IMG/VR virus record: IMGVR_UViG_3300017992_000019
Location: 1 to 64,000 of that record
Strand: one strand, 5' to 3'
Origin: a virus
Length of the DNA: 64,000 nt
Made by a program: the position numbers and the translations under genes. The first letter of the stretch is position 1, and every line of letters starts with the position of its first letter. Of this stretch, positions 1 through 64,000 are shown one piece after another. The notes beneath the pieces were generated by a model. The model was not told the origin of the DNA. It was given only the letters and a program-made list of their open reading frames with translations, and did no database searches.

Positions 1-693
1 ACCCACGCCACCCCCCGACCGATCCCTCACCCTCCCGCGCTCACTGTGCCAACGCACACCGACCCCCCGGCAAATTCCCCCGCGGCGCGCGAGGCGCGCC
101 TCCCCCCTCGAGCACTCCCCCCAACCCCCCGAAACCCTGCACTTTCCCCGACGGCCGGAACGTCCGGTAAGAGATATTATGTTGACTTGTGATGCAACCC
201 CGCGGAAACATTGGAACACTAGACCCGGGTTTTCAGAAGTCCAACAAGGCCGCGGTGTTCCGATGCACCCCCCACTCCGATCGAAACCGGGCACCTCGCC
301 GGGGCACCGCCCCTGCCAGGCCCGCGCGGCGTGCGCGATATTTTCCCACAAACCCCCCTTGTGTGGCCGGCTGTCGGGCAGGGTGGGAGGCCGTGCGAGG
401 GAGGGAGTGAGGGCGCGGTCGGCGCGGGTTGGCCGGTGGGTCGCCGGAGAGGGCGCGAGAGCGCCGGGAGGCGGCGAGGCGATAGGAGGCCGCGAGAGGG
501 CGCCGGGTGGGAGGTCGAGGGTGTCGGGTCGTGACCGGGTCGGAGGGCACGGGAGGCCGAGGGAGAGGCGGCGAGGGCCCGGGTTTGGAGGTTGGAGGGT
601 CCGCGAGAGGGCAGTTGCGAGGGTCGCCGGGAGGAGTCGGAGGTCAACGAGCGGGTCGCCGGGTGCCAGGTGGCCGGCCGTGACCGGGCGAGA

Positions 694-798
694 GGTCGTT
701 TTGTCGGCGTTGCGGTGACCGGTGGGAGGTCGAGAGTCGGCGCGGCGGGTCGTGCCGGGTGGGAGCTCGAGCCGGTGGTCGTTTTGTCGGCGTTGCGG
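694..798 (+). repeat. 22-bp direct repeat pair GGTCGTTTTGTCGGCGTTGCGG
   Basis: Identical copies at 694-715 and 777-798, each followed by a similar ...CCGGTGGGAG tail. Confidence 0.85.
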
Positions 799-1170
799 GT
801 CACCCGGTGGGAGCTCACCTCGAGGGCCGGGGCCCGAAATATACCCGTTTTCAAAATGCCTTGAATCGGGCTGTAACTGGCTTGTAATGCGTCGGGCGGT
901 TTCGTCGTTTCTTGGGTGTCGAAATTCGGGGCCGTGAGGCAGGTTTTGAGGCATTCTGTGATCAACATGGATAGAGGCTCGAGGAGGGTCTCGCCGGGAT
1001 CTCGGGTGCCTCGGGTCTCGACTGGCACCTCGGCGCGAGGAGGGCGCCCGGATTTCACCGAGGAGGGCAACCTCGGGCCGGTGCTCACCCGGTGGGAGCC
1101 GATCCCGGTGGTTGCCGGCCGGCCGGATCCGGGGCCGCGGCCGGGTGGGAGTGTTCCCCGGTGGCCGGCC

Positions 1171-1219
1171 GTTCACAGGATCCGGCCGCACGTTCACAGG
1201 ATCCGGCCGCACGTTCACG
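1171..1219 (+). repeat. 21-bp tandem repeat GTTCACAGGATCCGGCCGCAC (two copies plus a partial third)
   Basis: Copies at 1171-1191 and 1192-1212, partial from 1213. Confidence 0.9.
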
Positions 1220-1415
1220 GATCGGCGTTCCTGTTCACGCTCGGGAGCTCGAGCTCGGCCGCGGATCCCGTCGCCGAAGGATCGGGATCCCGTCGGGAGA
1301 GGATCTCTCCGGTGAGGCCGGCGCCCGGCTGGATCAAAAGTGGCCCGCGCTCGAGGATCCCGGCGCCTCCGGGGAGGAGGTTGACCGAGCTTGCCCGACG
1401 GGGCCATGAGCGGTC

Positions 1416-1445
1416 AAGATAGCAGGGCCGGCGCCCGGCTGTCAA
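1416..1445 (-). promoter_or_regulatory. Leftward sigma70-like promoter TTGACA-N18-TATCTT with TG extension
   Basis: Reverse complement ttgacagccgggcgccggccctgctatctt; resembles the promoter at 7559-7588. Confidence 0.45.
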
Positions 1446-1914
1446 CCCCCGGGGCCCGGCTGGATCCCCCGGTGGTCGCCGGTGGTCGCCGGTGCCTCCC
1501 GGGTCGCCGGTGCTCACCCGGTGATCAGGATCCTGTTTCGGTGGTCGCCGGCGCTCACCCCCCGGGGCACGGGTGCCTCGGGGCCCGGCCGGACAGTCGC
1601 CGGCCGGGTCATGGTGGATCGCGGGCGCGAGGCGTCGGGCTCATACCTGCAAGACGCACGACGGCCGGAAATCTGAAAGTCAGGCGAGAAAAAACGCAAC
1701 ATCCGGGCCGATCCGGGGCCGTTTCTCAATAGAGGGCTCGACGGTGAAAACTGCCCGGGAGGCCGCGCAACGCTCCTCGGAGGTCAACAGGTCTCGAGGT
1801 CGAAAAGGCGCCGGAGACCGGAGATTCGAGCTCGAGACGGGAATTCCCGCGGGATCGGAGGATAACCCCGCGGCCGCTCACCTCACGCCGGCGCCTCCCG
1901 GGCGAGATATCGAC

Positions 1915-1943
1915 AATTTACACCCGATCGAATGTCGTGTCAA
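1915..1943 (-). promoter_or_regulatory. Leftward sigma70-like promoter TTGACA-N17-TAAATT
   Basis: Perfect -35, 17-bp spacer, in an AT-richer patch. Confidence 0.55.
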
Positions 1944-2170
1944 GCCCATGAATGGCGGAAATCGACAGAAATTACGGCGATTTATCAATCATTCCGAATG
2001 TTATTCCTATTCGAGTGTTCCGTGAGCTGGATCACGGGGCCCGAAAATGTGCAATTTCCCGGGCAGTTATGAGCAAAAACGAGGGTTTATCCCGCGTTCC
2101 CCGGCGCAAGTTCCCACAATCAGGAGGGTTTGCAGGGCGCAAGCCGTCGCGCGCGTCGAGGTCGCCGGGT

Positions 2171-2317
2171 TGGCACGGGTTTTGCCCTATCGGCCGGATC
2201 TCGCAAAATGTGCAAGCTCACACCGTGCAAAATGTACTTATTGCACACCGTTTTCGCGGTGTGTCAACTCACACTCCCTTGAAAACTAAGCGTTTCAAGT
2301 TTGGCACGCGGTTTGCA
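2171..2317 (+). promoter_or_regulatory. Sigma54 promoter block 1
   Basis: TGGCACGCGGTTTGCA at 2302-2317 matches the TGGCACG-N4-TTGC consensus; second GG-N10-GC box at 2171-2186; CGCAAAATGTGCAA motif between them. Confidence 0.85.
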
Positions 2318-2330
2318 CACTATAAAAGAC

Positions 2331-2471
2331 ATGAGCACGCGCAAGACAAACAAAATCAAGCGGTTGGTCGCGGCGGTCGCCTTGTTGGTCGCGGTCAACG
2401 GCAATGTCGCGAAACCCCGCGAAATCAAAGTCGAAAACAACCGCCCGGTCGCCGGGTCAACGTCTAACTGA
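2331..2471 (+). CDS. 46-aa peptide with a hydrophobic segment (MSTRKTNKIKRLVAAVALLVAVNG...)
   Basis: ATG 15 nt after the -12 GC of the sigma54 box; stop abuts the RBS of the next gene; too short for the ORF track. Confidence 0.4.
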   Translation: MSTRKTNKIKRLVAAVALLVAVNGNVAKPREIKVENNRPVAGSTSN

Positions 2472-2481
2472 GGAGGAAACA

Positions 2482-2730
2482 ATGACTTTCGAGAATGCAA
2501 TCGCTTTCGCCGACGCAATCGTCAAGGAAAACCCCTTTCAGAACAAAGACCTCCGGGCTTTCGTCGTCGCCGCAAAGTGCATCCTCAAGTCGGTCGAGAC
2601 TGGCAAGGGTCGCGGCCTGATCCCCCGTATGCTCAAGACTGTCAACGATTTCGCCTTTGATTGCGAGGACTTGACCGGCGCCGTCAAGGTGATCGCCGAG
2701 ACCGCTTTTGACGCCGCTCGCAAGGTCTAA
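2482..2730 (+). CDS. Hypothetical protein (82 aa)
   Basis: AGGAGG RBS, ATG at 2482. Confidence 0.75.
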   Translation: MTFENAIAFADAIVKENPFQNKDLRAFVVAAKCILKSVETGKGRGLIPRMLKTVNDFAFDCEDLTGAVKVIAETAFDAARKV

Positions 2731-2755
2731 ACCCCTGGAAAACGAGGAGAAACCA

Positions 2756-3103
2756 ATGAATACCAACGAAATCCCGCAGGTCGACGCACCCTCGACGCAC
2801 GTGTCGAGATTCTTGCCCGAGGCAACCGCGGCGCTCAACGGCCGGGTTTTCCGGGTCGACTTCGAGAAATACAGTCGGAGCGGAAACAAGCTCCGGCGCA
2901 AGGCTCGCGACGTGCGGATCGTCGAGGCGGTCTCCGACCGGTGGGTCGAGGCCGTTGTCGGCGGGTACGACACCCGGACCGGCGCGCTCGAGACTTGGAT
3001 CGAGTTTGACTCCCCGCTCCGCGGCGACTCCCAGGCAACCGCGGCGGTCTGCAAGGCCGCGCTCCGGGCGCTCGCGATCCTTTCTGGCCGGAGGGAGTCA
3101 TGA
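2756..3103 (+). CDS. Hypothetical protein
   Basis: GAGGAG RBS; ATGA coupling to the next gene. Confidence 0.7.
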   Translation: MNTNEIPQVDAPSTHVSRFLPEATAALNGRVFRVDFEKYSRSGNKLRRKARDVRIVEAVSDRWVEAVVGGYDTRTGALETWIEFDSPLRGDSQATAAVCKAALRALAILSGRRES

Positions 3104-3291
3104 GTTCCCCCCGGTGGTTGCCGGCCGACCTCACCGAGGATCAGGTCAAGGCGGTCAACGCGCTCGCCGGCGCGATCGATTTCGAGATCGACACCGCGGC
3201 CGCGATCGCCGTCGCGATCCTCGAGGAGGTCAACGCTCACCGCGAGGCCCGCAAGGTCAACGACCTCCTCGCCGAGGAGCTCGAGTCGTGA
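3100..3291 (+). CDS. Hypothetical protein (63 aa)
   Basis: ATGA and GTGA overlaps on both sides. Confidence 0.7.
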   Translation: MSSPRWLPADLTEDQVKAVNALAGAIDFEIDTAAAIAVAILEEVNAHREARKVNDLLAEELES

Positions 3292-4361
3292 TCTACTTCG
3301 CGAGCGGATCCAATCGGCCCGGCGAGATCCGGGGATTCTCCGAGGTCGATCACCCGATCGGTGTGGTCGCCGACGAGATCCTCGGGTCGACGTCCGCGCT
3401 CGAGGAATTGCTCGCGCTCGCCGGGACAGGGATCCCGGTTTTCGTCGACTCCGGCGCTTTTTCCGAGGTCGCTTTCGGTCCGGCCGGGCCCCGGGTGGTC
3501 AAGCCGATCTCCCCGGCCGACTGGCGCGAGCGTCTCGCATTGTATGAGACCCTCGCGGCCGCGCTCGGGCCGTCGTTGTATGTCGTCGCGCCGGACATGG
3601 TCGGATTCCCCGAGGAGACGCTCGAGAGGCTCGAGACCTACCGCGAGGAGATCGCCCGGATCGCCGCGCTCGGCGCCCGGGTGCTCGTCGCTCTGCAAGG
3701 CGAGGACAAGGCCGACTTTTGGCGCCGGGTGCTCGAGCTCGAGCTCGCTCCCGTCGACTCGCTTGTGCCGGCGCTCCCAATGAAGAAAAACGCAACCTCC
3801 GACGAGGCCGTGCTCGACTTCGCGCGCCGGTGCCGGCCGGGCGCCGTGCACCTCCTCGGACTCGGCGCCGCAAATCGCCGGGCGCCGGCGCTCGTCGAGG
3901 CGCTCGAGTGTTCCGGGGTCGAGGTCTCGCTCGACTCAAACCTGATCCGGGCGAACGTCGGTCGCGGCCGCAACCCGCGCAAGCTCACCCGCGCGCTCGA
4001 CGTCGTCGCCGATGATCTCCTCGGGTACGCTTTCGCCGAGGGCGCGCCGGCCGGGGCAATGGGCACGGCCGGAGACTACACCGACGAAATCGCCGACCCG
4101 TCCGGCTGGATCACCCCGAAACTCGCGCAACAGGTCGCCGACGAGCTCGCGCTCACCGACGAGGAGCGGCGCCGGTGGTTGAGAGACCCGGCCGGGTTTC
4201 TCGCCGACGACGTCAACGGCGAGGGGTTGGCCCGGTGGGAGTTGCCCGAGGTCTCGGCCGCGCTGGATCGGGCATGGCAGGCGGTACACTGGCGGGCGAC
4301 AACCCCCGAGCGCAAGCGGCGCGCAATCAAGGCCGCTTTCCCAAAGAAAACGGAGAGTTGA
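3288..4361 (+). CDS. DpdA/TGT-like base-exchange transglycosylase
   Basis: GTG start overlapping upstream stop; motifs VFVDSGAFSE, VVAPDMVG, VHLLGLG, SLDSN typical of TGT-fold enzymes. Confidence 0.65.
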   Translation: MIYFASGSNRPGEIRGFSEVDHPIGVVADEILGSTSALEELLALAGTGIPVFVDSGAFSEVAFGPAGPRVVKPISPADWRERLALYETLAAALGPSLYVVAPDMVGFPEETLERLETYREEIARIAALGARVLVALQGEDKADFWRRVLELELAPVDSLVPALPMKKNATSDEAVLDFARRCRPGAVHLLGLGAANRRAPALVEALECSGVEVSLDSNLIRANVGRGRNPRKLTRALDVVADDLLGYAFAEGAPAGAMGTAGDYTDEIADPSGWITPKLAQQVADELALTDEERRRWLRDPAGFLADDVNGEGLARWELPEVSAALDRAWQAVHWRATTPERKRRAIKAAFPKKTES

Positions 4362-4539
4362 GGGAGGGGTCGCAAAATGTGCAATCTCACACCAAAAACT
4401 TCCCTCGCAAACCCCCGAAAACGCGCAATTTCGCAAAATTGCATGGCAAAAAGTGCATGGTCGCAAGTATTGCGGGGATTTTTCGCCCTTTTGACGCAAC
4501 CGGGCAATGTGAAAACGCACACTTACAGCCGGTGTGCTT

Positions 4540-4555
4540 TGGCACACCGTTTGCA
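4540..4555 (+). promoter_or_regulatory. Sigma54 promoter block 2
   Basis: TGGCACACCGTTTGCA (GG-N10-GC) followed by CACTATAGAGGACATG, nearly identical to block 1; upstream CGCAAAATGTGCAATCTCACACC at ~4371. Confidence 0.85.
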
Positions 4556-4601
4556 CACTATAGAGGACATGACCGACGTGACGCAAACCAAGGAGGAGAC
4601 A

Positions 4602-4778
4602 ATGAGCAAGGGACACAAGGCCGGGACGGTGGATCTCAACGCCGACGTGAGCAACCTCACAGGTCAAGACCTCCTGATCGAAATGGGCCGGCGCTCCTCC
4701 GAGTGCGAGGCTCGCAAGGCTTTCAAGGCGAAGCTCGACGCGCGGATCGCCGCGTATCGCGAAAGGAGCGGATCATGA
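4602..4778 (+). CDS. Hypothetical protein (alternative in-frame start at 4569)
   Basis: AGGAGG RBS; ATGA overlap with the next gene. Confidence 0.7.
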   Translation: MSKGHKAGTVDLNADVSNLTGQDLLIEMGRRSSECEARKAFKAKLDARIAAYRERSGS

Positions 4779-5092
4779 GCAAGGCGAAACTGGAAACGAG
4801 CAAGGTTGCCATGTGTGCAGCGACCGCTTGGTCGCAGATTTCGATCGGCGTCAAGATGTCATGCGGCGCTCGCAACGCCGTCTCCGCTCCGACCTACCTC
4901 ATGTTCGAGGTCGGCCGGCGCACCGCTCGCCGGATCGTCAAGGTCGCGATCACCCTGGATCCCGAGGACACCTACTCGGTCGAGCGGATCGTGATCGACC
5001 GCAAGACTTTCGAGAGCAAGGTCGAGGCGAGCGTCTCCGGCGTGTACTGCGACAACCTCTCCGCGGTCGTGCTCGACCTCGGGGATCGGTAG
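4775..5092 (+). CDS. Conserved phage hypothetical protein
   Basis: AAGGAG RBS; L-D-P-x-D-T-Y...VYCD-x-L pattern I associate with mobile-element proteins. Confidence 0.7.
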   Translation: MSKAKLETSKVAMCAATAWSQISIGVKMSCGARNAVSAPTYLMFEVGRRTARRIVKVAITLDPEDTYSVERIVIDRKTFESKVEASVSGVYCDNLSAVVLDLGDR

Positions 5093-5101
5093 GAGGCGGT
5101 C

Positions 5102-6349
5102 ATGCAGACCAAGTGCCAACATTGCAACGAGACGATCAAGGGCGACCCGGCCGACGCCGCGGTCTCTCACGGGATCTGTGATACGTGTTGGATCCGGGAG
5201 CACACCGACAACCGCGTGATCCTCTCTTACGGAATGGGCGTCGACTCGACGGCGCTCCTCCTCCGGTGGTTGGAGGATCCGACCTCGCGCGATTTCGAGC
5301 TCGAGGATCTGATCGTGATCACCGCACAGGTCGGCGACGAATTCGACTCGACCGCGGACTTGTGCCGCGAGCACATCCTCCCGAGACTCCGCGAGGCCGG
5401 CGTGCGGTTCGTGCAAGTTGCACGCTCCGGTCTGCTCGAGGCCGAGGGGATCGACGTGCTCGAGGACTCGCGCGAGCCGGCCGGGATCCATATCGACGGT
5501 GTCTACAAGTTGAGCGACGAGCTCCGCGCGGCCGCGACGATCCCGACCTCGGGCGGCGTGAGAAAGTGCTCGATCAAATACAAGGGTTGGGTGCTCGACA
5601 AGTGGATCGGCGACGAGCTCGAGGGTCGAGAGTTCCGGCACGTGATCGGTTTCAACTCCGAGGAGACCCGGCGCCGTGACAAGGATCAGTTTTACGGCGG
5701 CGACACTCCCGGCCGGATCGGCTGGTATCCCTTGATCGAGTGGGGTTGGTCTCGCGCAAAGTGCGTCGACTACATCCGAGAGGTGACCGGCGTCGAGTGG
5801 CGCAAGTCGGCGTGCTCCTTTTGTCCGTTCTCTCGAGGTTGCGGCGAGGCCGTCGGCCGGTACGTCGAGGAGCCCGAGGGCGCCGCGGCCGCGCTCGAGA
5901 TCGAGGAGGTCGCGCTCCGCTTCAATCCCCGAATGATGCTTTTCAAATCGAAGTCGCTCCGGTCGGTGATCGAGAAGTCGGGCAACGCCGAGGCGCTCGA
6001 GCTTTTCGAGGCGCGCCTCAACGCGCTCAAGTGGACCGTGTATCGGATGCGCCGGGTCATGCTTCCCAGGAAAGCAGACCCGAGCAAGCGCGGCCGCACC
6101 GAGCGATCGATCGTCCGCAATAACGGCGACGACGGCCGGGCCGGCGACATGACACGCGCCGAGGCCGAGGGCAGGATCGGCGGGCGCCGGGCCCGGGTGC
6201 GAGACACCGGCGAGGGATTCCCCCGGATCGAGGAGTATCTCGTCGCGGCGCCCGTGTACGTGACCGAGAAGTCGGGCCGGTACGGGGTCGAGAAATTCGA
6301 GGAGCTCCTCGCGACTGCCGAGGCCATGCTCGAAAGGGGATCGTCGTGA
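5102..6349 (+). CDS. PP-loop adenine nucleotide alpha-hydrolase (PAPS reductase-like) with N-terminal Zn finger
   Basis: LSYGMGVDST PP-loop, CSIKYK, SACSFCPF; N-terminal CxxC...CxxC. Confidence 0.8.
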   Translation: MQTKCQHCNETIKGDPADAAVSHGICDTCWIREHTDNRVILSYGMGVDSTALLLRWLEDPTSRDFELEDLIVITAQVGDEFDSTADLCREHILPRLREAGVRFVQVARSGLLEAEGIDVLEDSREPAGIHIDGVYKLSDELRAAATIPTSGGVRKCSIKYKGWVLDKWIGDELEGREFRHVIGFNSEETRRRDKDQFYGGDTPGRIGWYPLIEWGWSRAKCVDYIREVTGVEWRKSACSFCPFSRGCGEAVGRYVEEPEGAAAALEIEEVALRFNPRMMLFKSKSLRSVIEKSGNAEALELFEARLNALKWTVYRMRRVMLPRKADPSKRGRTERSIVRNNGDDGRAGDMTRAEAEGRIGGRRARVRDTGEGFPRIEEYLVAAPVYVTEKSGRYGVEKFEELLATAEAMLERGSS

Positions 6350-6546
6350 CCGACTTTCCGATCGAATGCCTGAAATGCCCGATGCGCGGGATCGCGCGTC
6401 TCAACCCGGGCGGCAAGATCCTCTATACGCCGGCCGGCTGGAAACTCGAGACGCGCCGGAATGGGATCGTCTGGATCTGTCCGGCGTGCCTCAACGATAA
6501 CCGAGACCCGCGTGATTTCGTGCCGGGCCGGAGGAGGGAATCATGA
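6346..6546 (+). CDS. Small Zn-ribbon protein
   Basis: CLKC...CPAC; coupled overlaps. Confidence 0.65.
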   Translation: MTDFPIECLKCPMRGIARLNPGGKILYTPAGWKLETRRNGIVWICPACLNDNRDPRDFVPGRRRES

Positions 6547-7127
6547 AATGCCCAAAGTGCGACCGAGTGATCCTTGTGTACGGCGTCGGTCTCTCGCGCG
6601 CATACACCGTCGGGAAACACTACGGCCGCGGCGCGTGGAAACCGTGGGTCGTAAAAGACGCGCGGCACGTTTCAAAGCTCAAGCTCTGCAAGCCGTGCGC
6701 GCAACTCGAGGCGAGCGCACGCAACAACCGGAGACGTGCGAAGCTCTCGCCGTCGGTCTTGACCGCGGCAATGAGGATCGGGGAATTCCTCGGCAAGCTC
6801 GGCCGGCCGGACGATTCGGTTTATCGCGCCGTGATCACAATGACCGAGGAGTTCTACTTGCACGTCGAGGCGCTCGAGGTTGACTCGGTGCGCTCCTACT
6901 CGCCGGCCGGGCAACAGGCACTCGCGAAAGTGTGGGAGGCCGCGGAGAGGATCGAGGGCAAGCGGCCGCGGTATCGCGTGACTCTCGACCTCACCTCGTT
7001 GCAATATCTGATCGAGATCGGTGATTTCCTCGCCGAGACATGGCGGGATGAATTCGGATCGAAAGGAAAGGCGCTCGCGCGCTACATGAAAAACCTGAAA
7101 CCCAAACTCGAGGCGTTGTTGCCTTGA
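6543..7127 (+). CDS. Hypothetical protein with Zn finger
   Basis: CPKC...CKPC; GGAGGG RBS. Confidence 0.7.
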   Translation: MKCPKCDRVILVYGVGLSRAYTVGKHYGRGAWKPWVVKDARHVSKLKLCKPCAQLEASARNNRRRAKLSPSVLTAAMRIGEFLGKLGRPDDSVYRAVITMTEEFYLHVEALEVDSVRSYSPAGQQALAKVWEAAERIEGKRPRYRVTLDLTSLQYLIEIGDFLAETWRDEFGSKGKALARYMKNLKPKLEALLP

Positions 7128-7139
7128 AAGGAGAGAGTC

Positions 7140-7466
7140 ATGCCGAAAGGACAGTTGATCTTTTACTTTGGCAAGGGCATGAGCAAGAGTCGCCGGCGTT
7201 CGTCGGTTGAGCTCGCGATCATGCTGGCGGTCGACCGACTCGGATCGGATCGCAAGGTGTGCGAGGCGTGCGGTGTCTCGCGCAACGTGCTCGGCCGTTG
7301 GCGCCGAGGCGCCCAACCGCAAACGCAAAACCTGCAAGTGCTCGCGTCGCTCGCCGGCATCCCGGCCGCGTGGTTGCGCGAGGGTCTCGCCGATCTCGAG
7401 CCGGCACCCGGGGCCGAGAAATCCCCGGAGAGCTCGCCGGCGCCCGAGGCCGAGGCCAACCCCTAG
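7140..7466 (+). CDS. Cro/C1-type HTH transcriptional regulator
   Basis: SDRKVCEACGVSRNVLGRWRRG...LASLAGIPAAWL pattern. Confidence 0.75.
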   Translation: MPKGQLIFYFGKGMSKSRRRSSVELAIMLAVDRLGSDRKVCEACGVSRNVLGRWRRGAQPQTQNLQVLASLAGIPAAWLREGLADLEPAPGAEKSPESSPAPEAEANP

Positions 7467-7501
7467 ACCGACCCGGTCGGCACACCCTCACGCTCTGCAA
7501 T

Positions 7502-7542
7502 CGTCTCTCACCGGTGTCGTGAATGACACCGGTCGAGAGACG
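7502..7542 (+). terminator. 17-bp stem hairpin separating the accessory and packaging operons
   Basis: CGTCTCTC-ACCGGTGTC / GACACCGGT-C-GAGAGACG; weak U tract. Confidence 0.55.
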
Positions 7543-7558
7543 GTGTCTCTTGAAGGTC

Positions 7559-7588
7559 TTGACGGGCCGGTTTTTGCCCTGCTACCAT
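7559..7588 (+). promoter_or_regulatory. Sigma70-like promoter TTGACG-N18-TACCAT with TG extension, ahead of the packaging/structural operon
   Basis: Position directly after the hairpin; shares GCCCTGCTA with the 1416-1445 element. Confidence 0.45.
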
Positions 7589-8237
7589 GCAACCAATCGG
7601 AGGGCGCCGACGATTGACAGATCGTCTTGACATAGAAAAACTCGAGCACGCCGGCCGGGTCGCGAATGTCCTATCGAAGATCGAGGAGGGCAAGACCGAC
7701 TCGGAGATCATGGGCGAGCTCTCCCTCGAGGCCGAGGTATACTACCAGATCAAAAACGAGGCACTTGCTCTCGAGGCCGACAATCTCCGCGGTCGACGCA
7801 CCGAGGAGATATACGCTCAATATGTGATTCAGCAAGCCGGTTGCATTCGCGACCTCACCGAAATGAGCAAAAAGTTCGACAGCAAAAAACACTACACCGC
7901 GCTCGTCTCGGCCGTGAAAGCGCGTTCCGATATTTACGACAAGGTGATCAAGGTCGGGCAAGACTTTGGTCTGATCGAAAGGAAAGCGGAGCGACGCGAG
8001 CTCGCGGTCGGGGTTGTCGTTGCCAAACTTGGCGACGAGGAATTGCGAGCGACGATCGCGCATGAGCTCCTCAAGCTCGAGGAGCTTATGCAATCGATCG
8101 GTGACGCAAACTTGATCGATATCGATCCCGGAACACTTCACCGCTCCGCTCCGTTGCTACCACCCGGAGAGAAACCGCGCACGAATAAGGCGAAAGCCAA
8201 CAAGGTGCACCGCGGCCGAAAGGTGGTCAAGGAGTGA
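7587..8237 (+). CDS. Probable terminase small subunit (true start may be TTG 7614)
   Basis: N-terminal HTH-like segment and helical body; first gene of the packaging operon. Confidence 0.45.
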   Translation: MQPIGGRRRLTDRLDIEKLEHAGRVANVLSKIEEGKTDSEIMGELSLEAEVYYQIKNEALALEADNLRGRRTEEIYAQYVIQQAGCIRDLTEMSKKFDSKKHYTALVSAVKARSDIYDKVIKVGQDFGLIERKAERRELAVGVVVAKLGDEELRATIAHELLKLEELMQSIGDANLIDIDPGTLHRSAPLLPPGEKPRTNKAKANKVHRGRKVVKE

Positions 8238-8243
8238 GAGCGA

Positions 8244-8816
8244 ATGTCCGAAAAACGATTGACGGTTTGTGTCGACCTCAACGGGGTGCTTGACACTTAC
8301 AAGGGTTGGCAGGGTTCCGAGCATTGGGATCCCCCGCGGCCGGGCGCTTATGAGTTCCTCGAGGAGCTCAACACCCGAGGGTTTCGAGTTGTGATCCTCT
8401 CGACGAAAGATCCCGCGGGTGTCGACGCATGGTTGCGCTCACATGGTCTCGCCGAGTATGTCGACGAGGTCACCGATCGCAAGGTGCCGGCGATCGCATA
8501 CGTCGACGATCGCGCCGTCCGTTTTTGCGGTGACTACAAGCAAGCACTCGCCGAGATCAACAATCCTCCATTCTGGAAAGCCGAGACGTCGGCGCCCGGT
8601 TGCATAACACCCGAGGCGCTCGCGCAAGCGTTCCACGAAACCTATGAGCGACTTGCTCCCTTTTTCGAGTATTCGACGCGCAAGGCGAGCTCGGTGCCGT
8701 GGGCAAAGGTGCCGCAAAAAAATCGCGACCTCATGGTCGCGACTGCCCGCGACGTGCTCAAGTGGATCCAGGATCAAGAGAGAAATTCCGACGAGGAGGC
8801 AACCGATCCCGGGTAG
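8244..8816 (+). CDS. HAD-superfamily phosphatase-like domain plus small C-terminal helical domain
   Basis: VCVDLNGVL motif I, ILST motif II, YVDDRA motif IV. Confidence 0.75.
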   Translation: MSEKRLTVCVDLNGVLDTYKGWQGSEHWDPPRPGAYEFLEELNTRGFRVVILSTKDPAGVDAWLRSHGLAEYVDEVTDRKVPAIAYVDDRAVRFCGDYKQALAEINNPPFWKAETSAPGCITPEALAQAFHETYERLAPFFEYSTRKASSVPWAKVPQKNRDLMVATARDVLKWIQDQERNSDEEATDPG

Positions 8817-8876
8817 TGTTCCAAAACCAGATCCTCGGCCGGCCGCGCGCCGGCCGTTTTCAGTTTGGAGGATCGC

Positions 8877-9137
8877 ATGACCAAGGATTTCAAGTTTCAA
8901 CTCGGGCCGCTCGCATGGGGCGAACGCGGAGTGCGACGCACTCCTCGGGGAGGTTACTCGACAACATCGATCGACGGGTGGGTCTGGTTGTTTCTTGGTC
9001 TTTGGTTGAGGAGAAACCGAAACCATGATCAGGATGGGAGACAAACTGATCTGCGATCGAGAATGTCCTTTTGTCAACGAGTGCCCGTACTACGGATTTT
9101 CAGTGAGTGGGCACGCCTCGCATTGCGAGGTGGTTGA
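8877..9137 (+). CDS. Hypothetical protein
   Basis: GGAGG RBS, but overlaps the next ORF by 113 nt. Confidence 0.35.
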   Translation: MTKDFKFQLGPLAWGERGVRRTPRGGYSTTSIDGWVWLFLGLWLRRNRNHDQDGRQTDLRSRMSFCQRVPVLRIFSEWARLALRGG

Positions 9138-9243
9138 CGTCAACCCCCCTCATGCCGTTGTCGCAACACCGATCGCGGAAACAAGATCAGTCGAACGCAC
9201 CGTGCAGACTTTCAAGGTGCAACCTCACTTGCGGGAGGTGTGA
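9025..9243 (+). CDS. Small Cys-rich hypothetical protein
   Basis: GAGGAG RBS; CxxxC...C...C. Confidence 0.5.
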   Translation: MIRMGDKLICDRECPFVNECPYYGFSVSGHASHCEVVDVNPPHAVVATPIAETRSVERTVQTFKVQPHLREV

Positions 9244-9245
9244 CA

Positions 9246-9974
9246 ATGGCGAAAGCAAATCTTTTCGACGCCGGGGTGCAGTTGGTCAAACAGACGATCC
9301 CGGATTTCGAGATCAGGTACAAAAACGAGTCGTGGTCGAGCAAGGTGCTCGCGGTGCTTGTCTGGATCTTCAATCGCGACTATCTCAAAAAGTACACAAC
9401 AACGCGATACCCGAGAGTCTATTTTCCCTCGAGGGAATTCGTCTCGGGAAATACGACGCGCGCTTTCAAGATCCTAATGCACGAATTTGTGCACCTATGG
9501 GATCGAAAATCAAAAGGTTGGTTTCGATTCACGCTCGGATATCTTTTCCCTCAGATCCTCGCGCTTGTTTTTCTCGTGCTCCTTGTCGTTGCACTCGTTG
9601 CGCCGACGCCGGGCCCGGTCGCGTGGATCAAGTGGGTCGTGGTTGCCGTGCTCGGGATCGGAACGCTCGTCTCGGTCGCGCCGCTCCCGGCGCCGCTCCG
9701 CACAAAGCTCGAGCTCCGCGGGTATGCAATGAATCTCGCGGTCAACTTTTGGAGGCATGGATCGATCCGCGAGTCGTCGTTCGATTGGATCATTCCGAAG
9801 TTTACCGGGTGGGATTATTACCGGATGTGGCCGTATGAAAACGACGTTCGGCGCCGGCTGGTAAACCTCAAGCTCGCGATCGAGGACGGCCGGATCCGGC
9901 ACGAGGATCAGGAGGGGGGCACGGCGATCCCGTATGCTCTCGTCGAGGACTTGATCAAGGATCTGGACAAGTAG
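9246..9974 (+). CDS. Membrane-associated zincin-like metallopeptidase
   Basis: ILMHEFVH, two hydrophobic helices, downstream ELRGY. Confidence 0.7.
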   Translation: MAKANLFDAGVQLVKQTIPDFEIRYKNESWSSKVLAVLVWIFNRDYLKKYTTTRYPRVYFPSREFVSGNTTRAFKILMHEFVHLWDRKSKGWFRFTLGYLFPQILALVFLVLLVVALVAPTPGPVAWIKWVVVAVLGIGTLVSVAPLPAPLRTKLELRGYAMNLAVNFWRHGSIRESSFDWIIPKFTGWDYYRMWPYENDVRRRLVNLKLAIEDGRIRHEDQEGGTAIPYALVEDLIKDLDK

Positions 9975-10020
9975 GTTTTTCATGTGGTAACAGGGATCAT
10001 TCGGCGCCGGAGGATCGTGC

Positions 10021-10308
10021 ATGACCGAGGAGGGCAAACCGGAAGTTCATTTTGCAACGTGGACGATCTGGAAACTCCCGCCCGAGGAGGAGGGCAAGCG
10101 TTGGCGAATGCAATGCAGTACATGCGGCGACGATCTCGAGCTCGCCGTTGTGTTCCCCTTGCAAGCTCTCCGACTCTGTCCTCGTTGTGTCAAAAAGATC
10201 CACGGTCAACTAATCAACCAAGCCCCCAGTTCCGAAACCGGGACAGGCCCGGCATGTGGCCTAGTGTCGACGCCGTCAAGGGGCGATACACCGAAAAAGG
10301 AGGTGTAG
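10021..10308 (+). CDS. Hypothetical Zn-finger protein
   Basis: GGAGG RBS; CSTC...CPRC. Confidence 0.55.
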   Translation: MTEEGKPEVHFATWTIWKLPPEEEGKRWRMQCSTCGDDLELAVVFPLQALRLCPRCVKKIHGQLINQAPSSETGTGPACGLVSTPSRGDTPKKEV

Positions 10309-10309
10309 G

Positions 10310-10621
10310 ATGGGCTCAGGAGTTTCTCGCAAAGTGACAGGTTCCTTTTACGGGACAGGATCGGATCTCAACGTGCGGACCGTTGGGTTCCGGCCGTCGT
10401 ATGTCCGAATCCTCAACGTCGACGGTGACGCCGACGCCGAATGGATCGAAGGCATGGCCGACGATTCCATGCGGAAGGTTGTCACGTCCGGCGCGGGCAC
10501 GACCGACATTTCGCTCGTGACCTCCGACGGGATCACCCCGTTGTCCGACGGATTCACGCTCGGGTCGGATTCCGACCTCAACGTGAGCGGTGAGCTCGTG
10601 CGGTACGTCGCGATCGACTAG
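10310..10621 (+). CDS. Small beta-rich putative virion protein
   Basis: GSFYGTG...VGFRPSYV...GFTLG...LNVSG pattern common in phage structural proteins. Confidence 0.65.
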   Translation: MGSGVSRKVTGSFYGTGSDLNVRTVGFRPSYVRILNVDGDADAEWIEGMADDSMRKVVTSGAGTTDISLVTSDGITPLSDGFTLGSDSDLNVSGELVRYVAID

Positions 10622-10640
10622 ATCGTCGGCCCGCAAGGTT

Positions 10641-10730
10641 GAGGAGACCGACCGAAGGTTCCGATCGATTGACCTCCCTTTCCCCCCCGGGGAGAATTTC
10701 GCGACGGCCGGAGGTCGGTCTCCTCTTTTC
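10641..10730 (+). other. Intergenic multi-stem RNA structure
   Basis: 13-bp perfect inverted repeat GAGGAGACCGACC (10641-10653 / 10713-10725) enclosing smaller hairpins and followed by TTTT. Confidence 0.55.
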
Positions 10731-10747
10731 CCACAAAGGAGAACGCA

Positions 10748-11140
10748 ATGCCCGCAGAAGAAATCCAAAGCGCGCCAAAACGGGCACCCGAATTCGTGAC
10801 GCACAGATTCCTCGACAATGCAAACGATCCTCTCAACGTGACCGACAAGGCAACCGGGATCAACATGGCCGGGAAACGGTACGCCGCGATCCAGGTGCAC
10901 CCGGACGGCGGATCAAATCCGGCCGTGAGCGTGCACTTTTGGTCGGAGGCATTCGGGAAATTTGTTCAGGAGCACACCGCGCTCGACTTCGCAGCAAAGG
11001 GCGTCGACGTGCCGTGGGCAACGACTGTCGAGTGTCTCGGCCGGATCATGTTGGTCAAGATCACGGGCGGCAACTACGATGCGATTCCGGCCGGCAAGAA
11101 ATGCCGGATCTTAGTTGCCGGTTTCGACGGTCACGACTGA
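10748..11140 (+). CDS. Hypothetical protein, paralog A
   Basis: AAGGAG RBS; collinear similarity to 11151-11534. Confidence 0.85.
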   Translation: MPAEEIQSAPKRAPEFVTHRFLDNANDPLNVTDKATGINMAGKRYAAIQVHPDGGSNPAVSVHFWSEAFGKFVQEHTALDFAAKGVDVPWATTVECLGRIMLVKITGGNYDAIPAGKKCRILVAGFDGHD

Positions 11141-11150
11141 GGAGAGGATC

Positions 11151-11534
11151 ATGAGTTTAGTCAATCAGAGCTCGCCGAAACAGGCGCCGGAATTTGTGCA
11201 CCATAGGTTTCTCGAGGAGGCCAACGACCCGGCCGACGTGACGACAAGGGGATCCGGGATCAACATGCAAGGCAATCGTTTTGCATTGATCGACGTGAAA
11301 CCCGAGGGCGGTGCGACGCCGGCCGTGAGCGTTCATTTTTGGTCGGCATCGGTCGGAAAGTTTCTCGCGGAACACACCTCGATCGACTTTGCCGCGAAAG
11401 CGGCAAATGTTGGCTGGCAAGCGGTGGTCGAGTGTCTCGGTCGGATCATGTTGGTCAAGGTCACGAGCGGCAACGGCGGTGCCGGAGAGAAAACGACGAT
11501 CTCGGTCGCAGGTTTCGACGAGCACGTGCGATAA
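11151..11534 (+). CDS. Hypothetical protein, paralog B
   Basis: Shares APEFV.HRFL..ANDP, PAVSVHFWS and VECLGRIMLVK with paralog A. Confidence 0.85.
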   Translation: MSLVNQSSPKQAPEFVHHRFLEEANDPADVTTRGSGINMQGNRFALIDVKPEGGATPAVSVHFWSASVGKFLAEHTSIDFAAKAANVGWQAVVECLGRIMLVKVTSGNGGAGEKTTISVAGFDEHVR

Positions 11535-11546
11535 AAGGCGGCGTGT

Positions 11547-13025
11547 ATGGGTGGATCGGTTGTACCGTTGCTCGAGGGCAACCCTCGAGCTCTAGCAGAC
11601 GCGACACGCGCGCAACTCGAGGATCTCTATTCTCATTATAGAGGCATGAGCAACGAGTTGATCCGGCGTGCGGTGATCGAACGCAACCGGATCGATATCC
11701 TTGCGGTCATGATCCTCGGGTATGAAGTGCAACCGTTTCACCTTGCAATGTTGATCTATCAATTCGCACACCCCGACAATCTGCAACTTGTCTACCGCGG
11801 CGCCGGCAAGTCGACGATCTGTACCGTGGTCAAAGCGATTCACCTCCTCCTCAAGAATCCCGACTTGCGGATCCTCCTCGCGAGCAAGACAACGAGCAAC
11901 GCGAAATCGTTTCTCAAGGAGATCAAGAATCACTTTGAGGGCAACCAACGACTCGCGGATATTTTCGGCGAGTATTACGATCCGCGGCGCGTCTCGAAGT
12001 GGGACGAATTCGAGATCGAGGTGCTCCCGCGGACCAAGCCATACAAGGAGCCGTCGATCGCGTGTTGTGGTTGTGACGCGACGATCGTCTCGCGACACGT
12101 CGACGTGATCATTGCAGACGACTTGATCGACGAGGAGAACAGCCGGACGCGCTACATGCGCGAGAAAGTGCGGACGTGGTACTACCAAACCCTCGAGCCG
12201 TGTCTCGAGCCTCCCGACTCGGAGGTCGAGCACCGCGGAGAATACCACCGACTCGGAACGCGGTATCACTACGACGACCTATACGGTCACTTGATCCTCA
12301 ACGAGCTCAAGGAGCATCACCAGATCATTCCGGCGCTCGACGAGGAGGGGCGATCCCCTTGGCCGGAGAAACACACGCCGGCATGGTTTGAGAGCAAGAA
12401 AGAAAAGTCGGGCACGATCATTTTCAACGCGCAATATCAATGCGACACCGAGGCAATGAAAGGCGCGGTGTTCCAATACGACGATTGCCAGATCATTGAC
12501 GACGCCGACATACCGCGATCGCTTCGCATTTATCAGGGCACCGACCTCGCCGTGAGTGAAAAGGAGACCCGGGACAACGCGCAATTCGCGACGGTCATGA
12601 TCGGGTTGGATATCTCCGACAACATTTACGTGCTCGATTATTTCCTCGGTTACCTTTCGTTTCCAAAGCAGACGAAAAAGGCGCTTGAGTTGTATGATAC
12701 GCACGACCCGATCCGATCGGGTGTCGAGTCGAATGCGTACCAAAAAGCGTTCTACCAGCAAGTCAAGCACGAGGATCGCAACCTTCGATTTATCCCGATC
12801 TATACCGACAAGGACAAAATGACCCGCGCGCTCAAGTTGCAACCTCTATTCGAGGGCAAGCGGGTTTTTTTCCGGCGCAACATGGCGCCGTTGATCGATC
12901 AGTTCGTGCTTTTCCCGGGGTACAAACTCCGCGACGGGCTCGACGCATTCGATCTCGCATATCGCACGAGTCGCAAGAGAAAAAAAAGGAGAGCCGGCCG
13001 GTCGGAGGAGCCCGGTCTCCTTTAG
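11547..13025 (+). CDS. terL: Terminase large subunit
   Basis: YRGAGKST Walker A, IIADD Walker B, GTRYH, GTDLA nuclease Asp, VESNAYQ. Confidence 0.93.
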   Translation: MGGSVVPLLEGNPRALADATRAQLEDLYSHYRGMSNELIRRAVIERNRIDILAVMILGYEVQPFHLAMLIYQFAHPDNLQLVYRGAGKSTICTVVKAIHLLLKNPDLRILLASKTTSNAKSFLKEIKNHFEGNQRLADIFGEYYDPRRVSKWDEFEIEVLPRTKPYKEPSIACCGCDATIVSRHVDVIIADDLIDEENSRTRYMREKVRTWYYQTLEPCLEPPDSEVEHRGEYHRLGTRYHYDDLYGHLILNELKEHHQIIPALDEEGRSPWPEKHTPAWFESKKEKSGTIIFNAQYQCDTEAMKGAVFQYDDCQIIDDADIPRSLRIYQGTDLAVSEKETRDNAQFATVMIGLDISDNIYVLDYFLGYLSFPKQTKKALELYDTHDPIRSGVESNAYQKAFYQQVKHEDRNLRFIPIYTDKDKMTRALKLQPLFEGKRVFFRRNMAPLIDQFVLFPGYKLRDGLDAFDLAYRTSRKRKKRRAGRSEEPGLL

Positions 13026-13034
13026 GAGGAAACA

Positions 13035-14798
13035 ATGACCGACGCCGCGAAAAAAACACAAAAGGAATTCTCCGGCCGGAGCGCAAGGCGCAACGTCCGA
13101 GCTCTCGTCTTTCCGATTCGCAAGCAAGAGTCGATCACCGAGACCGCGAAAGGAAAGTCGAAACAACTGCCCGAGGATCCTCTCGAGAATCTGATCGAGA
13201 CGGGCGAAGTGATCGAGCCTCCTTTCGAGATGCTCACCCTTGCCATGTTATCGGAACACTCAACCGAGCTCGGGCAATGTATCGCGGCAATGGAAACCAA
13301 CATTGAAGCATTCGGGCATCGGTTGATCCCGCGGGTCAATATCGAAAAGCCCGACCTCACCGACGACGAGAAAAAGATCGTCGGGCAAGTCAAGGCCGAG
13401 AGGATCCAGCTCGACAACTTTTTTGCGTATGCCGCGTTCCCTGATTCCTTTACCAAGTTTCGACGCAAGCTCCGCGTCGATCTCGAGCACACGGGGAACG
13501 CTTATTTTGAGGTGATCCGAAACGTCGCCGGCAAGATCCAAGCATTCTCGCACGTGCCGTCGTATCAAATGCGACTCGCGAAGCTCGAGCCCGATTTCGA
13601 TCTGTACGACGTGCCAATGTTGCAGATCCAAAAAGACGGTTCGATCGCAATTGAGACGATCAAGGCGAGTCGTCGCTTTCGCCGTTTCGTACAAGGCCGG
13701 ATATTGCACCGGCGCGATCTTTCTTTTGCCGGTGGTCTTGCAGTCCGTTGGTTCAAGGAATTCGGAGACCCGAGGCACTATGATTGCGACACCGGCGAAA
13801 TGGAATCCGAAAAGAAAAAGATTCCGGTCGAGAAACGCGCAAACGAGATCGTGCACCTCAAGCTCTACTCGTCGCGTTCGCCGTATGGGATCCCCCGGTA
13901 CGTCGGCAACCTGCTTTCGATCTTCGGCGATCGTGCGTCCGAGGAGATCAACTATATTACGTTTTCAAACAACAACATCCCGTCAATGTTTCTCCTTGTG
14001 AGCAACGGACAACTCACTCAAGGGTCGATCGACAGGATCAAGGATTTCACCGAGGCGCAGATCCAGGGGCAAGACAATTTTTCAAAGTTCATTATCGTCG
14101 AGGCCGAGTCGCCGGAGGTCGAGGGAGAGGATTCCGGGCAAGTCAAGATCGACGTCAAGCCTCTCACCTCGGAACAGCACAAGGATGCTCTATTTCAAAA
14201 CTACTCGAAAAACAACCAAGACAAGATCCGGCGCGCGTTCCGGTTGCCTCCTCTCCTCGTCGGCCGGACCGACGAATACACGAGAGCAACGGTCGAGGCG
14301 TCGCGGCGCATGGCCGACGAGCAAGTGTTCGCGCCGGAGCGCGACGACTTTGACGACTTCATAAATTTGAGGATCTTTCCTGCAATGGGTTACCCGTTGC
14401 ATCGGTACAAAACCAACTCACCCAACACGACCGACAACACCGAGCTTGTCAAGATCCTCGCCGGCGCCGAGAAAACGGGCGGCATGACTCCGAGGATCGC
14501 GCGGATCATGCTCGAGGATATCCTCGGGTTTGAGCTCCCTCCTTTCCCGGAAGGTTTCCCGGTCGACCGGCCTTTCTCCGAGACAATGGCGCAGGCCGTG
14601 AAAAACAAGGCCGACCCTGCCGAGGTTGGTCAACAGGTGACCGCGCTCAAGGCGATCGAAATGCTCACCGGATCAGACCTCCCCGATCTTTTCGAGGAGG
14701 CGGCAACGGTCGATCGTCTCGAGCGTATGCGCGAGCGTCTTGAAAAGCGTTGGCGCGAGGAGGTCGAGGCGATTCCTCACGAGCACGGGGAGGAGTAG
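13035..14798 (+). CDS. Portal protein (PBSX-like)
   Basis: DLEHTGNAYFEV, NEIVHLK...YGIP, IRRAFRLPP; follows terL. Confidence 0.92.
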   Translation: MTDAAKKTQKEFSGRSARRNVRALVFPIRKQESITETAKGKSKQLPEDPLENLIETGEVIEPPFEMLTLAMLSEHSTELGQCIAAMETNIEAFGHRLIPRVNIEKPDLTDDEKKIVGQVKAERIQLDNFFAYAAFPDSFTKFRRKLRVDLEHTGNAYFEVIRNVAGKIQAFSHVPSYQMRLAKLEPDFDLYDVPMLQIQKDGSIAIETIKASRRFRRFVQGRILHRRDLSFAGGLAVRWFKEFGDPRHYDCDTGEMESEKKKIPVEKRANEIVHLKLYSSRSPYGIPRYVGNLLSIFGDRASEEINYITFSNNNIPSMFLLVSNGQLTQGSIDRIKDFTEAQIQGQDNFSKFIIVEAESPEVEGEDSGQVKIDVKPLTSEQHKDALFQNYSKNNQDKIRRAFRLPPLLVGRTDEYTRATVEASRRMADEQVFAPERDDFDDFINLRIFPAMGYPLHRYKTNSPNTTDNTELVKILAGAEKTGGMTPRIARIMLEDILGFELPPFPEGFPVDRPFSETMAQAVKNKADPAEVGQQVTALKAIEMLTGSDLPDLFEEAATVDRLERMRERLEKRWREEVEAIPHEHGEE

Positions 14799-17489
14799 TT
14801 GACAGCAGAGCTCGACAGATTGCACGACGGGCTCGCGGCCGTCGACGCGATAATCGCGAAAGCGATCGGGATCTCCGAGGTTGCACGGATCGCGCGGATC
14901 GAAACCCGACTCCGCGAGTATCTCAACGCGAAATGGAACGCTCGCAAGCGACGCGCGGTTGAGCGCGCGGGTAGCATGGCACGCGCCGGCAAGAGTGCGG
15001 CCGAGATTTCGCGAGCGGTCAAGGGGATCATGTCCGGGTGGGCCCGGGAGATCGCGCCGAGGTACAAGCGAGACTTTCGAGAAATATATAGACTCGCGCG
15101 GATCGCCGGCTGGAAAAAAGGCGGGCGCCTCACTCGTGGAACACTTGCGTACAAGGGACCGTCGCCTTTCACGGCCGAAGTCAAAAAAGGTGATCTATGG
15201 TCGATCCCGATCCAAGAGGTCACGAGCGAGGACACCTCGGTCAACACGATCCCGAGCGTGTTTCGTCGGGCGAAGTTTCGCCGAGGCCGGGTCAATGCCG
15301 ATATAGGCGGCGGCAAGTATGAGACCGCGACCCGATATCTCTCCGGCCGGGGCGTGACAAACGTCGTTTGGGATCCTTTTGCGCGCACGCCGGAGCATAA
15401 CAAGAAAGCGGCCGCGCGGATCCGCAACGGAGGGGCGGCGACTGCGACGGTCGCGAATGTGCTCAACGTGATCAAGGATCCGAAAGCACGCGACCGGGTG
15501 ATCCGACAGGCTGCAAACGCCGTCGGGAAAAACGGGGTCGCGTATTTCCAGGTATACGAGGGCGACGGATCCGGCAAGGGGGGCAAGACCGATCGCGGTT
15601 GGCAGGCAAACAAGTCTCTCTCGGCATACGTCGAATCGATCGCTCGGGTGTTCCGGTACGTGATCCCGCGCAACGGATATCTCGAGGCCCGGCAACGCAA
15701 CCCGGAGGAGATCAAGGAGCTCGAGAAAGCAACGGTGCCTCGTGCGGCCGTCGCGCTCCCGACTTTCGACGTTGTCGACACGGCCGCGGCCGGAGCTCTC
15801 GTCGATCGTCAAGTGTTCTGGATCGGTCGACATTACGACGACAACATTTCACAGTCGATCCGAGACACCGCTCGCGGATCTCTCATTGAAGCGGGCACGA
15901 ATCGGCAACGCGCCGGCGAGCTCATGCAACAACGGGTCGCGGAAAACCTCTCGCACGTCCGCACTCCGCGAGGTTGGCACGGGACGCAAGCACAGTATTT
16001 CGAGGGACTCGCGGCCAACGCCGCAACCGTCGGCCGGGTGCATGGTCAAATGCGTTCCTTTATCGATCTCGGGATCACGAAATACGAGATCCGAAATCCG
16101 AGCGACTCTCGCACGTGCCGAGTGTGCGCGCACATGGACGGAAAGGTTTTCACCGTCGCGCAAGGCGCGCAGCAAATGCAACAGGAGCTCGCGATCGCGG
16201 AGATCCCCGGACAGTCGCCGGAGGAGTATCGCGACGCGGTCAAGGCCGTGCACCCGTGGATCCAAGATTCAAACCGCGGCATGGAAAAGCTCAACAACAT
16301 CGGATCGGGGTTGCCAGGTAAGCAGGGCCCGGCCGACGCGCAGGCATACGCCGAGGCCGGTCTCTCGCTCCCTCCGTATCATTACCGGTGCCGGTGCACG
16401 GTCGACGTCTCGACCGAGGCCGGATCGTGGGAGGCGTTCGGCGCCGAGTCGGTGCCGATTCCGACACCTCCCGGGGTCAAGCCTCCGACGAAACCGTTTC
16501 CTCCTTTCAAGACGCACCCGACGAAACCGATCAACACTTTTTCGACGCAACGGTTGTCGGCCGCGCTCGGTCGCAAGATCAGGACGACAGCCGGCAACGC
16601 GAAAGCCGGGGTTGCGATCACACCGCAGGCACAGATCGCGGCACGACAGGAGCTCAACGGGTTGCTTGCCGAGTATGGTCTTGTTTCCAAAGACGCGATC
16701 CGCGGTCTCGACGACGCGATCGCAATGCTCGAAGTGCTCGAGACCGAGCACATGGTCGGCGTTTTGGGAACGCATAGCTGGCAAGGAGCGATCAGAATGC
16801 GCTCGTCGTCGATCGACGACGCGATTGATCTACTCGACGGCAAGATCAAGCCGGCGAAAGCCGGGACGATGCAAGCGATCAAGAATCAAGATCGTGTGCA
16901 TGGTATGAAAACTCTCGTGCACGAGGGAGTGCATGGTCACAGTCCGTTATTGTCCGAGGCTTATTACGGCATGGGAGTTCCGCTCGAGGAGGGTGCAGTC
17001 GAGTTGACCGCTCAACGGATCATGAAAGACAAGTTCGGGTTGCTATGGCAAGAGGTGCGAGCATCCGACTACAAGGAGTATGTCGAGGCACTTGCGGACA
17101 CGGTCGAGGGAGCGTTCAAAAAAGTGGTCGGCCGGCGCAAGGCATGGCAAGCCTACTCCGACAAGTTCGTCGAGGAGTCGAAAGTCATTCCATACAGGAA
17201 AAGCAACGTCGGCCGGCACCTCGCGTCGGATGCAACGATCAGAATGCAAAGCACGTCTCATTTCATATCAACGCATAAACAGTTTCTCGACGACTTCGCG
17301 GCCGCGGTTGAGGTGCCGTCGGAGCTCACGGCCGGGTTGAGCAAGCAACAGATCAAGGAGCTCACCGAAAAGATCCGCAAGGAGGTTCGGGAGAGGTCGG
17401 AGAAAAAATTAGTCACCGCGGTACGCAAGCGCGCGAAGCGGCGAGGCGACCCGGTGCCGAAAGCAAGATACATGCGATTTTCGGGGTGA
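14799..17489 (+). CDS. MuF/SPP1 gp7-like head morphogenesis protein with an inserted SAM-methyltransferase-like domain and a C-terminal zincin domain
   Basis: TCRVC...PPYHYRCRC MuF motifs; DIGGGKY/WDPF/NVLNVI insert; HEGVH...EEGAVE. Confidence 0.85.
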   Translation: MTAELDRLHDGLAAVDAIIAKAIGISEVARIARIETRLREYLNAKWNARKRRAVERAGSMARAGKSAAEISRAVKGIMSGWAREIAPRYKRDFREIYRLARIAGWKKGGRLTRGTLAYKGPSPFTAEVKKGDLWSIPIQEVTSEDTSVNTIPSVFRRAKFRRGRVNADIGGGKYETATRYLSGRGVTNVVWDPFARTPEHNKKAAARIRNGGAATATVANVLNVIKDPKARDRVIRQAANAVGKNGVAYFQVYEGDGSGKGGKTDRGWQANKSLSAYVESIARVFRYVIPRNGYLEARQRNPEEIKELEKATVPRAAVALPTFDVVDTAAAGALVDRQVFWIGRHYDDNISQSIRDTARGSLIEAGTNRQRAGELMQQRVAENLSHVRTPRGWHGTQAQYFEGLAANAATVGRVHGQMRSFIDLGITKYEIRNPSDSRTCRVCAHMDGKVFTVAQGAQQMQQELAIAEIPGQSPEEYRDAVKAVHPWIQDSNRGMEKLNNIGSGLPGKQGPADAQAYAEAGLSLPPYHYRCRCTVDVSTEAGSWEAFGAESVPIPTPPGVKPPTKPFPPFKTHPTKPINTFSTQRLSAALGRKIRTTAGNAKAGVAITPQAQIAARQELNGLLAEYGLVSKDAIRGLDDAIAMLEVLETEHMVGVLGTHSWQGAIRMRSSSIDDAIDLLDGKIKPAKAGTMQAIKNQDRVHGMKTLVHEGVHGHSPLLSEAYYGMGVPLEEGAVELTAQRIMKDKFGLLWQEVRASDYKEYVEALADTVEGAFKKVVGRRKAWQAYSDKFVEESKVIPYRKSNVGRHLASDATIRMQSTSHFISTHKQFLDDFAAAVEVPSELTAGLSKQQIKELTEKIRKEVRERSEKKLVTAVRKRAKRRGDPVPKARYMRFSG

Positions 17490-17492
17490 GAA

Positions 17493-17705
17493 ATGCCAGA
17501 GTCGATCTATGAATTGGAACGCAACGACGTCGAGGGATCACTTGAGGTCGCGGAGCTTGCGATCAAAAACAAAACTTACGACGAGGCACTCGCGCACGAG
17601 CTCCTCATGTTACACGACGGCGACTCGAGGATCCTCATTATCGAAAAACTCAAGGAGTTGTTGACTCGGCATCGGTACGTGCCGAAAGATAAGATCACGA
17701 GGTGA
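17493..17705 (+). CDS. Small acidic protein, candidate immunity or partner of the MuF C-terminal domain
   Basis: 70 aa, 3 nt after the MuF stop. Confidence 0.6.
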   Translation: MPESIYELERNDVEGSLEVAELAIKNKTYDEALAHELLMLHDGDSRILIIEKLKELLTRHRYVPKDKITR

Positions 17706-17708
17706 GAC

Positions 17709-20700
17709 ATGGGAAAGCAACGACGACAAGTTGACCCGACGCCGGCGCCGCAACCGGGGCCGAGGTCTCGAAAGCGGCGAGCTCGCGTTCCGGGCGAGCG
17801 AGGTGTCGCTCACCCGGTGATCAAGTCGATCGACACGCCGGCGCTTGACGACGGCGGCAAGCTCGCGCCGGCGAAAGGCAAGGGAGGAACACTCCTCGTC
17901 GAGGATCAGGAGGAGGTCACTTTCGCGCCGGTGATTTTCAAGGGCGAGTTTGAGGTCGTGAAACAGATCCGCAACGACGCCTCGAAAATCTTTGTATGCT
18001 TTCGATTGCCCGAGGCGATCCGCACAAAGCTCTCGGAGCTTTCAACCGCACTCGTGAAAGATCGCGCGGATCCCGAGGACGTCGATCACGTGACCTTGTT
18101 GTATGTGCCGAGCGACAAGGAGATCACCGAGGAGGTCGCAAGCAAGGCCGCGGCGGCGGCGAGAGACGCGCTCAAGAAATTCGAGCTCGGGCCGGTCAAG
18201 GCCCGGTTGCAGGGTTGGGGATATTTCGACGGCGCCGAGAAAGGCGAGGAGCGGAGCACCGCGCTCGTTGCTCTCCTTGACGCTCCCGGGTTGGCCGAGG
18301 TGCACCTCGTGCTCAAGGCCGCGCTCACCGAGGCCGGTCTCCCGGCCGACGAGCAGACACACGGGTTTGTTCCGCACGCGACGCTCGCATATCTCGAGGC
18401 CGGCGAGCGGATCGAGAATCTCCCGGAGCTCGGCGACGAGATCGTGATCAACGAGCTTGAGCTCGTGCACTCTGAGACCTACCGGATCCCGATCGGAGGC
18501 AAGGTCGAGAAATCGGATCCGCGTTCCGACACGCCGTGGGATCCCTCTCACCTCGAGGACCGAGCGAGCGAGCAACTTGTCGCTCGACATTGGGATTTGC
18601 ACCTCGAGTTTCGGCAACCCGGCCGGCCGACGAGTGCGCTTGTCAACGAGCACGCGCGGATCGTCGACGAGCTTTTCGGCCGCGGTGTGAAACATCCGGC
18701 ACCGCCCGACAACGGGCTCGACGATCTCTCGGAGGATTTCGAGGAGTATGAGAGCAAGCAACCCGACTGGACACGACCCATGCGACCAAAGATCCTCGAC
18801 GACCTCGAGAAACGGGTCGATCCGAATCCGGGAGTGTTTGCCTCGCCGGGAGGCAAGGCGCGGATCGCCGAGGCGCTTGTCAAGATGCTCCCGTCGCATT
18901 CAACCTATGTCGAGCCTTTTGCCGGAGGCGCCGCGGTGCTTTTCAAAAAGGAGCCGTGCGACGTCGAGGTGCTCAACGATCTCGACGAGTCGATCGTGCA
19001 AGCGTACAAAGACGTCAAGGCGATCACGAACGCCGAGCTCGAGCAACTCCGGGGCAAGGATTGGGTCGGCAAGCGTGCGACGTTCCGGCGACTGCACAAA
19101 TCGCAACCGAGCAACCGGGTCGAGCGGTTGTATAAATTCTTGTACGTCTCGTTTTTCTCCTACGGGTCGACGCGCGGCAAGGGATACAACCCGGTTCGCG
19201 ACGGCCGCAACCCGGTTGACACGATACTCGGCCGGATCGAGCGCGGCCGCAAGCGACTCAAGGGAGTGCGTCTCATGTGCGGCGACTACGCCGCGACGAT
19301 CAAAGCGCACGACAGCAAGGGAACGGTTTTCTTTCTCGATCCGCCGTATGCCGGTTATTGTGCCGACCTCGGCGAGGGCAAGTTCGACGAGGAGAAATTC
19401 GTCGAGACGCTCAAGAATCTCAAGGGCAAGTTTGTCTTGACCTACGGCGCGAGATCGAAACTCATGTCGAAACTTCGCGCGGCCGGATTCAAGATCAAGC
19501 GGATCGCGATCCCCCGCACCGGTCTCGGTCTCACGTCGCGCGACGAGAAAGGCGAACGCCGCACCGATCTCACGACGCTCGTTGTCTCGAATTTCGAGAC
19601 GACAAAAAAGGCCGCGGCCGGAGAGGAATTCCTCGTCGACGTGACCGACGGCGAGATCGTCGAGCTCGAGAAACGACTCGACCCGGAGGCGCCGCGGCGA
19701 TTCACGGTTCACCGACACTGGCGCGGCGGCGAGTCGCACGTTGACTTGAGGATCGAAAAGGGCAACCTCCTCGAGGGTTGGTCACTCGAGCAGAATCCGA
19801 CCAACGCGGAGCCCGTCGAGACACTCGCGGCCGCGCAGGAAATCGGCGGCGATTGGTTCCAACGGGAGGAGACCGCGGCCGTGCGAAAGGACTTGCACCC
19901 GCTCAAGTGGCTTGACGTCGAGGGCGTGACCAAGCGAGGCGAGGGCGGGCAGGATCCGATCGGCGGCAACTCGGAATTTCCGGGTGTGTTTCATATTGTC
20001 GAGAAAGGTCTCGCCGAAATCGGAGCGGTCAAGCCGTGGTTGCGCGAGTTTTGGTTGCACGGCGAGCTCGGCCGGTGCCGGTTGATTCTCAAGCAAGTCG
20101 CTTTTCCGATCGTGAAAGCACGACACTCGAGGTCGCGTTGCATGTTTGAAGGGTGCAAGCGAGCTCCCGAGGTCGACGTGTTGTGGGCCGACGGCCGCGG
20201 GCGCGCGTGGTTTTGCGAGGAGCACCTCGAGGCATGGAAACAGGGATTCAAGGATCGCGGTGTCGAGGGATATCTCGAGATCGTCGGTGAGAAAAAAGTC
20301 ACGACCGGAGAGGTGCCGGAGAAATGGGCCGACGTGCACAAGGGCGTCGACGTGGTCGTCGTGACCAAGGAGATCCCACCGAGCGAAATTGGATCGAGGT
20401 GGATCGCAACCCGGCCGGAGAATCCGATGCCGTATGTGCTCGGGCTTGACGCGGTCGAAAAGGGTTGGATCCCTCCGACCGGGATCTCCGCGCTCCCGGC
20501 CGGCGTCCGAAAACAGATCCCGGAGGCGTTCCGATATTGGGAAAAGGAGAACGCTCTCGAGACTCGCGATCGACTTGTCGAGGAGATCCAGGACGGCAAG
20601 ATCAAGGTCAACCTCACGAAACGGATCGACATGGTCGAGGCGCAACTCGAGGTTCCGATCCAGAAAGTCGACACCGACAAGCGACTCGTGACCGGCGTTG

Positions 20701-21014
20701 TGCTCGAGCCCGACGAGGTCGACGCACAAGGCGACACGATCGACGAGGAGGCGATCGAGCGAGCGGCGCATAATTTCCTCGCGAGGTACAACAAGGAAAC
20801 CGAGATCGGCAACCTACACAAGATTTTCGGGCAAAACGGTCTCGAGCTCGTCGAGAGTTGGATCGCGCCGGTCGATATGAAGCTCGGCAAGGGAAAAGTC
20901 AAACGCGGAACGTGGCTTATGACAATTCGCGTGCTCAACGATCACACGTGGCAACAGGTCAAGACAGGCGAGATCACGGGTCTCTCGATCGGCGGCACCG
21001 CGTCGGTTATATGA
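17709..21014 (+). CDS. Polyvalent protein: 2H phosphoesterase, His-rich domain, Dam-type N6-adenine MTase, LigD 3'-phosphoesterase-like domain, Zn finger, XkdF-like prohead protease
   Basis: HVTL/HATL; YVEPFAGG, NDLD, LDPPY; VHRHWRG..SHVDLRIE; CMFEGC..FCEEH; GVVLEPD..DAQGD, LVESWIAP, GTWLM, GLSIGG. Confidence 0.88.
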   Translation: MGKQRRQVDPTPAPQPGPRSRKRRARVPGERGVAHPVIKSIDTPALDDGGKLAPAKGKGGTLLVEDQEEVTFAPVIFKGEFEVVKQIRNDASKIFVCFRLPEAIRTKLSELSTALVKDRADPEDVDHVTLLYVPSDKEITEEVASKAAAAARDALKKFELGPVKARLQGWGYFDGAEKGEERSTALVALLDAPGLAEVHLVLKAALTEAGLPADEQTHGFVPHATLAYLEAGERIENLPELGDEIVINELELVHSETYRIPIGGKVEKSDPRSDTPWDPSHLEDRASEQLVARHWDLHLEFRQPGRPTSALVNEHARIVDELFGRGVKHPAPPDNGLDDLSEDFEEYESKQPDWTRPMRPKILDDLEKRVDPNPGVFASPGGKARIAEALVKMLPSHSTYVEPFAGGAAVLFKKEPCDVEVLNDLDESIVQAYKDVKAITNAELEQLRGKDWVGKRATFRRLHKSQPSNRVERLYKFLYVSFFSYGSTRGKGYNPVRDGRNPVDTILGRIERGRKRLKGVRLMCGDYAATIKAHDSKGTVFFLDPPYAGYCADLGEGKFDEEKFVETLKNLKGKFVLTYGARSKLMSKLRAAGFKIKRIAIPRTGLGLTSRDEKGERRTDLTTLVVSNFETTKKAAAGEEFLVDVTDGEIVELEKRLDPEAPRRFTVHRHWRGGESHVDLRIEKGNLLEGWSLEQNPTNAEPVETLAAAQEIGGDWFQREETAAVRKDLHPLKWLDVEGVTKRGEGGQDPIGGNSEFPGVFHIVEKGLAEIGAVKPWLREFWLHGELGRCRLILKQVAFPIVKARHSRSRCMFEGCKRAPEVDVLWADGRGRAWFCEEHLEAWKQGFKDRGVEGYLEIVGEKKVTTGEVPEKWADVHKGVDVVVVTKEIPPSEIGSRWIATRPENPMPYVLGLDAVEKGWIPPTGISALPAGVRKQIPEAFRYWEKENALETRDRLVEEIQDGKIKVNLTKRIDMVEAQLEVPIQKVDTDKRLVTGVVLEPDEVDAQGDTIDEEAIERAAHNFLARYNKETEIGNLHKIFGQNGLELVESWIAPVDMKLGKGKVKRGTWLMTIRVLNDHTWQQVKTGEITGLSIGGTASVI

Positions 21015-21241
21015 AAGGTCTTGACATGGGGCGTTCGACCTTGGCACAATTGCAGCAATCGAAAGGCGTTCGGCAGTCGGAGATCATGGCGAAATACGAC
21101 GAGAGCATTCAGGCGCGGAAATTTTACGGACAGGTGATCCTCACCTATGAGGACGGCAACCTTGTCAACGTGAAAGAAACGCGCAACCTGAAACCCGATC
21201 AACTCGTGCGGGTGCTCGGCGACAACAACGTCGACGTTTGA
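21011..21241 (+). CDS. Small DUF2292/YezD-like protein
   Basis: ATGA overlap with the polyprotein stop; FYGQVILTYEDGNLVNVKETRNLK pattern. Confidence 0.6.
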   Translation: MKGLDMGRSTLAQLQQSKGVRQSEIMAKYDESIQARKFYGQVILTYEDGNLVNVKETRNLKPDQLVRVLGDNNVDV

Positions 21242-21258
21242 GGTTTTGAAAAGCTAGA

Positions 21259-21312
21259 GGGTATCGGATCAACCGAGCCCCGATGTGTGCTCCGCGCATG
21301 TCGGGGCTTTTT
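21259..21312 (+). terminator. Intrinsic terminator with an overlapping alternative hairpin (attenuator-like)
   Basis: AGCCCCGA...TCGGGGCT+TTTT (21276-21312); competing GGG-TA-TCGG-ATCAA-CCGA-G-CCC (21259-21280). Confidence 0.7.
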
Positions 21313-21328
21313 GCGTTTTGAGGTTGCC

Positions 21329-22273
21329 ATGTCCGAAAAAGCAAAGCGACGGTTGCTTGAGGTTGAAGTTGACGAGGTTTCGCTCGTAGATCGAGCGGCC
21401 AATTTGAGACGGTTCCTAGTAATCAAACGACTGGAGGAAAAAGAAATGGGAGCTTTCAAAAAAGACGAGATCAAGAAAGGCGAGGAGATGACCGAGGAGG
21501 AAAAGAAGAAAGCCGAGGAGGCCAAGAAAGCCGAGGAGGCCAAGAAAGCCGAAGCGGTCAAGAAATCCGAGGAGGAGATCAAGGAGATCCTCAAGGCCAT
21601 GAACCCGGCCGCGGTTGCCGGGATGCTCCGCGGTCTCAAGGGCGCACCCAAGGAGGCGGTCGACGCTCTGATCCAGTGGGCCGAAGGTCAGGCGAAAAAG
21701 GCCGAGACCAAGAAGTCGGCCGACGGTGACGGCGACGATCCTCCCGCGGATCCTCCCGCGGATCCCCCGGCCGATCCCGAGCCGGCCGATCCCCCCGCGG
21801 ATCCCCCGGCCGATCCCGAGCCGGCCGAAGTCAAGAAAGCGGCCGTCGAGATCCACGACGACGGCACCGTGATCGTCAACGGCGCTCCGGTGGTCAAGGG
21901 CAAGACGTTCACCCCCTCGCGCAACAGCGCGATCAAGGAGGTGATCGGCAAGCTGATCAAGCTGGCCGGCGACGTCGGTGATTCCGAGACCCTCAAAGCG
22001 ATCGCCGACATGGTCAAGGAGCTCCCCGACGACGCGAATCCGGGACAAGGAGTCAAGGCCGTCGGCACGGCCGGAGGCGTCGCGCTCAAGAAAGCCGAGG
22101 AGGAGATCGAGAAACTTCGCAAGGAGCTCGACGAGGCCAAAGCGGAACGCGCCGACGTGACCAAACGACTCGACGAGATCGAAAAGACCCGCGAGCCGAG
22201 CAAGTCGGTCGACGGCGACGGCGGCACCGACAAAGAAACCATGAAAAAGGAGTTTTGGGACGGCGTGATCTAG
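21329..22273 (+). CDS. Capsid scaffolding protein with an N-terminal protease-like strand and C-terminal FWDGVI
   Basis: Directly before the capsid gene; E/K-rich coiled coils; EEAKKA and DPPA repeats; DEVSLVDRAAN; internal GGAGG plus ATG at 21446. Confidence 0.8.
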   Translation: MSEKAKRRLLEVEVDEVSLVDRAANLRRFLVIKRLEEKEMGAFKKDEIKKGEEMTEEEKKKAEEAKKAEEAKKAEAVKKSEEEIKEILKAMNPAAVAGMLRGLKGAPKEAVDALIQWAEGQAKKAETKKSADGDGDDPPADPPADPPADPEPADPPADPPADPEPAEVKKAAVEIHDDGTVIVNGAPVVKGKTFTPSRNSAIKEVIGKLIKLAGDVGDSETLKAIADMVKELPDDANPGQGVKAVGTAGGVALKKAEEEIEKLRKELDEAKAERADVTKRLDEIEKTREPSKSVDGDGGTDKETMKKEFWDGVI

Positions 22274-22353
22274 CACGTCGACCGGAGCTCTCTCAACCGA
22301 TCTAAGAAGTCAAAGGATCACTTTCGATCGAACCTTTCAAGGAGGAATCAGTC

Positions 22354-23562
22354 ATGCCCGAAAGAGTCTCAAACGAGGAGTTGGTGCAGAAAGCCCTGAT
22401 CGAGACCGGTGCGCTCTCGGCGGCCGGCAAACTCAACCCGGCGCAAGCCGACAAATTCATCGACTATGTTGTCGATGAGAGCGTGTTGAAAAACAACGCG
22501 CGCGTCGAGCGGTTCCGCAACGAGACGCTCGAGATCGACAAGATCGGGATCGGCCGGCGCGTCGCGTTGCCGAAAGCCGAAGCGGCCGACCCCGGTCTCC
22601 GGCGCGGGATCGAGACGAGCAAGATCGTGCTCGAGCCCCGGACCGTCGCGGTGCCTTTCGAGGTCTCCGACGAGTTCCTCGAAATCAATCTCGAGGGTCA
22701 GGCACTAGCCGACAAGATTGTGCAGCTTATGGCGCGCCAGTTTTCAAACGACCTCGAGGAGTTGTATTTGTTCGCCGACTCCCTCGGGCCGTCGATCGTC
22801 GAGAGCGACTATCGCTCGGGCGGATCGGCAACTCAGCACGTCAAAGACGAGTATCTCGGTCTCCTGCCAAGTCCGGGCGGGTGGTTGCGTCGTGCCGACT
22901 CCGGTCACGTCGTGGATCACGAGGGCGCAAACATCGGTCTGTCGGTGTTCGGCAAGATGCTCCGCAACATGCCGCAGAAATTCAGGCGCAACAAGGCCGC
23001 GCTCCGGTTTTTCATTGCGCCGGATCTTTCTCAGTTGTACGTCGAGAAACTGAGCACCCGGGCAACCGGTCTCGGCGACGCCTCGGCGGCGGGCGCCGAT
23101 CACCGGCCGTATGGTGTGCAGTTGGTCGAGGTGCCGTTGTTCTCGTTCCTGCCCAAGGTCGTCGAGCACGTGACCTTGACCAACGAGGATCCGATCGCGC
23201 TCCGGTACAAGCCGGTTCAGAATGAGGTCGTGACTCCGTCCGATCTCGCCGGCACCCCGACGACTCCGTATGTCGAGGGCACCGACTACAACATGGATTA
23301 TGCCAACGGGACGATCGCTCGCGACGCCGGAGGCTCGCTCCCGACGCCGGTCACCGTCAAGATCACTTACGAGGCGAATCCTCAACTGTTGCTCACGCAT
23401 CAGTCGAATTTCGTTCTCGGCATCGGGCGGGATATCAAGATCGAAAAGGATCGCGATATCTACCGCGGTGTCTGGTCTTACATGGTCACCGCAAAGGTTG
23501 CCGCGCAGTTCGAGGAAACCGATGCGTTGGTCAAGGGCGTCAACATCGGCCAGGGCGTGTAA
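22354..23562 (+). CDS. Major capsid protein (HK97 fold, XkdG/P2-like) with an extra beta-rich insertion
   Basis: GKLNPAQADKFI, IDKIGIGRR, MLRNMPQKFR, NFVLGIGRDIKIE; strong RBS. Confidence 0.9.
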   Translation: MPERVSNEELVQKALIETGALSAAGKLNPAQADKFIDYVVDESVLKNNARVERFRNETLEIDKIGIGRRVALPKAEAADPGLRRGIETSKIVLEPRTVAVPFEVSDEFLEINLEGQALADKIVQLMARQFSNDLEELYLFADSLGPSIVESDYRSGGSATQHVKDEYLGLLPSPGGWLRRADSGHVVDHEGANIGLSVFGKMLRNMPQKFRRNKAALRFFIAPDLSQLYVEKLSTRATGLGDASAAGADHRPYGVQLVEVPLFSFLPKVVEHVTLTNEDPIALRYKPVQNEVVTPSDLAGTPTTPYVEGTDYNMDYANGTIARDAGGSLPTPVTVKITYEANPQLLLTHQSNFVLGIGRDIKIEKDRDIYRGVWSYMVTAKVAAQFEETDALVKGVNIGQGV

Positions 23563-23680
23563 GCAAGCGCCAGTGATCGAGCGACGCTCACAGGAAACCC
23601 CCCGGCGAGTGCACGAATGAGGTGTGCTCGCCGTGGGTGTTCCGATTTCGGGCTATCGCTTGGGCAAGGAGGATCTCAAG

Positions 23681-24052
23681 ATGGCACGATCAAGAGTCAC
23701 ACTCAAAGAGGGTCGATCTTTTTCGACCGCGCGCCGGACTTTTTTGCTAGACCGGCCGGTGATCATCGGGAACGAAACCGAGATCGCCGAGCTCAAGGGG
23801 AACAGTCGTTTCGAGGTCGAGGATCTCGACTCCCCGGGTCCGGCAAAGCAGAAAGCGACCAAGCCTCCCCCGGCAAAACCGGAGACCAAGCCGGAGACCA
23901 AGCCGGAGGAGAAATCGGCGCCGACCTCGGGACCGATCACGACCTCGTCTCTCGCGAAGTCGACCGAGTCGACCTCGAAACCGGCGAAGTCGAAACCCGC
24001 GAAGCGGAGCAAGGCGAAGTCGGGCAAGAAAAAGTCAACCAAGAAAGGATAG
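23681..24052 (+). CDS. Small protein with a K/P/S-rich basic tail
   Basis: AGGAGG RBS; KPET/KPAKS repeats. Confidence 0.75.
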   Translation: MARSRVTLKEGRSFSTARRTFLLDRPVIIGNETEIAELKGNSRFEVEDLDSPGPAKQKATKPPPAKPETKPETKPEEKSAPTSGPITTSSLAKSTESTSKPAKSKPAKRSKAKSGKKKSTKKG

Positions 24053-24058
24053 GTCGAC

Positions 24059-24598
24059 ATGGCGCGAGTGAGAATCCAGGTTGCGGCCGGTCGACCTTTC
24101 CAGGTCGACGATTTCGGGCCCGAGGTGTCGCGCTCTCGAGAGGGCGCGATCTACTTCCGGCCGGGCGTGCTCACGGTCACGACCGAGGAGCTCGAGCACG
24201 TCCGGGCGAAGTATCCCGAGCACGGGGCCCGGATTCGGGTGCTCGGGTGGGTCAAGGAGGCCGGTGTCGCGGGTGACACCCCCCGGGAGACACCGTCTCC
24301 CGGCCGGCCGGCTGAAAAGCCCCAGGAGGCGCCCGAGGCGCCGGCCGCGGGCGAGGAGCCGGGCAAGACCGAGGAGCCGTCGGAGACGGCCGGAGACGCC
24401 TCGACAGGGGCAAAACAGGCGCCCGAGGCGCCAGAAACAGCCGAAAAGCCGAGCTCGAGCACCGAGGAGGCACCACCGGTCGGCGAGGCCGGCACCGGCG
24501 AGTCGAAACCCGACTCGGCCGAGGAGGCCGACAAGGGCAAGGGCAAGGAGAGCGGCAAGGGAAAGCGCAAGCGTAGGAGCAAGAAAAAGTCGAGTTGA
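24059..24598 (+). CDS. Protein with an E/P/A-rich linker and basic C-terminus
   Basis: In operon; ends KRKRRSKKKSS. Confidence 0.75.
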   Translation: MARVRIQVAAGRPFQVDDFGPEVSRSREGAIYFRPGVLTVTTEELEHVRAKYPEHGARIRVLGWVKEAGVAGDTPRETPSPGRPAEKPQEAPEAPAAGEEPGKTEEPSETAGDASTGAKQAPEAPETAEKPSSSTEEAPPVGEAGTGESKPDSAEEADKGKGKESGKGKRKRRSKKKSS

Positions 24599-24997
24599 TT
24601 GCGACCTCGTTTGGCGGTGCTCAAGAGGAGTCGCGCATTGTTACGGGTACACACATGCGACGGTTTGACCTCAACATTTGACCTCGAGGACAAGGAGCAA
24701 GCGGAGCGGTGGTTGCAATTGTTGAAAGATCCAAAGTTCCAAGAGTCGATCACGGGATTGACGATCTCGCACCGCGGGGTTTTGTTTTCTCTGTCGAGGC
24801 CGCAAGGATTCCAGCGTCAATTTTATTTCGCCGAAAGGGTCGAACCCGTCCCTCAGAAAAAGATAAAGGGGGGCGAGCGCCTCCTGTGCTATGCCGACGA
24901 CGTCCGAGTCGGTCTCATGGTGCACGAAGCGCAACGAGCGGTTCGAGTAACACTCAACAAAACCGGACGACAAAGGTTCAACCCTTTCTTACGATAG
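24599..24997 (+). CDS. Hypothetical protein
   Basis: Fills the operon gap; TTG start uncertain. Confidence 0.6.
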   Translation: MRPRLAVLKRSRALLRVHTCDGLTSTFDLEDKEQAERWLQLLKDPKFQESITGLTISHRGVLFSLSRPQGFQRQFYFAERVEPVPQKKIKGGERLLCYADDVRVGLMVHEAQRAVRVTLNKTGRQRFNPFLR

Positions 24998-25007
24998 GAG
25001 GTTTCAA

Positions 25008-26534
25008 ATGACAGTTTCCTTGCAACGTGTGGATCAGATCCACAAACCGGACAACTTCGACGATTCCCTCAACGCCGCGTCGGTCGCGGGCATCGAAGGG
25101 TCGGCGGTCGACTATGCCGATTTCGTGACCGGTATTCTCTCGCAGATCAAGAGGATCATTCACGGGAGCGCGGCCGGCAATTGGCACGATGACATTGAGA
25201 GTGCGGCCGACTCAATGGTCGACCTCTACAACCGGGCGACACTCGAGGGCAAGAACATCCTTGTAAATCGCCTCAACCTCAACGACGTCTCGGTGCCGGC
25301 GACGCAAAACTACGTCGCCTTGACTGGCACCGGCAAGCCCGACAAGAACATTGCGATCTCGGTTTCCAATCAAGGAGCCGTGACCGCGCAACTCGCCGGC
25401 GCGATCGGGTCGCACAGTCTCGACGAGATTTCCGGGTCGAATGCGCTCCGGCCAAAGAGTCTCGTCGCGGTTTTCGACGGATCGACAGGAGATCCGATCC
25501 TGTCCTCCGGCCGTCGGGTATGGGCTTTGTTGCAGGTCGGATCGGCCGCGACCGACGGAAATGCGTTCGGCGACACCGGCAACGATCAGGGTCAACTCTC
25601 ATTCGTGAGAGCAAACTCGACCTACGCCGATCTTGAGGCGTGTCCGGTCGCGGATATCGAAAGCACCGATATCGTGTATGCGTTCACGTGGCGCGACGAT
25701 CTCAACGACATGCCCGAGGAGTTTTTCCGGGGCGATATCGAAAGCGCGGATCCTCAGTCCGGCGTCGTGGTATCCCTCGACTCGGCATACGACGGCGGGC
25801 AATACATGGAGGTCGACGGCAACGACGTCGACATTCGTCTAGCCGACACGAAATCGTGGATCTTCCGCAACGGCGCGGCGGGACAGATCATCTTTCAGTT
25901 GACCCGCAACGACACGACCGGCGACACCCTCACGCTCACCCTCGACGGTCTCGACGTCAACGTGCCGTCGGGGCAAACGAGTTTCTCGCAGGGGATCGTG
26001 GTCGACGACGACGATCAGGATATCAACATCGGCGTGACTCAGGGAGAGATCGACTCGACCGCGCTCACCGTCGAAGCAACCGCGGGCGACTTGCTCGCGA
26101 AAGCCTCGGCCGACGTGAAATTCCAGACCGTGCGCGAAACGACCGCGTTGCCTCTCGACGACGCGACGACCGGCGCGATCTCCGGCGTGGGATCCGGGAG
26201 TCATGCGTCGATCGCGGCCGCGATCAAGGATGCTTACGAAAACGGCGGCGTCGATCTGACTCTCAAGATCACCGTGCTCGCGAGCAACTACGGGCAAGGC
26301 GTCAACATCCCGGGAGCGATTCAGGATATCACGGCGAATCCGATCGACATGACCTCCCCGTCGACGGTCGAGCAACTTGTGTTCCTCAACGGGCGCCTCT
26401 TGCACGGCGGCAGCGTCACAACCAAAAACGACGTTTATGTCGGCGACACTCCGGGGTCGGGCGACATAAAGGTCGATTTCCCGAAGGGAGTAAAATCGGG
26501 CGACGTGATCATTTCGGCGGTATTGGCGCAGTAA
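25008..26534 (+). CDS. Putative virion structural (head fibre or decoration) protein
   Basis: G/S/T/D-rich beta composition; C-terminal VFLNG...SGDVI module. Confidence 0.7.
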   Translation: MTVSLQRVDQIHKPDNFDDSLNAASVAGIEGSAVDYADFVTGILSQIKRIIHGSAAGNWHDDIESAADSMVDLYNRATLEGKNILVNRLNLNDVSVPATQNYVALTGTGKPDKNIAISVSNQGAVTAQLAGAIGSHSLDEISGSNALRPKSLVAVFDGSTGDPILSSGRRVWALLQVGSAATDGNAFGDTGNDQGQLSFVRANSTYADLEACPVADIESTDIVYAFTWRDDLNDMPEEFFRGDIESADPQSGVVVSLDSAYDGGQYMEVDGNDVDIRLADTKSWIFRNGAAGQIIFQLTRNDTTGDTLTLTLDGLDVNVPSGQTSFSQGIVVDDDDQDINIGVTQGEIDSTALTVEATAGDLLAKASADVKFQTVRETTALPLDDATTGAISGVGSGSHASIAAAIKDAYENGGVDLTLKITVLASNYGQGVNIPGAIQDITANPIDMTSPSTVEQLVFLNGRLLHGGSVTTKNDVYVGDTPGSGDIKVDFPKGVKSGDVIISAVLAQ

Positions 26535-26593
26535 ACCGATAACCTTTTGACGCGATTGGCTCTCTTGAGAGAGCTCAAGCGAGAGGTGGAATC

Positions 26594-27136
26594 ATGGTTG
26601 ACAAACTCGAGGACATACACGACGACAGCGTGCGAGGCAAACTCACCGGCTTTCAAGAGAACGCCGACGAGCTCGGTGCGGAGATCCTCCGGTTGCGGAA
26701 AGCGGCCGAGGACAAGGCCGCACTTGTAACCGCGGCAAGCGCGATCGAGAAACGTCTCAAGGCAATATGGGACAAGGTCTCGGCGGATCTCAAGGCCGAG
26801 TTATTCGATCACGACGAGGCCAAGATTCGCGCGGACCAAGCGAGGATCATGGTCGAGACCGTGCGAGAGATCGTGCAGATCAATGCCGAGGAGGCCGCGT
26901 CAATGAAAGGCAAGGTTTCCGGCCTTACGCTCGCGGTCGACCGGATCCAGGCGAAGTTCAATCAGGAGGCCGCGAAGTATGAGCGGCACGCGGCAATGGA
27001 GGCCGAGGAGGATGCACTCGCGGCCGAGCGTGGTCGGTCTCGAGGTATTCCAAAACGGCAAAAGGCGAAGTCGAAACCACCGACGAAACGAAAGCCGGCG
27101 AAGCGCAAGCCGGCGAAAAGGAGCAAGCGGCGTTGA
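26594..27136 (+). CDS. Coiled-coil protein with a KPAKR basic tail
   Basis: GAGGTGG RBS; heptad pattern. Confidence 0.7.
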   Translation: MVDKLEDIHDDSVRGKLTGFQENADELGAEILRLRKAAEDKAALVTAASAIEKRLKAIWDKVSADLKAELFDHDEAKIRADQARIMVETVREIVQINAEEAASMKGKVSGLTLAVDRIQAKFNQEAAKYERHAAMEAEEDALAAERGRSRGIPKRQKAKSKPPTKRKPAKRKPAKRSKRR

Positions 27137-27594
27137 GCCCGACACCCGACAGATTTCCTGGCACCCGGGAGGAAACCGAGATCAAGATCCTCCCCGAGAG
27201 CTCGGATCCCTCCGAGGAGGGAGTGATCCGGCTTGTGTCGGGAAACTTTCGTATGCGAGACGGGCTCGGAGTTTTCAACCCGCGTTCCGGGAGCGGTGGT
27301 CTCACCGAGGGCGATCACAAGGTGCTCGATTTTCTCGGGCACGCGATCGTCGAGGATGCTTACGAGGAGATCACTTACACCGGGAGCAAGGTCTCGAATG
27401 TCACGATCTGGACCGACTCGGGCAAGACGATCAAGATCCGCGAGTATCAATACACTTACTCGGGAAGCAAGATCAGCACCGAGACGATCATTCAATACAA
27501 CGGATCGGGAGTCGAGGTTGAGCGGTTGGTTTTGACGTACACTTTCACCGGTAACAAGGTGTCGAGTATCGACTATGAATACTCGACACCATAG
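27133..27594 (+). CDS. Putative structural protein with Y-T-G-S-K beta repeats
   Basis: Three YTGSKV/YSGSKI/FTGNKV units. Confidence 0.65.
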   Translation: MSPTPDRFPGTREETEIKILPESSDPSEEGVIRLVSGNFRMRDGLGVFNPRSGSGGLTEGDHKVLDFLGHAIVEDAYEEITYTGSKVSNVTIWTDSGKTIKIREYQYTYSGSKISTETIIQYNGSGVEVERLVLTYTFTGNKVSSIDYEYSTP

Positions 27595-27605
27595 GAGCTC
27601 GGATC

Positions 27606-28208
27606 ATGCCGGTTGTGATCCCAGGACAGACATTCCCGGTCGCGCTATTCGACGACGTCAACGAGATTGCGCTCGCGGTTGCCGATGGGGTTGCACTTCC
27701 GGCGAACACTCGCGGATTGATCATTGCGTCGGTCGACGGCGCGGGCGACGTGCATTTTGTTCAATCGGACAGCGAGGGCAACTTGCGGGTCGCGAGTCAA
27801 CCCCCGCAACCTCCGGCCGGCACGACCGAGTTTGTGCTTGCCGTCCCGGATGGGAGTCTCGAGATTTCGGCGCCTCCCGATTATCACGAAACGGAGTCGT
27901 CGGTGATCGGGAGCTCCGTCGATTTGTATTTGCAGTCATTCACCGCGGGCGCGGGAGGAGATCCGAGCGAGCGAGGGAGTCGGATCGATATCTTATGGCG
28001 CGAGGGAGCGGGCCCGACCGATCACGTGGTCGAGCGGGTCTATATCTCGGGACAGTCGGTCACGATCACCTTGCCGGACGTGCACAAGGCGCGCGACGGC
28101 CAGGCGTTGACCGGCGACGGCACGACAACGAAACTCGTGATCCGCAGATATCGTTTGTCGAATGCAGATCAAGAGGTTGACGCAGTCGTGAGAGGTTATA
28201 CCGAGTAG
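27606..28208 (+). CDS. Putative structural protein
   Basis: AGGAG RBS; operon context. Confidence 0.7.
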   Translation: MPVVIPGQTFPVALFDDVNEIALAVADGVALPANTRGLIIASVDGAGDVHFVQSDSEGNLRVASQPPQPPAGTTEFVLAVPDGSLEISAPPDYHETESSVIGSSVDLYLQSFTAGAGGDPSERGSRIDILWREGAGPTDHVVERVYISGQSVTITLPDVHKARDGQALTGDGTTTKLVIRRYRLSNADQEVDAVVRGYTE

Positions 28209-28217
28209 GAGAATTGA

Positions 28218-28901
28218 ATGCCGGTTCAGGTACAAGGCACAGTTGATCTTGACGCGCACGTGGCACCCGGCCGCGTGAAAATGCACCAAGACCTCTCGAT
28301 CATGATCAACCCGTTTTCGTATGAGGTCGACGGCAAACGGAATCACTACGCCGGCGTTTTGGGACAGTCGGTCACCGACGACGCGACAAACTATGTCTAC
28401 CTCAACACGGCCGGCACCTTGCAAGTCAACACGACCGGGTTCCCGGACGAATCGCATATCCGACTCGCTCGGGTGATCACCCTCGACGGATTGATCCGGG
28501 ACATTATCGACGAGCGCGTGCTCCTCACCGGATCTCTGGATCTCGAGATCACGTATGCGACGAGCGGCGGGCAGAGCTCGACAACCGAGACGACCTATCA
28601 ACAGAAACTCCGACTCACGACGCCGGATCTCCCATTGGGCGACTACTTGATCGAGTGGTATGCCGAGGTCAAGCACAGCAACGCGACGCAAAGTGAGTAT
28701 GTGCAAGCGAGGGTTGAGGTCGACGATACCAGTGAGATCGGGATCTGCGAATGGTGTTTTCCGGCATGGGACGATTTCGGAGGCATGTCGTTTGCCGAGA
28801 GCGTTTCCGGCGTGCACACTTTCGATCTCGACTTTCGCATACAAGGCGGCGGGACGGCATATATTCGGCGAGCTCGGATGCTCTTTAGGAGGCTCAAGTG
28901 A
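28218..28901 (+). CDS. Putative structural protein
   Basis: AGGAG RBS; beta-rich. Confidence 0.7.
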   Translation: MPVQVQGTVDLDAHVAPGRVKMHQDLSIMINPFSYEVDGKRNHYAGVLGQSVTDDATNYVYLNTAGTLQVNTTGFPDESHIRLARVITLDGLIRDIIDERVLLTGSLDLEITYATSGGQSSTTETTYQQKLRLTTPDLPLGDYLIEWYAEVKHSNATQSEYVQARVEVDDTSEIGICEWCFPAWDDFGGMSFAESVSGVHTFDLDFRIQGGGTAYIRRARMLFRRLK

Positions 28902-29512
28902 GTTTCAAAACCACAAAGAGCTTGACCGATTTCGCGAACGATGCGATCGACGCCGACAAGTTTTTCGCGGAGCACGCCGCGAGCTCGATCGCCGTCAAGC
29001 TGATCATGATCGAAGTGCAAGACGACGGCGCCGTCGATCTGTATCACGAATCAGAACCAACGACCTCGGAGAAAACGACTCTCGACACGTTGGTCGCGTC
29101 GCACGACGGGCAACCGACGATGAAATTCCGATACCTCGCGCCGACAAAGTTGGTTCCGGGCGAGGTCGACGTGACAGAAAACGCAAACTGGCAAGACCTC
29201 GGCGCGACCGTGACGACTCTCGGGAGTTTTGTTTCTGATGCGTCGAAAGCATGGGGCCGAGTTGTCGGCGAGGTGAAAGCAGACGGATCCGGCGCGGAGT
29301 TGAGAGTGATCCGGGAGAGCGACGGCGCGGTGCTCATGGCCGCGGTGCACAGCGTGAGCGACACGGCCGAGGCATGGGTGCACGTGCAATTTTGGGTCAC
29401 ACAAAACCAGCCGACCGACACCGATTGCTTTATCTTGCAAGCCCGGCGAAACGGAGCAACGTCGTTCAAGGTGCGTTATGCGAGCATGTCGTTGCTTGAG
29501 AGGTTTGAATGA
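28898..29512 (+). CDS. Hypothetical protein
   Basis: GTGA coupling; AGGAGG RBS. Confidence 0.7.
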   Translation: MSFKTTKSLTDFANDAIDADKFFAEHAASSIAVKLIMIEVQDDGAVDLYHESEPTTSEKTTLDTLVASHDGQPTMKFRYLAPTKLVPGEVDVTENANWQDLGATVTTLGSFVSDASKAWGRVVGEVKADGSGAELRVIRESDGAVLMAAVHSVSDTAEAWVHVQFWVTQNQPTDTDCFILQARRNGATSFKVRYASMSLLERFE

Positions 29513-29733
29513 GCAAGCGTTCCACATGGCCGAAGTGGGTCACGATCGGGATTCTGATCACGGTCGCGGTGATCCTGATCGGTTGGGATATATACGTCGC
29601 AGTCAACGACGAGGAGGGCGACACGATCTCCGAGATCCTGTTGTGGGTCGGCGAGCACCCGATCCTCCCTTTCGCGTTTGGTGTGCTCATGGGTCACTTG
29701 TTTTGGCCGCAGTATAAGAGGCGCGAGGCATGA
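29509..29733 (+). CDS. Small two-TM membrane protein
   Basis: Two hydrophobic helices; GHLFW. Confidence 0.7.
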   Translation: MSKRSTWPKWVTIGILITVAVILIGWDIYVAVNDEEGDTISEILLWVGEHPILPFAFGVLMGHLFWPQYKRREA

Positions 29734-30032
29734 CCGATTATCACGAAAGCAAGGTCGTCGCTTTGATCGGCGTTCCGAATGGGGCCACAAAGCAATTCAC
29801 GGCACCCTCGGCATTCGTTGCGGGATCCTTTCGCCTTGTGCTCAACGGTCAAGTCTATGAGCCGACCGACGACAAGTTCGGTTGGACCGAGATCAGCGAC
29901 ACGGTTGTCGAGCTCACGACGGCGCCGCGCACCGGCGACGTCTTGCAGGCTTTTTATCAAGAGCTTTCGGCCGTGCCGGGAGTCGGCAACGTGAAAGGAT
30001 CTCCCTTTCACCCGACCGACTCTTACCCATAG
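29730..30032 (+). CDS. Small Ig-like virion domain protein
   Basis: GVPNG...LVLNGQ...APRTGDVL pattern. Confidence 0.65.
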   Translation: MTDYHESKVVALIGVPNGATKQFTAPSAFVAGSFRLVLNGQVYEPTDDKFGWTEISDTVVELTTAPRTGDVLQAFYQELSAVPGVGNVKGSPFHPTDSYP

Positions 30033-30041
30033 GAGAGGACA

Positions 30042-30323
30042 ATGCCGTTTCCCAACGAGCACGCCGCGAGGCAAAAGGATCCGGGACGGTACAAGTCGTT
30101 TCGTCGGATGCGGCCGAAAGGTTTCCCGGCCGGGATCGATGCGATCATTGGGATCCTTGGTCGCGGGTTGAGCGAGATCCAGTCGTTGCGATTCGACAAG
30201 GAGAAATGGTCACCGGAGGCCGCGCGCAAGTGGCTCAAGGAGCACGGGTTCAAGACCGAGCTCGAGCCCGCGGGCAAGCCAAAGGAGAAAGTCGAAAAGA
30301 CGTTTTGGGACGGGGTGATCTGA
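30042..30323 (+). CDS. Head-associated small-domain protein (PNEHAAR...QSLRFDK) with C-terminal FWDGVI
   Basis: AGGAGAGG RBS; ends VEKTFWDGVI. Confidence 0.8.
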   Translation: MPFPNEHAARQKDPGRYKSFRRMRPKGFPAGIDAIIGILGRGLSEIQSLRFDKEKWSPEAARKWLKEHGFKTELEPAGKPKEKVEKTFWDGVI

Positions 30324-30324
30324 C

Positions 30325-30510
30325 ATGAGACGGATCGCGATTCTGTTGACGGTGCTCGCGGCGTTCGCGTTCGGGTGTGCGACGTCAAGCAAGGGAGCGA
30401 AAAAGGAGACCGAGGTCGAGGAGCCGAAGGAAAAGAAAGCCGACGACGAGCTCCCGGCGTGGTCAAAATTTCCCGAGGAGAAAACCGACGACGAGGAATC
30501 CGAGGAGTAG
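30325..30510 (+). CDS. Small lipoprotein
   Basis: MRR, hydrophobic core, AFGC lipobox. Confidence 0.65.
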   Translation: MRRIAILLTVLAAFAFGCATSSKGAKKETEVEEPKEKKADDELPAWSKFPEEKTDDEESEE

Positions 30511-30513
30511 GTT

Positions 30514-31611
30514 ATGCCGGCGCTTGCAAGAGGACAGGAAAACACACCGTCGATCATCAATTGGTTTACGACGGTCAACGGTGTGCTCACCGATATGTTC
30601 GCGGTCGAGTTTCAGATTTGGGATATCACCGGAGGGTTGCCGGGCACCGTGATCTTTCCGACACCGGGCGACGCGAATGATTGGGAGGATGTGACAAGCA
30701 ACGCGGGTCACTACTCGGTCGGGCACTATTACGCATACGACTCGGGCAACGCGCAAGGCTGGACTCCCGGACTCGCCGAGCCGATCGGAACGCACCGGAT
30801 CAAGTGGCGTTGGAAAGCGACGGCCGCGGCGCCGTACCAATCCGACGCCGAGGATTTCGAGGTGCTTGTGCAGTCGGCCGGGAGCTCGACCGACACGTAC
30901 ATTTCGGTTCAAGACGTGCGCGACGAGGGTCTCGACGTTGCGACGTATCCCGACGACAAGGTGCTCGCCTATATCAATATCTGGCAAGCATTTCTCGAGC
31001 GCGCGTGCCGGCAATGGTTCAACGCGCGGTCGTTGATCCTCGAGGTCGACGGCGACGAGACCGACACGATCTTTCTCGGCGTGCCGATCATTTCGATCGA
31101 CTACGTCAAGATCAACAACTCGGGCGAGGAGCTCGACGAGACGTTGTATCGGGTCTACAACCGCAACGGAACGCTCGACGACAGGCACAACCCGAAAATC
31201 TGCCTTGTCGGGCCCGACGCCTATCAAGATATTTTCGTTGCGCCGGTCACATGGGGCCGGTTGCGGTTTCAGAAAGGGCGACAGAATCAGGAGATCAAGG
31301 GGATCTTTGGGTACGTCGAAAGCGACGGGTCAACCCCGCACCTGATCAAGCGCGCGCTCCTCAAGCTAGTGATCGAGAAACTCACCGAGCCGATCTATGA
31401 TGCCGCGGCCGGGAGCTCGGTCGCGCCGATCCTCGGGTCGATCCTCGAGGAGGAAACCGACGATCACCGAATCAAGTATTCCGGGGCCCCGGTTACGGAA
31501 CGCCGGCCGGGTCTCTCGGGGATCACCGAGGATCCCGAGATCCTCGACATAATCAAATTGTATCGGGCGCCGATCGGAGTCGCGGCGCCGTCGCATTGGA
31601 GTATCACGTGA
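30514..31611 (+). CDS. Head-tail connector/adaptor with an N-terminal extra domain
   Basis: YISVQDVR...FLERACRQWF...PHLIKRA..KL pattern. Confidence 0.65.
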   Translation: MPALARGQENTPSIINWFTTVNGVLTDMFAVEFQIWDITGGLPGTVIFPTPGDANDWEDVTSNAGHYSVGHYYAYDSGNAQGWTPGLAEPIGTHRIKWRWKATAAAPYQSDAEDFEVLVQSAGSSTDTYISVQDVRDEGLDVATYPDDKVLAYINIWQAFLERACRQWFNARSLILEVDGDETDTIFLGVPIISIDYVKINNSGEELDETLYRVYNRNGTLDDRHNPKICLVGPDAYQDIFVAPVTWGRLRFQKGRQNQEIKGIFGYVESDGSTPHLIKRALLKLVIEKLTEPIYDAAAGSSVAPILGSILEEETDDHRIKYSGAPVTERRPGLSGITEDPEILDIIKLYRAPIGVAAPSHWSIT

Positions 31612-32015
31612 CCTTGCCTCGTCTCATACACCCGATCGACGTGACGATCGAAAAGATCGTCAAGGCGTCGACGTATTACGACGAGGATGCCCGCGAGCCG
31701 ATCCAGCAGGCCGCGCGGGCGGTGCCGGTGGTTGTCAAGGGTCAACCGAAATGGACTCGGCAGTTCGGGCTTGACATGGAAAAGGGAGGAGCTCGAGAGA
31801 CCGCGGCCGGGTACGTGCTATTCCGCAAGGTCGATCTCGACGCGGTGAGCGTTACGCTCGAGGACAACGATCGGATCACGAAAATGGGGCACGTCGAGTG
31901 CGACGTGTATGTGATCCGGCTGGAATGGACCGGGCACTATCCCGATCAGGACGGGCCGAGCATGGTCAAGGCGCATTTCACAGATCGGCGACCGTCAAAG
32001 GGAGTCGAGGACTAA
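31608..32015 (+). CDS. Head closure/stopper-like protein
   Basis: Size and position; GTGA overlap. Confidence 0.55.
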   Translation: MTLPRLIHPIDVTIEKIVKASTYYDEDAREPIQQAARAVPVVVKGQPKWTRQFGLDMEKGGARETAAGYVLFRKVDLDAVSVTLEDNDRITKMGHVECDVYVIRLEWTGHYPDQDGPSMVKAHFTDRRPSKGVED

Positions 32016-32635
32016 TGCCGCGCGGTGCTATCAGATTGACCGGCAATTGGGCCGGGTTCAAGAAAGCTCTCGAGGGCCGGACTTTCACCACGGCCGCGCG
32101 GAAAAACATGCGCCGGGCAATGGGACTCGTCGGCACACTCGTTGCTCGGGAGGTCCGAGAGCAAATCAAGCGCGGCCGGTACAAGGCAAACGCCGCTCTC
32201 ACCGTTGCGCTCAAGGGAAGCAACGAGCCGCTCAAGGGCAAGAGGACCGGCGAGCTCTGGCAGGCGATCACTCACAAGGTGATCGACGATTTCACCGTTT
32301 TCGTCGGAGTGCTCCGCACGTCCGGCGATTACAACGTCGCGGCCGCGGTGCATCAAGGGGTTTCGATTGGAGTCACTCCGCGAATGCGCGCTATGTTTTG
32401 GGCGCTCTGGAAAATGACTCTAGGCGTTCCGGGAGCGGAGCTCACCTCGAAACGGGCCGAGCAACTTTGGTCGTGGAATAAGGTTTGGTATCCGATCTCG
32501 AGAGCAACGCAAGCGATCGTGATTCCTCCTCGGCCGTTTATGGCTCGAGCGTTTCGCAGTCGAGGCACGCAACGGATCGTGCAAAAGGTTTTGACTGAGG
32601 CGCTCGACGCGACGTTTCAGGAGTTGGTAAAGTGA
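32015..32635 (+). CDS. Virion morphogenesis protein (HK97 gp10 / Mu gpG-like)
   Basis: NAALT..LKG..EPL, IPPRPFM. Confidence 0.7.
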   Translation: MPRGAIRLTGNWAGFKKALEGRTFTTAARKNMRRAMGLVGTLVAREVREQIKRGRYKANAALTVALKGSNEPLKGKRTGELWQAITHKVIDDFTVFVGVLRTSGDYNVAAAVHQGVSIGVTPRMRAMFWALWKMTLGVPGAELTSKRAEQLWSWNKVWYPISRATQAIVIPPRPFMARAFRSRGTQRIVQKVLTEALDATFQELVK

Positions 32636-33882
32636 GGCTCAAGAAACTAATCAAGGAGCTCTGTTTCGAGGAGAGCGTGCGAAGTAAGATCACGCTCGGA
32701 GCCGACACCCGTTTGCATCCCGAGTCGAGTTGGTTGCAACTCCTCGCCGATATCAACGGTGCGTATCCGACGACCGACGATCTCACCGTCAAGACATGGG
32801 TCACGAATCCGCAAAGTGTTCGTCAATGGCTCGGTTTCGAGGCCGACGTCGCGCACACCGAGATCGACGGTTCGGTCGTGACCTCGGTCAAGTTTCGTCT
32901 CGGTGACGGCACCTCCGAATTCTATTGGGACGGCGGCGCGTGGTCCGCGGCCGGCGCCTCGGATTGGAACACCGAGGAGGAGATCGCCGACAACATTTCG
33001 GACTTTCCCGCGACCGAGCGCAAGATCCAGGTCGTGATCAACCTCAAGTCTACCAGCACGGCCGCGACTCCATTAGTGACCCGGATCAAGATCCTGTATG
33101 CCTCCGATATCGAATTTCAAGAGGATCTGATCTATCGGTCGCTTGTGCGGTTGCTCCGAAACGAGATCCGGGTCAAGGGTCGGCACGTGATCACGCTTTC
33201 GAGCGCGACCGACACGATCGATCTCGCCGACACATACCCGATCGAGACGCCGTACAACATCCGATCGATCGACGGGGTATTCAACCACACCGACGATTCG
33301 GAACACTGGACCGACTTGTTTTCGAGTTATAACCCGACGACCAAGGTGATCACGCTTTCGTCGACGGTCGCGGCCGGCAAGGTCGTCTGGATCGATTTCC
33401 TTTGGGAGCCCGAGGTCGCGGTCACGACTTCGCAAGACTACTCGGAGGTCGAGAAAGTTCCGTCGCTCATAATCGACGACATTGGTTTGATCGACGCGGT
33501 CGAGCGGGCCCGGCCGGAGTATGTGATCAACAAGTCGGCCGGGACCGGCGTCAAGGTGCCGGGCCCGTTGCAAGGGGATCTCGATCTCGTCTTGCACTTG
33601 ATCACCGACAAGGGCGTCGATCAAATGCGTTTCGCCGACGAGGTCAAGCGGTTTTTCTCGAATCACCCGCAACTCGTATCAACCGGCCTCGACGAGGAAT
33701 ACGACTTATGGTTGTTCGACGAGTACGACATGACCACGGCGGCAAACCGCGGAGACATACACACCGGGCGCATGAGAGCGCAGATCCGAAACGTCTTGTT
33801 TTTTGTCCGGGAGTCGGAGGATATTTACCCGGTCGAGAAATTTATTTTGTCGGGTGATTTTGACACGATCATTCAGGCTTGA
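32632..33882 (+). CDS. Tail completion/terminator-like protein
   Basis: Immediately upstream of the sheath gene. Confidence 0.5.
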   Translation: MRLKKLIKELCFEESVRSKITLGADTRLHPESSWLQLLADINGAYPTTDDLTVKTWVTNPQSVRQWLGFEADVAHTEIDGSVVTSVKFRLGDGTSEFYWDGGAWSAAGASDWNTEEEIADNISDFPATERKIQVVINLKSTSTAATPLVTRIKILYASDIEFQEDLIYRSLVRLLRNEIRVKGRHVITLSSATDTIDLADTYPIETPYNIRSIDGVFNHTDDSEHWTDLFSSYNPTTKVITLSSTVAAGKVVWIDFLWEPEVAVTTSQDYSEVEKVPSLIIDDIGLIDAVERARPEYVINKSAGTGVKVPGPLQGDLDLVLHLITDKGVDQMRFADEVKRFFSNHPQLVSTGLDEEYDLWLFDEYDMTTAANRGDIHTGRMRAQIRNVLFFVRESEDIYPVEKFILSGDFDTIIQA

Positions 33883-33902
33883 ATTTCAAAGGAGGAAACA
33901 AA

Positions 33903-36194
33903 ATGTGTGCTCAGAGAAGAATCGGACCCGTTCGCGGCGCAGGCGTTGCGATCGTGGAAAAGGAAGGCGACAAACCGATCGAGGCGGGAGCTCTTGGGTG
34001 GGCGGCGTATGCCGGGATTCTGGAAAAGGGCGACGTCGGCAAGCTGATCCAAGCGAGCTCGAAAAAGGCGTTCGAGAAAAAGTGCGGCGGGTATATCGAC
34101 GACTCGTTGCTCCCGGATGCCTGTTTCGACTACTACGATCTCGCTCGCGGCGCCGGCGGTCTGTTGCTTGTGAGGGTCACCGACGGAAACGAGTTGCCGT
34201 CGGAGGTGACCTTGTATGCCCGACGCACAACTCAGTCGCCTATGGGAACGCTCAAGGCGAAAAACGGGGGTCGGTGGGGCGGCAAGGCTAACAAGTACAC
34301 CGACGACATGCCCAACGGCGGCGCGACCGACCTCACGAACACGACCCTCGACACCGGGCAGGCCATGAAAACCGACGAGTGGAAAGGCGGATACGTCGAG
34401 CTCGCCGAGGTGCCGAATGTGCAGTATCCGATCATCGGCAACGACGACGCCGGCGTGATCACCGTCGCCGCGGATCAGACCATGCTCGACGACTGGACGG
34501 CCGGAGGCGCGACCGACGATCGGTTTTATCTTGTGCTCGAAAACGAGGGCAAGATGCTCTCCTATGAGATCCGCGACGGCGAGGAGAATCCCGACACCGA
34601 GTTCGGGCTTTTCATTTATGTCGACGGCGCGCTCGCGAACAATTGGGCCAACCTGTCGACCGATCCCGCGTCGCCGAGGTATTGGGTCAACGTGATCAAC
34701 AACGACGGCAACAACGCCGAGATCGAGGTCGTCGATCTCTGGACCGGAGCACACGTCGCGGACGTCCGGCCGGCGAATCACTACGGCGAGATCGACACCG
34801 TGACCGCGACGGTCTTGACCGCGGTGATCCATGAGTTCAACCCGGCCGCGACCGGAGACGGCAACGGCACGTGTGCGCTCGGGACCACGACCGACGACAT
34901 GGTCGCGCAGACCTTGACGATCACTTTCACCGACCCGACCACATACGACGTCGTCTCCGACAAGTTCGGCACGGTCGCGAGCGGTGAGACCGTCGGCACT
35001 CAAACGGATCCAAACAACAAGTGGACACCTCCGTTCACCCTCACGGCCGGAGCGACCGCATGGGAGGCCGCGGACGTCGCGACCTTGACCTACAAGCCGT
35101 TCGTGCCGGACTCGTTGATCGACGGGTACGTGTACCCGGACAAGGTCAATGCGAAGCGTGAGAAGTATCGGATCGTCGACAACGATCACGACACGATCAC
35201 CGCGGCACCGGGATCCGACCTCACCGTGAGCGGCGCGCCGGCCGACGAGTTCCTCGTCGTCGCTCCGCTGGAAATGGAGGGAGGCCGCGACGGGATCGCC
35301 GACCTCACCGACGCGGACTATATCGCCGCGTGGGACACCGCGACCTCGTTGTTCAATCAGATCCACGGCAAGAATCTCGGGCTTGTGAAAATGGCAACGC
35401 CGGGGATCACCTCGACCGCGGTGCAGAAAGCCGGGATCGCATACGCCGACGCGAAAAACCATCAGTATCGGATCGAGGTGCCGGACACGACCACGACCGA
35501 GGAGTCGGCGGATCTGTACGTCAACGACACGATCGGGCGTTCCGATTTCGCCGTCGTGAATTTCCCGTCGTATGCGTATGTCACCGATCCCGACGACGAC
35601 GGATCGGGCAAGCGCAAGCTCGTCTCATGCACCGGCATGATCCACGGCCGGGAGGCGCGCACGGCGGTCGACTACACCGGGTATCACAAGGCCGGCGCCG
35701 GCGTCGATCAGATCCTCCCGTCGATCCTCGAGCTCCCGACGGGAGACACGATCCTCGACGAGGAGTATCTCAACCCGCTCGGGATCGGTCTGATCAAAAA
35801 GGTCAAGGGCAATTTCGTCCTGTGGGGCGATCGCACCTTGCACGTCGATCCCGCGTGGAAGTGGAAGCATCAACGCGAGATGCTCTCGTATTACGAGAAC
35901 GTGCTCCGCGAGTCGTTCGACTGGATCATTTTCATGATCAACGATCCGGTCACCGAGAAAATGGCGCTCACTTCCATGAAAACCTTTTTCCTGCCGGAGT
36001 GGCGCAAGCGTGCGCTCCGCGGCGACACTTTCGAGGAGGCGGCGCGGATCAAGATCGACAGCGAGATCAACACCGACGTCGTGCGCGCGGCCGGCGAAAT
36101 GTACGCGCAAGTCGCGTTGCAACTGGCCGACACCGTCGAGCGGTTCATCATCGAAATCGGCAAGCAGGGAATTTTCGAGTCGGTTGCCGCGTAG
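33903..36194 (+). CDS. Contractile tail sheath protein
   Basis: AKNGGRWG, GGRDG, LNPLGI, VLWGDRTL. Confidence 0.92.
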   Translation: MCAQRRIGPVRGAGVAIVEKEGDKPIEAGALGWAAYAGILEKGDVGKLIQASSKKAFEKKCGGYIDDSLLPDACFDYYDLARGAGGLLLVRVTDGNELPSEVTLYARRTTQSPMGTLKAKNGGRWGGKANKYTDDMPNGGATDLTNTTLDTGQAMKTDEWKGGYVELAEVPNVQYPIIGNDDAGVITVAADQTMLDDWTAGGATDDRFYLVLENEGKMLSYEIRDGEENPDTEFGLFIYVDGALANNWANLSTDPASPRYWVNVINNDGNNAEIEVVDLWTGAHVADVRPANHYGEIDTVTATVLTAVIHEFNPAATGDGNGTCALGTTTDDMVAQTLTITFTDPTTYDVVSDKFGTVASGETVGTQTDPNNKWTPPFTLTAGATAWEAADVATLTYKPFVPDSLIDGYVYPDKVNAKREKYRIVDNDHDTITAAPGSDLTVSGAPADEFLVVAPLEMEGGRDGIADLTDADYIAAWDTATSLFNQIHGKNLGLVKMATPGITSTAVQKAGIAYADAKNHQYRIEVPDTTTTEESADLYVNDTIGRSDFAVVNFPSYAYVTDPDDDGSGKRKLVSCTGMIHGREARTAVDYTGYHKAGAGVDQILPSILELPTGDTILDEEYLNPLGIGLIKKVKGNFVLWGDRTLHVDPAWKWKHQREMLSYYENVLRESFDWIIFMINDPVTEKMALTSMKTFFLPEWRKRALRGDTFEEAARIKIDSEINTDVVRAAGEMYAQVALQLADTVERFIIEIGKQGIFESVAA

Positions 36195-36227
36195 GTGTTC
36201 CGGTAGGGGGGGATCGGGAGGCCGATC

Positions 36228-36458
36228 ATGGTAGACGTGAAAAAGCAACGCGGACAAGGCGGGCCCCCGCAACGACAGGGCGGCAAGGCAACTTGCGAAT
36301 GTCCGAAGTGTGGGTTTGTCATGGAACACACCGAGCGCGGAACACCTTGCATCAAATTCAAGTGCCCGAAGTGCGGCGCCACGATGGGACCGCCCGGAGG
36401 CGAGCACGGATTCAAAAAAGAGGAAACCAAAAAAGGTTTTTGGGACGGCGTGATCTAG
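36228..36458 (+). CDS. Double Zn-ribbon protein with C-terminal FWDGVI
   Basis: CECPKCG...H..RGTPC...CPKCG; GGGAGG RBS; ends TKKGFWDGVI. Confidence 0.8.
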   Translation: MVDVKKQRGQGGPPQRQGGKATCECPKCGFVMEHTERGTPCIKFKCPKCGATMGPPGGEHGFKKEETKKGFWDGVI

Positions 36459-36494
36459 CGTCGCACCGAAACGAAAAAACAAGGAGGATCAGTC

Positions 36495-36704
36495 ATGGCG
36501 GTAACACTGAAAAAGTATGTGGGAGACGGCGGCGCAGGTCTTGACGACTCAATGGGATTCGACAACCTGTACGACGTGCTCAAGGCACTCGCCGACGCGC
36601 AAAACGATCTGGTGACGCAGTTCAATCAGTTCCGGGCCGACTACAACGCGAGCACGGTGCCGACGACCTCGACCGATTTGGCGTCGGCCGTGACCGTCGA
36701 GTAG
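36495..36704 (+). CDS. Small putative virion protein
   Basis: RBS context nearly identical to that of the capsid gene. Confidence 0.75.
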   Translation: MAVTLKKYVGDGGAGLDDSMGFDNLYDVLKALADAQNDLVTQFNQFRADYNASTVPTTSTDLASAVTVE

Positions 36705-36762
36705 GCAACTCAACCCGGTCAAAGGATCTTGTAGAGGGATCCTTGCCGAAAGGAGAAAGGCA

Positions 36763-37200
36763 ATGAAAGGCGTATTGCAGAAAGATCACATCCCGGTCAA
36801 CAAGTATCAGTTGCTTGTGCTCGGGATGCCGGCGCTAACCTTCACCGAGATTTCGGGGATCGAGGAGGAGTTGCAGACGACCGAGCTCCCGGATCGCACG
36901 ACCGCCAGTGGAGGGCACACGGGCCCGGTCGAGTTCACCGCGCAAACTCCGCTCTGGCATACGATCGAGCGGATCGCGCTCGAGGCGTGGCTCGTCGAGG
37001 GACAGGATCCCGTTTCGCCTCTTTACAAAAAAGAGGCGACCCTTGTGTTGCAGTCGATCTCGGGACAGACGATCGCGACCTACTCAATGCTCGGGTTGTA
37101 CGTGAGCAAGAGAGGTCTCCCGGATCTCGCAATGGAAAACGAGGGCGAGGGCGCTTTCATCGAATGGACTTTCAAAGCGGATCAGTTGCTCCCGGTCTAA
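36763..37200 (+). CDS. Tail tube protein (T4 gp19-like)
   Basis: FTEISGIE, size, position after the sheath. Confidence 0.85.
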   Translation: MKGVLQKDHIPVNKYQLLVLGMPALTFTEISGIEEELQTTELPDRTTASGGHTGPVEFTAQTPLWHTIERIALEAWLVEGQDPVSPLYKKEATLVLQSISGQTIATYSMLGLYVSKRGLPDLAMENEGEGAFIEWTFKADQLLPV

Positions 37201-37270
37201 CCGTCGACGCAACGACCCCGCAAGGTTTTGACCTATCAAGATCGCTCCGGCGATCGATTGGAGGTAAACC

Positions 37271-38101
37271 ATGCAACCCAACGAACCCGGAAACAAGATC
37301 AATCGGACAACCCTCGGCGAGCACGGTTTGAAGCTCCCGATCGGTGTTCTCGACAGCAAGACCGGAAACCTCGGCAAGGTTTTCGAGGTCCGGCCGTGGC
37401 GCCTCAAAGAGGAACGCGAGATCGGAAAGATCCGAGCGGCCAACGAGCACGCCTCGGTCGCGGAGTATGTCGCAATGGTCCTCGCGACCATGTGCATACG
37501 ATTCGGCAACCACGATTTCGAGAAAATGAAATTCGAGGAGCGACGGTTGCTCCTTTCAACCGCGTACATGGCCGACGTGTTTTATGCTTACGTGTGGTTG
37601 AGAAAAGACGCGGTCGGAAACGAGTTGAAACTCGATCTCACGTGCGGGAGTTGCCGGTCGAAATTCGATTTCGTCGGAGACCTCAACTCGGTCGAGGTTG
37701 GCTCGATCGACAAGATTGACGACGGAAATTGGTCGTACAAGCTCAAGACGCCGATCGAGATCCGCGGCAAGCTGATCGGCGAATTCAAGCTCGGCCCGGC
37801 GAGGTGGAACACTCTCGAGACGATCCCGGCCGGCACTCGTCGGTTCGATACTGGCGCCGCGAAGTCGGCGATCATCCGGGGATCGATCATTGAGCTCGGC
37901 GAGCTCGGAGCGATCCCGGTGACCGACAACGAGCTTGACGAGCTCACGAAATACGATCTCGAGCGGATCACAACCCTGATCAACGATCGACCGATCGGCC
38001 CGACCATGTCGGTCGAGGGCAAGTGCACCTCATGCGGAGCACCTTTCGAGCACGCGATCGAATGGGCGACCGATGATTTTTTCGCACCTTCCTCGAGTTG
38101 A
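37271..38101 (+). CDS. Tail assembly chaperone (G), T4 gp26-like with Zn-ribbon motifs
   Basis: Between tube and tape measure; two CxxC; ends DDFFAPSSS. Confidence 0.7.
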   Translation: MQPNEPGNKINRTTLGEHGLKLPIGVLDSKTGNLGKVFEVRPWRLKEEREIGKIRAANEHASVAEYVAMVLATMCIRFGNHDFEKMKFEERRLLLSTAYMADVFYAYVWLRKDAVGNELKLDLTCGSCRSKFDFVGDLNSVEVGSIDKIDDGNWSYKLKTPIEIRGKLIGEFKLGPARWNTLETIPAGTRRFDTGAAKSAIIRGSIIELGELGAIPVTDNELDELTKYDLERITTLINDRPIGPTMSVEGKCTSCGAPFEHAIEWATDDFFAPSSS

Positions 38102-38265
38102 GAAAGGAGGAGGATCTCCTCGAGGAGGCGTTCGTGTTCATGTATTACCTGCCGGGGATCACGTTTCAAGACCTCCTCGGCATGACCTCGAGAGAGAGGT
38201 TATGGTTGTTGAAACGACTTGCAAAGGAGCTCAAGAGTCGCCCGCGCATGTCGCGTTTTTTCTAG
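38077..38265 (+). CDS. Tail assembly chaperone T frame reached by -1 frameshift
   Basis: T TTT TTC slippery heptamer at 38077-38083; -1 frame open to TAG 38263-38265. Confidence 0.7.
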   Translation, partial: FFRTFLELRKEEDLLEEAFVFMYYLPGITFQDLLGMTSRERLWLLKRLAKELKSRPRMSRFF

Positions 38266-38277
38266 GAGGTTGATCAA

Positions 38278-40932
38278 GTGGCGCTCACGAAAGTCGGTCT
38301 AGGCGCGGAAATCAACGTCAACCCGCGAGGAGCGGTCAAGGGCATGGGACAGGCCCGGGATGCAATGGGCCGTTTCACAAAGTCGACGGGCGACGCGACA
38401 GCCGCGATCGGCCGGACCGAGTCGGCCGCGACTCGTGCCGCGCAGAGAATCGGGCAGGCTTTCGTCAAGGCCGGCGACAAGATTGACAAGTTCGGGCAGT
38501 CAATGCGTTCCGTTGCAATGGCGACGGCCGGAGCAACGGTCGTCGTCGGCGCCGGCGTCAAGCAAGCGGCCGACTTTGAACAAGGCATGGCCGATCTCGG
38601 TGCCGTTGTTGTTGCCGGTAAGAATCCCCCGGCCGACGCAATGGAGCAACTCACGGCGAAAGCTAAAGAGATGGGGATCATCACCGCTTTCTCCGCGAGC
38701 GAAGCGGCCGACGCAATGCAAGAGCTCGCTCGAGCCGGTGCGACTGTCGAGGAGAATGTCGGCGGGATCAAGGGAGTGCTCGACCTCGCGGCCGCGGGGA
38801 ACGTGTCGTATCAAGAATCGGCAATGATCGTCGCCAATATCACCCGGGCAATGGGACGATCGTTCAAAGACTCGACGCAACTTGCCGACGTGCTCGCAAT
38901 GACCTCGGCGCGGACCAATGTCACCGTGACCTCACTCGGCGACGCGTTCCGATACGCGGCGCCGCAAGCGAAAGTCATGGGCATGAGTGCCGAGGAAACC
39001 GCGGCCGTGCTCGGAAAGCTCGGCGACGCGGGTCTCAAGGGATCGATCGGCGGCACCTCCTTTACAAACATGATGGTCAAGCTCACGAAACCGAGTGAGA
39101 AAGCCAAAAAGATAATGAAGAAGTTTCGGATCGAGCTCGAGAATACCGACGGCACTCTCAAGCCGATCTCCGATATCGTCGGGCAGTTTTCGTCAAAGCT
39201 CAAAGGCATGACAAGCTCGGTTGATCGCGCGGCGATCATGACCGAGATTTTCGGGATCCGCGGACAAAAGGCGTTCGCCGCACTCATGCAAGCCGGCGAG
39301 CAATCGATCGCCGAAATGGTTTCGGATCTCGAGCAAGCCTCCGGCGTCGCCGACAAGATGGCGCAAACCCGTCTCGCCTCTCTCAAGGGGCAACTCAAAA
39401 TGATGGCGGCATCGGTCGAGGGTCTCTCGATCGAATTGTTTTCGGGACTCGGCGAGGGAATGCGAGGCACGGTCACCGAGGCAACGGCGGGTCTCAATAA
39501 CATTCTGTATGCCGTGCAAGGTCTCAAGGCGGCACAAAAGGAGGGAGCGGATCAACAGGCGGTTGTCAACAAGTTGACCGAAAAATACGGCGAGACTGTC
39601 GTTGCAGTCGCACAGGGGATCATGGACGCGATCCAGTTTATGAAAGACGCTTGGAACGCGGTCGTCGACACGATCAAGTCGGTTGGCCGGGCGCTCGAGT
39701 CGGTGCTCGGCAAGCGAGGCGTTCGGGTGCTCGTCGGGATCATTGGCAAGGTGACCATGCTCGCGGCCGTGATTGCACCGATCGCCGCGGTGCTCGCCGG
39801 GATCGCGTTTGTGCTCAAGGCGGTCGTGTGGCCGGCGATTATCAAGACCGGCAAGATCGTCAACTCGACTTTCGGGAAGTGGCTGATCCTCCTCACTCTC
39901 GTCGCAAAGTTCATCGGAGACGTGAGCGAGAAAGCCGGCAAGAAAGACGCGGCCGTGCAAGCGAGGATCGATCGACTCCGGTCTCGGAACGCGGAGCGAC
40001 AAAAGCTCTATGCTTGGAAAGCGTCGCGGGCCGACAGGGCGGCGGATAGTGCGAGACTTGCATCGGCTGAAAAGACATTCCAGCGAGCGCAACAATTGCG
40101 AGATCGAGGTTCCATAAGCGAGGCGCATTTCGCGAATCAGAAAAAGATCTATGCCTCCGAAGTCGATCGACATTCCTCAACGAGCTATGAGCACCAAACT
40201 CTCAAGGCCGTCGAAATGGCGCAGACCGCGGGCGACAAGTACCAAGAGGTCGCGCAAGGCGCGGTCGACGCCGCGGGCACCGCGTCGGAGGCATGGGTCA
40301 AGGGCGCCGGCGACGTCAAGAATGGAGTCGCGCAGATCACCGCGGCCGAGGAGGAGCTCGCCGACGAGCACACCGGGTTGATCGGTCTTTTCGTTGACGG
40401 TTGGGATCTGATCACCGACGGCGCCGTGCTCGCGTATGAGGGTCTCGGCGGCACGACCGAGAGGGTCAAGCAACAACGGATCGAAATGATGCTCCTCAAC
40501 AAGGAGTATGATCGCCTCGCGGCCAAGTGGTCGAGGCGCACCGGTGAATTTCGAGCGCCGGGCGCGCTAGATGTTTTGGGGCAAATGGTACATGAGGCAA
40601 TGGAGGAGGGGCGGATCAAGGGCGAAATGGAACGCGAAAAGGAGCTCATGCGGATCGAGAAACAAAAGGAGAGGGACAAGAGAGAGCAAGAGGAATGGAC
40701 AAAAGAGTTTCATGGAAAGTTCGACGATTGGGCGAAAGCTCAACGCGAGGCCGAGACAAACGTCAACATCAAAAACACGATGTGTCTTGACGGCAAGGCG
40801 GTCTCATGGGCTCTCACGAAACAGCAACAGGAGATCCAGCAACGGGCCGGCGCGAAGTCGACCAAGTATCAGCAAACCCTTTCGCGGCAACACGGCGCAC
40901 TCCCGGGCACGGTCAACGTGAGCTCGTCGTAA
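38278..40932 (+). CDS. Tape measure protein (TP901-like)
   Basis: FSASEAADAM.ELARAG, GLKGSIGGT, IFGIRG. Confidence 0.92.
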   Translation: MALTKVGLGAEINVNPRGAVKGMGQARDAMGRFTKSTGDATAAIGRTESAATRAAQRIGQAFVKAGDKIDKFGQSMRSVAMATAGATVVVGAGVKQAADFEQGMADLGAVVVAGKNPPADAMEQLTAKAKEMGIITAFSASEAADAMQELARAGATVEENVGGIKGVLDLAAAGNVSYQESAMIVANITRAMGRSFKDSTQLADVLAMTSARTNVTVTSLGDAFRYAAPQAKVMGMSAEETAAVLGKLGDAGLKGSIGGTSFTNMMVKLTKPSEKAKKIMKKFRIELENTDGTLKPISDIVGQFSSKLKGMTSSVDRAAIMTEIFGIRGQKAFAALMQAGEQSIAEMVSDLEQASGVADKMAQTRLASLKGQLKMMAASVEGLSIELFSGLGEGMRGTVTEATAGLNNILYAVQGLKAAQKEGADQQAVVNKLTEKYGETVVAVAQGIMDAIQFMKDAWNAVVDTIKSVGRALESVLGKRGVRVLVGIIGKVTMLAAVIAPIAAVLAGIAFVLKAVVWPAIIKTGKIVNSTFGKWLILLTLVAKFIGDVSEKAGKKDAAVQARIDRLRSRNAERQKLYAWKASRADRAADSARLASAEKTFQRAQQLRDRGSISEAHFANQKKIYASEVDRHSSTSYEHQTLKAVEMAQTAGDKYQEVAQGAVDAAGTASEAWVKGAGDVKNGVAQITAAEEELADEHTGLIGLFVDGWDLITDGAVLAYEGLGGTTERVKQQRIEMMLLNKEYDRLAAKWSRRTGEFRAPGALDVLGQMVHEAMEEGRIKGEMEREKELMRIEKQKERDKREQEEWTKEFHGKFDDWAKAQREAETNVNIKNTMCLDGKAVSWALTKQQQEIQQRAGAKSTKYQQTLSRQHGALPGTVNVSSS

Positions 40933-40942
40933 GGAGAGGACA

Positions 40943-41728
40943 ATGCCGGGTATAAAATTCAAGTTGCCGGAGCTCGAGAGTTGGTTCCTTGCCAACGACG
41001 AAACCCTCGAGGAGTTTCAAGGGCAGTTTCCCCCGCAGGATATCGCGCACGAAATCACCGCGGCGTGGGGCGAGGATACGGCACTCAACCGGCAACACAC
41101 GATCCTTTCGTTTCTGCACGGCAACGCGGAGACGCTCTCATTCCAGGCGAGGCTTTACGCGCTCGACGCGCTCGACGACGTAACAAAGCGTTTCAAGATG
41201 CTCGTCGGTTGGGTGAAACGAGATCCCGATCTGAAACGACCTCCGATCCTGCAATTCTGGATCGGGAACGCGGCCGTGAGTTTTCGCCGGTGCATCCTCG
41301 AGGCCGTGACCGGGATCGTGTATCACAGTTTCCGAAACGACGGGAGCCCGCGCGATATCGAATTTACCCTCAACTTGCGCGAGTATCACCCTTATGAGTT
41401 TGTGTTTCAGACACCCGGCGAGACAGGTCAAACCCGATACCACCGGGCCCGGTTGCACGATTACTATGAATGGCTCGCGCAACGCGAATACCGCGATCCC
41501 ATGAAAGGGATCCAGATCCGCAACGCGCACCCGGACAAGCCAAACTTGCAACCGGCCGATGTCGTCGTAATGCCGAGCAAGGATAATCTCGAGACCGGGT
41601 CGCCGGCGCCGAGCTCGATCGCATTGTCAACCGCTTTCGGCCGGGCCGACACTCCGCAACGGTCGCTCCGGCTTTCGACATTTGACTCGAGAAATCGATC
41701 TTTCACCTCGTTGATCCAAGGAGTTTGA
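40943..41728 (+). CDS. Tail tube initiator with a LysM-like C-terminus
   Basis: RPPILQF, DGSPR..EFTLNLREY, LAQREYRDP...IRNAHP. Confidence 0.7.
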   Translation: MPGIKFKLPELESWFLANDETLEEFQGQFPPQDIAHEITAAWGEDTALNRQHTILSFLHGNAETLSFQARLYALDALDDVTKRFKMLVGWVKRDPDLKRPPILQFWIGNAAVSFRRCILEAVTGIVYHSFRNDGSPRDIEFTLNLREYHPYEFVFQTPGETGQTRYHRARLHDYYEWLAQREYRDPMKGIQIRNAHPDKPNLQPADVVVMPSKDNLETGSPAPSSIALSTAFGRADTPQRSLRLSTFDSRNRSFTSLIQGV

Positions 41729-41729
41729 A

Positions 41730-42944
41730 GTGCCCGAGCTCGCAATACGACCCGACCCGTCGCCGAATTTCAATATTCGGGTGCAGGGGTATAAGCTCGA
41801 TCAGCGGGTCTTGCAATTTATCAAGACGGTCGAGGTCGAGCGTTCGGATTCGATCGTCGATCAATGCAAAATTTCGATGGTCGATCCCAACGGGATCGTT
41901 TCGAGCTCGAAAGTGTTTGCACCCGGCAACGAGATCGAGATCGACGTAGGTTGGAAAAACCTGTTGAACGTGGGCCGCTTTATTCTCATGCCGGCGAAAG
42001 TCTCGTTTCCGCTCGACGGAAACCAGACATACGATATCACCGGTTACAGCCGCGACTTTTTTCTCGGCGAGTCTCGGCCGGAGACGGGGAACGCGATCCC
42101 TCAAAAGAAAGGACAGAAACGAGATCACCCTACGATGTGGGAGGATGCGACGGTCGAGGAGATTCTCGAGTCGATCGCGGAGCGTTGGGGATTGACTCTT
42201 GAGGTCGACCCGGTGAAAATTCAACCCGGGAATATCATTCAAGGCGCGAAAACAACCGACCTCGAATTTCTGCATATCCTCTCGAATCTTTCGGGCATGG
42301 TTTTCTGGATCGATTATGATCCATACGGTGAGGGGAAAGGGTGGTATCTGCATTTCAGAGACAGCGACAAAGTCTACCAAGAACAGATCCCGATGAGGAA
42401 ATACCAGTACAACGCGGGCGACAAGTCGACGCTCCTCAACTTCGAGCCCGACGTTTTGTTTCAATCGCATTGGACTCAACTAAGAGTGCAAGCGGCAATT
42501 CGGCACCCGTTGCTCGGCGTGATCGGGAACGAGGATGTGCTCGTCGCGGTCGATAGCAAGACGGCCGAGGGTTGGGAGATCGCTTATGAGGGTGAGCTCC
42601 TCGAGCAGATACCCGACGACGTCGAGGATCCGTCGGCCGAGGCGGTCAAGATCCTGATCGGTGATTACAGTTTCCGAGTGATCCCCTATCAGGAGATCAA
42701 GAGTCGAGCCGACCTCGAGGTATGGGCGCTCGGTTGGTTTGCTCGCAATCGAAACGAATTCATAGTCGGCAACGGCGCGGTGATCGGGGATCCCGAGCTC
42801 GACTGTCGGCAAATACATGAGCTCCGCGGTCTCGGCCCGATGTTCGACGGGCGGTATTACTTCTCGAGAGTGCGACACCTCCTCGAGGCCGATCGGACTT
42901 ATCAATGCGAGTTCACCGCTCGCAAGGTGCTTCCGGGGTTATAA
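41730..42944 (+). CDS. Baseplate hub (late control D / gp27-like)
   Basis: TDLEFL, GDPEL, GLGPMFDGRYY..RVRH. Confidence 0.8.
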   Translation: MPELAIRPDPSPNFNIRVQGYKLDQRVLQFIKTVEVERSDSIVDQCKISMVDPNGIVSSSKVFAPGNEIEIDVGWKNLLNVGRFILMPAKVSFPLDGNQTYDITGYSRDFFLGESRPETGNAIPQKKGQKRDHPTMWEDATVEEILESIAERWGLTLEVDPVKIQPGNIIQGAKTTDLEFLHILSNLSGMVFWIDYDPYGEGKGWYLHFRDSDKVYQEQIPMRKYQYNAGDKSTLLNFEPDVLFQSHWTQLRVQAAIRHPLLGVIGNEDVLVAVDSKTAEGWEIAYEGELLEQIPDDVEDPSAEAVKILIGDYSFRVIPYQEIKSRADLEVWALGWFARNRNEFIVGNGAVIGDPELDCRQIHELRGLGPMFDGRYYFSRVRHLLEADRTYQCEFTARKVLPGL

Positions 42945-43838
42945 ATGGCACGGTGGGAACGATATCTTGCAAGAGTAGTTGCCAACGACGACGAGGCGAA
43001 GCGCGGCCGGATCCGGGTTGTGTGTCCCGACTTTACCGGGGATTCCGATAAGCAACTCCCGATCTGGATCGAGCCGGCTTACGATTGGGGTTGGTTTGTC
43101 GTGCCGGACGTCGACGAGCTCGTCGAGATCGAAGTGCTCGAGCAACAGGAAACCGACGACGTCATCGGTCAAAGCTCGGTTGTCAACCCGGTGATCAAGT
43201 GGCGCCAGAAACGCGAGTATCACGTCGAGGAGATCAAAGCAGGGATCGAGAAAGACGTTCCGATTCCACCGACGCCGGTGCATGAGGATTTCACCGCGAG
43301 CAATTACGGCAAGCGGAGAGGATTTGCGACCCCAAACGGTCACGTGCTCATGTTCGACGACACCGAGGGCTCGCAACAGATCAACTTGACATGGCACGCG
43401 CTCGAGGGAGACGAGGACAAATACTCGTTTCTTTCTTTCCTGCCCGACGGGTCAATCGTGCTCGGCAACAAGAAAGGGTCAATGATCTTTCTGAACGCCG
43501 AGGCCGGCGAGGTGAGCATAATCGACGAGCACGGCAACCTGATCTCGAGCAACGCCGACGGCATGAAAATGATCGACGCGACCGGCAACGTGATCGAGCT
43601 CAAGGATCAAGCGGTGCAAGTGCTCGGGCAAGGTTCGGTCGTGATCAACTGCAAGACGGCGCAACTCAAGGCCGGTGCCGTCGAGCTCGGCGACGGGGCC
43701 GACACTCCGGTCATGAGGGGCGACGATTGGAAACTTTGGGCCGAGAATCACATTCACGCAACCGGAGTCGGGCCGTCGGATAAACCGACGGTTCCTCCTC
43801 CGGCGACGATATTGTCGACGGTGGTCAAAACGAAATGA
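42945..43838 (+). CDS. Baseplate spike (gpV/gp5 OB-fold)
   Basis: GRIRVVCP, GWFVVPDV, GHVLMFDD, C-terminal HIH. Confidence 0.85.
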   Translation: MARWERYLARVVANDDEAKRGRIRVVCPDFTGDSDKQLPIWIEPAYDWGWFVVPDVDELVEIEVLEQQETDDVIGQSSVVNPVIKWRQKREYHVEEIKAGIEKDVPIPPTPVHEDFTASNYGKRRGFATPNGHVLMFDDTEGSQQINLTWHALEGDEDKYSFLSFLPDGSIVLGNKKGSMIFLNAEAGEVSIIDEHGNLISSNADGMKMIDATGNVIELKDQAVQVLGQGSVVINCKTAQLKAGAVELGDGADTPVMRGDDWKLWAENHIHATGVGPSDKPTVPPPATILSTVVKTK

Positions 43839-43847
43839 GCGGAGACC

Positions 43848-44201
43848 ATGACCGAGAGCAAGTGCGCTATACCGGCAATCCCGATTCCGCCGTTGCCGAT
43901 CCCGGTGCCTCCGGCGATCCCGGCCGTGCCGGCGATCCCCTCGATCCCCGCGCTCCCGGTTGGGATCCCTCCGATCCCTCTCCCGCCGTTGCCGATTCCG
44001 CCGTTGCCGATCCCGGTGCCTCCGGCCGTACCACCGATCCCGGCGATCCCTTCGATCCCGGTGCTTCCGGTTGGGATCCCTCCGATCCCTCTCCCACCGT
44101 TGCCGATTCCACCGTTGCCAGTTCCGATCCCTCCGGCCGTGCCTCCTATCCCGGCAATACCGGCGATCCCGTTGTTGCCTCCTTGTCCGCTGGATCCGTG
44201 A
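43848..44201 (+). CDS. Proline-rich repeat protein (52 Pro of 117 aa)
   Basis: GGAG RBS; ~37-aa internal repeat; fills the operon gap exactly. Confidence 0.7.
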   Translation: MTESKCAIPAIPIPPLPIPVPPAIPAVPAIPSIPALPVGIPPIPLPPLPIPPLPIPVPPAVPPIPAIPSIPVLPVGIPPIPLPPLPIPPLPVPIPPAVPPIPAIPAIPLLPPCPLDP

Positions 44202-44211
44202 GGAGGTGACC

Positions 44212-44778
44212 GTGCTCGATCAGACAAAGCTCGAGACTGAATTCCGAAAGCTCATGGATCCCGACTACGGCGGGTTCGTGGGTTTCCCACCGACCAAAGA
44301 CGACGCCGGCGACGCATTCGCCGACGCATACGACGCCTATGCGACCGACGCGGTCGACGAGAGCGGCGATCCGGTCGTGACCGTCAACAAGGCAGGCTTT
44401 GCCGGCATACTCAAGGCCGGGCTCGGGCCCAACCTCCCGGCCTCGGCGGCGGCGCAAATTTTCGACGATGCTTTCGTCGCATTTTGGACCGGGGGAATCT
44501 TTGCAATCGGAACGCCTCCTCAAGGAATTCCGCCTTGCCCGAATAACCCGTCGACGCCGATGGTCACCGAGGTGTCAAGTCTTGTTTCGACGATCACGAC
44601 CGGGATGCTCAAGGGATTGCTCGAGACGGAATTTGCGATCTTGACCGACAACGGCGCGGCGAAAGCGGCCGCGCTTGCCGGGTGGTTTCATGCCGCGACA
44701 ACGACCGCGATCTTTGTTTTGATCACAGGGGTTGACGGAGTAGGTTCAGGAGTGACTAACCTATGCACGATCACATGA
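44212..44778 (+). CDS. Hypothetical baseplate-region protein
   Basis: AGGAGG RBS, GTG start. Confidence 0.7.
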   Translation: MLDQTKLETEFRKLMDPDYGGFVGFPPTKDDAGDAFADAYDAYATDAVDESGDPVVTVNKAGFAGILKAGLGPNLPASAAAQIFDDAFVAFWTGGIFAIGTPPQGIPPCPNNPSTPMVTEVSSLVSTITTGMLKGLLETEFAILTDNGAAKAAALAGWFHAATTTAIFVLITGVDGVGSGVTNLCTIT

Positions 44779-44787
44779 GGTGAGGAA

Positions 44788-45168
44788 ATGCCGAAGGGTC
44801 TAAAATTGCCGGTGGGTGTCGACGCGACGGGCGGGCTTGCGATCGTCGAGAGCGAGGAGCAAAACCAGAACGTGATCTTTTGCGCGCTCGCCGACTGCGA
44901 CAACGACAACGCATTTCAGCAAGACCTCGGGATCGGCGCCGACATGATTTTCGATTTGCAAGACGAGCGAGTGAGAGCTCGCATTATCAACAGGGTGCTC
45001 GACGCTTTCGATACCTTTGAGGCGCAACACCGATTCAAGCTCCGCACCGATTCGATCCGATGGACCGAGGACGGGGAGACCGGCGAGCTCAAGCTCGAGT
45101 TTCTCTACCACGATCTCGAGAGCGACGAGGAGCAAGCGTTCGCCCGGAATTTCCAGTCGACTAAGTAG
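44788..45168 (+). CDS. Baseplate wedge gp25/GPW-like protein
   Basis: Size and position; DLGIGADMIFD. Confidence 0.7.
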   Translation: MPKGLKLPVGVDATGGLAIVESEEQNQNVIFCALADCDNDNAFQQDLGIGADMIFDLQDERVRARIINRVLDAFDTFEAQHRFKLRTDSIRWTEDGETGELKLEFLYHDLESDEEQAFARNFQSTK

Positions 45169-45179
45169 GAGGCGAGGCA

Positions 45180-47342
45180 ATGCCAACGACGATCACGATC
45201 CCCGACTTCGATTTCTCGGGCTTTTATTACGGACAGATTCTCGACGCTCTGATCGACTACAAGCGCCGCAACTTACCCGAGCACACCGACGAGAGCGAGT
45301 ATGATGCGCTGATCCAGATCCTCCGAGCGTTCGCACTCGTCGGTCACCTCAACAACGTCTTGATCGATCTCGTTGCCAATGAGTCGACACTCCCGACGGC
45401 AAAGCTCACCGAGACGGTGCGAAACATGCTCCGACTGATCGACTATGAGCTCGCGACCGCGTCGCCGGCGCAAGTCGATCTCGTTTGGGAGCTCTCGAAA
45501 GTCTTTACCACGGCCGCGACGTTGATCAACGAGGGGGCCCAGGCCGCGACCGAGAGGACCGGCACCGAGTCGCCGGTATGGTTTGAGGTGCTCACCGCGC
45601 TCGAGATCGCCCGGTCGGATCAACTCTCAAAAGTGTTCGCCTTGCAGGGCACGACCTACACCGATTACACCGACGAGGCAAATTCCCAAACGACGCCGGC
45701 CGACGATTGGGATCCGTGGTCGAGCGGTCCGAGCAACGGCGACGCGATCTATTTCGGGCACTCCGATCTCATGTGGGATCAGCTCGGGTTATGGCTCACG
45801 ACTGTCGCGGCCGGGATCAGTGGGGTATGGGAGTATTACGACGGCGAGTATCGAAAGGAAAATCCCTCGAGCGTGAGCGAGGTCGCCGGGCAACTCGAGT
45901 TCGATCTCACAAGTTACCTCGGGAGCTCCAACCGGGCCGGAACGCAGATCAGGATCCAACTCAACGAAACGACGGCATACGAGGACACGATCGTTATATG
46001 GACCGGCACGATCAACAAGGCCGTGACCAGTTTTCTCGGGCAAGTCACACCGAGCACGGATCCCGAGGATTATTCTGTCGGGTCGGCATGGGAGGAGCTC
46101 GACGATCTCGACGACGGCACCTCGGATCTTACTTCCAACGGCGACGTGACTTTCACCTTGCCGCAAGGTCTCCTTGCCAATTGGCGCAAGACGACAGTCA
46201 ACAACGTCGAGGCATATTGGTTGCGGTATCGCGTGATCGAAGCGTCCGCGGTTACTCTCCCGACGATCCAGTATGCGAGGATCGATCAGGGGAAGCAATA
46301 CGCGCTCACGCCGGCGACGCAAGGCCGGTCGATCGTCGAGACGGCGCTCGCGAGCTCCGACGGCGCCGCAAACCAGGAATTCGAGACGACGAAAGACTAC
46401 TATGTCAACGGCACAATGGAGGCCGACGTTGACGGGGAGGCGTGGTCACTCGTTGACAATTTTCTGACAAGCACGCCGACGTCGAAACACTTTCGCGTCG
46501 TGATCAGCGGCAACGACCGAGCGACGATCGTGTTCGGCGACGGTGTCAACGGCAGGATCCCACCGGTCGGGGTTGGTAATATCGACGCGACCTACCGATA
46601 CCTACCGAGCGGCAAGACCGACGGCAATGTCGGTTCCGACACGATCACGGTCAACAAGTCGGGCGTGACCTACGTCAACAAGGTTTGGAATCCGAGACCC
46701 GCGGCCGGGTGGTCGGAGGCCGAGGGCGCCGACGAGGAATCCCTCGAGCGTGCCAAGATTGCCGGGCCGGCGTCTCTCCGCACCGGAACGATCGCGGTCG
46801 GGCCGGGCGACGTTGAGACCTTGACGAAAAACTACGTCGACGACGACGGGGCCCGGCCGTTTTCGAGAGCGAAAGCGATCGAGGAGGGTTTCGGGCCCAA
46901 GACGATCGAGCTCATTGTCGTCGCCTCGGGAGGAGCACAGGCAACCAATTCGCAGATCGAAAACCTCGAGGAGTATTTCAACGGGAATCAATACACGCAC
47001 CCACCGGTCGAAAAGCATATCGTTGCAAATCAGGAGGTGCGCGTTGTCAATTTCACCGAGAAAGTGATCGACATTGAGGCAACGGTGCACGGGTTGGTCA
47101 CGCTCGAGACGATCGAGAATCGTCTCGCGGCCGTATTCCAGCCGGAGGCACTCAAGGCCGACGGGGTTTCGTATGAGTGGGAATTCGGCGAGGAGGTTCC
47201 GACCTCGAGGATCATACATGAGATTTTCGAGGTCTCGGAAAATATCACGCGGGTTGACCTCACGACACCCGCGTCGAACGTCGCACTTCAAACCCGGGAG
47301 CTCCCGGTTTTGGGAACGCTTACGATCACGATTGTCGAATAG
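45180..47342 (+). CDS. Baseplate J-like protein
   Basis: ANESTLPTA, FGDGVNGRIPP, GADEESLE. Confidence 0.88.
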   Translation: MPTTITIPDFDFSGFYYGQILDALIDYKRRNLPEHTDESEYDALIQILRAFALVGHLNNVLIDLVANESTLPTAKLTETVRNMLRLIDYELATASPAQVDLVWELSKVFTTAATLINEGAQAATERTGTESPVWFEVLTALEIARSDQLSKVFALQGTTYTDYTDEANSQTTPADDWDPWSSGPSNGDAIYFGHSDLMWDQLGLWLTTVAAGISGVWEYYDGEYRKENPSSVSEVAGQLEFDLTSYLGSSNRAGTQIRIQLNETTAYEDTIVIWTGTINKAVTSFLGQVTPSTDPEDYSVGSAWEELDDLDDGTSDLTSNGDVTFTLPQGLLANWRKTTVNNVEAYWLRYRVIEASAVTLPTIQYARIDQGKQYALTPATQGRSIVETALASSDGAANQEFETTKDYYVNGTMEADVDGEAWSLVDNFLTSTPTSKHFRVVISGNDRATIVFGDGVNGRIPPVGVGNIDATYRYLPSGKTDGNVGSDTITVNKSGVTYVNKVWNPRPAAGWSEAEGADEESLERAKIAGPASLRTGTIAVGPGDVETLTKNYVDDDGARPFSRAKAIEEGFGPKTIELIVVASGGAQATNSQIENLEEYFNGNQYTHPPVEKHIVANQEVRVVNFTEKVIDIEATVHGLVTLETIENRLAAVFQPEALKADGVSYEWEFGEEVPTSRIIHEIFEVSENITRVDLTTPASNVALQTRELPVLGTLTITIVE

Positions 47343-47354
47343 GAGGATCGGTCA

Positions 47355-49250
47355 ATGTCATACAAAGGAAAAGTGTATACGGTGCACAATGCGGTTGAGC
47401 TTGTCGAGACTGTCAAGGATCACCTCGTCGCGTGTGGTTGGTCTCTTGTCGGGCCGAGCACGGATCTCGCGTCGAGGCAGGCGCAAGACGACGAGCACGC
47501 GCATATCCTCGGGTGGTTTCTGCACTCCGACGGCGAGAGCGGGCAAGACGATATCAATTTGCACGGGCACGTCAATGTCACCCGGTTGTCACAACACGTC
47601 GGGCCGCTTTTTACGTTCCTCAACGGTGCGATCACCGATCCCGACGCGACGACAATCTCGGTCGACGATGCCTCCGACATTACGGTCGGGGCGTATATCA
47701 AGATCGGGGCCGAGTCGATCTATGTCGGCAACAAGTCGGGCAACGATCTGATCAACTGCATTCGAGGAGCTCTCGGATCGACGAAAGCAACTCACTCCGA
47801 CAACGACGTCGTTTCGATCTTGTACGAAACGGTCAACGGTGAGACGTATCCGGTTTTCGAGCTCTTTGCGTTCCGGGATCTCTCCAACGCGATCGCGGCG
47901 TCGAGCGGTGCGGTCACTCACACTATGGGGCAGTCGAGCACGACCGGCACCGTTGCCAATATGGGCGGATACGGCGACGACCGGTTCAACTACACGACTC
48001 TTGTCCGGGTAAATGATCCCGACGGCGGCGGGCCGGGTGTTCCGGGACCGGACCACGGCAAAATGAGGTGGTGTCGAAATTACGTTTCGACCGACGGGTC
48101 TCTCGCCTATCAGAAGTTTCTTTCTGCACCCGGTGCGGTTGATCTTGATATTGTCTCGGGTGGTTTCTTGCCGTGCATGTCGAGACGTATGTCGTCCGGG
48201 GGATCGAATCACACAAGGCAACTCGGGATTCCGTATCGACCGAGCTCGCCGCGATCGACCTCGGGTTATCCGATCTGGATCTACGGGAGCAAAGACGGTT
48301 TTGTCATGGTCGTGTTGCAGGGATCGGACTACTCCGCGTATTACTACGGGCGTTATGAGCCGTTGGGCGACGCGCTCAAGACCAATGTCACCGCGGGGAA
48401 CGACGTCTCGGCCGGCGCGCTCACCTTGTACGTCGACAACACCGACATTTTTCAAGAGGACGGGTGTTATCGGATCGTCTCGCAAAATTATTTAGATTGG
48501 GCCGCGAACGAGGATCGCTCGGCGGATACGCTCATGGGTGCGTCGCCGGGCGATTGGGATGATTTCGATGCCGACGAGATCGCGACCGAGCTTGTGCAAG
48601 TCGCGTCGATCAACCCGGGCGCCGGCACGATCACCTTGCACCTCCCGACGATTTACAGTTACAAGGCCGGCGCGGTGATCGGCATGAATCCCGTTCCGGT
48701 CTTGCGACCGTCGTGCGGCGACGGGGCGAGTGCCACAAACCGGGACATGTTTCGATCGGAGGCAAACGGCAAGTGTGTGCATACTCCTTTCAGGCCGGTT
48801 CCCTCGAGTCGGTATCAGTCACTCTCACCGACGCACCGATCGTCGTATCGTTGTTTCGCGGACGAAAGCACTCCTTGGACTCCGAGGACAGCCCAAGGTG
48901 AGATTTACTATCCTTTTTGTTGGGACTCTACGACCTACGAGCCCGCGCATTGGGCCGAAATTTCGAGTGCGAACAGAGAACGGATGCACAACCGACTACC
49001 GGTGCAACCTTTTGCGTTCTCGAAACACCAAACGACCGGGACAGAGACGAGCACCTACGGGCCCGATTACAACGATTGGAATTCCAGCCTCGGAACGATC
49101 CCGATGATCTATCGGATGCCGTCCTCGTTGAGTGCGGCCGACGAGGACACGGTCAAGTCGACTTTCGAGGGATCGCAAGAGGACTTCCGAGTTTTCTATC
49201 TCGACATTGCGGCGATTTGGGTTGCCGTCGGGCCCGAGATTTGGCCGTAA
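47355..49250 (+). CDS. Tail/baseplate-associated structural protein
   Basis: AGGAGG RBS; IKIGAESI...RGALGST module. Confidence 0.7.
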   Translation: MSYKGKVYTVHNAVELVETVKDHLVACGWSLVGPSTDLASRQAQDDEHAHILGWFLHSDGESGQDDINLHGHVNVTRLSQHVGPLFTFLNGAITDPDATTISVDDASDITVGAYIKIGAESIYVGNKSGNDLINCIRGALGSTKATHSDNDVVSILYETVNGETYPVFELFAFRDLSNAIAASSGAVTHTMGQSSTTGTVANMGGYGDDRFNYTTLVRVNDPDGGGPGVPGPDHGKMRWCRNYVSTDGSLAYQKFLSAPGAVDLDIVSGGFLPCMSRRMSSGGSNHTRQLGIPYRPSSPRSTSGYPIWIYGSKDGFVMVVLQGSDYSAYYYGRYEPLGDALKTNVTAGNDVSAGALTLYVDNTDIFQEDGCYRIVSQNYLDWAANEDRSADTLMGASPGDWDDFDADEIATELVQVASINPGAGTITLHLPTIYSYKAGAVIGMNPVPVLRPSCGDGASATNRDMFRSEANGKCVHTPFRPVPSSRYQSLSPTHRSSYRCFADESTPWTPRTAQGEIYYPFCWDSTTYEPAHWAEISSANRERMHNRLPVQPFAFSKHQTTGTETSTYGPDYNDWNSSLGTIPMIYRMPSSLSAADEDTVKSTFEGSQEDFRVFYLDIAAIWVAVGPEIWP

Positions 49251-49280
49251 GGAGCGTTCCGATCGCGAGGGAGTGAGCTC

Positions 49281-51734
49281 ATGTCAATGCGAATACCAGT
49301 CGACCGCGCTCATTGGGAGTTCGACGGAGTTGCGGCCGCGCTCAAGCTCCTCGGCACCGACGCCGAGGCGCCTCGTTTTGATCCGGCGCAAAACGGAAAC
49401 GATTTCACCGTTGCCGGTTTCATTTCTCCCGACACGATCGCGGCCGGCGCGCGTGGTATCTTTGGCAAGTGGGTCACCTCGGGAGATAAGCGAAGCTGGC
49501 TGATCCAACAGTTCGGAGACGACCTCGAGTTTTTCATTTCGCAAACCGGAGCGGCCGGCACACTTTCCACGGTGAGCGTCCCGAATTGTTTGAGCGAGGG
49601 AGCGAAATCGTTTTTCTGTGCTCGGTACAAACACGTCGGGGCCGGCACAAGCGAAATGAAACTCCGGGTCGACGGCACCGAGAACACTCTCGGCACGGCG
49701 GTCGGCCCGGTGTATTCCTCGACCTCGGCCGACTTACTGATCGGCCGGGTCGACTCCTCGTTTTTCTCGGGTAAAAAGTTCTGGCTTGCATACTGGAATC
49801 GGCGACTCACCGACGCCGAGGCCGCGGGTCTCGACAACGGAACGATCTTGCCGCAACAACTCAAGCCCGACGGGTACATTGATTTTCACCGGGCAGTCGC
49901 CGCGACCTACGAAATGGATCTCCCGTGGTATACGGGGATCGATCTTACGGTCGAGGGATCACCCGAGAAAGGCGAGGAATACCTCTATTCTGATCACTAT
50001 AATTTTGACGGTGTCGGCGACGCACTCCGATTGCTTGGCACCGATGCGAACGCTTTGATCTTCGATCCTCAATCGCAGAACGACGACTTTACGATCTTTG
50101 TGCGTTTCACCCCCGACTCGATCACCACGTATCAGGGTCTACTCAGCAAATGGAATAATGCGGGAGGCAATTATCGGTCTTATGCTTTGATCGTGACCGA
50201 CGCGGGAGGGATCCGGTTTTATCTTTCCAAAGATGGGATCAGCGGATCGCAATCTATCACTATTCCGTCTTGCTTGGCAGTCGGGCAGGAAACGGTTGTT
50301 GTTGCTAGGTACACGTATAACGGCGACGGCGATCCCGCGACTCGAATGGATCTAGCTGTTTGGAGGGCGCCGACTTGGTCCGAAAATTCGGACAGCCTAA
50401 CGTCTGCATCGGGGCCGGTTTTTTCAACGACCTCGGCCGATGTGCAGATCGGAGATTACGACGCGGCAGTCGATCGCTATTTAGACGCAGACAAGGAGAT
50501 CCTCGCGTTTTTCAACCGGCGCCTTTCTGATTATGAAACGAACGCGGTGAGGCGTGGTTGGGTTGATCCTCGAGACGTTCCCGACTGTGACTACCTCACG
50601 ACTTTTCACCGTCGGGTCGGAACGACAATGCGTTCCGATGTGCCGGCCGACGGGTCGATCGAGTTTACTGTCGAGGGAAATCCGACTCACTCGAGCCCGG
50701 CCGGAGTATCAACGGTCGATGTTGTGAAAGGCCGGATATTGCCTTTCGATCGAGGAGAGAGAATCAACGGAGACTTGCTTGACTCATGGCACACGTTTGA
50801 CGGTCTTGGTGACTACTGGAAAATTCTCGGGAGTGATCCACAAGCCGACGATTTCGACGGCCGGCACACTCTCGGTTTCACCGTGTTCGGTTTCGCCGAC
50901 GTTGTGGATCTGTCGACAACCTACGGCAACGGATTGATCACGAAATACAACACGGCCGGGAATCATCGGTGTTGGGGAATTTTTCAGGAGGACTCGAATC
51001 TTTACGCGGCGATTTCAAAAAACGGCGCATACAACGAGGGAGTCGATTCAAGCAAGCTCGGATTTCCCGGGAGTCTTGTTGCGGCAACACCGTTTTTCTG
51101 TGCGTTGACTTATCGGTATATCGGCGCCGGCGTCGGTCGCATGAGGTTTTACATGGGATTTGTTGGGGCGGCGACGCTCAACAAACTCGAGAATCTCTCG
51201 GCCGTCGGAGACGTGCACCTCGACACCTCGGCCGACGTTGCGATCGGATATCATCACGGCGCCGCAACTGATCACGAATGGGACGGCAAGATTTACGCGA
51301 CCGGATATATCGCGCGCGAGCTCGCGGATCTTGATATCCGTCGACTCTGGCGGCAAACGGTCATGCCTTGGACACTCTCGGATCATGAGGCGACTATGTA
51401 TTTTCGCAAGGCGGCGACCGCAACATACGTCGAGGAATGGGGCGGTCATACCTGGACACGCAACGGCGCGCCGACACCGGGAGGCACGGGCGGCGAGATC
51501 AATATCATTACGGGAAAAACTCATTTTCCCATTTCAACCGTGAGGCAGGAAACCGCCAACATGAAAGTTCACCCAAGGGCAACAGCGCAAGAGAAAGGCC
51601 GGATCCTGATCCCGGATCCGAGTATTTGGATCCCCGGGTTGTGTCAGGAAACCGCCAACATGAAAGTTCACCCGCGAGCAACGGCACAAGAGAAAGGCCG
51701 GATCCTGATCCAGCGTAAGAAACGGAGTTTGTGA
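49281..51734 (+). CDS. Triple LamG/ConA-like domain tail protein
   Basis: Three FDG-x-x-D/A...FT...KW/KY...W/FNRRLS/TD modules. Confidence 0.8.
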   Translation: MSMRIPVDRAHWEFDGVAAALKLLGTDAEAPRFDPAQNGNDFTVAGFISPDTIAAGARGIFGKWVTSGDKRSWLIQQFGDDLEFFISQTGAAGTLSTVSVPNCLSEGAKSFFCARYKHVGAGTSEMKLRVDGTENTLGTAVGPVYSSTSADLLIGRVDSSFFSGKKFWLAYWNRRLTDAEAAGLDNGTILPQQLKPDGYIDFHRAVAATYEMDLPWYTGIDLTVEGSPEKGEEYLYSDHYNFDGVGDALRLLGTDANALIFDPQSQNDDFTIFVRFTPDSITTYQGLLSKWNNAGGNYRSYALIVTDAGGIRFYLSKDGISGSQSITIPSCLAVGQETVVVARYTYNGDGDPATRMDLAVWRAPTWSENSDSLTSASGPVFSTTSADVQIGDYDAAVDRYLDADKEILAFFNRRLSDYETNAVRRGWVDPRDVPDCDYLTTFHRRVGTTMRSDVPADGSIEFTVEGNPTHSSPAGVSTVDVVKGRILPFDRGERINGDLLDSWHTFDGLGDYWKILGSDPQADDFDGRHTLGFTVFGFADVVDLSTTYGNGLITKYNTAGNHRCWGIFQEDSNLYAAISKNGAYNEGVDSSKLGFPGSLVAATPFFCALTYRYIGAGVGRMRFYMGFVGAATLNKLENLSAVGDVHLDTSADVAIGYHHGAATDHEWDGKIYATGYIARELADLDIRRLWRQTVMPWTLSDHEATMYFRKAATATYVEEWGGHTWTRNGAPTPGGTGGEINIITGKTHFPISTVRQETANMKVHPRATAQEKGRILIPDPSIWIPGLCQETANMKVHPRATAQEKGRILIQRKKRSL
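51546..51711 (+). repeat. 67-bp direct repeat pair with 99-bp period
   Basis: 51546-51612 and 51645-51711 both encode QETANMKVHPRATAQEKGRILI. Confidence 0.9.
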
Positions 51735-51735
51735 C

Positions 51736-52968
51736 ATGGCAGAGAAAGGGCGAATTCTCCGACCCGATCGCGAGAGTGCGGGTCAATACGGAACGCCGAA
51801 AGTCGAAAAGGCCGAAGCGATCGACGAGCTCACCGTGCGGGTTACTTTCGATCAGGACATGGAACGCGACGACTCGGGCGCGACCGACGACGCGACCAAT
51901 CCGGCAAACTACACTTTCGTCGTGACTGGCGGTGTTTCGGTCTCGGCCGTGTCGTGCTCGGTTGCTCGAGACTTCCCGACGTGGATCGATATCACGCTCA
52001 ACCGGGAAATGACCGCGAGCTCACAGATCGAGGTCACCGTTGCGTCGACGGTCAAGTCGAGTCGCGGCGTCAACATGGATCCGAATTACGACTCGTATGA
52101 GTTCACCGGGTACGGTATCCGGCCGACAGTCGACAGCGCAACGGCCGTCGACGGGGTGATCGTGTACGTCGATTTTGACGAGGATATGAATCAGAACGCC
52201 GCGTTGACTCTTGCGACGAATTACGTGCTCACCTCGCCGACCGATCCCACACCTCCCGGCGTTGACGAGGTGCGGATCCAAACGGGCTCGAGGGTCGAGC
52301 TCTGGCTCGACTCTGCACTCGAGATCGGCGACGACTACACGGTCACCGTGAGCAACGTCGAGGATCTCGCCGGAAATCCGATCCAGGGACCACCCAACAA
52401 CCAAGCCGATTTTGTCGGTGTTGCGATCGTGACCAAGCTCGAGAGCGCGGTGCCTCGAGACGAGAACACCGTGCGGTTGACTTTCGATCGACAAATGAAG
52501 CGTGCGGATCTCGCCGACATTGGCAATTTTACACTCGAGCCGATCGAGGCCGGCGCCGCGATTCTGTATTACAGCGGCGTTTTGTTGCCGGCCGACACAT
52601 ACCCGACTTATGTTGATATCGTGTGTTCCGAAATGACCGACGGGAAAGACTACCGCGCGACGGTCGACCCGTCGGTTCGGGATAAATGGGACAACACGAT
52701 CTCACCGCTTTTCGATACGCAAGATTTCGAGGGTGTCGGGACCGAGCCGAGGATCGTTCGGGTTGTTGCGTCGACTCTCAACAAGTGCACCGTCGTTTTC
52801 GACGAGAGCATGAGAGACAACGCCGACCTCCGGGATCCGGCGCGGTATTCATTTGACAAGGGGTTGCAAGTTCTAGCGGTGCTCGACGTGCGAGGGAGCG
52901 AGGTTGATCTCTCGACGTCCGAGCAGACAGCCGGGGAGCTCTACACCTTGACGATCTCGCAACCGTAG
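51736..52968 (+). CDS. Four-Ig-like-domain tail protein
   Basis: Repeated V.V.FD..M...NY/F...Y.VTV..V.D..GN units. Confidence 0.8.
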   Translation: MAEKGRILRPDRESAGQYGTPKVEKAEAIDELTVRVTFDQDMERDDSGATDDATNPANYTFVVTGGVSVSAVSCSVARDFPTWIDITLNREMTASSQIEVTVASTVKSSRGVNMDPNYDSYEFTGYGIRPTVDSATAVDGVIVYVDFDEDMNQNAALTLATNYVLTSPTDPTPPGVDEVRIQTGSRVELWLDSALEIGDDYTVTVSNVEDLAGNPIQGPPNNQADFVGVAIVTKLESAVPRDENTVRLTFDRQMKRADLADIGNFTLEPIEAGAAILYYSGVLLPADTYPTYVDIVCSEMTDGKDYRATVDPSVRDKWDNTISPLFDTQDFEGVGTEPRIVRVVASTLNKCTVVFDESMRDNADLRDPARYSFDKGLQVLAVLDVRGSEVDLSTSEQTAGELYTLTISQP

Positions 52969-52979
52969 GAGTGTGAGCA

Positions 52980-54242
52980 ATGGCGATCACGGATCTGGCA
53001 TACAATCCTCTCTCGGTTGCGGGCTCGACCGCGGCAATGCTCGGATACCTCGAGCCGGTCGCCGGCGCCGAGGAGCTCAATCTCAGGATCTACGATTTCA
53101 TAATCAAGCCACACCGCGACGCGGATCAGACGAGAGAGGGCAAGCTGTTTTTGCAACGTATGCTCGAGGGCCCACAAGAGGCATGGAAAACGATCCAGTC
53201 AAAGATTTTCGCGCTCAAGGATCTATGGTCGGTGACCGATATCGACGACGAGCATTTGCAATACTTGCAACGGATCGTCGGCTGGACTTCCGACCTTGAC
53301 TATATCACCGAGCAACTCGACGCGGCGACGCTCCGGCGATTGATTGCGATCAGCGTTCCGATGTGGCGCTCGCGCACGACCGAGGATTCGCTCGTTGCGA
53401 TCATGAATACTCTCGTGCCGGCCCGAGCTCGAGTGCTCTCATGGTTCGACAAGCGGTGGATCCTTGATACGACGATCATGAGCGAGGAGCATCAAGGTCG
53501 GGATCCGTGGCTTGTGAGTTTCCCGGGCGGCACGGGCACCGACGAGTTTTGGTCGACGATCCGAGTCGTGGATCCGGGAGTCGAGGCAAGCAAGGATCTC
53601 CTGATCGATGTGATCAAACTTGTGCGGCCGTGCGGCGAGAGGTACGACGTCGTATGGCTCAAGTTCCTCGATCAATTCACGATCGACGGCGACGTGAGTC
53701 AATGGGATATCACAAGCGGCACTCCGACAGTCTCGGGCGGCAAAGTGAGCTTGACCGACAACTCGACCGAGGAGGGTATCGTTTGCAGCATTGAGGATTC
53801 CGACGAGTGGGAAAACTACGTCGTGACCGCGAGGGTCAAAGGCAACCACGACACGGGGCTCGGTTTCGGAGTTGCGTTCTATTTGCAATCGGTTTCACCG
53901 CGGACTTTTTATTACGTCGTGATCGACATACCGAATCAACAAGTGCTCCTTGCGAAATTCATTTCGGGAGCTTTCACTCCGCTTGTGAATTGGTATGCGA
54001 ACCCGGCCGGTCGGTTTCTCCTTTCCGACACATGGTACGGGTTGAGGATCCAGGCATCACCGGAAGGGGCGAACACGCGGATCAAGGTTTATCTCGACGG
54101 CGAGGAGATCATAAGCACGACCGATCCCGATCTCGACAAGGGTACGATCGCGGTTCTTCATTCTCTTTGCTCGGTCGAGTGTGACGAAATAGAGGTCTTG
54201 GGTCTCCCGGTTGACTCCGAGGAAATCCTGATCAACATATAG
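52980..54242 (+). CDS. Tail protein I-like (baseplate wedge) with a C-terminal jelly-roll domain
   Basis: LQYLQRIVGW...LRRLI N-terminus; WYGLRI...KVYLDG...GTIA. Confidence 0.7.
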   Translation: MAITDLAYNPLSVAGSTAAMLGYLEPVAGAEELNLRIYDFIIKPHRDADQTREGKLFLQRMLEGPQEAWKTIQSKIFALKDLWSVTDIDDEHLQYLQRIVGWTSDLDYITEQLDAATLRRLIAISVPMWRSRTTEDSLVAIMNTLVPARARVLSWFDKRWILDTTIMSEEHQGRDPWLVSFPGGTGTDEFWSTIRVVDPGVEASKDLLIDVIKLVRPCGERYDVVWLKFLDQFTIDGDVSQWDITSGTPTVSGGKVSLTDNSTEEGIVCSIEDSDEWENYVVTARVKGNHDTGLGFGVAFYLQSVSPRTFYYVVIDIPNQQVLLAKFISGAFTPLVNWYANPAGRFLLSDTWYGLRIQASPEGANTRIKVYLDGEEIISTTDPDLDKGTIAVLHSLCSVECDEIEVLGLPVDSEEILINI

Positions 54243-54254
54243 GAGGATCTTGCT

Positions 54255-57200
54255 ATGGCGACAGGCGACAAATGGGCATGGATCACCGCTCAAAGAATTC
54301 TCGGGTACGATACTCTCCGCGACAACGTGATCGGGTTTTTCCGGGATTGGGACAAAGACATTCTCGCGTCGGTTTTTCGCGCGTCGGGATACTTCCAAGA
54401 AATTTCGATTGTCGGCGACGGTGCCAACAAGATCAAGCTCACCGGATACCCGACCGACGGCAACCCGAGCGGGATCGACGGCGCCGGCGAGCTCCTCGAT
54501 CTATACGCGAGATATCTCGACGTCGAGGATTTGCAATTCGAGAATATCACCGGCGAGACGTATCACGTCGCGCTCAAGGGTGCATATATCCCGACCGGGC
54601 TTTCGATCGGCCAGGGCGACGGAATGCCTCAATGGAACACCTTTGAGGAAATCGTCGGAGTGAGCAGCACGCCGGCCTCGGTCGTCGACAATGGCAACGG
54701 CACCTTGACTTTTGTTGTCGACACGGTCACCGAGGTAGGAGTATCGAATGCCGGCCGCAAGGTGATCGTCTATCGCACGACCCCGACCAAAAACGCCGTG
54801 ACCGAAGCGATCGCAAAGGAGGAGTGTACGGTCACATGGGACGGGAGCAACAACAAGATCACAACCGTCGGCGACCTCGGATTGCTTTCGGGCGAAACTC
54901 CGGTTTGGTCCGATTACACCGTTGTTCTAGTCGGGCCGCACATTGTGAGAGACACCGATCTCTCGGCCGACGATTCGTATGCGTATATCGGCACGGTCGA
55001 CGGCAACACCGGCGCGCAACCGTCGAGCTTTGACACGACCTTGCAAAACGTAATGAGCGTTCCGATCTCCGACCTCACACAGATCACAAGGTACGAAAGT
55101 TTTCCGACGCCGGATCGTCTCAAGGTTGACGTCAAAGCGGTCGCGGCCGAGGAGGGTGAGAATCTCGATCAGATCCGGGTCACCGGGTGGGATGGCGGCG
55201 GATCGAGCTTGGTTGTGTTCAGGGTCGACGAGCTCGGCAACGTGACGATCGAGGGCGACCTCGAGGTCAAGGGCACGACCACACAACAAGACGTCGTGCA
55301 AGTCAACGCCGACGAAACGATCACCGAGAATCTCACGTGCGGCGACGAGGACTCCGACTCGCATTTGATCAAGGGGATCTGGACACACAAGAACGCGGCC
55401 GAGACCGCGAATCTCTTGCAAGTGCATCCGACCAACGGAGTCGGGATCGGCACGACCGCGCATTTCTCCGGGTCTTATTCCATGTATGTCGACGGCGACG
55501 TCTTGTTTTCAGACGACGTGAGGTTTGCCGGCAACGCGATTCCGCACACCGCGGCGCAAGACCTCGGCGAGTCGGGCAACAAGTGGGCGAATCTGTACGT
55601 GTCGAATATCTATGCCGACGCAACCTCGGTCGGTGGTCACATGAACCCGGACACGACCGACGTTTACGACTTGGGAGAAAATACGACTCCGCTCCGTTGG
55701 CGCTCGATCTATGTCAATCATGCTTATATCATCGATCCGACGGAGGCGTTGCTTGCGATCCGCGAGCTCGACGCCTCTCTCAACGAAAAAAATTGGCAGG
55801 TCCGGGCGGCGGGAGGGGATCTTTATTTCGAGTGCGTCAACGATGCCGAGACACTTGCCGCGTCTTTTATGCAAATAACTCGGAGCGGACAGAACCCGAC
55901 CTCGTTGACCATGTTTGCCTCTATATTCGCAGGAACGTCCGGCCTTGAAATCGGGCAGAGCTCCGAGCCTTTCGAGTTTATTTATGGGCAAGACTGGCGC
56001 TCGGCCCGGCCGTCGGTTGGGACAAGTGAAAAAAATTGGCGCCAGTGGATCCAACAAGATTCGAGCGGCGATTATACCGGGCAAGAGGTCATGCGCTTTT
56101 CGACGTCAACCGACGCATGGGCACTCGGCACCGCTTTTCTCACGATTGCGCGCGTGGTCGACTCAACCGACGTCGACGAGGTCGTGCTCGCGAGCGACGG
56201 ATCGATCAAGCTCACTCCGGCGTCGGGAAGCGATCTTGACGTCGTGCTCCTTGGCGGCGGCAATCTTGTCGTCGTGGATCACAAGTTCACGGGTCAAGAT
56301 TTCTGGAATGTGAATGTAGGCAACAACCTCGGCACGACTTCATATCCTTGGGTCAGCGTGTACGGCGCGACGTATTACGCACAAGCGGATCAACCGAGGT
56401 ATCGCCTCGACGACACAAACACAACTTATGGAAACTGGCAACTTTGGATCGACGGTGTCGTCGCGAAATTTTCGTGCATGTCGGATGATTGGAGCACGGC
56501 GTACAACTTTATCACTTTCACTCGGAGCGGCGAGACTGTCGCAAGCGAGATCGGTCTCATTGCCGACGTCGTTTTCACCGGAGACGTCAAGAGCAATATC
56601 AAGCCGACGGATCCCGGCACTTACTCGCTCGGCGTCAATAACTACGAATGGGATCTCTTGCGGGTCAACGAGAGCGGGGTTATCTGGCGCACAACCGACG
56701 TCGGTCTCACCATACATGAGCGCAAGTTCCGAATGATCGTTTCCAACATCGGCAACGCCGGAGTGTTCCGAATCCAGGGCATTGACGACAACGAGACCGC
56801 GCAGGCCGACGCAATTGTGATCACCAAAAACGACACGACGTACACGATCGACGACGTCTCGATCTACGGTGACACGATCAACTTGCAGGGCCCGACAACG
56901 GTCACCGGAAACCTAACGGCAACGGGCGGGCTTGAAACCCAAAACGACCCGGTGAGATTCCGCGGCATTGACGCGATCGGGAATTTCGAGATCGAGGGCG
57001 CAACGCCGACAATCCAGTTCGACCAAGACGATCAGGCCAACGATTATAAGTATTGGGACATAATCGTTTCGAGTGGATCGTTTCAACTCAGGAGTTACAA
57101 CCAAGCGCACTCGTCGTCTGAAACGGCGATCCAGGTCACGAAAGGCGGCACCTCGGATTATACGGTCGACCGGATTGCGTTCGTCTGTGATCGGATCACC

Positions 57201-57944
57201 GTCAACTCGTCGCTCACAACCGACGGGTTTGTGATATTCAGTGATCCGACCGACAACGTCTTGATCACCGGCAACGACGCGGCACTAATGTTTCGAGACG
57301 CCGGCGCCGGGAGTAACGAAAAGGTTTGGTCGATCTCCTTTGACGACTCGAGCGGCGATCTTGTGATCGGTGCGCGCGACGACGACTATACTTGGGGCAC
57401 CCATTGGGTGCAGTTCCACCGGGGCACCGGTTCCGGCCGGGTCGACTGGACACCGGGCGGCGGCGAAGCGGGGATCTCATTCCTTTCGTCTTTGCAATTA
57501 GAATCCTTGAGTACCAACGGCGAGACGGCGCTCCTTTTCGACGCGAGCGGATCCCATACCGACGCGCAAATGGGAATCGTGCACCAAGTCGTTTCGGGAT
57601 CTCCCGACAACATGCAATTGCAGTTTCGGATCTTCAAAAACTCGACGTGGGACGCGGTCACGAATTGGCCGCTTTCGATTCGATCGAAATATAACGCGGG
57701 CGACGGCGAGTGGCAGGCGAGCGGGATCCATGCACAGTGTCACCCGGATCAAGCGGGTCACCTTGCGCTCGTTGGGAACATGGCGCTCGCGATCAAAAAC
57801 GATGATCCCGGAGGGTATGGTACAAACCATGTCACCTTGACAGGAGTTACCTCGACTGGTACACCCTCGGGCACGGCGCGCTTTATGAAAGTCTATTGGG
57901 GCACAACTGCATATTACATTAGGATGTGGCCGACTCTAACCTAG
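54255..57944 (+). CDS. Long tail fibre / receptor-binding protein
   Basis: 1229 aa; repeated DLG...W..LY and EK.W modules. Confidence 0.8.
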   Translation: MATGDKWAWITAQRILGYDTLRDNVIGFFRDWDKDILASVFRASGYFQEISIVGDGANKIKLTGYPTDGNPSGIDGAGELLDLYARYLDVEDLQFENITGETYHVALKGAYIPTGLSIGQGDGMPQWNTFEEIVGVSSTPASVVDNGNGTLTFVVDTVTEVGVSNAGRKVIVYRTTPTKNAVTEAIAKEECTVTWDGSNNKITTVGDLGLLSGETPVWSDYTVVLVGPHIVRDTDLSADDSYAYIGTVDGNTGAQPSSFDTTLQNVMSVPISDLTQITRYESFPTPDRLKVDVKAVAAEEGENLDQIRVTGWDGGGSSLVVFRVDELGNVTIEGDLEVKGTTTQQDVVQVNADETITENLTCGDEDSDSHLIKGIWTHKNAAETANLLQVHPTNGVGIGTTAHFSGSYSMYVDGDVLFSDDVRFAGNAIPHTAAQDLGESGNKWANLYVSNIYADATSVGGHMNPDTTDVYDLGENTTPLRWRSIYVNHAYIIDPTEALLAIRELDASLNEKNWQVRAAGGDLYFECVNDAETLAASFMQITRSGQNPTSLTMFASIFAGTSGLEIGQSSEPFEFIYGQDWRSARPSVGTSEKNWRQWIQQDSSGDYTGQEVMRFSTSTDAWALGTAFLTIARVVDSTDVDEVVLASDGSIKLTPASGSDLDVVLLGGGNLVVVDHKFTGQDFWNVNVGNNLGTTSYPWVSVYGATYYAQADQPRYRLDDTNTTYGNWQLWIDGVVAKFSCMSDDWSTAYNFITFTRSGETVASEIGLIADVVFTGDVKSNIKPTDPGTYSLGVNNYEWDLLRVNESGVIWRTTDVGLTIHERKFRMIVSNIGNAGVFRIQGIDDNETAQADAIVITKNDTTYTIDDVSIYGDTINLQGPTTVTGNLTATGGLETQNDPVRFRGIDAIGNFEIEGATPTIQFDQDDQANDYKYWDIIVSSGSFQLRSYNQAHSSSETAIQVTKGGTSDYTVDRIAFVCDRITVNSSLTTDGFVIFSDPTDNVLITGNDAALMFRDAGAGSNEKVWSISFDDSSGDLVIGARDDDYTWGTHWVQFHRGTGSGRVDWTPGGGEAGISFLSSLQLESLSTNGETALLFDASGSHTDAQMGIVHQVVSGSPDNMQLQFRIFKNSTWDAVTNWPLSIRSKYNAGDGEWQASGIHAQCHPDQAGHLALVGNMALAIKNDDPGGYGTNHVTLTGVTSTGTPSGTARFMKVYWGTTAYYIRMWPTLT

Positions 57945-57995
57945 AACACTTTTTCCAATTGGCCGCGATAACGGCGGCACAAGGAGGAGAGACCA

Positions 57996-58424
57996 ATGCC
58001 AATGACAGAAAAACAGGTCAATGAGTACATGAGCAACTTGCTCGACGGAAAGATTCCGGCGCCGGCCGGGCTCGAGGGCGACGCCTTGAATCAGTTTCGC
58101 AAGATCACCGGCGAGCTCACCCAAACCGATCAGCGGTTGCGACTCGCGCAACGGGAAGTCGAGCAACTCACCGACAAGCTCAAGCAATTGGTCGGGCAAC
58201 GCACGGCGTATGTCAACATCCTGATCATGGCCGAGAACGCGAGGAGAGGCTCGGTCAAGCCGACACCTCCGACCGAAGATCCTCCGGCCGACGACAAGCC
58301 GGTCGACCTCGCCGGGCTCAAGGAAAAGATGGGAGCGGACAAGGTCGAGGTGACCGACGGCGAGGGCAACGTGCTCGACTCGACCGAGGAGGATTCCCCG
58401 GCCGCGGATACTCCGGCCGACTGA
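57996..58424 (+). CDS. Coiled-coil protein (possible fibre chaperone)
   Basis: AGGAGG RBS; heptads. Confidence 0.7.
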   Translation: MPMTEKQVNEYMSNLLDGKIPAPAGLEGDALNQFRKITGELTQTDQRLRLAQREVEQLTDKLKQLVGQRTAYVNILIMAENARRGSVKPTPPTEDPPADDKPVDLAGLKEKMGADKVEVTDGEGNVLDSTEEDSPAADTPAD

Positions 58425-58437
58425 GGAGGTTTCGATC

Positions 58438-59121
58438 ATGGCACTCAAGACCGGGAGCAAGGGCGAGGCCGTCCGCGAGGTGCAAGAGAACCTCAAGGTG
58501 CTCGGGTTGTACCATGCGCCGATCGACGGTGATTTCGGCCGACGCACCCGGGAGGCCGTGCTCGCATTTCAGGAACGCTTTTTCGTCGACGGGATCATTG
58601 ACAAGACAACCGAGCAAGCGATCAATGCCGCGGTTGTCGCGTGGTCGAAACGTGAGCGCGAGATCCTTGTGCCGGTGCCGAATGGACTCAAGGAGCTCGA
58701 GGCGAAGTTCTGCGAGATCGAGTTCAAGGAGGCCGGCGCCGGGTGGGTCGAGATCACAAACGACTTTCCCGAAAATATCGTGCGGCACGAATTCCCGGTC
58801 GTCGGAGTGCAATGCTTTCACCGCGACCTTGTGCCGGTGCTCGAGAAAGTGCTCGAGGAGATCAAGCACAAGGGTCTCGACGGTGAGATCCGACAGTTCG
58901 GCACGTGGGCACCTCGACACAAGATGCACGATTCCTCGAGAGGTCTCTCGACTCACTCATGGGGGATCGCGGTCGACGTGAATTGGGCAACCAACGCCGT
59001 CGGAACGCGCGGCGATCTCGACTCGGGGATCGTCGAGGCTTTCGAGCGTTTCGGTTTCGAGTGGGGCGGTCGTTGGCGATATAAAGATCCGATGCACTTT
59101 CAATATGTGACCGGGTACTGA
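58438..59121 (+). CDS. Endolysin: peptidoglycan-binding domain plus M15 peptidase
   Basis: LKTGSKGEAVREVQ...DGDFG..T..AV..FQ; STHSWGIAVD; WGGRW...DPMHFQ. Confidence 0.92.
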   Translation: MALKTGSKGEAVREVQENLKVLGLYHAPIDGDFGRRTREAVLAFQERFFVDGIIDKTTEQAINAAVVAWSKREREILVPVPNGLKELEAKFCEIEFKEAGAGWVEITNDFPENIVRHEFPVVGVQCFHRDLVPVLEKVLEEIKHKGLDGEIRQFGTWAPRHKMHDSSRGLSTHSWGIAVDVNWATNAVGTRGDLDSGIVEAFERFGFEWGGRWRYKDPMHFQYVTGY

Positions 59122-59144
59122 TACCCAAACGAAAGGAGGAGGTC

Positions 59145-59627
59145 ATGCGACGGAAAGCAAGAGGCATCGTTGCGTTCATCGTGGCATCGGTTGCCGCGGT
59201 GACTCTCACTCTGTACGCGGGAGCGGCGCTCTCGCAACCGGCCGATCAACCGGCCGTCGACGCGGGCACACCCGACGCCGGCGTTGTCACCGACACCGGC
59301 GCCGAGGAGGTCACGACCGATCAGATCAAGGAGGCGATCAAGAAAGCGATCGAGGATTGGGAAACCCTCGGTTGGATTGGCGGCATGGCCGCGGTGATCG
59401 GCGTGTTGCTCCTATTGCTACGTTTCAAACCTCTCGACAAGCTACTCGAGGACAAGGGGATCAAATGGATCAAACCCTATCTCGCAGTCGCACTCGGGGC
59501 GCTCGGTGGTTTCTTTTCCACGTTTGCGACGGGCAAGTCGATCCTGTTTTCGATCGTCGCCGGAATAGTCGCCGGGGTTGCGTCGCCGGGGTTGCACTTG
59601 CTCCTCACTAAGGGGAACAAGAGTTGA
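59145..59627 (+). CDS. Holin-like membrane protein
   Basis: N-terminal signal/TM plus three C-terminal hydrophobic helices; follows the endolysin. Confidence 0.55.
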   Translation: MRRKARGIVAFIVASVAAVTLTLYAGAALSQPADQPAVDAGTPDAGVVTDTGAEEVTTDQIKEAIKKAIEDWETLGWIGGMAAVIGVLLLLLRFKPLDKLLEDKGIKWIKPYLAVALGALGGFFSTFATGKSILFSIVAGIVAGVASPGLHLLLTKGNKS

Positions 59628-59929
59628 CCCCGAAAGCCAACACGGCCGGCGACTGGTTCAAGAAATGGGGATTGTGGATCCTCCTCGTGCTCGCGGTGAT
59701 CCTCGTCTTGCTCGCGAAACTGTTTCCGAGCAACGGTGAGAAACCGAAAATCTTGCAGGCCGCGAAAGACGGAGCAAAGAAATTGCACGACGCGGCCGAC
59801 AAGGCACACGAGGAACACACCGCGGAAATGAAAAAGCGCGAGGAGGAGCTCGAGACGATCAAGGCGATCACCGACGAGGAGGAACGCTTGCGTCGCCTCG
59901 CCGAGTTCGCAAACCGGAGGTCGACATGA
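59624..59929 (+). CDS. TM plus coiled-coil protein (i-spanin-like)
   Basis: N-terminal TM, charged helical tail. Confidence 0.5.
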   Translation: MTPKANTAGDWFKKWGLWILLVLAVILVLLAKLFPSNGEKPKILQAAKDGAKKLHDAADKAHEEHTAEMKKREEELETIKAITDEEERLRRLAEFANRRST

Positions 59930-60360
59930 GATTCCGATCCGCGGTTGTCGCTTTTCTCGTTGCTTTCTTGTCAGTCGCTCCGGCCGTGTTAGCAGATCCC
60001 CCGGCCGGTGTCTCCGACGACACCGGTGCGGAGACAGTGTCTCTCGACCCGGCCGACAAGCCGGCCGACGTGACACCTCTCCTCAAAGGCAAGCCCGCAC
60101 CTCACTCGGGTCTCCTTGTGCTCGAGGGTCGATTCACCCGGATGCTCAAAGCCGAGCAACGGGTCAAGACCGTCGACGGCACGCTCGAGATCGAGCGCAA
60201 ATTGCGCGCCGACCTCGAGGCGTTGTATACTAGGAAACTGGAGGAGGCGACCAAGCCGGAGCCGTGGTATAAGTCAGGTTGGATCTATTTCGGTCTCGGC
60301 GTTTTGGTCACCGTTGGCGCGATATACGGAGGCGCGCAGTTAGTCAAAGCGGCCAACTGA
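59926..60360 (+). CDS. Signal-peptide protein with coiled coil and C-terminal TM
   Basis: AVLA|D signal; KGKPAPHSGLL; WYKSGWIYFGLGVLV. Confidence 0.65.
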   Translation: MRFRSAVVAFLVAFLSVAPAVLADPPAGVSDDTGAETVSLDPADKPADVTPLLKGKPAPHSGLLVLEGRFTRMLKAEQRVKTVDGTLEIERKLRADLEALYTRKLEEATKPEPWYKSGWIYFGLGVLVTVGAIYGGAQLVKAAN

Positions 60361-60381
60361 AACGAGGCGGGATGCACTCCA

Positions 60382-60603
60382 ATGGAAACAGTCTTGATCG
60401 AGATCGCAAAGCAGGGCGGGTTCGCATTTGTCGCGGCGCTCGCGATCTGGTTTGCGTTGAAAAAAGATCGGCAAGTGTCGCAGCTATACGATCGACTCGA
60501 GCGAAAGTCAGAAAAGTACGTCGAGAAATATCAGGCGCTTTCGCGTGAGCTCAACGACACCGTCGCGGCACTTGCGGACGCACTCGATCTCGAGGTCGAG
60601 TGA
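60382..60603 (+). CDS. Small TM plus coiled-coil protein (BhlA/UviB-like)
   Basis: QGGFAFVAALAIWFALK followed by heptads. Confidence 0.55.
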   Translation: METVLIEIAKQGGFAFVAALAIWFALKKDRQVSQLYDRLERKSEKYVEKYQALSRELNDTVAALADALDLEVE

Positions 60604-60626
60604 AACCGATCGGGGAGGTCTCTCCC

Positions 60627-61007
60627 ATGTGGCCGTTCTCGCGTTTCAGAAAAAAGAAAGTGCAAGTCGAAACCAAAAAAGAGGGGGGAAACGGGGAGGC
60701 AACCGACGTCGAGGTTGCACGCGAGAATCAAGTCACTCCTGTTGAGATTCTCCTCGCCGACTGCGAGGAGATCGAATCCCTTGACAGCGAGCCCGTAGTA
60801 GAGGACAACACCGGGGAGTTCCCCGAGGTCTACAACAAGCCGGGGATCGTCGTGAAAGAAAAAACGAGAGCTCAACGGCTACACAAACACGATTCACAAT
60901 CGCGGCGTGTCCTATGCGACATTGACAAACAGATCGAGCGGCTGAAAAAGATCCGGGAAAAGATCAAGGGAGGAACACTCAATGGGAAAGCAAAGGCGGA
61001 AACCTAA
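60627..61007 (+). CDS. Hypothetical protein
   Basis: GGGAGG RBS, MWPF start. Confidence 0.6.
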   Translation: MWPFSRFRKKKVQVETKKEGGNGEATDVEVARENQVTPVEILLADCEEIESLDSEPVVEDNTGEFPEVYNKPGIVVKEKTRAQRLHKHDSQSRRVLCDIDKQIERLKKIREKIKGGTLNGKAKAET

Positions 61008-61308
61008 ATCGACGCCGACCTCGATCGAGATCCCACCGTGCGTCGGTTACTATGAGAAAGTCGAGATCGCTTGCGACGGCGACCCGGTCGGCGAAACCGA
61101 AATCGATCGGGTGCCGTGCTCGTGGCGAGACCATTGCCGCGCGTTCCGATCGCACCTTGAGCTCGCCGGACAATCGCCGGCGTCGCACATTGTCGAGGTG
61201 AGCAACGGCAACGGCCGACGGATTGGAAAACCAATCGCCGGCGAGGAGGCATTCCTCGAGTTGCTCGAGGAGAGTCTCCGCGGCTGGCAAGCAAGGGGGC
61301 AGGCATGA
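60982..61308 (+). CDS. Cys-containing hypothetical protein
   Basis: GGAGG RBS; PPCVG...C...CSWRDHC. Confidence 0.6.
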   Translation: MGKQRRKPKSTPTSIEIPPCVGYYEKVEIACDGDPVGETEIDRVPCSWRDHCRAFRSHLELAGQSPASHIVEVSNGNGRRIGKPIAGEEAFLELLEESLRGWQARGQA

Positions 61309-61685
61309 GCAAGACACGACGCGAACCCGAAGTGATCGACAACTCACCTCTCGTCGACGTCAAGATCGACGAGGTCGAATACAAGCTCACGCCGAAACGA
61401 CTCCGGGATCTTGCCGGCGACATGCTCCTCGAGGAGCTCCTCCGGGTCGGCAATCTCCTCGGCGAGGCCGAGTCGCGACTCGTGCTCGTCGACGCCGAGT
61501 ATCGATCGTTCCGCGGCGTTGCAGTCAAGGCCGAGCTCGACAAGGATCCGAAACTGTCCGAGTGGAAAATCAAGGCGCGGATCGAAGCGAGCGCGGAGTT
61601 CCAGAAATTCAAGATCGGGATCGCGAAAGCGACGCGCGAGGTGCACGTGCTCCGCGAGACCCTCGCGACTCTCCGACTCCGGTGA
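61305..61685 (+). CDS. Helical protein, possibly UvsY-like
   Basis: KLSEWKIKARIEAS.EF helical pattern; weak assignment. Confidence 0.5.
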   Translation: MSKTRREPEVIDNSPLVDVKIDEVEYKLTPKRLRDLAGDMLLEELLRVGNLLGEAESRLVLVDAEYRSFRGVAVKAELDKDPKLSEWKIKARIEASAEFQKFKIGIAKATREVHVLRETLATLRLR

Positions 61686-61912
61686 TCGTCCGGCCGACTT
61701 GATTGTCGGGATCGGGCGAGACCTCCGAATCGAAAAACCGAGCTCGAGCTCGCGACCGGATCGCGAGACCCGGAACACCGATCCCGTGGCGACGGGATCG
61801 ACCTCCCGGCCGGGAGGGATCCAGCCGGGCACCCGGCCGGACTCCCACCGGGCCCCGGGCCGATCCAGCCGGGCGCCGGCGACCTCGAGGCCGACCTCCC
61901 GGCCGGGCCGGA

Positions 61913-61951
61913 CTCCCACCGGCACCCACCGGCACCCACCGGCACCCACCG
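61913..61951 (+). repeat. Tandem 10-bp repeat CCCACCGGCA
   Basis: Three to four consecutive units. Confidence 0.85.
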
Positions 61952-62375
61952 AGATCCACCGGCCGGATCCCTGATCTCGGGTCGAGCTCGAGGCCGACGG
62001 ATCTTTTTTCGGGTTTTTTCGGGCCCGGATCGCGGGTGCTCGTTGTGTGGTGCTCTGTGGCGCCTCACAGGACGGGCCGAGATCCGGGCGCAAACCCCGT
62101 GCCAGGCAGGGCCCCGGATCCCGGGAGACCGGGCGCGCCAGAATAGGCGCCTCGAGACGTCTCTCCGCGTCTCCTACGCTTGCCGGGCCGGACACGACCC
62201 GACACCCCGGATCCCAGGCCGGAGGCCGCACAGGGCCCGCAATCGCCTCGCGCGAATTTCCCAAACAAAACGAGGCACTTACAAGAGGGTGAGCGAAAAC
62301 TCGTTTTCGGTCAAGGGGTTGGCCGCTTGCAAGTATGCGTTCCGTAAGTGGAAAACGTACCGGCGAAAATAGTTG

Positions 62376-62404
62376 TTGCAATACGCGAAACGGTGCCGTA
62401 TACT
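62376..62404 (+). promoter_or_regulatory. Sigma70-like promoter TTGCAA-N17-TATACT
   Basis: 5/6 matches at both boxes with 17-bp spacer. Confidence 0.55.
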
Positions 62405-62448
62405 GTAAACATGAGGCCGGAGACCAAGACAAGCCCGAAACTGTGCAA

Positions 62449-62596
62449 CGGCACAGTTCTTGCCCTGGATCCCCTACCTCGCAAAAATGTTCAAAAGCAC
62501 ACTATGAAAAATGTACTTTTTACACACCGTTTCTGCACCGCGTCACGGGCTAACTCGCTGAAACATAAGAGTTCAGGAGTTGGCACGCGGTTTGCA
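62449..62596 (+). promoter_or_regulatory. Sigma54 promoter block 3
   Basis: TGGCACGCGGTTTGCA at 62581-62596 identical to block 1; second GG-N10-GC box at 62450-62463; IHF-like TAACTCGCTGAAA at 62551-62563. Confidence 0.85.
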
Positions 62597-62606
62597 GTAA
62601 CATACT

Positions 62607-62965
62607 AATAGTTGCTCATTGACAAAGGAACGGCGAAGCGAAGCAGGGACGGCCGGAAACAGTCCCACCGGGGCAACCCTCCCGGAGCTAGCAGGAAACA
62701 CCGAGACCAACAAAAGCTAGTGTGACCCTACGGGGCACGGGTAGACGGGCGAAGCAAGGAGGAGCCGACAATGCCTCCGAGACCCGGGCGACGAAACGGC
62801 CACATGACAAGCATGGGGCACGAGTAAAAAAGAGAGACGGCCGGCGAGAGTCGGCCACATGGGCGCGCACCGCGAGGCGGTCGCCGCGAGGTCGTACCTC
62901 GGCGCGCTCCTTTTGAGAGTTGAGAGATTGAAACCCTTTTGACCTTGTCGCGGACAAGGAAACCT
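62607..62965 (+). ncRNA. Candidate structured leader or ncRNA
   Basis: boxA-like TGCTCATTGACAA and a series of tetraloop hairpins; no convincing ORF. Confidence 0.45.
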
Positions 62966-62978
62966 TTTGGAGGATACC

Positions 62979-63920
62979 ATGACCGCTAATATCGAAACCC
63001 TGAAGTCTCAGACCTTCGGCGTCGAAATTGAATTCGTAGGTTGCACCCAGGAACGCGCCGCTCGCGCGGTGCACTCCGTTGTCGGCGGTCGGATCTTCGA
63101 CCGCACCGTCGTTGCTCCCGACGGTCGCAAGTGGAAAGTCGTCTCCGACGGGTCGGTCGCCGGTGTCGGCGGCGAGCTCGTGACTCCGGTCCTCAAGTAC
63201 GACGACATGGAAACCCTGCAAGAGGTCGTGCGGGCCATGCGTCGCGCCGGTTGCCGCAAGCACTCCTCGGCCGGTATTCACGTGCACGTCGGCGCTCGCG
63301 ACATGACCGCCAAGCAGATCGTCAACGTGGTCAAGACTTGGAATCGGCAGGAACGGATCATTGTCAAGGCGCTCGACATTGAGGGTCGCACCTACGGCAC
63401 CAACGGTGCTCGCACTTGGGCCGCGTCTGCAAACCGCGACGTGATCCCCCGGATCCTCCGGTCCAAGCCTAAGACCATGAACAAGCTCGCGGCCGCTTGG
63501 TACGGCGAGAGCAACTATGAGTCGCGCACCTATCGCAAGTATGACTCGAGCCGGTATCACGCGATCAACCTGCACAACCTTTTTTATGGGTCGCACGGCA
63601 CCATCGAATTTCGTTGCTTCAACTCGACCATGCACGCCGGCGAAATCCGCTCCTACGTCGTGCTCGCTCTCGCAGTCGTCGCCAAGGGTCGCAACGGCCG
63701 CGGCGCCTCGGTTGAGCAGCGCGCTTTCAATCCCGAAACCGCGAAATTCGATTTTCGCCAGTGGATGATCAAGCTCGGCATGATCGGCGCCGAGTTCAAG
63801 AATGTCCGCAAGCACCTTATGAAGCGCCTCCCGGGATCCTCCCGGTCGGCCAACACTGGCCGGACTCGCGGCGGTCACGCTCGCCGGAACAACAACGTCG
63901 AGAATCACGCGAGCGTGTAA
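62979..63920 (+). CDS. Putative amidoligase (COOH-NH2 ligase, Amidoligase_2-like)
   Basis: TFGVEIE, DGSV, ELVTPVL, GIHVHVG, RYHAINL, TIEFR. Confidence 0.88.
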   Translation: MTANIETLKSQTFGVEIEFVGCTQERAARAVHSVVGGRIFDRTVVAPDGRKWKVVSDGSVAGVGGELVTPVLKYDDMETLQEVVRAMRRAGCRKHSSAGIHVHVGARDMTAKQIVNVVKTWNRQERIIVKALDIEGRTYGTNGARTWAASANRDVIPRILRSKPKTMNKLAAAWYGESNYESRTYRKYDSSRYHAINLHNLFYGSHGTIEFRCFNSTMHAGEIRSYVVLALAVVAKGRNGRGASVEQRAFNPETAKFDFRQWMIKLGMIGAEFKNVRKHLMKRLPGSSRSANTGRTRGGHARRNNNVENHASV

Positions 63921-64000
63921 GTCAACCTCAACCCCGGGCGCTCCGGCGCCCGGGTGTCGAAACGCCGGCAACGCGCCGGCGTCTATCGGGGATCGCCTCC

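What the first reader, a model, noticed from the sequence alone, without database searches (positions are those of the whole stretch)
17709..21014. Protease-terminated polyprotein whose enzyme domains are delimited by [VIL]-x-K sites
Seen, in order: VVK|Q (17955), 2H phosphoesterase (HVTL 18087, HATL 18375), VEK|S (18504), His-rich domain, LEK|R (18804), Dam-type MTase (DPPY 19338), LEK|R (19665), LigD phosphoesterase-like domain, IVK|A (20109), Zn finger, VHK|G, then IQK|V (20658) and the protease. The same motif occurs at the capsid N-terminus (LVQK|A) and repeatedly in the scaffold (VKK|S, VKK|A, VVK|G, LKK|A). Established: 2H enzymes include the anti-CBASS nuclease Acb1, Dam-type MTases protect against restriction, and LigD PE domains heal 3' ends. 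Inference: a counter-defence and repair kit packaged through the protease and cut into separate enzymes during head maturation.
Basis: partly seen in the sequence, partly recalled or inferred. Interest (0 to 1): 0.8.

Follow-up and report, generated by a model that had tools for sequence, protein, structure and literature searches.

The report
Enzyme cargo fused to phage head protease
An uncultured 95-kb phage makes its head-maturation protease as the last domain of a 1101-residue protein carrying a DNA methylase and two nucleic-acid-end phosphoesterases; a conserved hydrophobic-x-lysine motif at every domain joint is probably where the protease cuts, but no cut has been measured.

Summary
ORF 17709-21014 is real and intact. 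In order it encodes a 2H phosphoesterase, a small helical module, a Dam-like methyltransferase, a LigD-PE-like domain, a zinc ribbon, a small conserved module and an XkdF-type prohead protease.

[VIL]-x-K is common (28 copies), yet it lies in or within 3 residues of all six internal low-confidence linkers of the AlphaFold model (P = 0.005). In 26 diverged homologues with shuffled modules it is enriched at module junctions (107 of 156 windows, 54 expected, z = 8.7). Controls such as h-x-R, h-x-E and small-x-K are flat. The same motif is conserved at the capsid protein's N-terminus and after the scaffold's N-terminal strand motif.

Corrections:
- IQK986 lies in the protease's first strand. The linker site is LTK971|R.
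- The 2H domain resembles LigT/CPDase; no Acb1 structure was among the listed matches.
- The N-terminus carries a tag resembling the capsid protein's N-terminus.

Cleavage, packaging and delivery are all inferred. The class is already described: polyvalent phage proteins ending in an assemblin-like peptidase (Iyer 2017). This scan has noted like polyproteins and Lys motifs on other genomes. The junction code, the capsid-like tag and the ligase/PE cargo seem undescribed.

The parts
17709..21014 (+). Whole polyprotein gene (1101 aa, P0001)
   Evidence: RBS GAGGTG. A colinear 79%-identical homologue, P0006, and 32 further homologues.
17709..17825 (+). Basic disordered leader, residues 1-39, ending in VIK39|S
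   Evidence: pLDDT about 30. Arg/Lys-rich leaders also occur in homologues.
17826..17963 (+). Capsid-N-terminus-like tag (K|S-I..P-A-L...G-G-K-L-x-P-A), residues 40-85, ending in VVK85|Q
   Evidence: The motif is present near the N-terminus of 16 of the 34 family proteins. An HMM built from it finds capsid N-termini as the best non-self hits, E 3.6e-6 to 1e-2, among 1607 ORFs.
17964..18512 (+). 2H phosphoesterase module, residues 86-268 (HVTL 127, HATL 223), ending in VEK268|S
   Evidence: Pfam PF13563, E 2e-10. Foldseek to 5h7e, 1iuh and 5ldm. pLDDT above 90.
18513..18812 (+). Conserved helical module of unknown function, residues 269-368, ending in LEK368|R
   Evidence: Shared with about 18 homologues. 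It lies in a separate gene in L002 and L003. Helices 279-340. No Pfam or Atlas match.
18813..19673 (+). Dam-like D12 N6-adenine methyltransferase, residues 369-655 (DPPY 544), ending in LEK655|R
   Evidence: Pfam PF02086, E 2e-17. Foldseek to E. coli Dam, DpnM and T4 Dam.
19674..20117 (+). LigD 3'-phosphoesterase-like module, residues 656-803, ending in IVK803|A
   Evidence: Pfam LigD_N is weak. Foldseek to 3p43, 3p4h and 3n9b. The H-x6-H-x-D-x-R motif is conserved.
20118..20369 (+). Zinc-ribbon module, residues 804-887, with VHK878|G and VTK887|E
   Evidence: Cys/His ligands conserved. Linker 869-895 has pLDDT below 50.
20370..20621 (+). Small conserved module 'F' (I/L-P-P-S-E ...), residues 888-971, ending in LTK971|R
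   Evidence: Present in about 28 homologues. An h-x-K lies 1-4 residues before LPPSE in 22 of 24 cases.
20622..21014 (+). XkdF-type prohead serine protease, residues 972-1101 (His1037, Ser1093). The ORF ends 8 residues after the Ser.
   Evidence: Pfam PF14550, 112.6 bits. Invariant H and S. Best fold match is T4 gp21: Z 7.7, rmsd 3.9, 112 aligned; the next hit has Z 4.3.
21329..21427 (+). Scaffold N-terminal strand motif (E-V-S-L-V-D-R-A-A-N ... F-L-V-I-K33|R)
   Evidence: Conserved in all 20 scaffolds aligned. V20, D21, A24 and K33 are invariant, and conservation stops after K33.
21329..22273 (+). Scaffolding protein
   Evidence: Position, composition and PHROG matches.
22354..22392 (+). Putative capsid propeptide, residues 1-13, ending in LVQK13|A
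   Evidence: N-x-E-L-[VI]-x-K|A or a near variant (always h-x-K) is seen in all 28 readable related capsid N-termini, preceded by leaders of differing length. It is also present in Lactococcus phage 56701.
22354..23562 (+). Major capsid protein
   Evidence: phrog_1623, E 1e-67. Homologues are annotated as major capsid protein.

Best explanation
This is a phage 'polyvalent' head protein. Nucleic-acid-modifying and end-healing enzymes (2H phosphoesterase, Dam-like methyltransferase, LigD-PE-like domain) and small modules are translated as one chain. The chain ends in the phage's only XkdF-type prohead serine protease.

Shown:
- the domains and their order;
- the gene's place between the MuF gene and the scaffold and capsid genes;
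- free shuffling of the modules among relatives;
- a conserved hydrophobic-x-Lys motif at each module's N-terminal border, at the capsid N-terminus and after the scaffold's N-terminal strand motif;
- an N-terminal tag that resembles the capsid protein's N-terminus.

Inferred:
- The chain is built into the procapsid. It would be held by the protease docking on the scaffold's N-terminal peptide, by the capsid-like N-terminal tag, or by both.
- The protease then cuts after the Lys of h-x-K. This would trim capsid and scaffold and free about seven pieces. At about 110 Da per residue these are roughly 20, 11, 32, 16, 9, 9 and 14 kDa.
- The freed enzymes leave the capsid with the DNA and act early in the next cell, in methylation and repair of damaged DNA or RNA ends. 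Phage P1 Dar proteins and T4 IPI* behave this way.
For: Domains.

Head-module context: terminase, portal, MuF, polyprotein, scaffold and capsid lie in order. It is the only XkdF match in a 94%-complete, 94.9-kb virus record.

Module shuffling: 33 homologues of 626-1890 aa all end in XkdF and carry different sets and orders of modules. At least 221 longer XkdF fusions exist. Their cargo includes D12 and C5 MTases, ATP DNA ligase, 2H, UDG and InPase.

Linkers: BLAST breakpoints cluster at residues 81-90, 261-290, 341-380, 631-670, 791-810, 881-900 and 961-990. These agree with the AlphaFold low-confidence segments.

Motif statistics:
- 6 of 6 internal linkers hold a motif or lie within 3 residues of one, P = 0.005.
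- Family junction windows: 169 of 199 hold a motif against 122 expected, z = 7.5.
- After dropping near-duplicates: 107 of 156 fixed 18-residue windows against 54 expected, z = 8.7. h-x-R, h-x-E and [AGST]-x-K are not enriched. Bare Lys ('..K') is mildly enriched in these fixed windows (139 against 121, z = 3.6) but not in the wider windows (z = 0.8-2.0).

Fixed distance to unrelated anchors:
- 0 residues before QADPY in 16 of 26 PE modules;
- 1-4 residues before LPPSE in 22 of 24;
- 1-8 residues before W-x-S-P-G-G-K in 20 of 22;
- mostly 9-17 residues before V-P-I-x-K-V-D (range 3-17), in 27 of 36.

Capsid and scaffold sites are conserved. They are also present in the distant Lactococcus phage 56701.

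Protease: the fold matches T4 gp21, Z 7.7. gp21-type proteases cut at three-residue motifs ending in a charged residue: A-x-E in SPN3US, and after Glu in T4 and phiKZ (PMC5694885).

Binding of the protease domain to the scaffold N-terminal peptide has weak support only. The score is 0.45 and the best control 0.07. That mark was reached by 58 of 80 solved complexes and 2 of 110 mismatched pairs. At 0.60 or under, it was reached by only 7 of those 80 and by both mismatches that passed. The runs agree in at least 56% of contacts. The partner's pLDDT is at least 46.
Against: - No cleavage, packaging or ejection has been measured for this protein. I found no published cleavage specificity for any XkdF-type protease.
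- The motif is short and common. 18 of its 28 copies lie inside folded domains.
- Within one module type, conservation follows from homology. The independent evidence is the recurrence across about nine unrelated module types.
- Some sites may belong to the domains themselves. K-R/Q-x-D-P...P-E before the PE module resembles, from my memory, the K-R-D-F..T-P-E-P leader of bacterial LigD PE. Some MTase sites (L-S-K-P-F) sit where Dam has F-L-K-W.
- The PE-like active site is incomplete. The equivalent of LigD His84 is His in only 9 of 32 sequences, and Tyr88 is replaced by Trp.
- The window's phage has no ligase, so a 'repair kit' is incomplete here.
- The complex prediction is weak.
Confidence: 0.55

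Rival explanations
1. The protein is packaged but stays whole, or is cut only next to the protease. It would be a single large multi-domain internal head protein, like P1 DarB or N4 vRNAP. The h-x-K motifs would be N-terminal caps of the domains or linker habits, not cut sites.
For: - Iyer et al. note that some polyvalent proteins, such as N4 vRNAP, are packaged unprocessed.
- The PE-module and some MTase-module lysines may be ancestral parts of those domains (LigD leader recalled from memory).
- Most motif copies are inside folds.
Against: - The same tripeptide type recurs at the borders of about nine unrelated modules, and at the capsid and scaffold N-termini.
- Bare Lys is at most mildly enriched at junctions (z = 0.8-3.6), and small-x-Lys not at all.
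- Several linkers hold two sites a few residues apart (VHK878 and VTK887). Phages whose protease cuts propeptides into small pieces show this pattern (PMC5694885).
Confidence: 0.22
2. The enzymes are not cargo for the next host. They would act in the producing cell or at the assembling head. Fusion to the protease would only place a methylase and end-healing enzymes where DNA is packaged, for example to methylate GATC or heal ends as DNA enters. They would then be degraded or left behind.
For: - GATC is extremely frequent in this genome: 1076 in 64 kb, against 230 expected from composition.
- The methylase resembles GATC-specific Dam enzymes.
- A methylase injected with already packaged DNA gives protection late.
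Against: - Known packaged anti-restriction proteins, P1 DarB among them, do carry methylase domains and act on incoming DNA (my own knowledge; P1 Dar is discussed).
- Conserved cut sites between modules, and tags like the capsid N-terminus, fit proteins kept inside the shell.
- Nothing in the sequence speaks for action in the producing cell alone.
Confidence: 0.15
3. The motif pattern is chance in a Lys-rich, Val/Ile/Leu-rich protein.
For: - 28 copies in 1101 residues.
- In the single protein, the Fisher test on low-pLDDT residues gives only P = 0.03-0.04.
Against: - 6 of 6 linkers, P = 0.005.
- Family-wide z = 6.8-8.7, with none of 1000 shuffles reaching the observed count and flat controls.
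- Fixed distances to anchors.
Confidence: 0.03

Closest known systems
Phage-type polyvalent proteins with a C-terminal assemblin-like peptidase (Iyer, Burroughs, Anand, de Souza, Aravind 2017, PMC5512222)
   Same: - Many enzymatic domains in one chain, encoded beside MuF, portal and head genes.
- The 2H domain is listed there for phage-type proteins.
[quoted passage not shown]
- InPase, a domain treated in that paper, is found fused to XkdF in relatives.
   Different: - That paper names no cut-site motif, no linker code, no DNA ligase and no LigD-PE cargo (0 occurrences of 'DNA ligase', 'LigD' and 'linker').
- The capsid-like N-terminal tag is not described there.
- The strand motif held by the scaffold is not described there.
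T4 internal proteins and Alt with the capsid targeting sequence, cut by prohead protease gp21; phiKZ and SPN3US ejection proteins cut by gp175 and gp245
   Same: - Cargo is loaded into the prohead and cut at a three-residue motif ending in a charged residue.
- The same motif occurs on capsid and scaffold proteins.
- The protease fold is related (Z 7.7 to gp21; motifs).
   Different: - P1 would be Lys, not Glu.
- The cargo is one chain covalently joined to the protease, not separate tagged proteins.
- The protease is of the XkdF family, with no sequence match to gp21.
Phage P1 Dar system (DarB methylase/helicase, DdrB, DarA)
   Same: - Head-packaged proteins that include a DNA methylase domain.
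- Some are processed.
- They protect incoming DNA from restriction (and my own knowledge).
   Different: - The P1 proteins are separate genes.
- They are loaded through DarA and Hdf, not fused to the head protease.
- No sequence relation was tested here.
Canonical XkdF protease-scaffold fusions (PHROG 3017; e.g. Lactococcus phage 56701 gene DS56701_35)
   Same: - The same protease domain (41% identity).
- The same strand motif ending in h-x-K (F-F-L-T-K|S).
- The same capsid N-terminus (N-T-E-L-L-Q-K|Q).
   Different: - There the order is strand motif, protease, scaffold, all in one chain and without cargo.
- Here the protease ends a cargo chain, and the strand motif stays on the separate scaffold.
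HK97 gp4 protease and its capsid-targeting C-terminal tail (Duda, Oh, Hendrix 2013; listed as ref. 30 in PMC10002752)
   Same: A prohead serine protease is carried into the shell by a short targeting element. Foreign proteins fused to that element are encapsidated (my own knowledge).
   Different: Here the protease has no C-terminal tail, since the ORF stops 8 residues after the Ser. Any targeting element must lie elsewhere.

Membership tests
Phage-type polyvalent proteins (Iyer 2017) | Two to 15 distinct domains in one polypeptide, with architectures that vary among relatives | tested here: met
   Seven modules. Shuffled sets occur in 33 homologues.
Phage-type polyvalent proteins (Iyer 2017) | Encoded among late/head genes (MuF, portal), with the assemblin-like peptidase at the C-terminus | tested here: met
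   Gene order. XkdF spans 984-1100 of 1101 residues.
Phage-type polyvalent proteins (Iyer 2017) | Packaged in the virion and delivered to the host | not testable with these tools
   Needs virion proteomics.
XkdF / Peptidase_S78_2 prohead serine protease | Profile match over the curated cut-off | tested here: met
   112.6 bits against a cut-off of 24; 117.8 bits in the genome search.
XkdF / Peptidase_S78_2 prohead serine protease | Conserved catalytic His and Ser | tested here: met
   H1037 and S1093 are invariant in 34 and in 24 sequences.
XkdF / Peptidase_S78_2 prohead serine protease | Assemblin/gp21-like fold | tested here: met
   VIA-align: T4 gp21 (5jbl) Z 7.7, rmsd 3.9, 112 aligned; next hit Z 4.3; VZV protease Z 3.5. 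Foldseek alone was not significant. A Z under 8 is moderate evidence.
XkdF / Peptidase_S78_2 prohead serine protease | Proteolytic activity and its specificity | not testable with these tools
   No published specificity was found.
2H phosphoesterase superfamily | Two H-x-T/S motifs, profile match and fold | tested here: met
   HVTL 127 and HATL 223. PF13563, 41.3 bits against 27. Foldseek to 5h7e, E 1e-7.
Acb1-type anti-CBASS 2H nucleases | Specific likeness to Acb1 | tested here: inconclusive
   The listed Foldseek matches for this domain are CPDase, LigT and AKAP18. No Acb1 entry is listed. PHROG matches are 'RNA ligase' families.
D12 (Dam-type) N6-adenine DNA methyltransferase | Profile match, DPPY catalytic motif, Dam fold | tested here: met
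   PF02086, 64.3 bits against 22. DPPY at 544. Dam, E 6e-12. GATC specificity was not tested.
LigD 3'-phosphoesterase (PE) domain | Profile match over the curated cut-off | tested here: not met
   PF13298, 18.3 bits against 31.1. PDB sequence search gives E 0.38.
LigD 3'-phosphoesterase (PE) domain | PE fold and metal-binding H..H-x-D-x-R | tested here: met
   3p43 and 3p4h, E 6e-5 to 1e-4, TM 0.72. H670 in 32 sequences, H677 in 29, D679 in 29, R681 in 31, of 33. There is one extra residue between the two His.
LigD 3'-phosphoesterase (PE) domain | Equivalents of His84 and Tyr88 (essential in Pseudomonas LigD; from my own knowledge) | tested here: not met
   Position 730 is His in 9 and Glu in 14 of 32 sequences. 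Position 734 is Trp in all 32. It is therefore PE-like, and its activity is uncertain.

The most novel reading that the evidence does not exclude
Tailed phages of this lineage would use a plug-and-play cargo grammar:
- Each enzyme module carries its own h-x-Lys cut site at its N-terminal border.
- The chain is addressed to the procapsid by a tag that copies the capsid protein's own N-terminus.
- The protease that ends the chain is incomplete. It becomes active only when the scaffold's N-terminal strand motif docks on it, so cutting starts only inside the shell.

This would be a true polyprotein strategy in a dsDNA phage, one that loads DNA-modification and repair enzymes for delivery with the genome.
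Probability: 0.25. Interest if true: 0.75.

Novelty: new variant of a known kind. Interest (0 to 1): 0.55.

Why it matters
If the cuts are real, a short readable code (h-x-Lys at module borders plus a capsid-like tag) would predict which proteins an uncultured phage carries in its head and delivers with its DNA.

The fusions are numerous. At least 221 proteins of more than 245 residues end in this protease. Their cargo includes N6A and C5 methylases, ATP DNA ligase, 2H, UDG and pyrophosphatase. This points to a large, unstudied set of virion-borne DNA-protection and repair enzymes.

The code would also offer a natural design for loading chosen proteins into capsids.

The general idea is already in the literature as a prediction, so the gain is a testable mechanism rather than a new principle.

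Tried and rejected
- Sequence search of the protease domain against PDB found nothing meaningful; the best hit was ribosomal S6 at E 0.16.
- Foldseek of the protease model had no match at E <= 0.001, and gp21 ranked only 33rd. The wider VIA search was needed.
- The Atlas search of the helical module 269-368 gave no usable hit.
- Literature searches for 'XkdF', 'PF14550', prohead-protease polyproteins, ul36 capsid processing and the ICP1 protease gave no cleavage specificity for this protease family.
- 'MTase-XkdF fusions in cultured phages' was rejected. The 'DNA methyltransferase' labels on XkdF genes of Pseudomonas phage Roomu-2 (154 aa) and Lactococcus phage 56701 (349 aa, protease plus scaffold) are annotation carry-over. 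Those genes have no methylase domain.
- A ligase elsewhere in this phage was sought and not found.
- Read-through or frameshift joining protease and scaffold was considered. In relatives the two genes abut or overlap as separate ORFs, and here a small extra gene lies between them. I treat them as separate proteins.
- No isolated phage is a close relative; all tblastn matches are under 60% identity.


Full report
WHAT IS THERE

The window is the first 64 kb of a 94.9-kb IMG/VR virus record rated 94% complete. Genes run on the + strand in head-module order:
- terminase, 11547-13025;
- portal, 13035-14798;
- a MuF-like protein, 14799-17489;
- a 70-aa gene;
- the ORF in question, 17709-21014;
- a small gene;
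- scaffold, from 21329;
- major capsid protein, 22354-23562;
- tail genes.

The ORF is 1101 codons without a stop, and GAGGTG lies 6 nt before its ATG. The database's own gene call for it (P0005, 986 aa) starts inside the 2H domain and is probably too short. A 79%-identical colinear homologue and the conserved N-terminal motifs support the long form.

DOMAINS

- Pfam finds a 2H phosphoesterase (105-238, E 2e-10), a D12 methyltransferase (380-580, E 2e-17) and an XkdF protease (984-1100, E 1.6e-32). LigD_N is weak (675-747, 18.3 bits against a 31.1 cut-off).
- An AlphaFold model built on 34 homologues has mean pLDDT 75 and shows separate folded blocks.
- Foldseek matches the blocks to E. coli Dam (E 6e-12), to CPDase/LigT-type 2H enzymes (E 1e-7 to 4e-6) and to archaeal and Pseudomonas LigD PE domains (E 6e-5 to 1e-4, TM 0.72).
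- The PE-like module keeps H670, H677, D679 and R681. The place of LigD His84 is variable, and Tyr88 is Trp. It is therefore PE-like, with uncertain activity.
- C811, C816, C836 and C/H839 form a conserved zinc ribbon.
- Residues 269-368 are a conserved helical module without known relatives. It is not notably rich in His.
- The protease has invariant His1037 and Ser1093. Folded alone, it matches T4 gp21 best: Z 7.7, rmsd 3.9, 112 residues aligned, with the next chain at Z 4.3. That is moderate evidence.

RELATIVES

- 33 proteins of 626-1890 aa share modules with this one, and all end in the protease.
- The modules occur in different sets and orders. Many relatives add an ATP-dependent DNA ligase between the methylase and the PE-like module.
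- In 49 related virus contigs, found through the capsid protein, the protease ORF ranges from 142 aa (stand-alone) to 1766 aa. Other cargo there includes class-I methylases, ligase and an AAA ATPase.
- A wider search gives at least 221 XkdF fusions longer than 245 aa. They add C5 methylases, UDG and InPase to the cargo list.
- This is the class that Iyer et al. (2017) called polyvalent proteins. They noted that an assemblin-like peptidase, when present, is always C-terminal and probably processes the protein. They name no cut site, no ligase and no LigD-PE cargo.

IS THE MOTIF MORE THAN CHANCE?

[VIL]-x-K occurs 28 times, so listing sites is not evidence by itself. Four tests follow.

(a) Linkers in this protein.
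- The model's pLDDT<50 segments are 1-84, 265-275, 354-369, 635-658, 799-807, 869-895 and 974-982.
- BLAST breakpoints against homologues cluster at the same places.
- All six internal linkers hold a motif or lie within 3 residues of one: VEK268, LEK368, LEK655, IVK803, VHK878 with VTK887, and LTK971 (3 residues before 974-982).
- Random placement of as many sites (30 when Met is allowed at the hydrophobic position, as in this test) hits a mean of 2.7 linkers, P = 0.005. h-x-R hits 0, h-x-D 2, small-x-K 2, h-x-E 3 and the reversed motif 5.

(b) Junctions across the family.
- 169 of 199 junction windows hold the motif, against 122 expected, z = 7.5.
- Without seven near-duplicates, and with fixed 18-residue windows, the count is 107 of 156 against 54 expected, z = 8.7. 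None of 1000 shuffles reached it.
- h-x-R, h-x-E and small-x-K are flat or depleted.
- Bare Lys is mildly enriched in the fixed windows (139 against 121, z = 3.6) and not in the wider ones.

(c) Fixed distance before unrelated anchors.
- Directly before QADPY of the PE module in 16 of 26 cases.
- 1-4 residues before LPPSE in 22 of 24.
- 1-8 residues before the methylase's W-x-S-P-G-G-K in 20 of 22.
- Mostly 9-17 residues before the protease's V-P-I-x-K-V-D (27 of 36 cases have an upstream motif, at 3-17 residues).
- The motif is also seen in linkers of fusions with C5 methylase, UDG and InPase.

(d) Comparison with other proteins. Motif density exceeds the compositional expectation about 1.6-fold in the polyprotein, scaffold and capsid, but not in most tail proteins.

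Within one module type the conservation follows from homology. The independent signal is the recurrence at about nine unrelated borders.

CAPSID AND SCAFFOLD

- All 28 readable related capsid N-termini carry N-x-E-L-[VI]-x-K|A or a near variant (always h-x-K), after leaders of differing length.
- All 20 aligned scaffolds begin with E-V-S-L-V-D-R-P-A-N...F-L-V-[IV]-K|R. The Lys is invariant, and conservation ends right after it.
- Both motifs recur in Lactococcus phage 56701, a cultured phage with a 41%-identical XkdF protease fused to its scaffold.

- IQK986 lies in the first strand of the protease (982-988), and that strand is conserved even in stand-alone proteases. The linker site is LTK971|R, which aligns with V-E-K and V-A-K in homologues.
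- VHK878 is followed by a second conserved site, VTK887|E.
- Nothing links the 2H domain to Acb1 in particular.

NEW POINTS

1. After a basic leader, residues 35-57 (P-V-I-K|S-I-D-T-P-A-L-D-D-G-G-K-L-A-P-A) resemble the capsid protein's N-terminus (L-V-Q-K|A-L-I-E-T-G-A-L-S-A-A-G-K-L-N-P-A).
   - 16 of the 34 family proteins have this tag near the N-terminus.
   - An HMM made from the polyprotein tags alone finds capsid N-termini as its best non-self hits, E 3.6e-6 to 1e-2, among 1607 ORFs.
   - In L002 a separate 349-aa gene carries a like tag plus the helical module, without a protease.
   - The tag may be an address label or an extended recognition site.

2. The protease ORF always stops a few residues after the catalytic Ser, and the strand motif sits on the next gene.
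   - In canonical fusions the motif precedes the protease in the same chain.
   - A complex prediction of protease domain with scaffold residues 1-50 gave weak support only: score 0.45, best control 0.07.
   - That mark was reached by 58 of 80 solved complexes and 2 of 110 mismatches. At 0.60 or under, it was reached by only 7 of the 80 and by both mismatches.
   - The runs agree in at least 56% of contacts, and the partner's pLDDT is at least 46.

MECHANISM

Shown: domain content, head-gene context, modularity, the junction motif, the shared motif on capsid and scaffold, the capsid-like tag, and a gp21-like protease with intact His and Ser.

Inferred:
- co-assembly into the procapsid;
- cutting after Lys, as a charge-swapped parallel to the L/I-x-E of T4 and the A/S/G-x-E of SPN3US and phiKZ;
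- retention of the pieces in the capsid and delivery with the DNA;
- an early role in methylation and end-healing.

I put cutting at these sites at about 0.55. The rivals are a packaged but uncut multi-domain protein (0.22), enzymes that act only in the producing cell or at packaging (0.15), and chance (0.03).

NOVELTY

The kind is known as a computational prediction (Iyer 2017), and by analogy from T4, phiKZ/SPN3US and P1. I did not find the following described: the Lys junction code, the capsid-like tag, the strand motif held by the scaffold, and the PE/ligase cargo.

Earlier notes of this scan report like XkdF polyproteins and hydrophobic-x-Lys sites on other genomes. They are unchecked AI notes and are not counted as evidence here.

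Noticed in passing
window 1-64000: TTAA is completely absent: 0 copies, against 106 expected from base composition and 21 from a second-order Markov model. CTAG (25 copies) and GTAC (88 copies) are also scarce.
   Followed up: partly
window 1-64000: GATC occurs 1076 times, one per 59 bp, against 230 expected from composition and 731 from the Markov model. TCGA occurs 947 times. The phage's Dam-like methylase sits in the head polyprotein.
   Followed up: partly
window 14799-17489: The MuF-like protein (896 aa) has a weak class-I methyltransferase match at residues 168-257 and an H-E-G-V-H-G-H zincin motif near the C-terminus. h-x-K sites at 128-130 (V-K-K|G) and 308-310 (L-E-K|A) flank the methylase-like part. 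It looks like a second polyvalent head protein.
   Followed up: partly
window 20622-21427: The protease ORF ends 8 residues after the catalytic Ser. The E-V-S-L-V-D-R-A-A-N strand motif, which in canonical XkdF proteins lies in the same chain, starts the scaffold instead. This holds in every related locus with a readable scaffold that was examined; in more distant relatives the motif sits in a separate small gene.
   Followed up: partly
window 21011-21241: A small gene of about 76 codons lies between protease and scaffold. A like 69-aa gene sits at the same place in L006 (6446-6655) but is absent in most relatives.
   Followed up: no
   Followed up: no
L052:3162-3626 (Pseudomonas phage Roomu-2), L051:3378-4427 (Lactococcus phage 56701): GenBank and PHROG label these XkdF protease genes 'DNA methyltransferase' although they have no methylase domain. 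The label probably spread from fused members of phrog_1530.
   Followed up: yes
P0009 (homologue, 1582 aa): One homologous polyprotein is filed in NCBI under a Candidatus Thorarchaeota MAG (SMTZ-45). This could be a viral contig binned with an archaeon, or a hint at the host range.
   Followed up: no
window about 21770-21890 (scaffold residues about 148-186): The scaffold holds a run of D-P-P-A / D-P-E-P-A repeats between its Lys/Glu-rich parts.
   Followed up: no
window 17709-18053: The public gene call for this protein (P0005, 986 aa) starts at residue 116, inside the 2H domain. The longer ORF with the RBS and the conserved N-terminal tag is more likely correct.
   Followed up: yes

What the first reader, a model, noticed from the sequence alone, without database searches (positions are those of the whole stretch)
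22229..36497. Identical C-terminal peptide K-x-FWDGVI on the scaffold and two unrelated small proteins: candidate capsid-loading tag
Seen: the scaffold ends ETMKKEFWDGVI (22253-22273), ORF 30042-30323 ends EKVEKTFWDGVI, and ORF 36228-36458 ends EETKKGFWDGVI. The DNA differs at silent positions (GGC/GGG, TAG/TGA), which points to selection on the peptide. Each tag follows a K-containing motif resembling the putative protease site. Established: scaffold C-termini bind the inner face of HK97-fold coats (P22, herpesviruses), and encapsulins load cargo through short terminal peptides. Inference: the phage reuses its scaffold's coat-binding peptide as a modular, cleavable address label to package accessory proteins. 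With the split protease and the polyproteins this would form a complete load, cut and deliver system, and the tag could be useful for engineering.
Basis: partly seen in the sequence, partly recalled or inferred. Interest (0 to 1): 0.9.

Follow-up and report, generated by a model that had tools for sequence, protein, structure and literature searches.

The report
Scaffold-tail peptide reused as capsid address tag
In this 95-kb uncultured tailed phage the six residues that end the head-scaffold protein also end two small, unrelated, basic proteins, and related phages do the same with other small proteins, so the peptide is most likely a portable "load me into the young capsid" label, though no experiment shows loading.

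Summary
FWDGVI-stop occurs exactly three times in the six-frame translation of the whole 94.9-kb genome. It ends the scaffold, a 93-aa protein and a 76-aa zinc-ribbon protein.

- **Conserved tail.** A [FLIMV]-W-x-G-[VI]-[LI] tail ends the protein upstream of the capsid gene in about 25 IMG/VR relatives. It also ends at least six unrelated small protein families in those phages.
- **Tails follow the scaffold.** In the complete relative G005 the scaffold, the zinc-ribbon homologue and a third protein all end in LPL. In L092 the scaffold and the cargo end LFN and LFD.
- **Link to the head interior.** The 93-aa protein is a BRX-like domain that is usually the N-terminal module of head proteases. 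It carries the tail when it stands alone in this capsid lineage.
- **Possible cut site.** [VIL]-x-K is enriched just upstream of the tail and conserved at the capsid protein's N-terminus.

The best reading (about 0.6) is a modular C-terminal procapsid-targeting peptide copied from the scaffold's coat-binding end. Coat binding, cleavage and delivery into the host are untested.

This is a new variant of a known kind. The scan has noted similar scaffold-copying tags on other DNA.

The parts
21329..22273 (+). Head scaffold protein (314 aa from the ATG; a GTG at 21287 is also possible). It is acidic (pI 5.0) and lies between the protease-ending polyprotein and the capsid gene.
   Evidence: PHROG matches to the N- and C-terminal parts of protease-scaffold fusions; homologues upstream of the capsid gene in 25 relatives.
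22253..22270 (+). Tag copy 1: FWDGVI, followed by TAG.
22354..23562 (+). Major capsid protein, HK97 fold; the proposed receptor of the tag.
   Evidence: phrog_1623; annotated major capsid protein in Streptomyces, Vibrio and Rhodococcus phages; AF2 pLDDT 80; Foldseek hits to SPO1, T5, P22 and GTA capsids at probability 1.00.
22444..22467 (+). QADKFIDY in the capsid protein's N-arm (residues 31-38). It is invariant in 26 relatives down to 27% identity and is a candidate docking site for the tail (inference).
22384..22395 (+). V-Q-K-A at capsid residues 11-14. The [VIL]-x-K-[AGS] pattern holds in 21 of the 23 relatives whose aligned sequence reaches it, with TQK-A and LEK-V in the other two. It is a candidate propeptide cut site.
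30042..30323 (+). Tagged protein 1 (93 aa, pI 9.9). It has a BRX-like 'PNEHAAR' domain (residues 1-75), a disordered linker (76-87, containing V-E-K at 30291-30299) and the tag.
   Evidence: AF2 pLDDT 81.5 overall, about 50 over the linker and tag; BRX domain 6l0v, probability 0.99; BFVD 'Prohead protease', E 3.6e-8.
30303..30320 (+). Tag copy 2: FWDGVI, followed by TGA.
36228..36458 (+). Tagged protein 2 (76 aa, pI 9.2). It has a zinc ribbon (Cys 23, 25, 28, 41, 46, 49; 36294-36377), a short linker and the tag. It lies between the sheath and tube genes.
   Evidence: (homologue in G005 at 47% identity).
36438..36455 (+). Tag copy 3: FWDGVI, followed by TAG.
20658..21014 (+). XkdF-type head protease domain (PF14550) at the end of the 1,101-aa polyprotein. 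It is the presumed enzyme that would trim the tags (inference).

Best explanation
The C-terminal peptide, with consensus [VI]-x-K, 1-4 residues, [FL]-W-x-G-[VI]-[LI]-COOH (here FWDGVI), is the part of the scaffold that docks on the inside of the assembling HK97-fold capsid shell. The likely docking site is the invariant QADKFIDY N-arm. The phage has put the same peptide, on a flexible linker, at the end of two small basic proteins. These would then co-assemble into the procapsid alongside the scaffold. The XkdF-type head protease may then cut at the [VIL]-x-K site and free the cargo from the shell. The acidic scaffold leaves, while the basic cargo could stay with the DNA. Shown by computation: the identity and conservation of the tail, its modular spread, its partial co-variation with the scaffold, its link to this capsid lineage, the fold of the coat and the fold of cargo 1. 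Inferred: binding to the coat, cleavage, retention in the virion and ejection into the host.
For: (1) There are three exact copies, all at protein ends, in the whole genome. (2) About 25 scaffolds of capsid-gene relatives end in the [FLIMV]W motif, and even 24-27%-identity relatives and Streptomyces phage Faust keep [ST][VIT]W near the end. On the coding strand the motif is terminal 33 times and internal 9 times, against 3 and 15 on the other strand. (3) The same tail ends unrelated small proteins in relatives: BRX-like, zinc-ribbon, ChaB-like, a 'PHLRNALAR' domain, a 'VQVQK' domain and a roughly 265-aa L093 protein. (4) Family alignments show domain plus variable linker plus tail, and distant members lack the tail. 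(5) Tails follow the cognate scaffold. G005 has three LPL tails with different codons, including the zinc-ribbon homologue. L092 has LFN and LFD. The permutation test gives p=2.5e-4. (6) The BRX-like domain is otherwise the N-terminal module of S78, DUF2213 and Mu-type head proteases, that is, a head-interior protein. Of 66 parsed loci, 45 are fused and untagged, and 14 of 20 stand-alone copies are tagged. (7) All 10 tagged stand-alone loci with readable context carry this capsid lineage, against 0 of 6 untagged ones. (8) The tail is predicted disordered on a linker. The coat has the HK97 fold and an invariant N-arm. (9) [VIL]-x-K lies within 9 residues upstream in 28 of 48 tails, against 9.3 +/- 2.5 when shuffled, and it is conserved at capsid residues 11-13. 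(10) There is precedent: the C-terminal RIIK helix-and-hook of the 80alpha scaffold and SaPI1 CpmB binds the coat N-arm (PMC5644958).
Against: There is no virion or procapsid proteomics, no structure and no complex model, so the partner of the tail is unknown. Co-variation rests on three genomes; without G000, G005 and L092 the test gives p=0.22. In L016, L019 and L021 the scaffold's extra end residues are not mirrored by the cargo. Six of the eleven assembled genomes show no second tagged protein; these six (G001, G002, G004, G006, G007, G010) are 38-79% complete by CheckV. Proteins of 8-10 kDa could escape through procapsid pores once cut. In this window only one of the three tags has a strict [VIL]-x-K. 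The zinc-ribbon gene sits among tail genes.
Confidence: 0.6

Rival explanations
1. The tail is still a head-assembly address, but its receptor is another head component, such as the portal, the XkdF protease or the scaffold lattice, rather than the coat. The tagged proteins would then sit at the portal or serve as protease clients.
For: Nothing here identifies the partner. Scaffolds of other phages also contact portals (PMC12005531 and PMC5529062, listed). The [VIL]-x-K site next to the tail would suit protease docking.
Against: In Faust and L092 the protease and scaffold are a single chain that still ends in the tail. That fits poorly with a tail whose job is to recruit the protease. The invariant coat N-arm across the same clade is a natural partner. 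G005 has tags but no BRX-like protein, so that domain is not the receptor.
Confidence: 0.15
2. The small tagged proteins are not cargo. They are assembly modulators that compete with or assist the scaffold at its coat site, as SaPI1 CpmB does. They might set capsid size, nucleate assembly or time scaffold release, and then leave.
For: The only structurally proven case of a small protein sharing a scaffold's C-terminal motif is a competitor of this kind (PMC5644958). The proteins are small and could exit through the pores.
Against: They are encoded by the phage itself, in its structural operon and in synteny, not by a satellite. At least six unrelated domains carry the tail, which suits variable cargo better than one conserved assembly role. 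The BRX-like domain normally rides on proteases.
Confidence: 0.12
3. The tail is read by a host factor, for example as a degron, a chaperone signal or a membrane signal. It looks similar within a genome because all the phage's proteins face the same host.
For: Within-genome similarity alone cannot tell a host partner from a phage partner. The tail is hydrophobic and C-terminal, as some degrons are.
Against: The tail tracks the capsid and scaffold lineage across loci of very different base composition. It is found on the scaffold, whose C-terminus is the coat-binding end in studied phages.
Confidence: 0.05
4. The repeat is a DNA or RNA element, such as a regulatory or recombination site, that happens to be translated.
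For: In this genome the three 18-base copies differ at one base and share minor codons.
Against: Relatives keep the peptide with different codons. The G005 copies read TTG CCC CTC, CTC CCA CTG and CTG CCG CTC. The peptide is always in frame at a protein's end, and homologues show amino-acid substitutions within a consensus. The DNA identity here fits recent copying or gene conversion of the tag.
Confidence: 0.02

Closest known systems
80alpha scaffold and SaPI1 CpmB C-terminal 'RIIK' helix-and-hook (Dearborn et al. 2017, PMC5644958)
   Same: A short C-terminal motif of the scaffold is shared with a small, otherwise different protein. In that system it binds the N-arm of an HK97-fold coat, and the C-terminal domains can be swapped between the two proteins.
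   Different: CpmB belongs to a satellite and redirects capsid size. Here the tagged proteins are the phage's own, of several unrelated folds. The motif ([FL]WxG[VI][LI]) has a different sequence, and binding has not been shown.
Phage T4 capsid targeting sequence of IPI-III and Alt (Mullaney and Black 1996, as described in PMC7411985 and PMC9024508); also the P1 DarB N-terminal signal (PMC9024508)
   Same: A short portable peptide loads small basic proteins into the prohead and is removed by the head protease, and the cargo is ejected with the DNA. The cargo here is also small and basic (pI 9.2-9.9).
   Different: The T4 and P1 signals are N-terminal and bind the core. This one is C-terminal and copies the scaffold's own end. 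The protease here is XkdF-type, not gp21, and the candidate site is [VIL]-x-K, not L/I-x-E.
Encapsulin cargo-loading peptides (reviewed in PMC8346489 and PMC7355545)
   Same: Short C-terminal peptides on flexible linkers address unrelated proteins to the inside of an HK97-fold shell.
   Different: This shell belongs to a true tailed phage with terminase, portal, protease and tail. The consensus sequence differs, and the tail is shared with a scaffold.
Nested protease and scaffold genes that share a C-terminus (lambda C/Nu3, Mu I/Z, herpesvirus UL26/UL26.5) and the HK97 protease C-terminal targeting tail (Duda et al. 2013). These are from my own knowledge; the Duda paper is cited in PMC7411985 but could not be opened.
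   Same: Two head-interior proteins use one coat-binding C-terminus to enter the procapsid.
   Different: In those cases the sharing comes from in-frame overlapping genes, or involves the protease only. Here three separate genes 8 and 14 kb apart carry independent copies.

Membership tests
T4-type capsid targeting sequence (CTS) | N-terminal propeptide of about 10-20 residues | tested here: not met
   The shared peptide lies at the extreme C-terminus of all three proteins.
T4-type capsid targeting sequence (CTS) | Removed by the head protease at its consensus site | tested here: inconclusive
   [VIL]-x-K is enriched upstream (28 of 48 against 9.3 expected) and conserved at the capsid N-terminus. 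No cleavage data exist, and only 1 of the 3 window tags fits strictly.
T4-type capsid targeting sequence (CTS) | Cargo is found in proheads and virions and is ejected | not testable with these tools
   The phage is uncultured and no proteomics exist.
Encapsulin cargo-loading peptide | Short C-terminal peptide on a flexible linker, attached to unrelated cargo | tested here: met
Encapsulin cargo-loading peptide | HK97-fold shell | tested here: met
Encapsulin cargo-loading peptide | Shell is a DNA-free compartment without portal, terminase or tail | tested here: not met
   Terminase, portal, sheath, tube and tape-measure genes lie in the same operon.
Scaffold C-terminal coat-binding motif shared with a second protein (80alpha SP / CpmB type) | The same C-terminal motif on the scaffold and on a small, otherwise unrelated protein | tested here: met
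Scaffold C-terminal coat-binding motif shared with a second protein (80alpha SP / CpmB type) | The motif binds the coat N-arm | not testable with these tools
There is only the indirect invariance of QADKFIDY.
Scaffold C-terminal coat-binding motif shared with a second protein (80alpha SP / CpmB type) | The second protein belongs to a satellite and redirects capsid size | tested here: not met
   The genes lie in the phage's own syntenic structural operon.
Nested protease/scaffold genes sharing a C-terminus | Sharing arises from in-frame overlapping genes | tested here: not met
   The three genes are separate, at 22.2, 30.3 and 36.4 kb.
BRX domain (PF08381) for ORF 30042 | Sequence match above Pfam's cut-off, and the BRX fold | tested here: inconclusive
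   The window protein scores 15.8 bits against a cut-off of 24.5. The relative L103 reaches 26.8 bits. The fold match to 6l0v has probability 0.99 and TM 0.68 on the target.

The most novel reading that the evidence does not exclude
A whole lineage of uncultured XkdF-protease myophages uses an encapsulin-like, roughly 10-residue C-terminal peptide as a general, protease-removable procapsid address. The peptide is identical in kind to the scaffold's coat-binding end. It is kept matched to the scaffold by short-patch copying, and it is attached to a changing set of small basic proteins that travel into the host with the DNA. If so, it would be a natural link between phage scaffolds and encapsulin cargo peptides, and a minimal tag for loading foreign proteins into phage heads.
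Probability: 0.3. Interest if true: 0.8.

Novelty: new variant of a known kind. Interest (0 to 1): 0.6.

Why it matters
How tailed phages other than T4 and P1 load accessory proteins into their heads is largely unknown. A 6-10 residue C-terminal label that copies the scaffold's own docking peptide would be a simple, general answer. It would be directly testable by co-expressing the coat, the scaffold and a tagged reporter. It would give the first natural phage counterpart of encapsulin cargo peptides. It would flag small proteins of unknown function as probable head-interior or injected proteins. It would also offer a very short tag for packaging proteins into phage-derived particles. Finally, it assigns a location, the head interior, to the widespread BRX-like 'PNEHAAR' domain.

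Tried and rejected
- **The look-up of encoding contigs:** Cognate scaffolds of database homologues were reached through IMG/VR loci instead.
- **Complex modelling:** This step was left out.
- **Solved relatives:** sequence search of the PDB found none for the coat or the scaffold.
- **Annotation of other cargo:** Pfam and PHROGs gave nothing for the other cargo domains of relatives.
- **Cultured phages:** none with a stand-alone tagged BRX-like protein was found. In Synechococcus and Roseobacter phages the domain is fused within a gene annotated as the major capsid (or major head) protein. Vibrio phage vB_VcaS_HC has the same capsid lineage, but its scaffold lacks the W tail.
- **Literature:** searches found no report of this motif. 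One search was swamped by BREX 'Brx' proteins. Duda et al. 2013 could not be opened.
- **Idea rejected:** that the BRX-like domain is the receptor of the tail. G005 has tags but no such domain.
It was redone from coordinates.
Full report
**1. Observation**

The window is the first 64 kb of a 94,891-base single-contig virus record. It holds a myophage structural operon on the + strand. In order, this contains:
- a terminase-like and a portal-like gene;
- a 1,101-aa polyprotein made of a 2H phosphoesterase, a D12 methyltransferase and an XkdF-type protease (PF14550) at its end;
- a scaffold, a major capsid protein, an adaptor, a sheath, a tube and a tape-measure protein.

A six-frame scan of the window and of the whole genome finds FWDGVI three times. 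The looser patterns also match only three times. Each copy is followed at once by a stop. When the last seven residues of all 1,636 ORFs are ranked against the scaffold's tail, the three score 35-42 and the next best scores 10.

Both small ORFs have good ribosome-binding sites.

One detail needs correcting. The three 18-base copies differ at a single silent position. All three use the less common codons TTT and GTG. From the codon usage of ten long genes, I estimate the chance that two further independent copies would match the first at the Phe, Asp, Val and Ile codons at about 0.004. So within this genome the DNA points to recent copying or gene conversion of the tag. It does not show independent selection at silent sites.

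**2. The tail is a conserved end of the scaffold in this capsid lineage**

The capsid protein retrieved 49 related IMG/VR loci. In about 25 of them the long ORF ending just upstream of the capsid gene ends in [FLIMV]-W-x-[GDN]-[VIL]-[LIV], preceded by lysines. Examples are KKSLWNGVL, NENFWNGVL, QKSIWTGVL and KGLWSGILD.

More distant relatives (24-27% capsid identity) still end in S-[VI]-W plus a few residues. The protease-scaffold fusion of Streptomyces phage Faust (29% capsid identity) ends KSKGSTWGGRFLGLSDLQN.

On the coding strand of the close relatives the motif is terminal 33 times and internal 9 times. On the opposite strand the counts are 3 and 15.

**3. The same tail ends unrelated small proteins in relatives**

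A motif scan of the loci, and of ten relatives whose whole contigs I fetched, found second and third tagged proteins:
- a ChaB-like protein in L010/G008;
- a protein with a 'PHLRNALAR' domain in L015, L018/G003, L016/G009 and L019;
- a 'VQVQK...' domain protein in L016, L019, L021 and G005;
- a zinc-ribbon protein in G005;
- a roughly 265-aa protein in L093.

G005 is a complete 91.6-kb genome with terminal repeats and is collinear with this phage. It has three tagged proteins, as this phage does.

Six of the eleven assembled genomes showed no second tagged protein. These six (G001, G002, G004, G006, G007, G010) are 38-79% complete by CheckV.

**4. Family view of the two window proteins**

ORF 30042 has 44 database homologues. 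The alignment shows a conserved domain of about 75 residues (MPFPNEHAARQ...), a linker of variable length that includes a 30-residue insertion, and then the tail (VKKSFWNGVL, TKKSLWNGVI, KNFWGNAV and others). Several more distant members stop after the domain or have other ends.

The zinc-ribbon protein has nine tagged homologues and two that end straight after the ribbon.

The tail thus varies by amino-acid substitution around a consensus and can be present or absent on the same domain. That is what a module under peptide-level selection looks like.

**5. Co-variation with the cognate scaffold**

In G005 the scaffold ends NFWKDLPL, the zinc-ribbon homologue (47% identity to ORF 36228) ends GFWGGLPL and a third protein ends GLWDNLPL. 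Their Leu-Pro-Leu codons all differ. In L092 the protease-scaffold fusion ends SLWSGVLFN and the BRX-like protein ends SFWAGVLFD.

I ran a permutation test on 16 genomes, comparing the similarity of cargo tail to scaffold tail against shuffled pairings. The results were:

| Genomes included | p |
|---|---|
| All 16 | 2.5e-4 |
| Without this genome (G000) | 0.003 |
| Without G000, G005 and L092 | 0.22 |

(an earlier version is.)

So the signal comes from the three genomes whose scaffold tail departs from the consensus. In L016, L019 and L021 the scaffold's extra end residues are not copied by the cargo. Related genomes also inflate such tests. The co-variation is real but modest.

**6. What the cargo is**

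The AF2 model of ORF 30042 has a mean pLDDT of 81.5. It shows four strands and a helix over residues 1-75. The linker and tail have a pLDDT of about 50.

Its best solved match is the plant BRX domain bound to a C-terminal peptide (6l0v, probability 0.99). This agrees with weak Pfam BRX hits. Its best match among viral models is a 'Prohead protease' (E 3.6e-8).

In IMG/VR the domain is very common, with at least 589 matches. It is mostly the N-terminal module of head proteases of three families: Peptidase_S78 (with or without a fused capsid domain), DUF2213 and Mu-like_Pro.

The 66 parsed loci break down as follows:

| Form of the BRX-like domain | Loci |
|---|---|
| Fused to a larger head protein, untagged | 45 |
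| Stand-alone, tagged | 14 |
| Stand-alone, untagged | 6 |
| Fused, tagged | 1 |

Every tagged stand-alone locus with readable context (10 of 10) carries this capsid lineage with an XkdF domain. None of the six untagged ones does.

In other words, a domain that normally rides into the head on the protease carries the scaffold's tail when it stands alone in this lineage. This is the strongest single argument that the tail is a head address.

Both window cargo proteins are small and basic (10.7 kDa with pI 9.9; 8.2 kDa with pI 9.2). The scaffold is acidic, with pI 5.0. The cargo resembles the T4 internal proteins in size and charge.

**7. The proposed receptor and the cut site**

The capsid protein's AF2 model (pLDDT 80) matches HK97-fold capsids of SPO1, T5, P22, GTA and others at probability 1.00. 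Its most conserved stretch is QADKFIDY in the N-arm, invariant in 26 sequences down to 27% identity.

In 80alpha the scaffold's C-terminal helix-and-hook binds the coat N-arm, and SaPI1 CpmB uses the same motif (PMC5644958). By analogy, the tail here would dock on the N-arm. This is inference; no complex could be modelled.

I tested this in two ways. First, [VIL]-x-K lies within nine residues upstream of the tail in 28 of 48 scaffold and cargo tails, at spacings of 1, 3 or 4 residues. Shuffled segments give 9.3 +/- 2.5. Second, [VIL]-x-K-[AGS] holds at residues 11-14 of the capsid protein in 21 of the 23 relatives whose aligned sequence reaches that position (TQK-A and LEK-V in the other two), as a propeptide site would.

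The variable spacing suggests an element separate from the hydrophobic tail, which is consistent with a cut site. In this window only ORF 30042 (V-E-K-T) fits strictly. The scaffold has M-K-K-E and the zinc ribbon has T-K-K-G. Cleavage remains a hypothesis.

**8. Rivals**

- **A DNA element** is excluded by the relatives' codons and substitutions.
- **A host factor** fits poorly with the tail's link to the capsid lineage.
- **A different head partner** (portal or protease) cannot be excluded. However, protease-scaffold fusions that keep the tail argue against simple protease docking.
- **A CpmB-like modulating role** is possible for individual proteins. It does not explain six unrelated tagged families.
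- **The BRX-like domain as receptor** is ruled out, because G005 has tags without it.

**9. Comparison and novelty**

Portable capsid-targeting peptides are known:
- the T4 CTS and the P1 DarB signal, both N-terminal (PMC9024508 and PMC7411985);
- the C-terminal propeptide proposed to target the SPN3US protease (PMC7411985);
- the HK97 protease tail (from my own knowledge);
- encapsulin cargo peptides;
- the engineered P22 scaffold fusions (PMC9962691, listed).

Sharing of a scaffold's C-terminal coat-binding motif with a second protein is known from 80alpha and SaPI1.

What I did not find in the literature searches is a tailed phage whose own accessory proteins carry a short copy of the scaffold's C-terminal peptide. 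I therefore class this as a new variant of a known kind.

The scan's own notes describe analogous scaffold-copying tags in other, unrelated virus genomes (e1-5996401, e1-5633670, e1-5632900). I did not test those. They suggest the principle may be general.

**10. Verdict**

| Question | Verdict |
|---|---|
| Observation | Confirmed |
| Confidence that the tail addresses these proteins to the procapsid through the scaffold's docking site | About 0.6 |
| Confidence that the tag is cleaved at [VIL]-x-K | About 0.35 |
| Confidence that the cargo is delivered into the host | About 0.25 |
| Interest | 0.6 |

Noticed in passing
window 20658-21014 and 21329-21440; L167 18155-19920; L092 931-2133: The XkdF protease domain ends one gene, and the next gene (the scaffold) begins with the E-V-S-L-V-D-R-A-A-N segment that matches positions 2-35 of the protease-scaffold family phrog_3017. 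Cultured Vibrio phage vB_VcaS_HC has the same two-gene layout: an XkdF gene, then a 384-aa gene starting ...ISVVDRGAN. In L092 and in Faust the two parts form one ORF. So the 'split' is a recurrent arrangement and not a local accident.
   Followed up: partly
L164 10001-12274; L140 4403-5530; L103 3888-5555; L126 8732-10144: The BRX-like 'PNEHAAR' domain is a widespread N-terminal module of three different head-protease families (S78, DUF2213, Mu-like_Pro). It is often followed by an Hva1_TUDOR domain. Its role is unknown. The plant BRX domain binds a C-terminal peptide.
   Followed up: partly
window 22253-22273, 30303-30323, 36438-36458: The three tag copies share the minor codons TTT and GTG and differ at one base. 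This suggests recent short-patch copying or gene conversion that keeps the cargo tags matched to the scaffold.
   Followed up: partly
window 30325-30510: A 61-aa ORF starts 1 nt after the stop of ORF 30042. It has a signal peptide and a lipobox-like FGC, followed by a highly charged tail. It sits just before the head-tail adaptor gene.
   Followed up: no
L093 19037-19882: A third kind of tagged protein (about 265 aa, ending SKSFWNGVI) lies downstream of the capsid gene in a relative that also has a tagged BRX-like protein. The protein at the matching position in the window (25008-26534) has no tag.
   Followed up: no
protein P0049: A tagged zinc-ribbon homologue is deposited under a Candidatus Thorarchaeota MAG (SMTZ-45). 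It most likely comes from a viral contig binned with that genome. The host of this phage lineage is unknown.
   Followed up: no
window 36228-36458 against G005 22964-23254: The zinc-ribbon gene lies between sheath and tube here, but after the tape-measure gene in the collinear relative G005. The tagged genes therefore move within the structural operon like small mobile inserts.
   Followed up: partly
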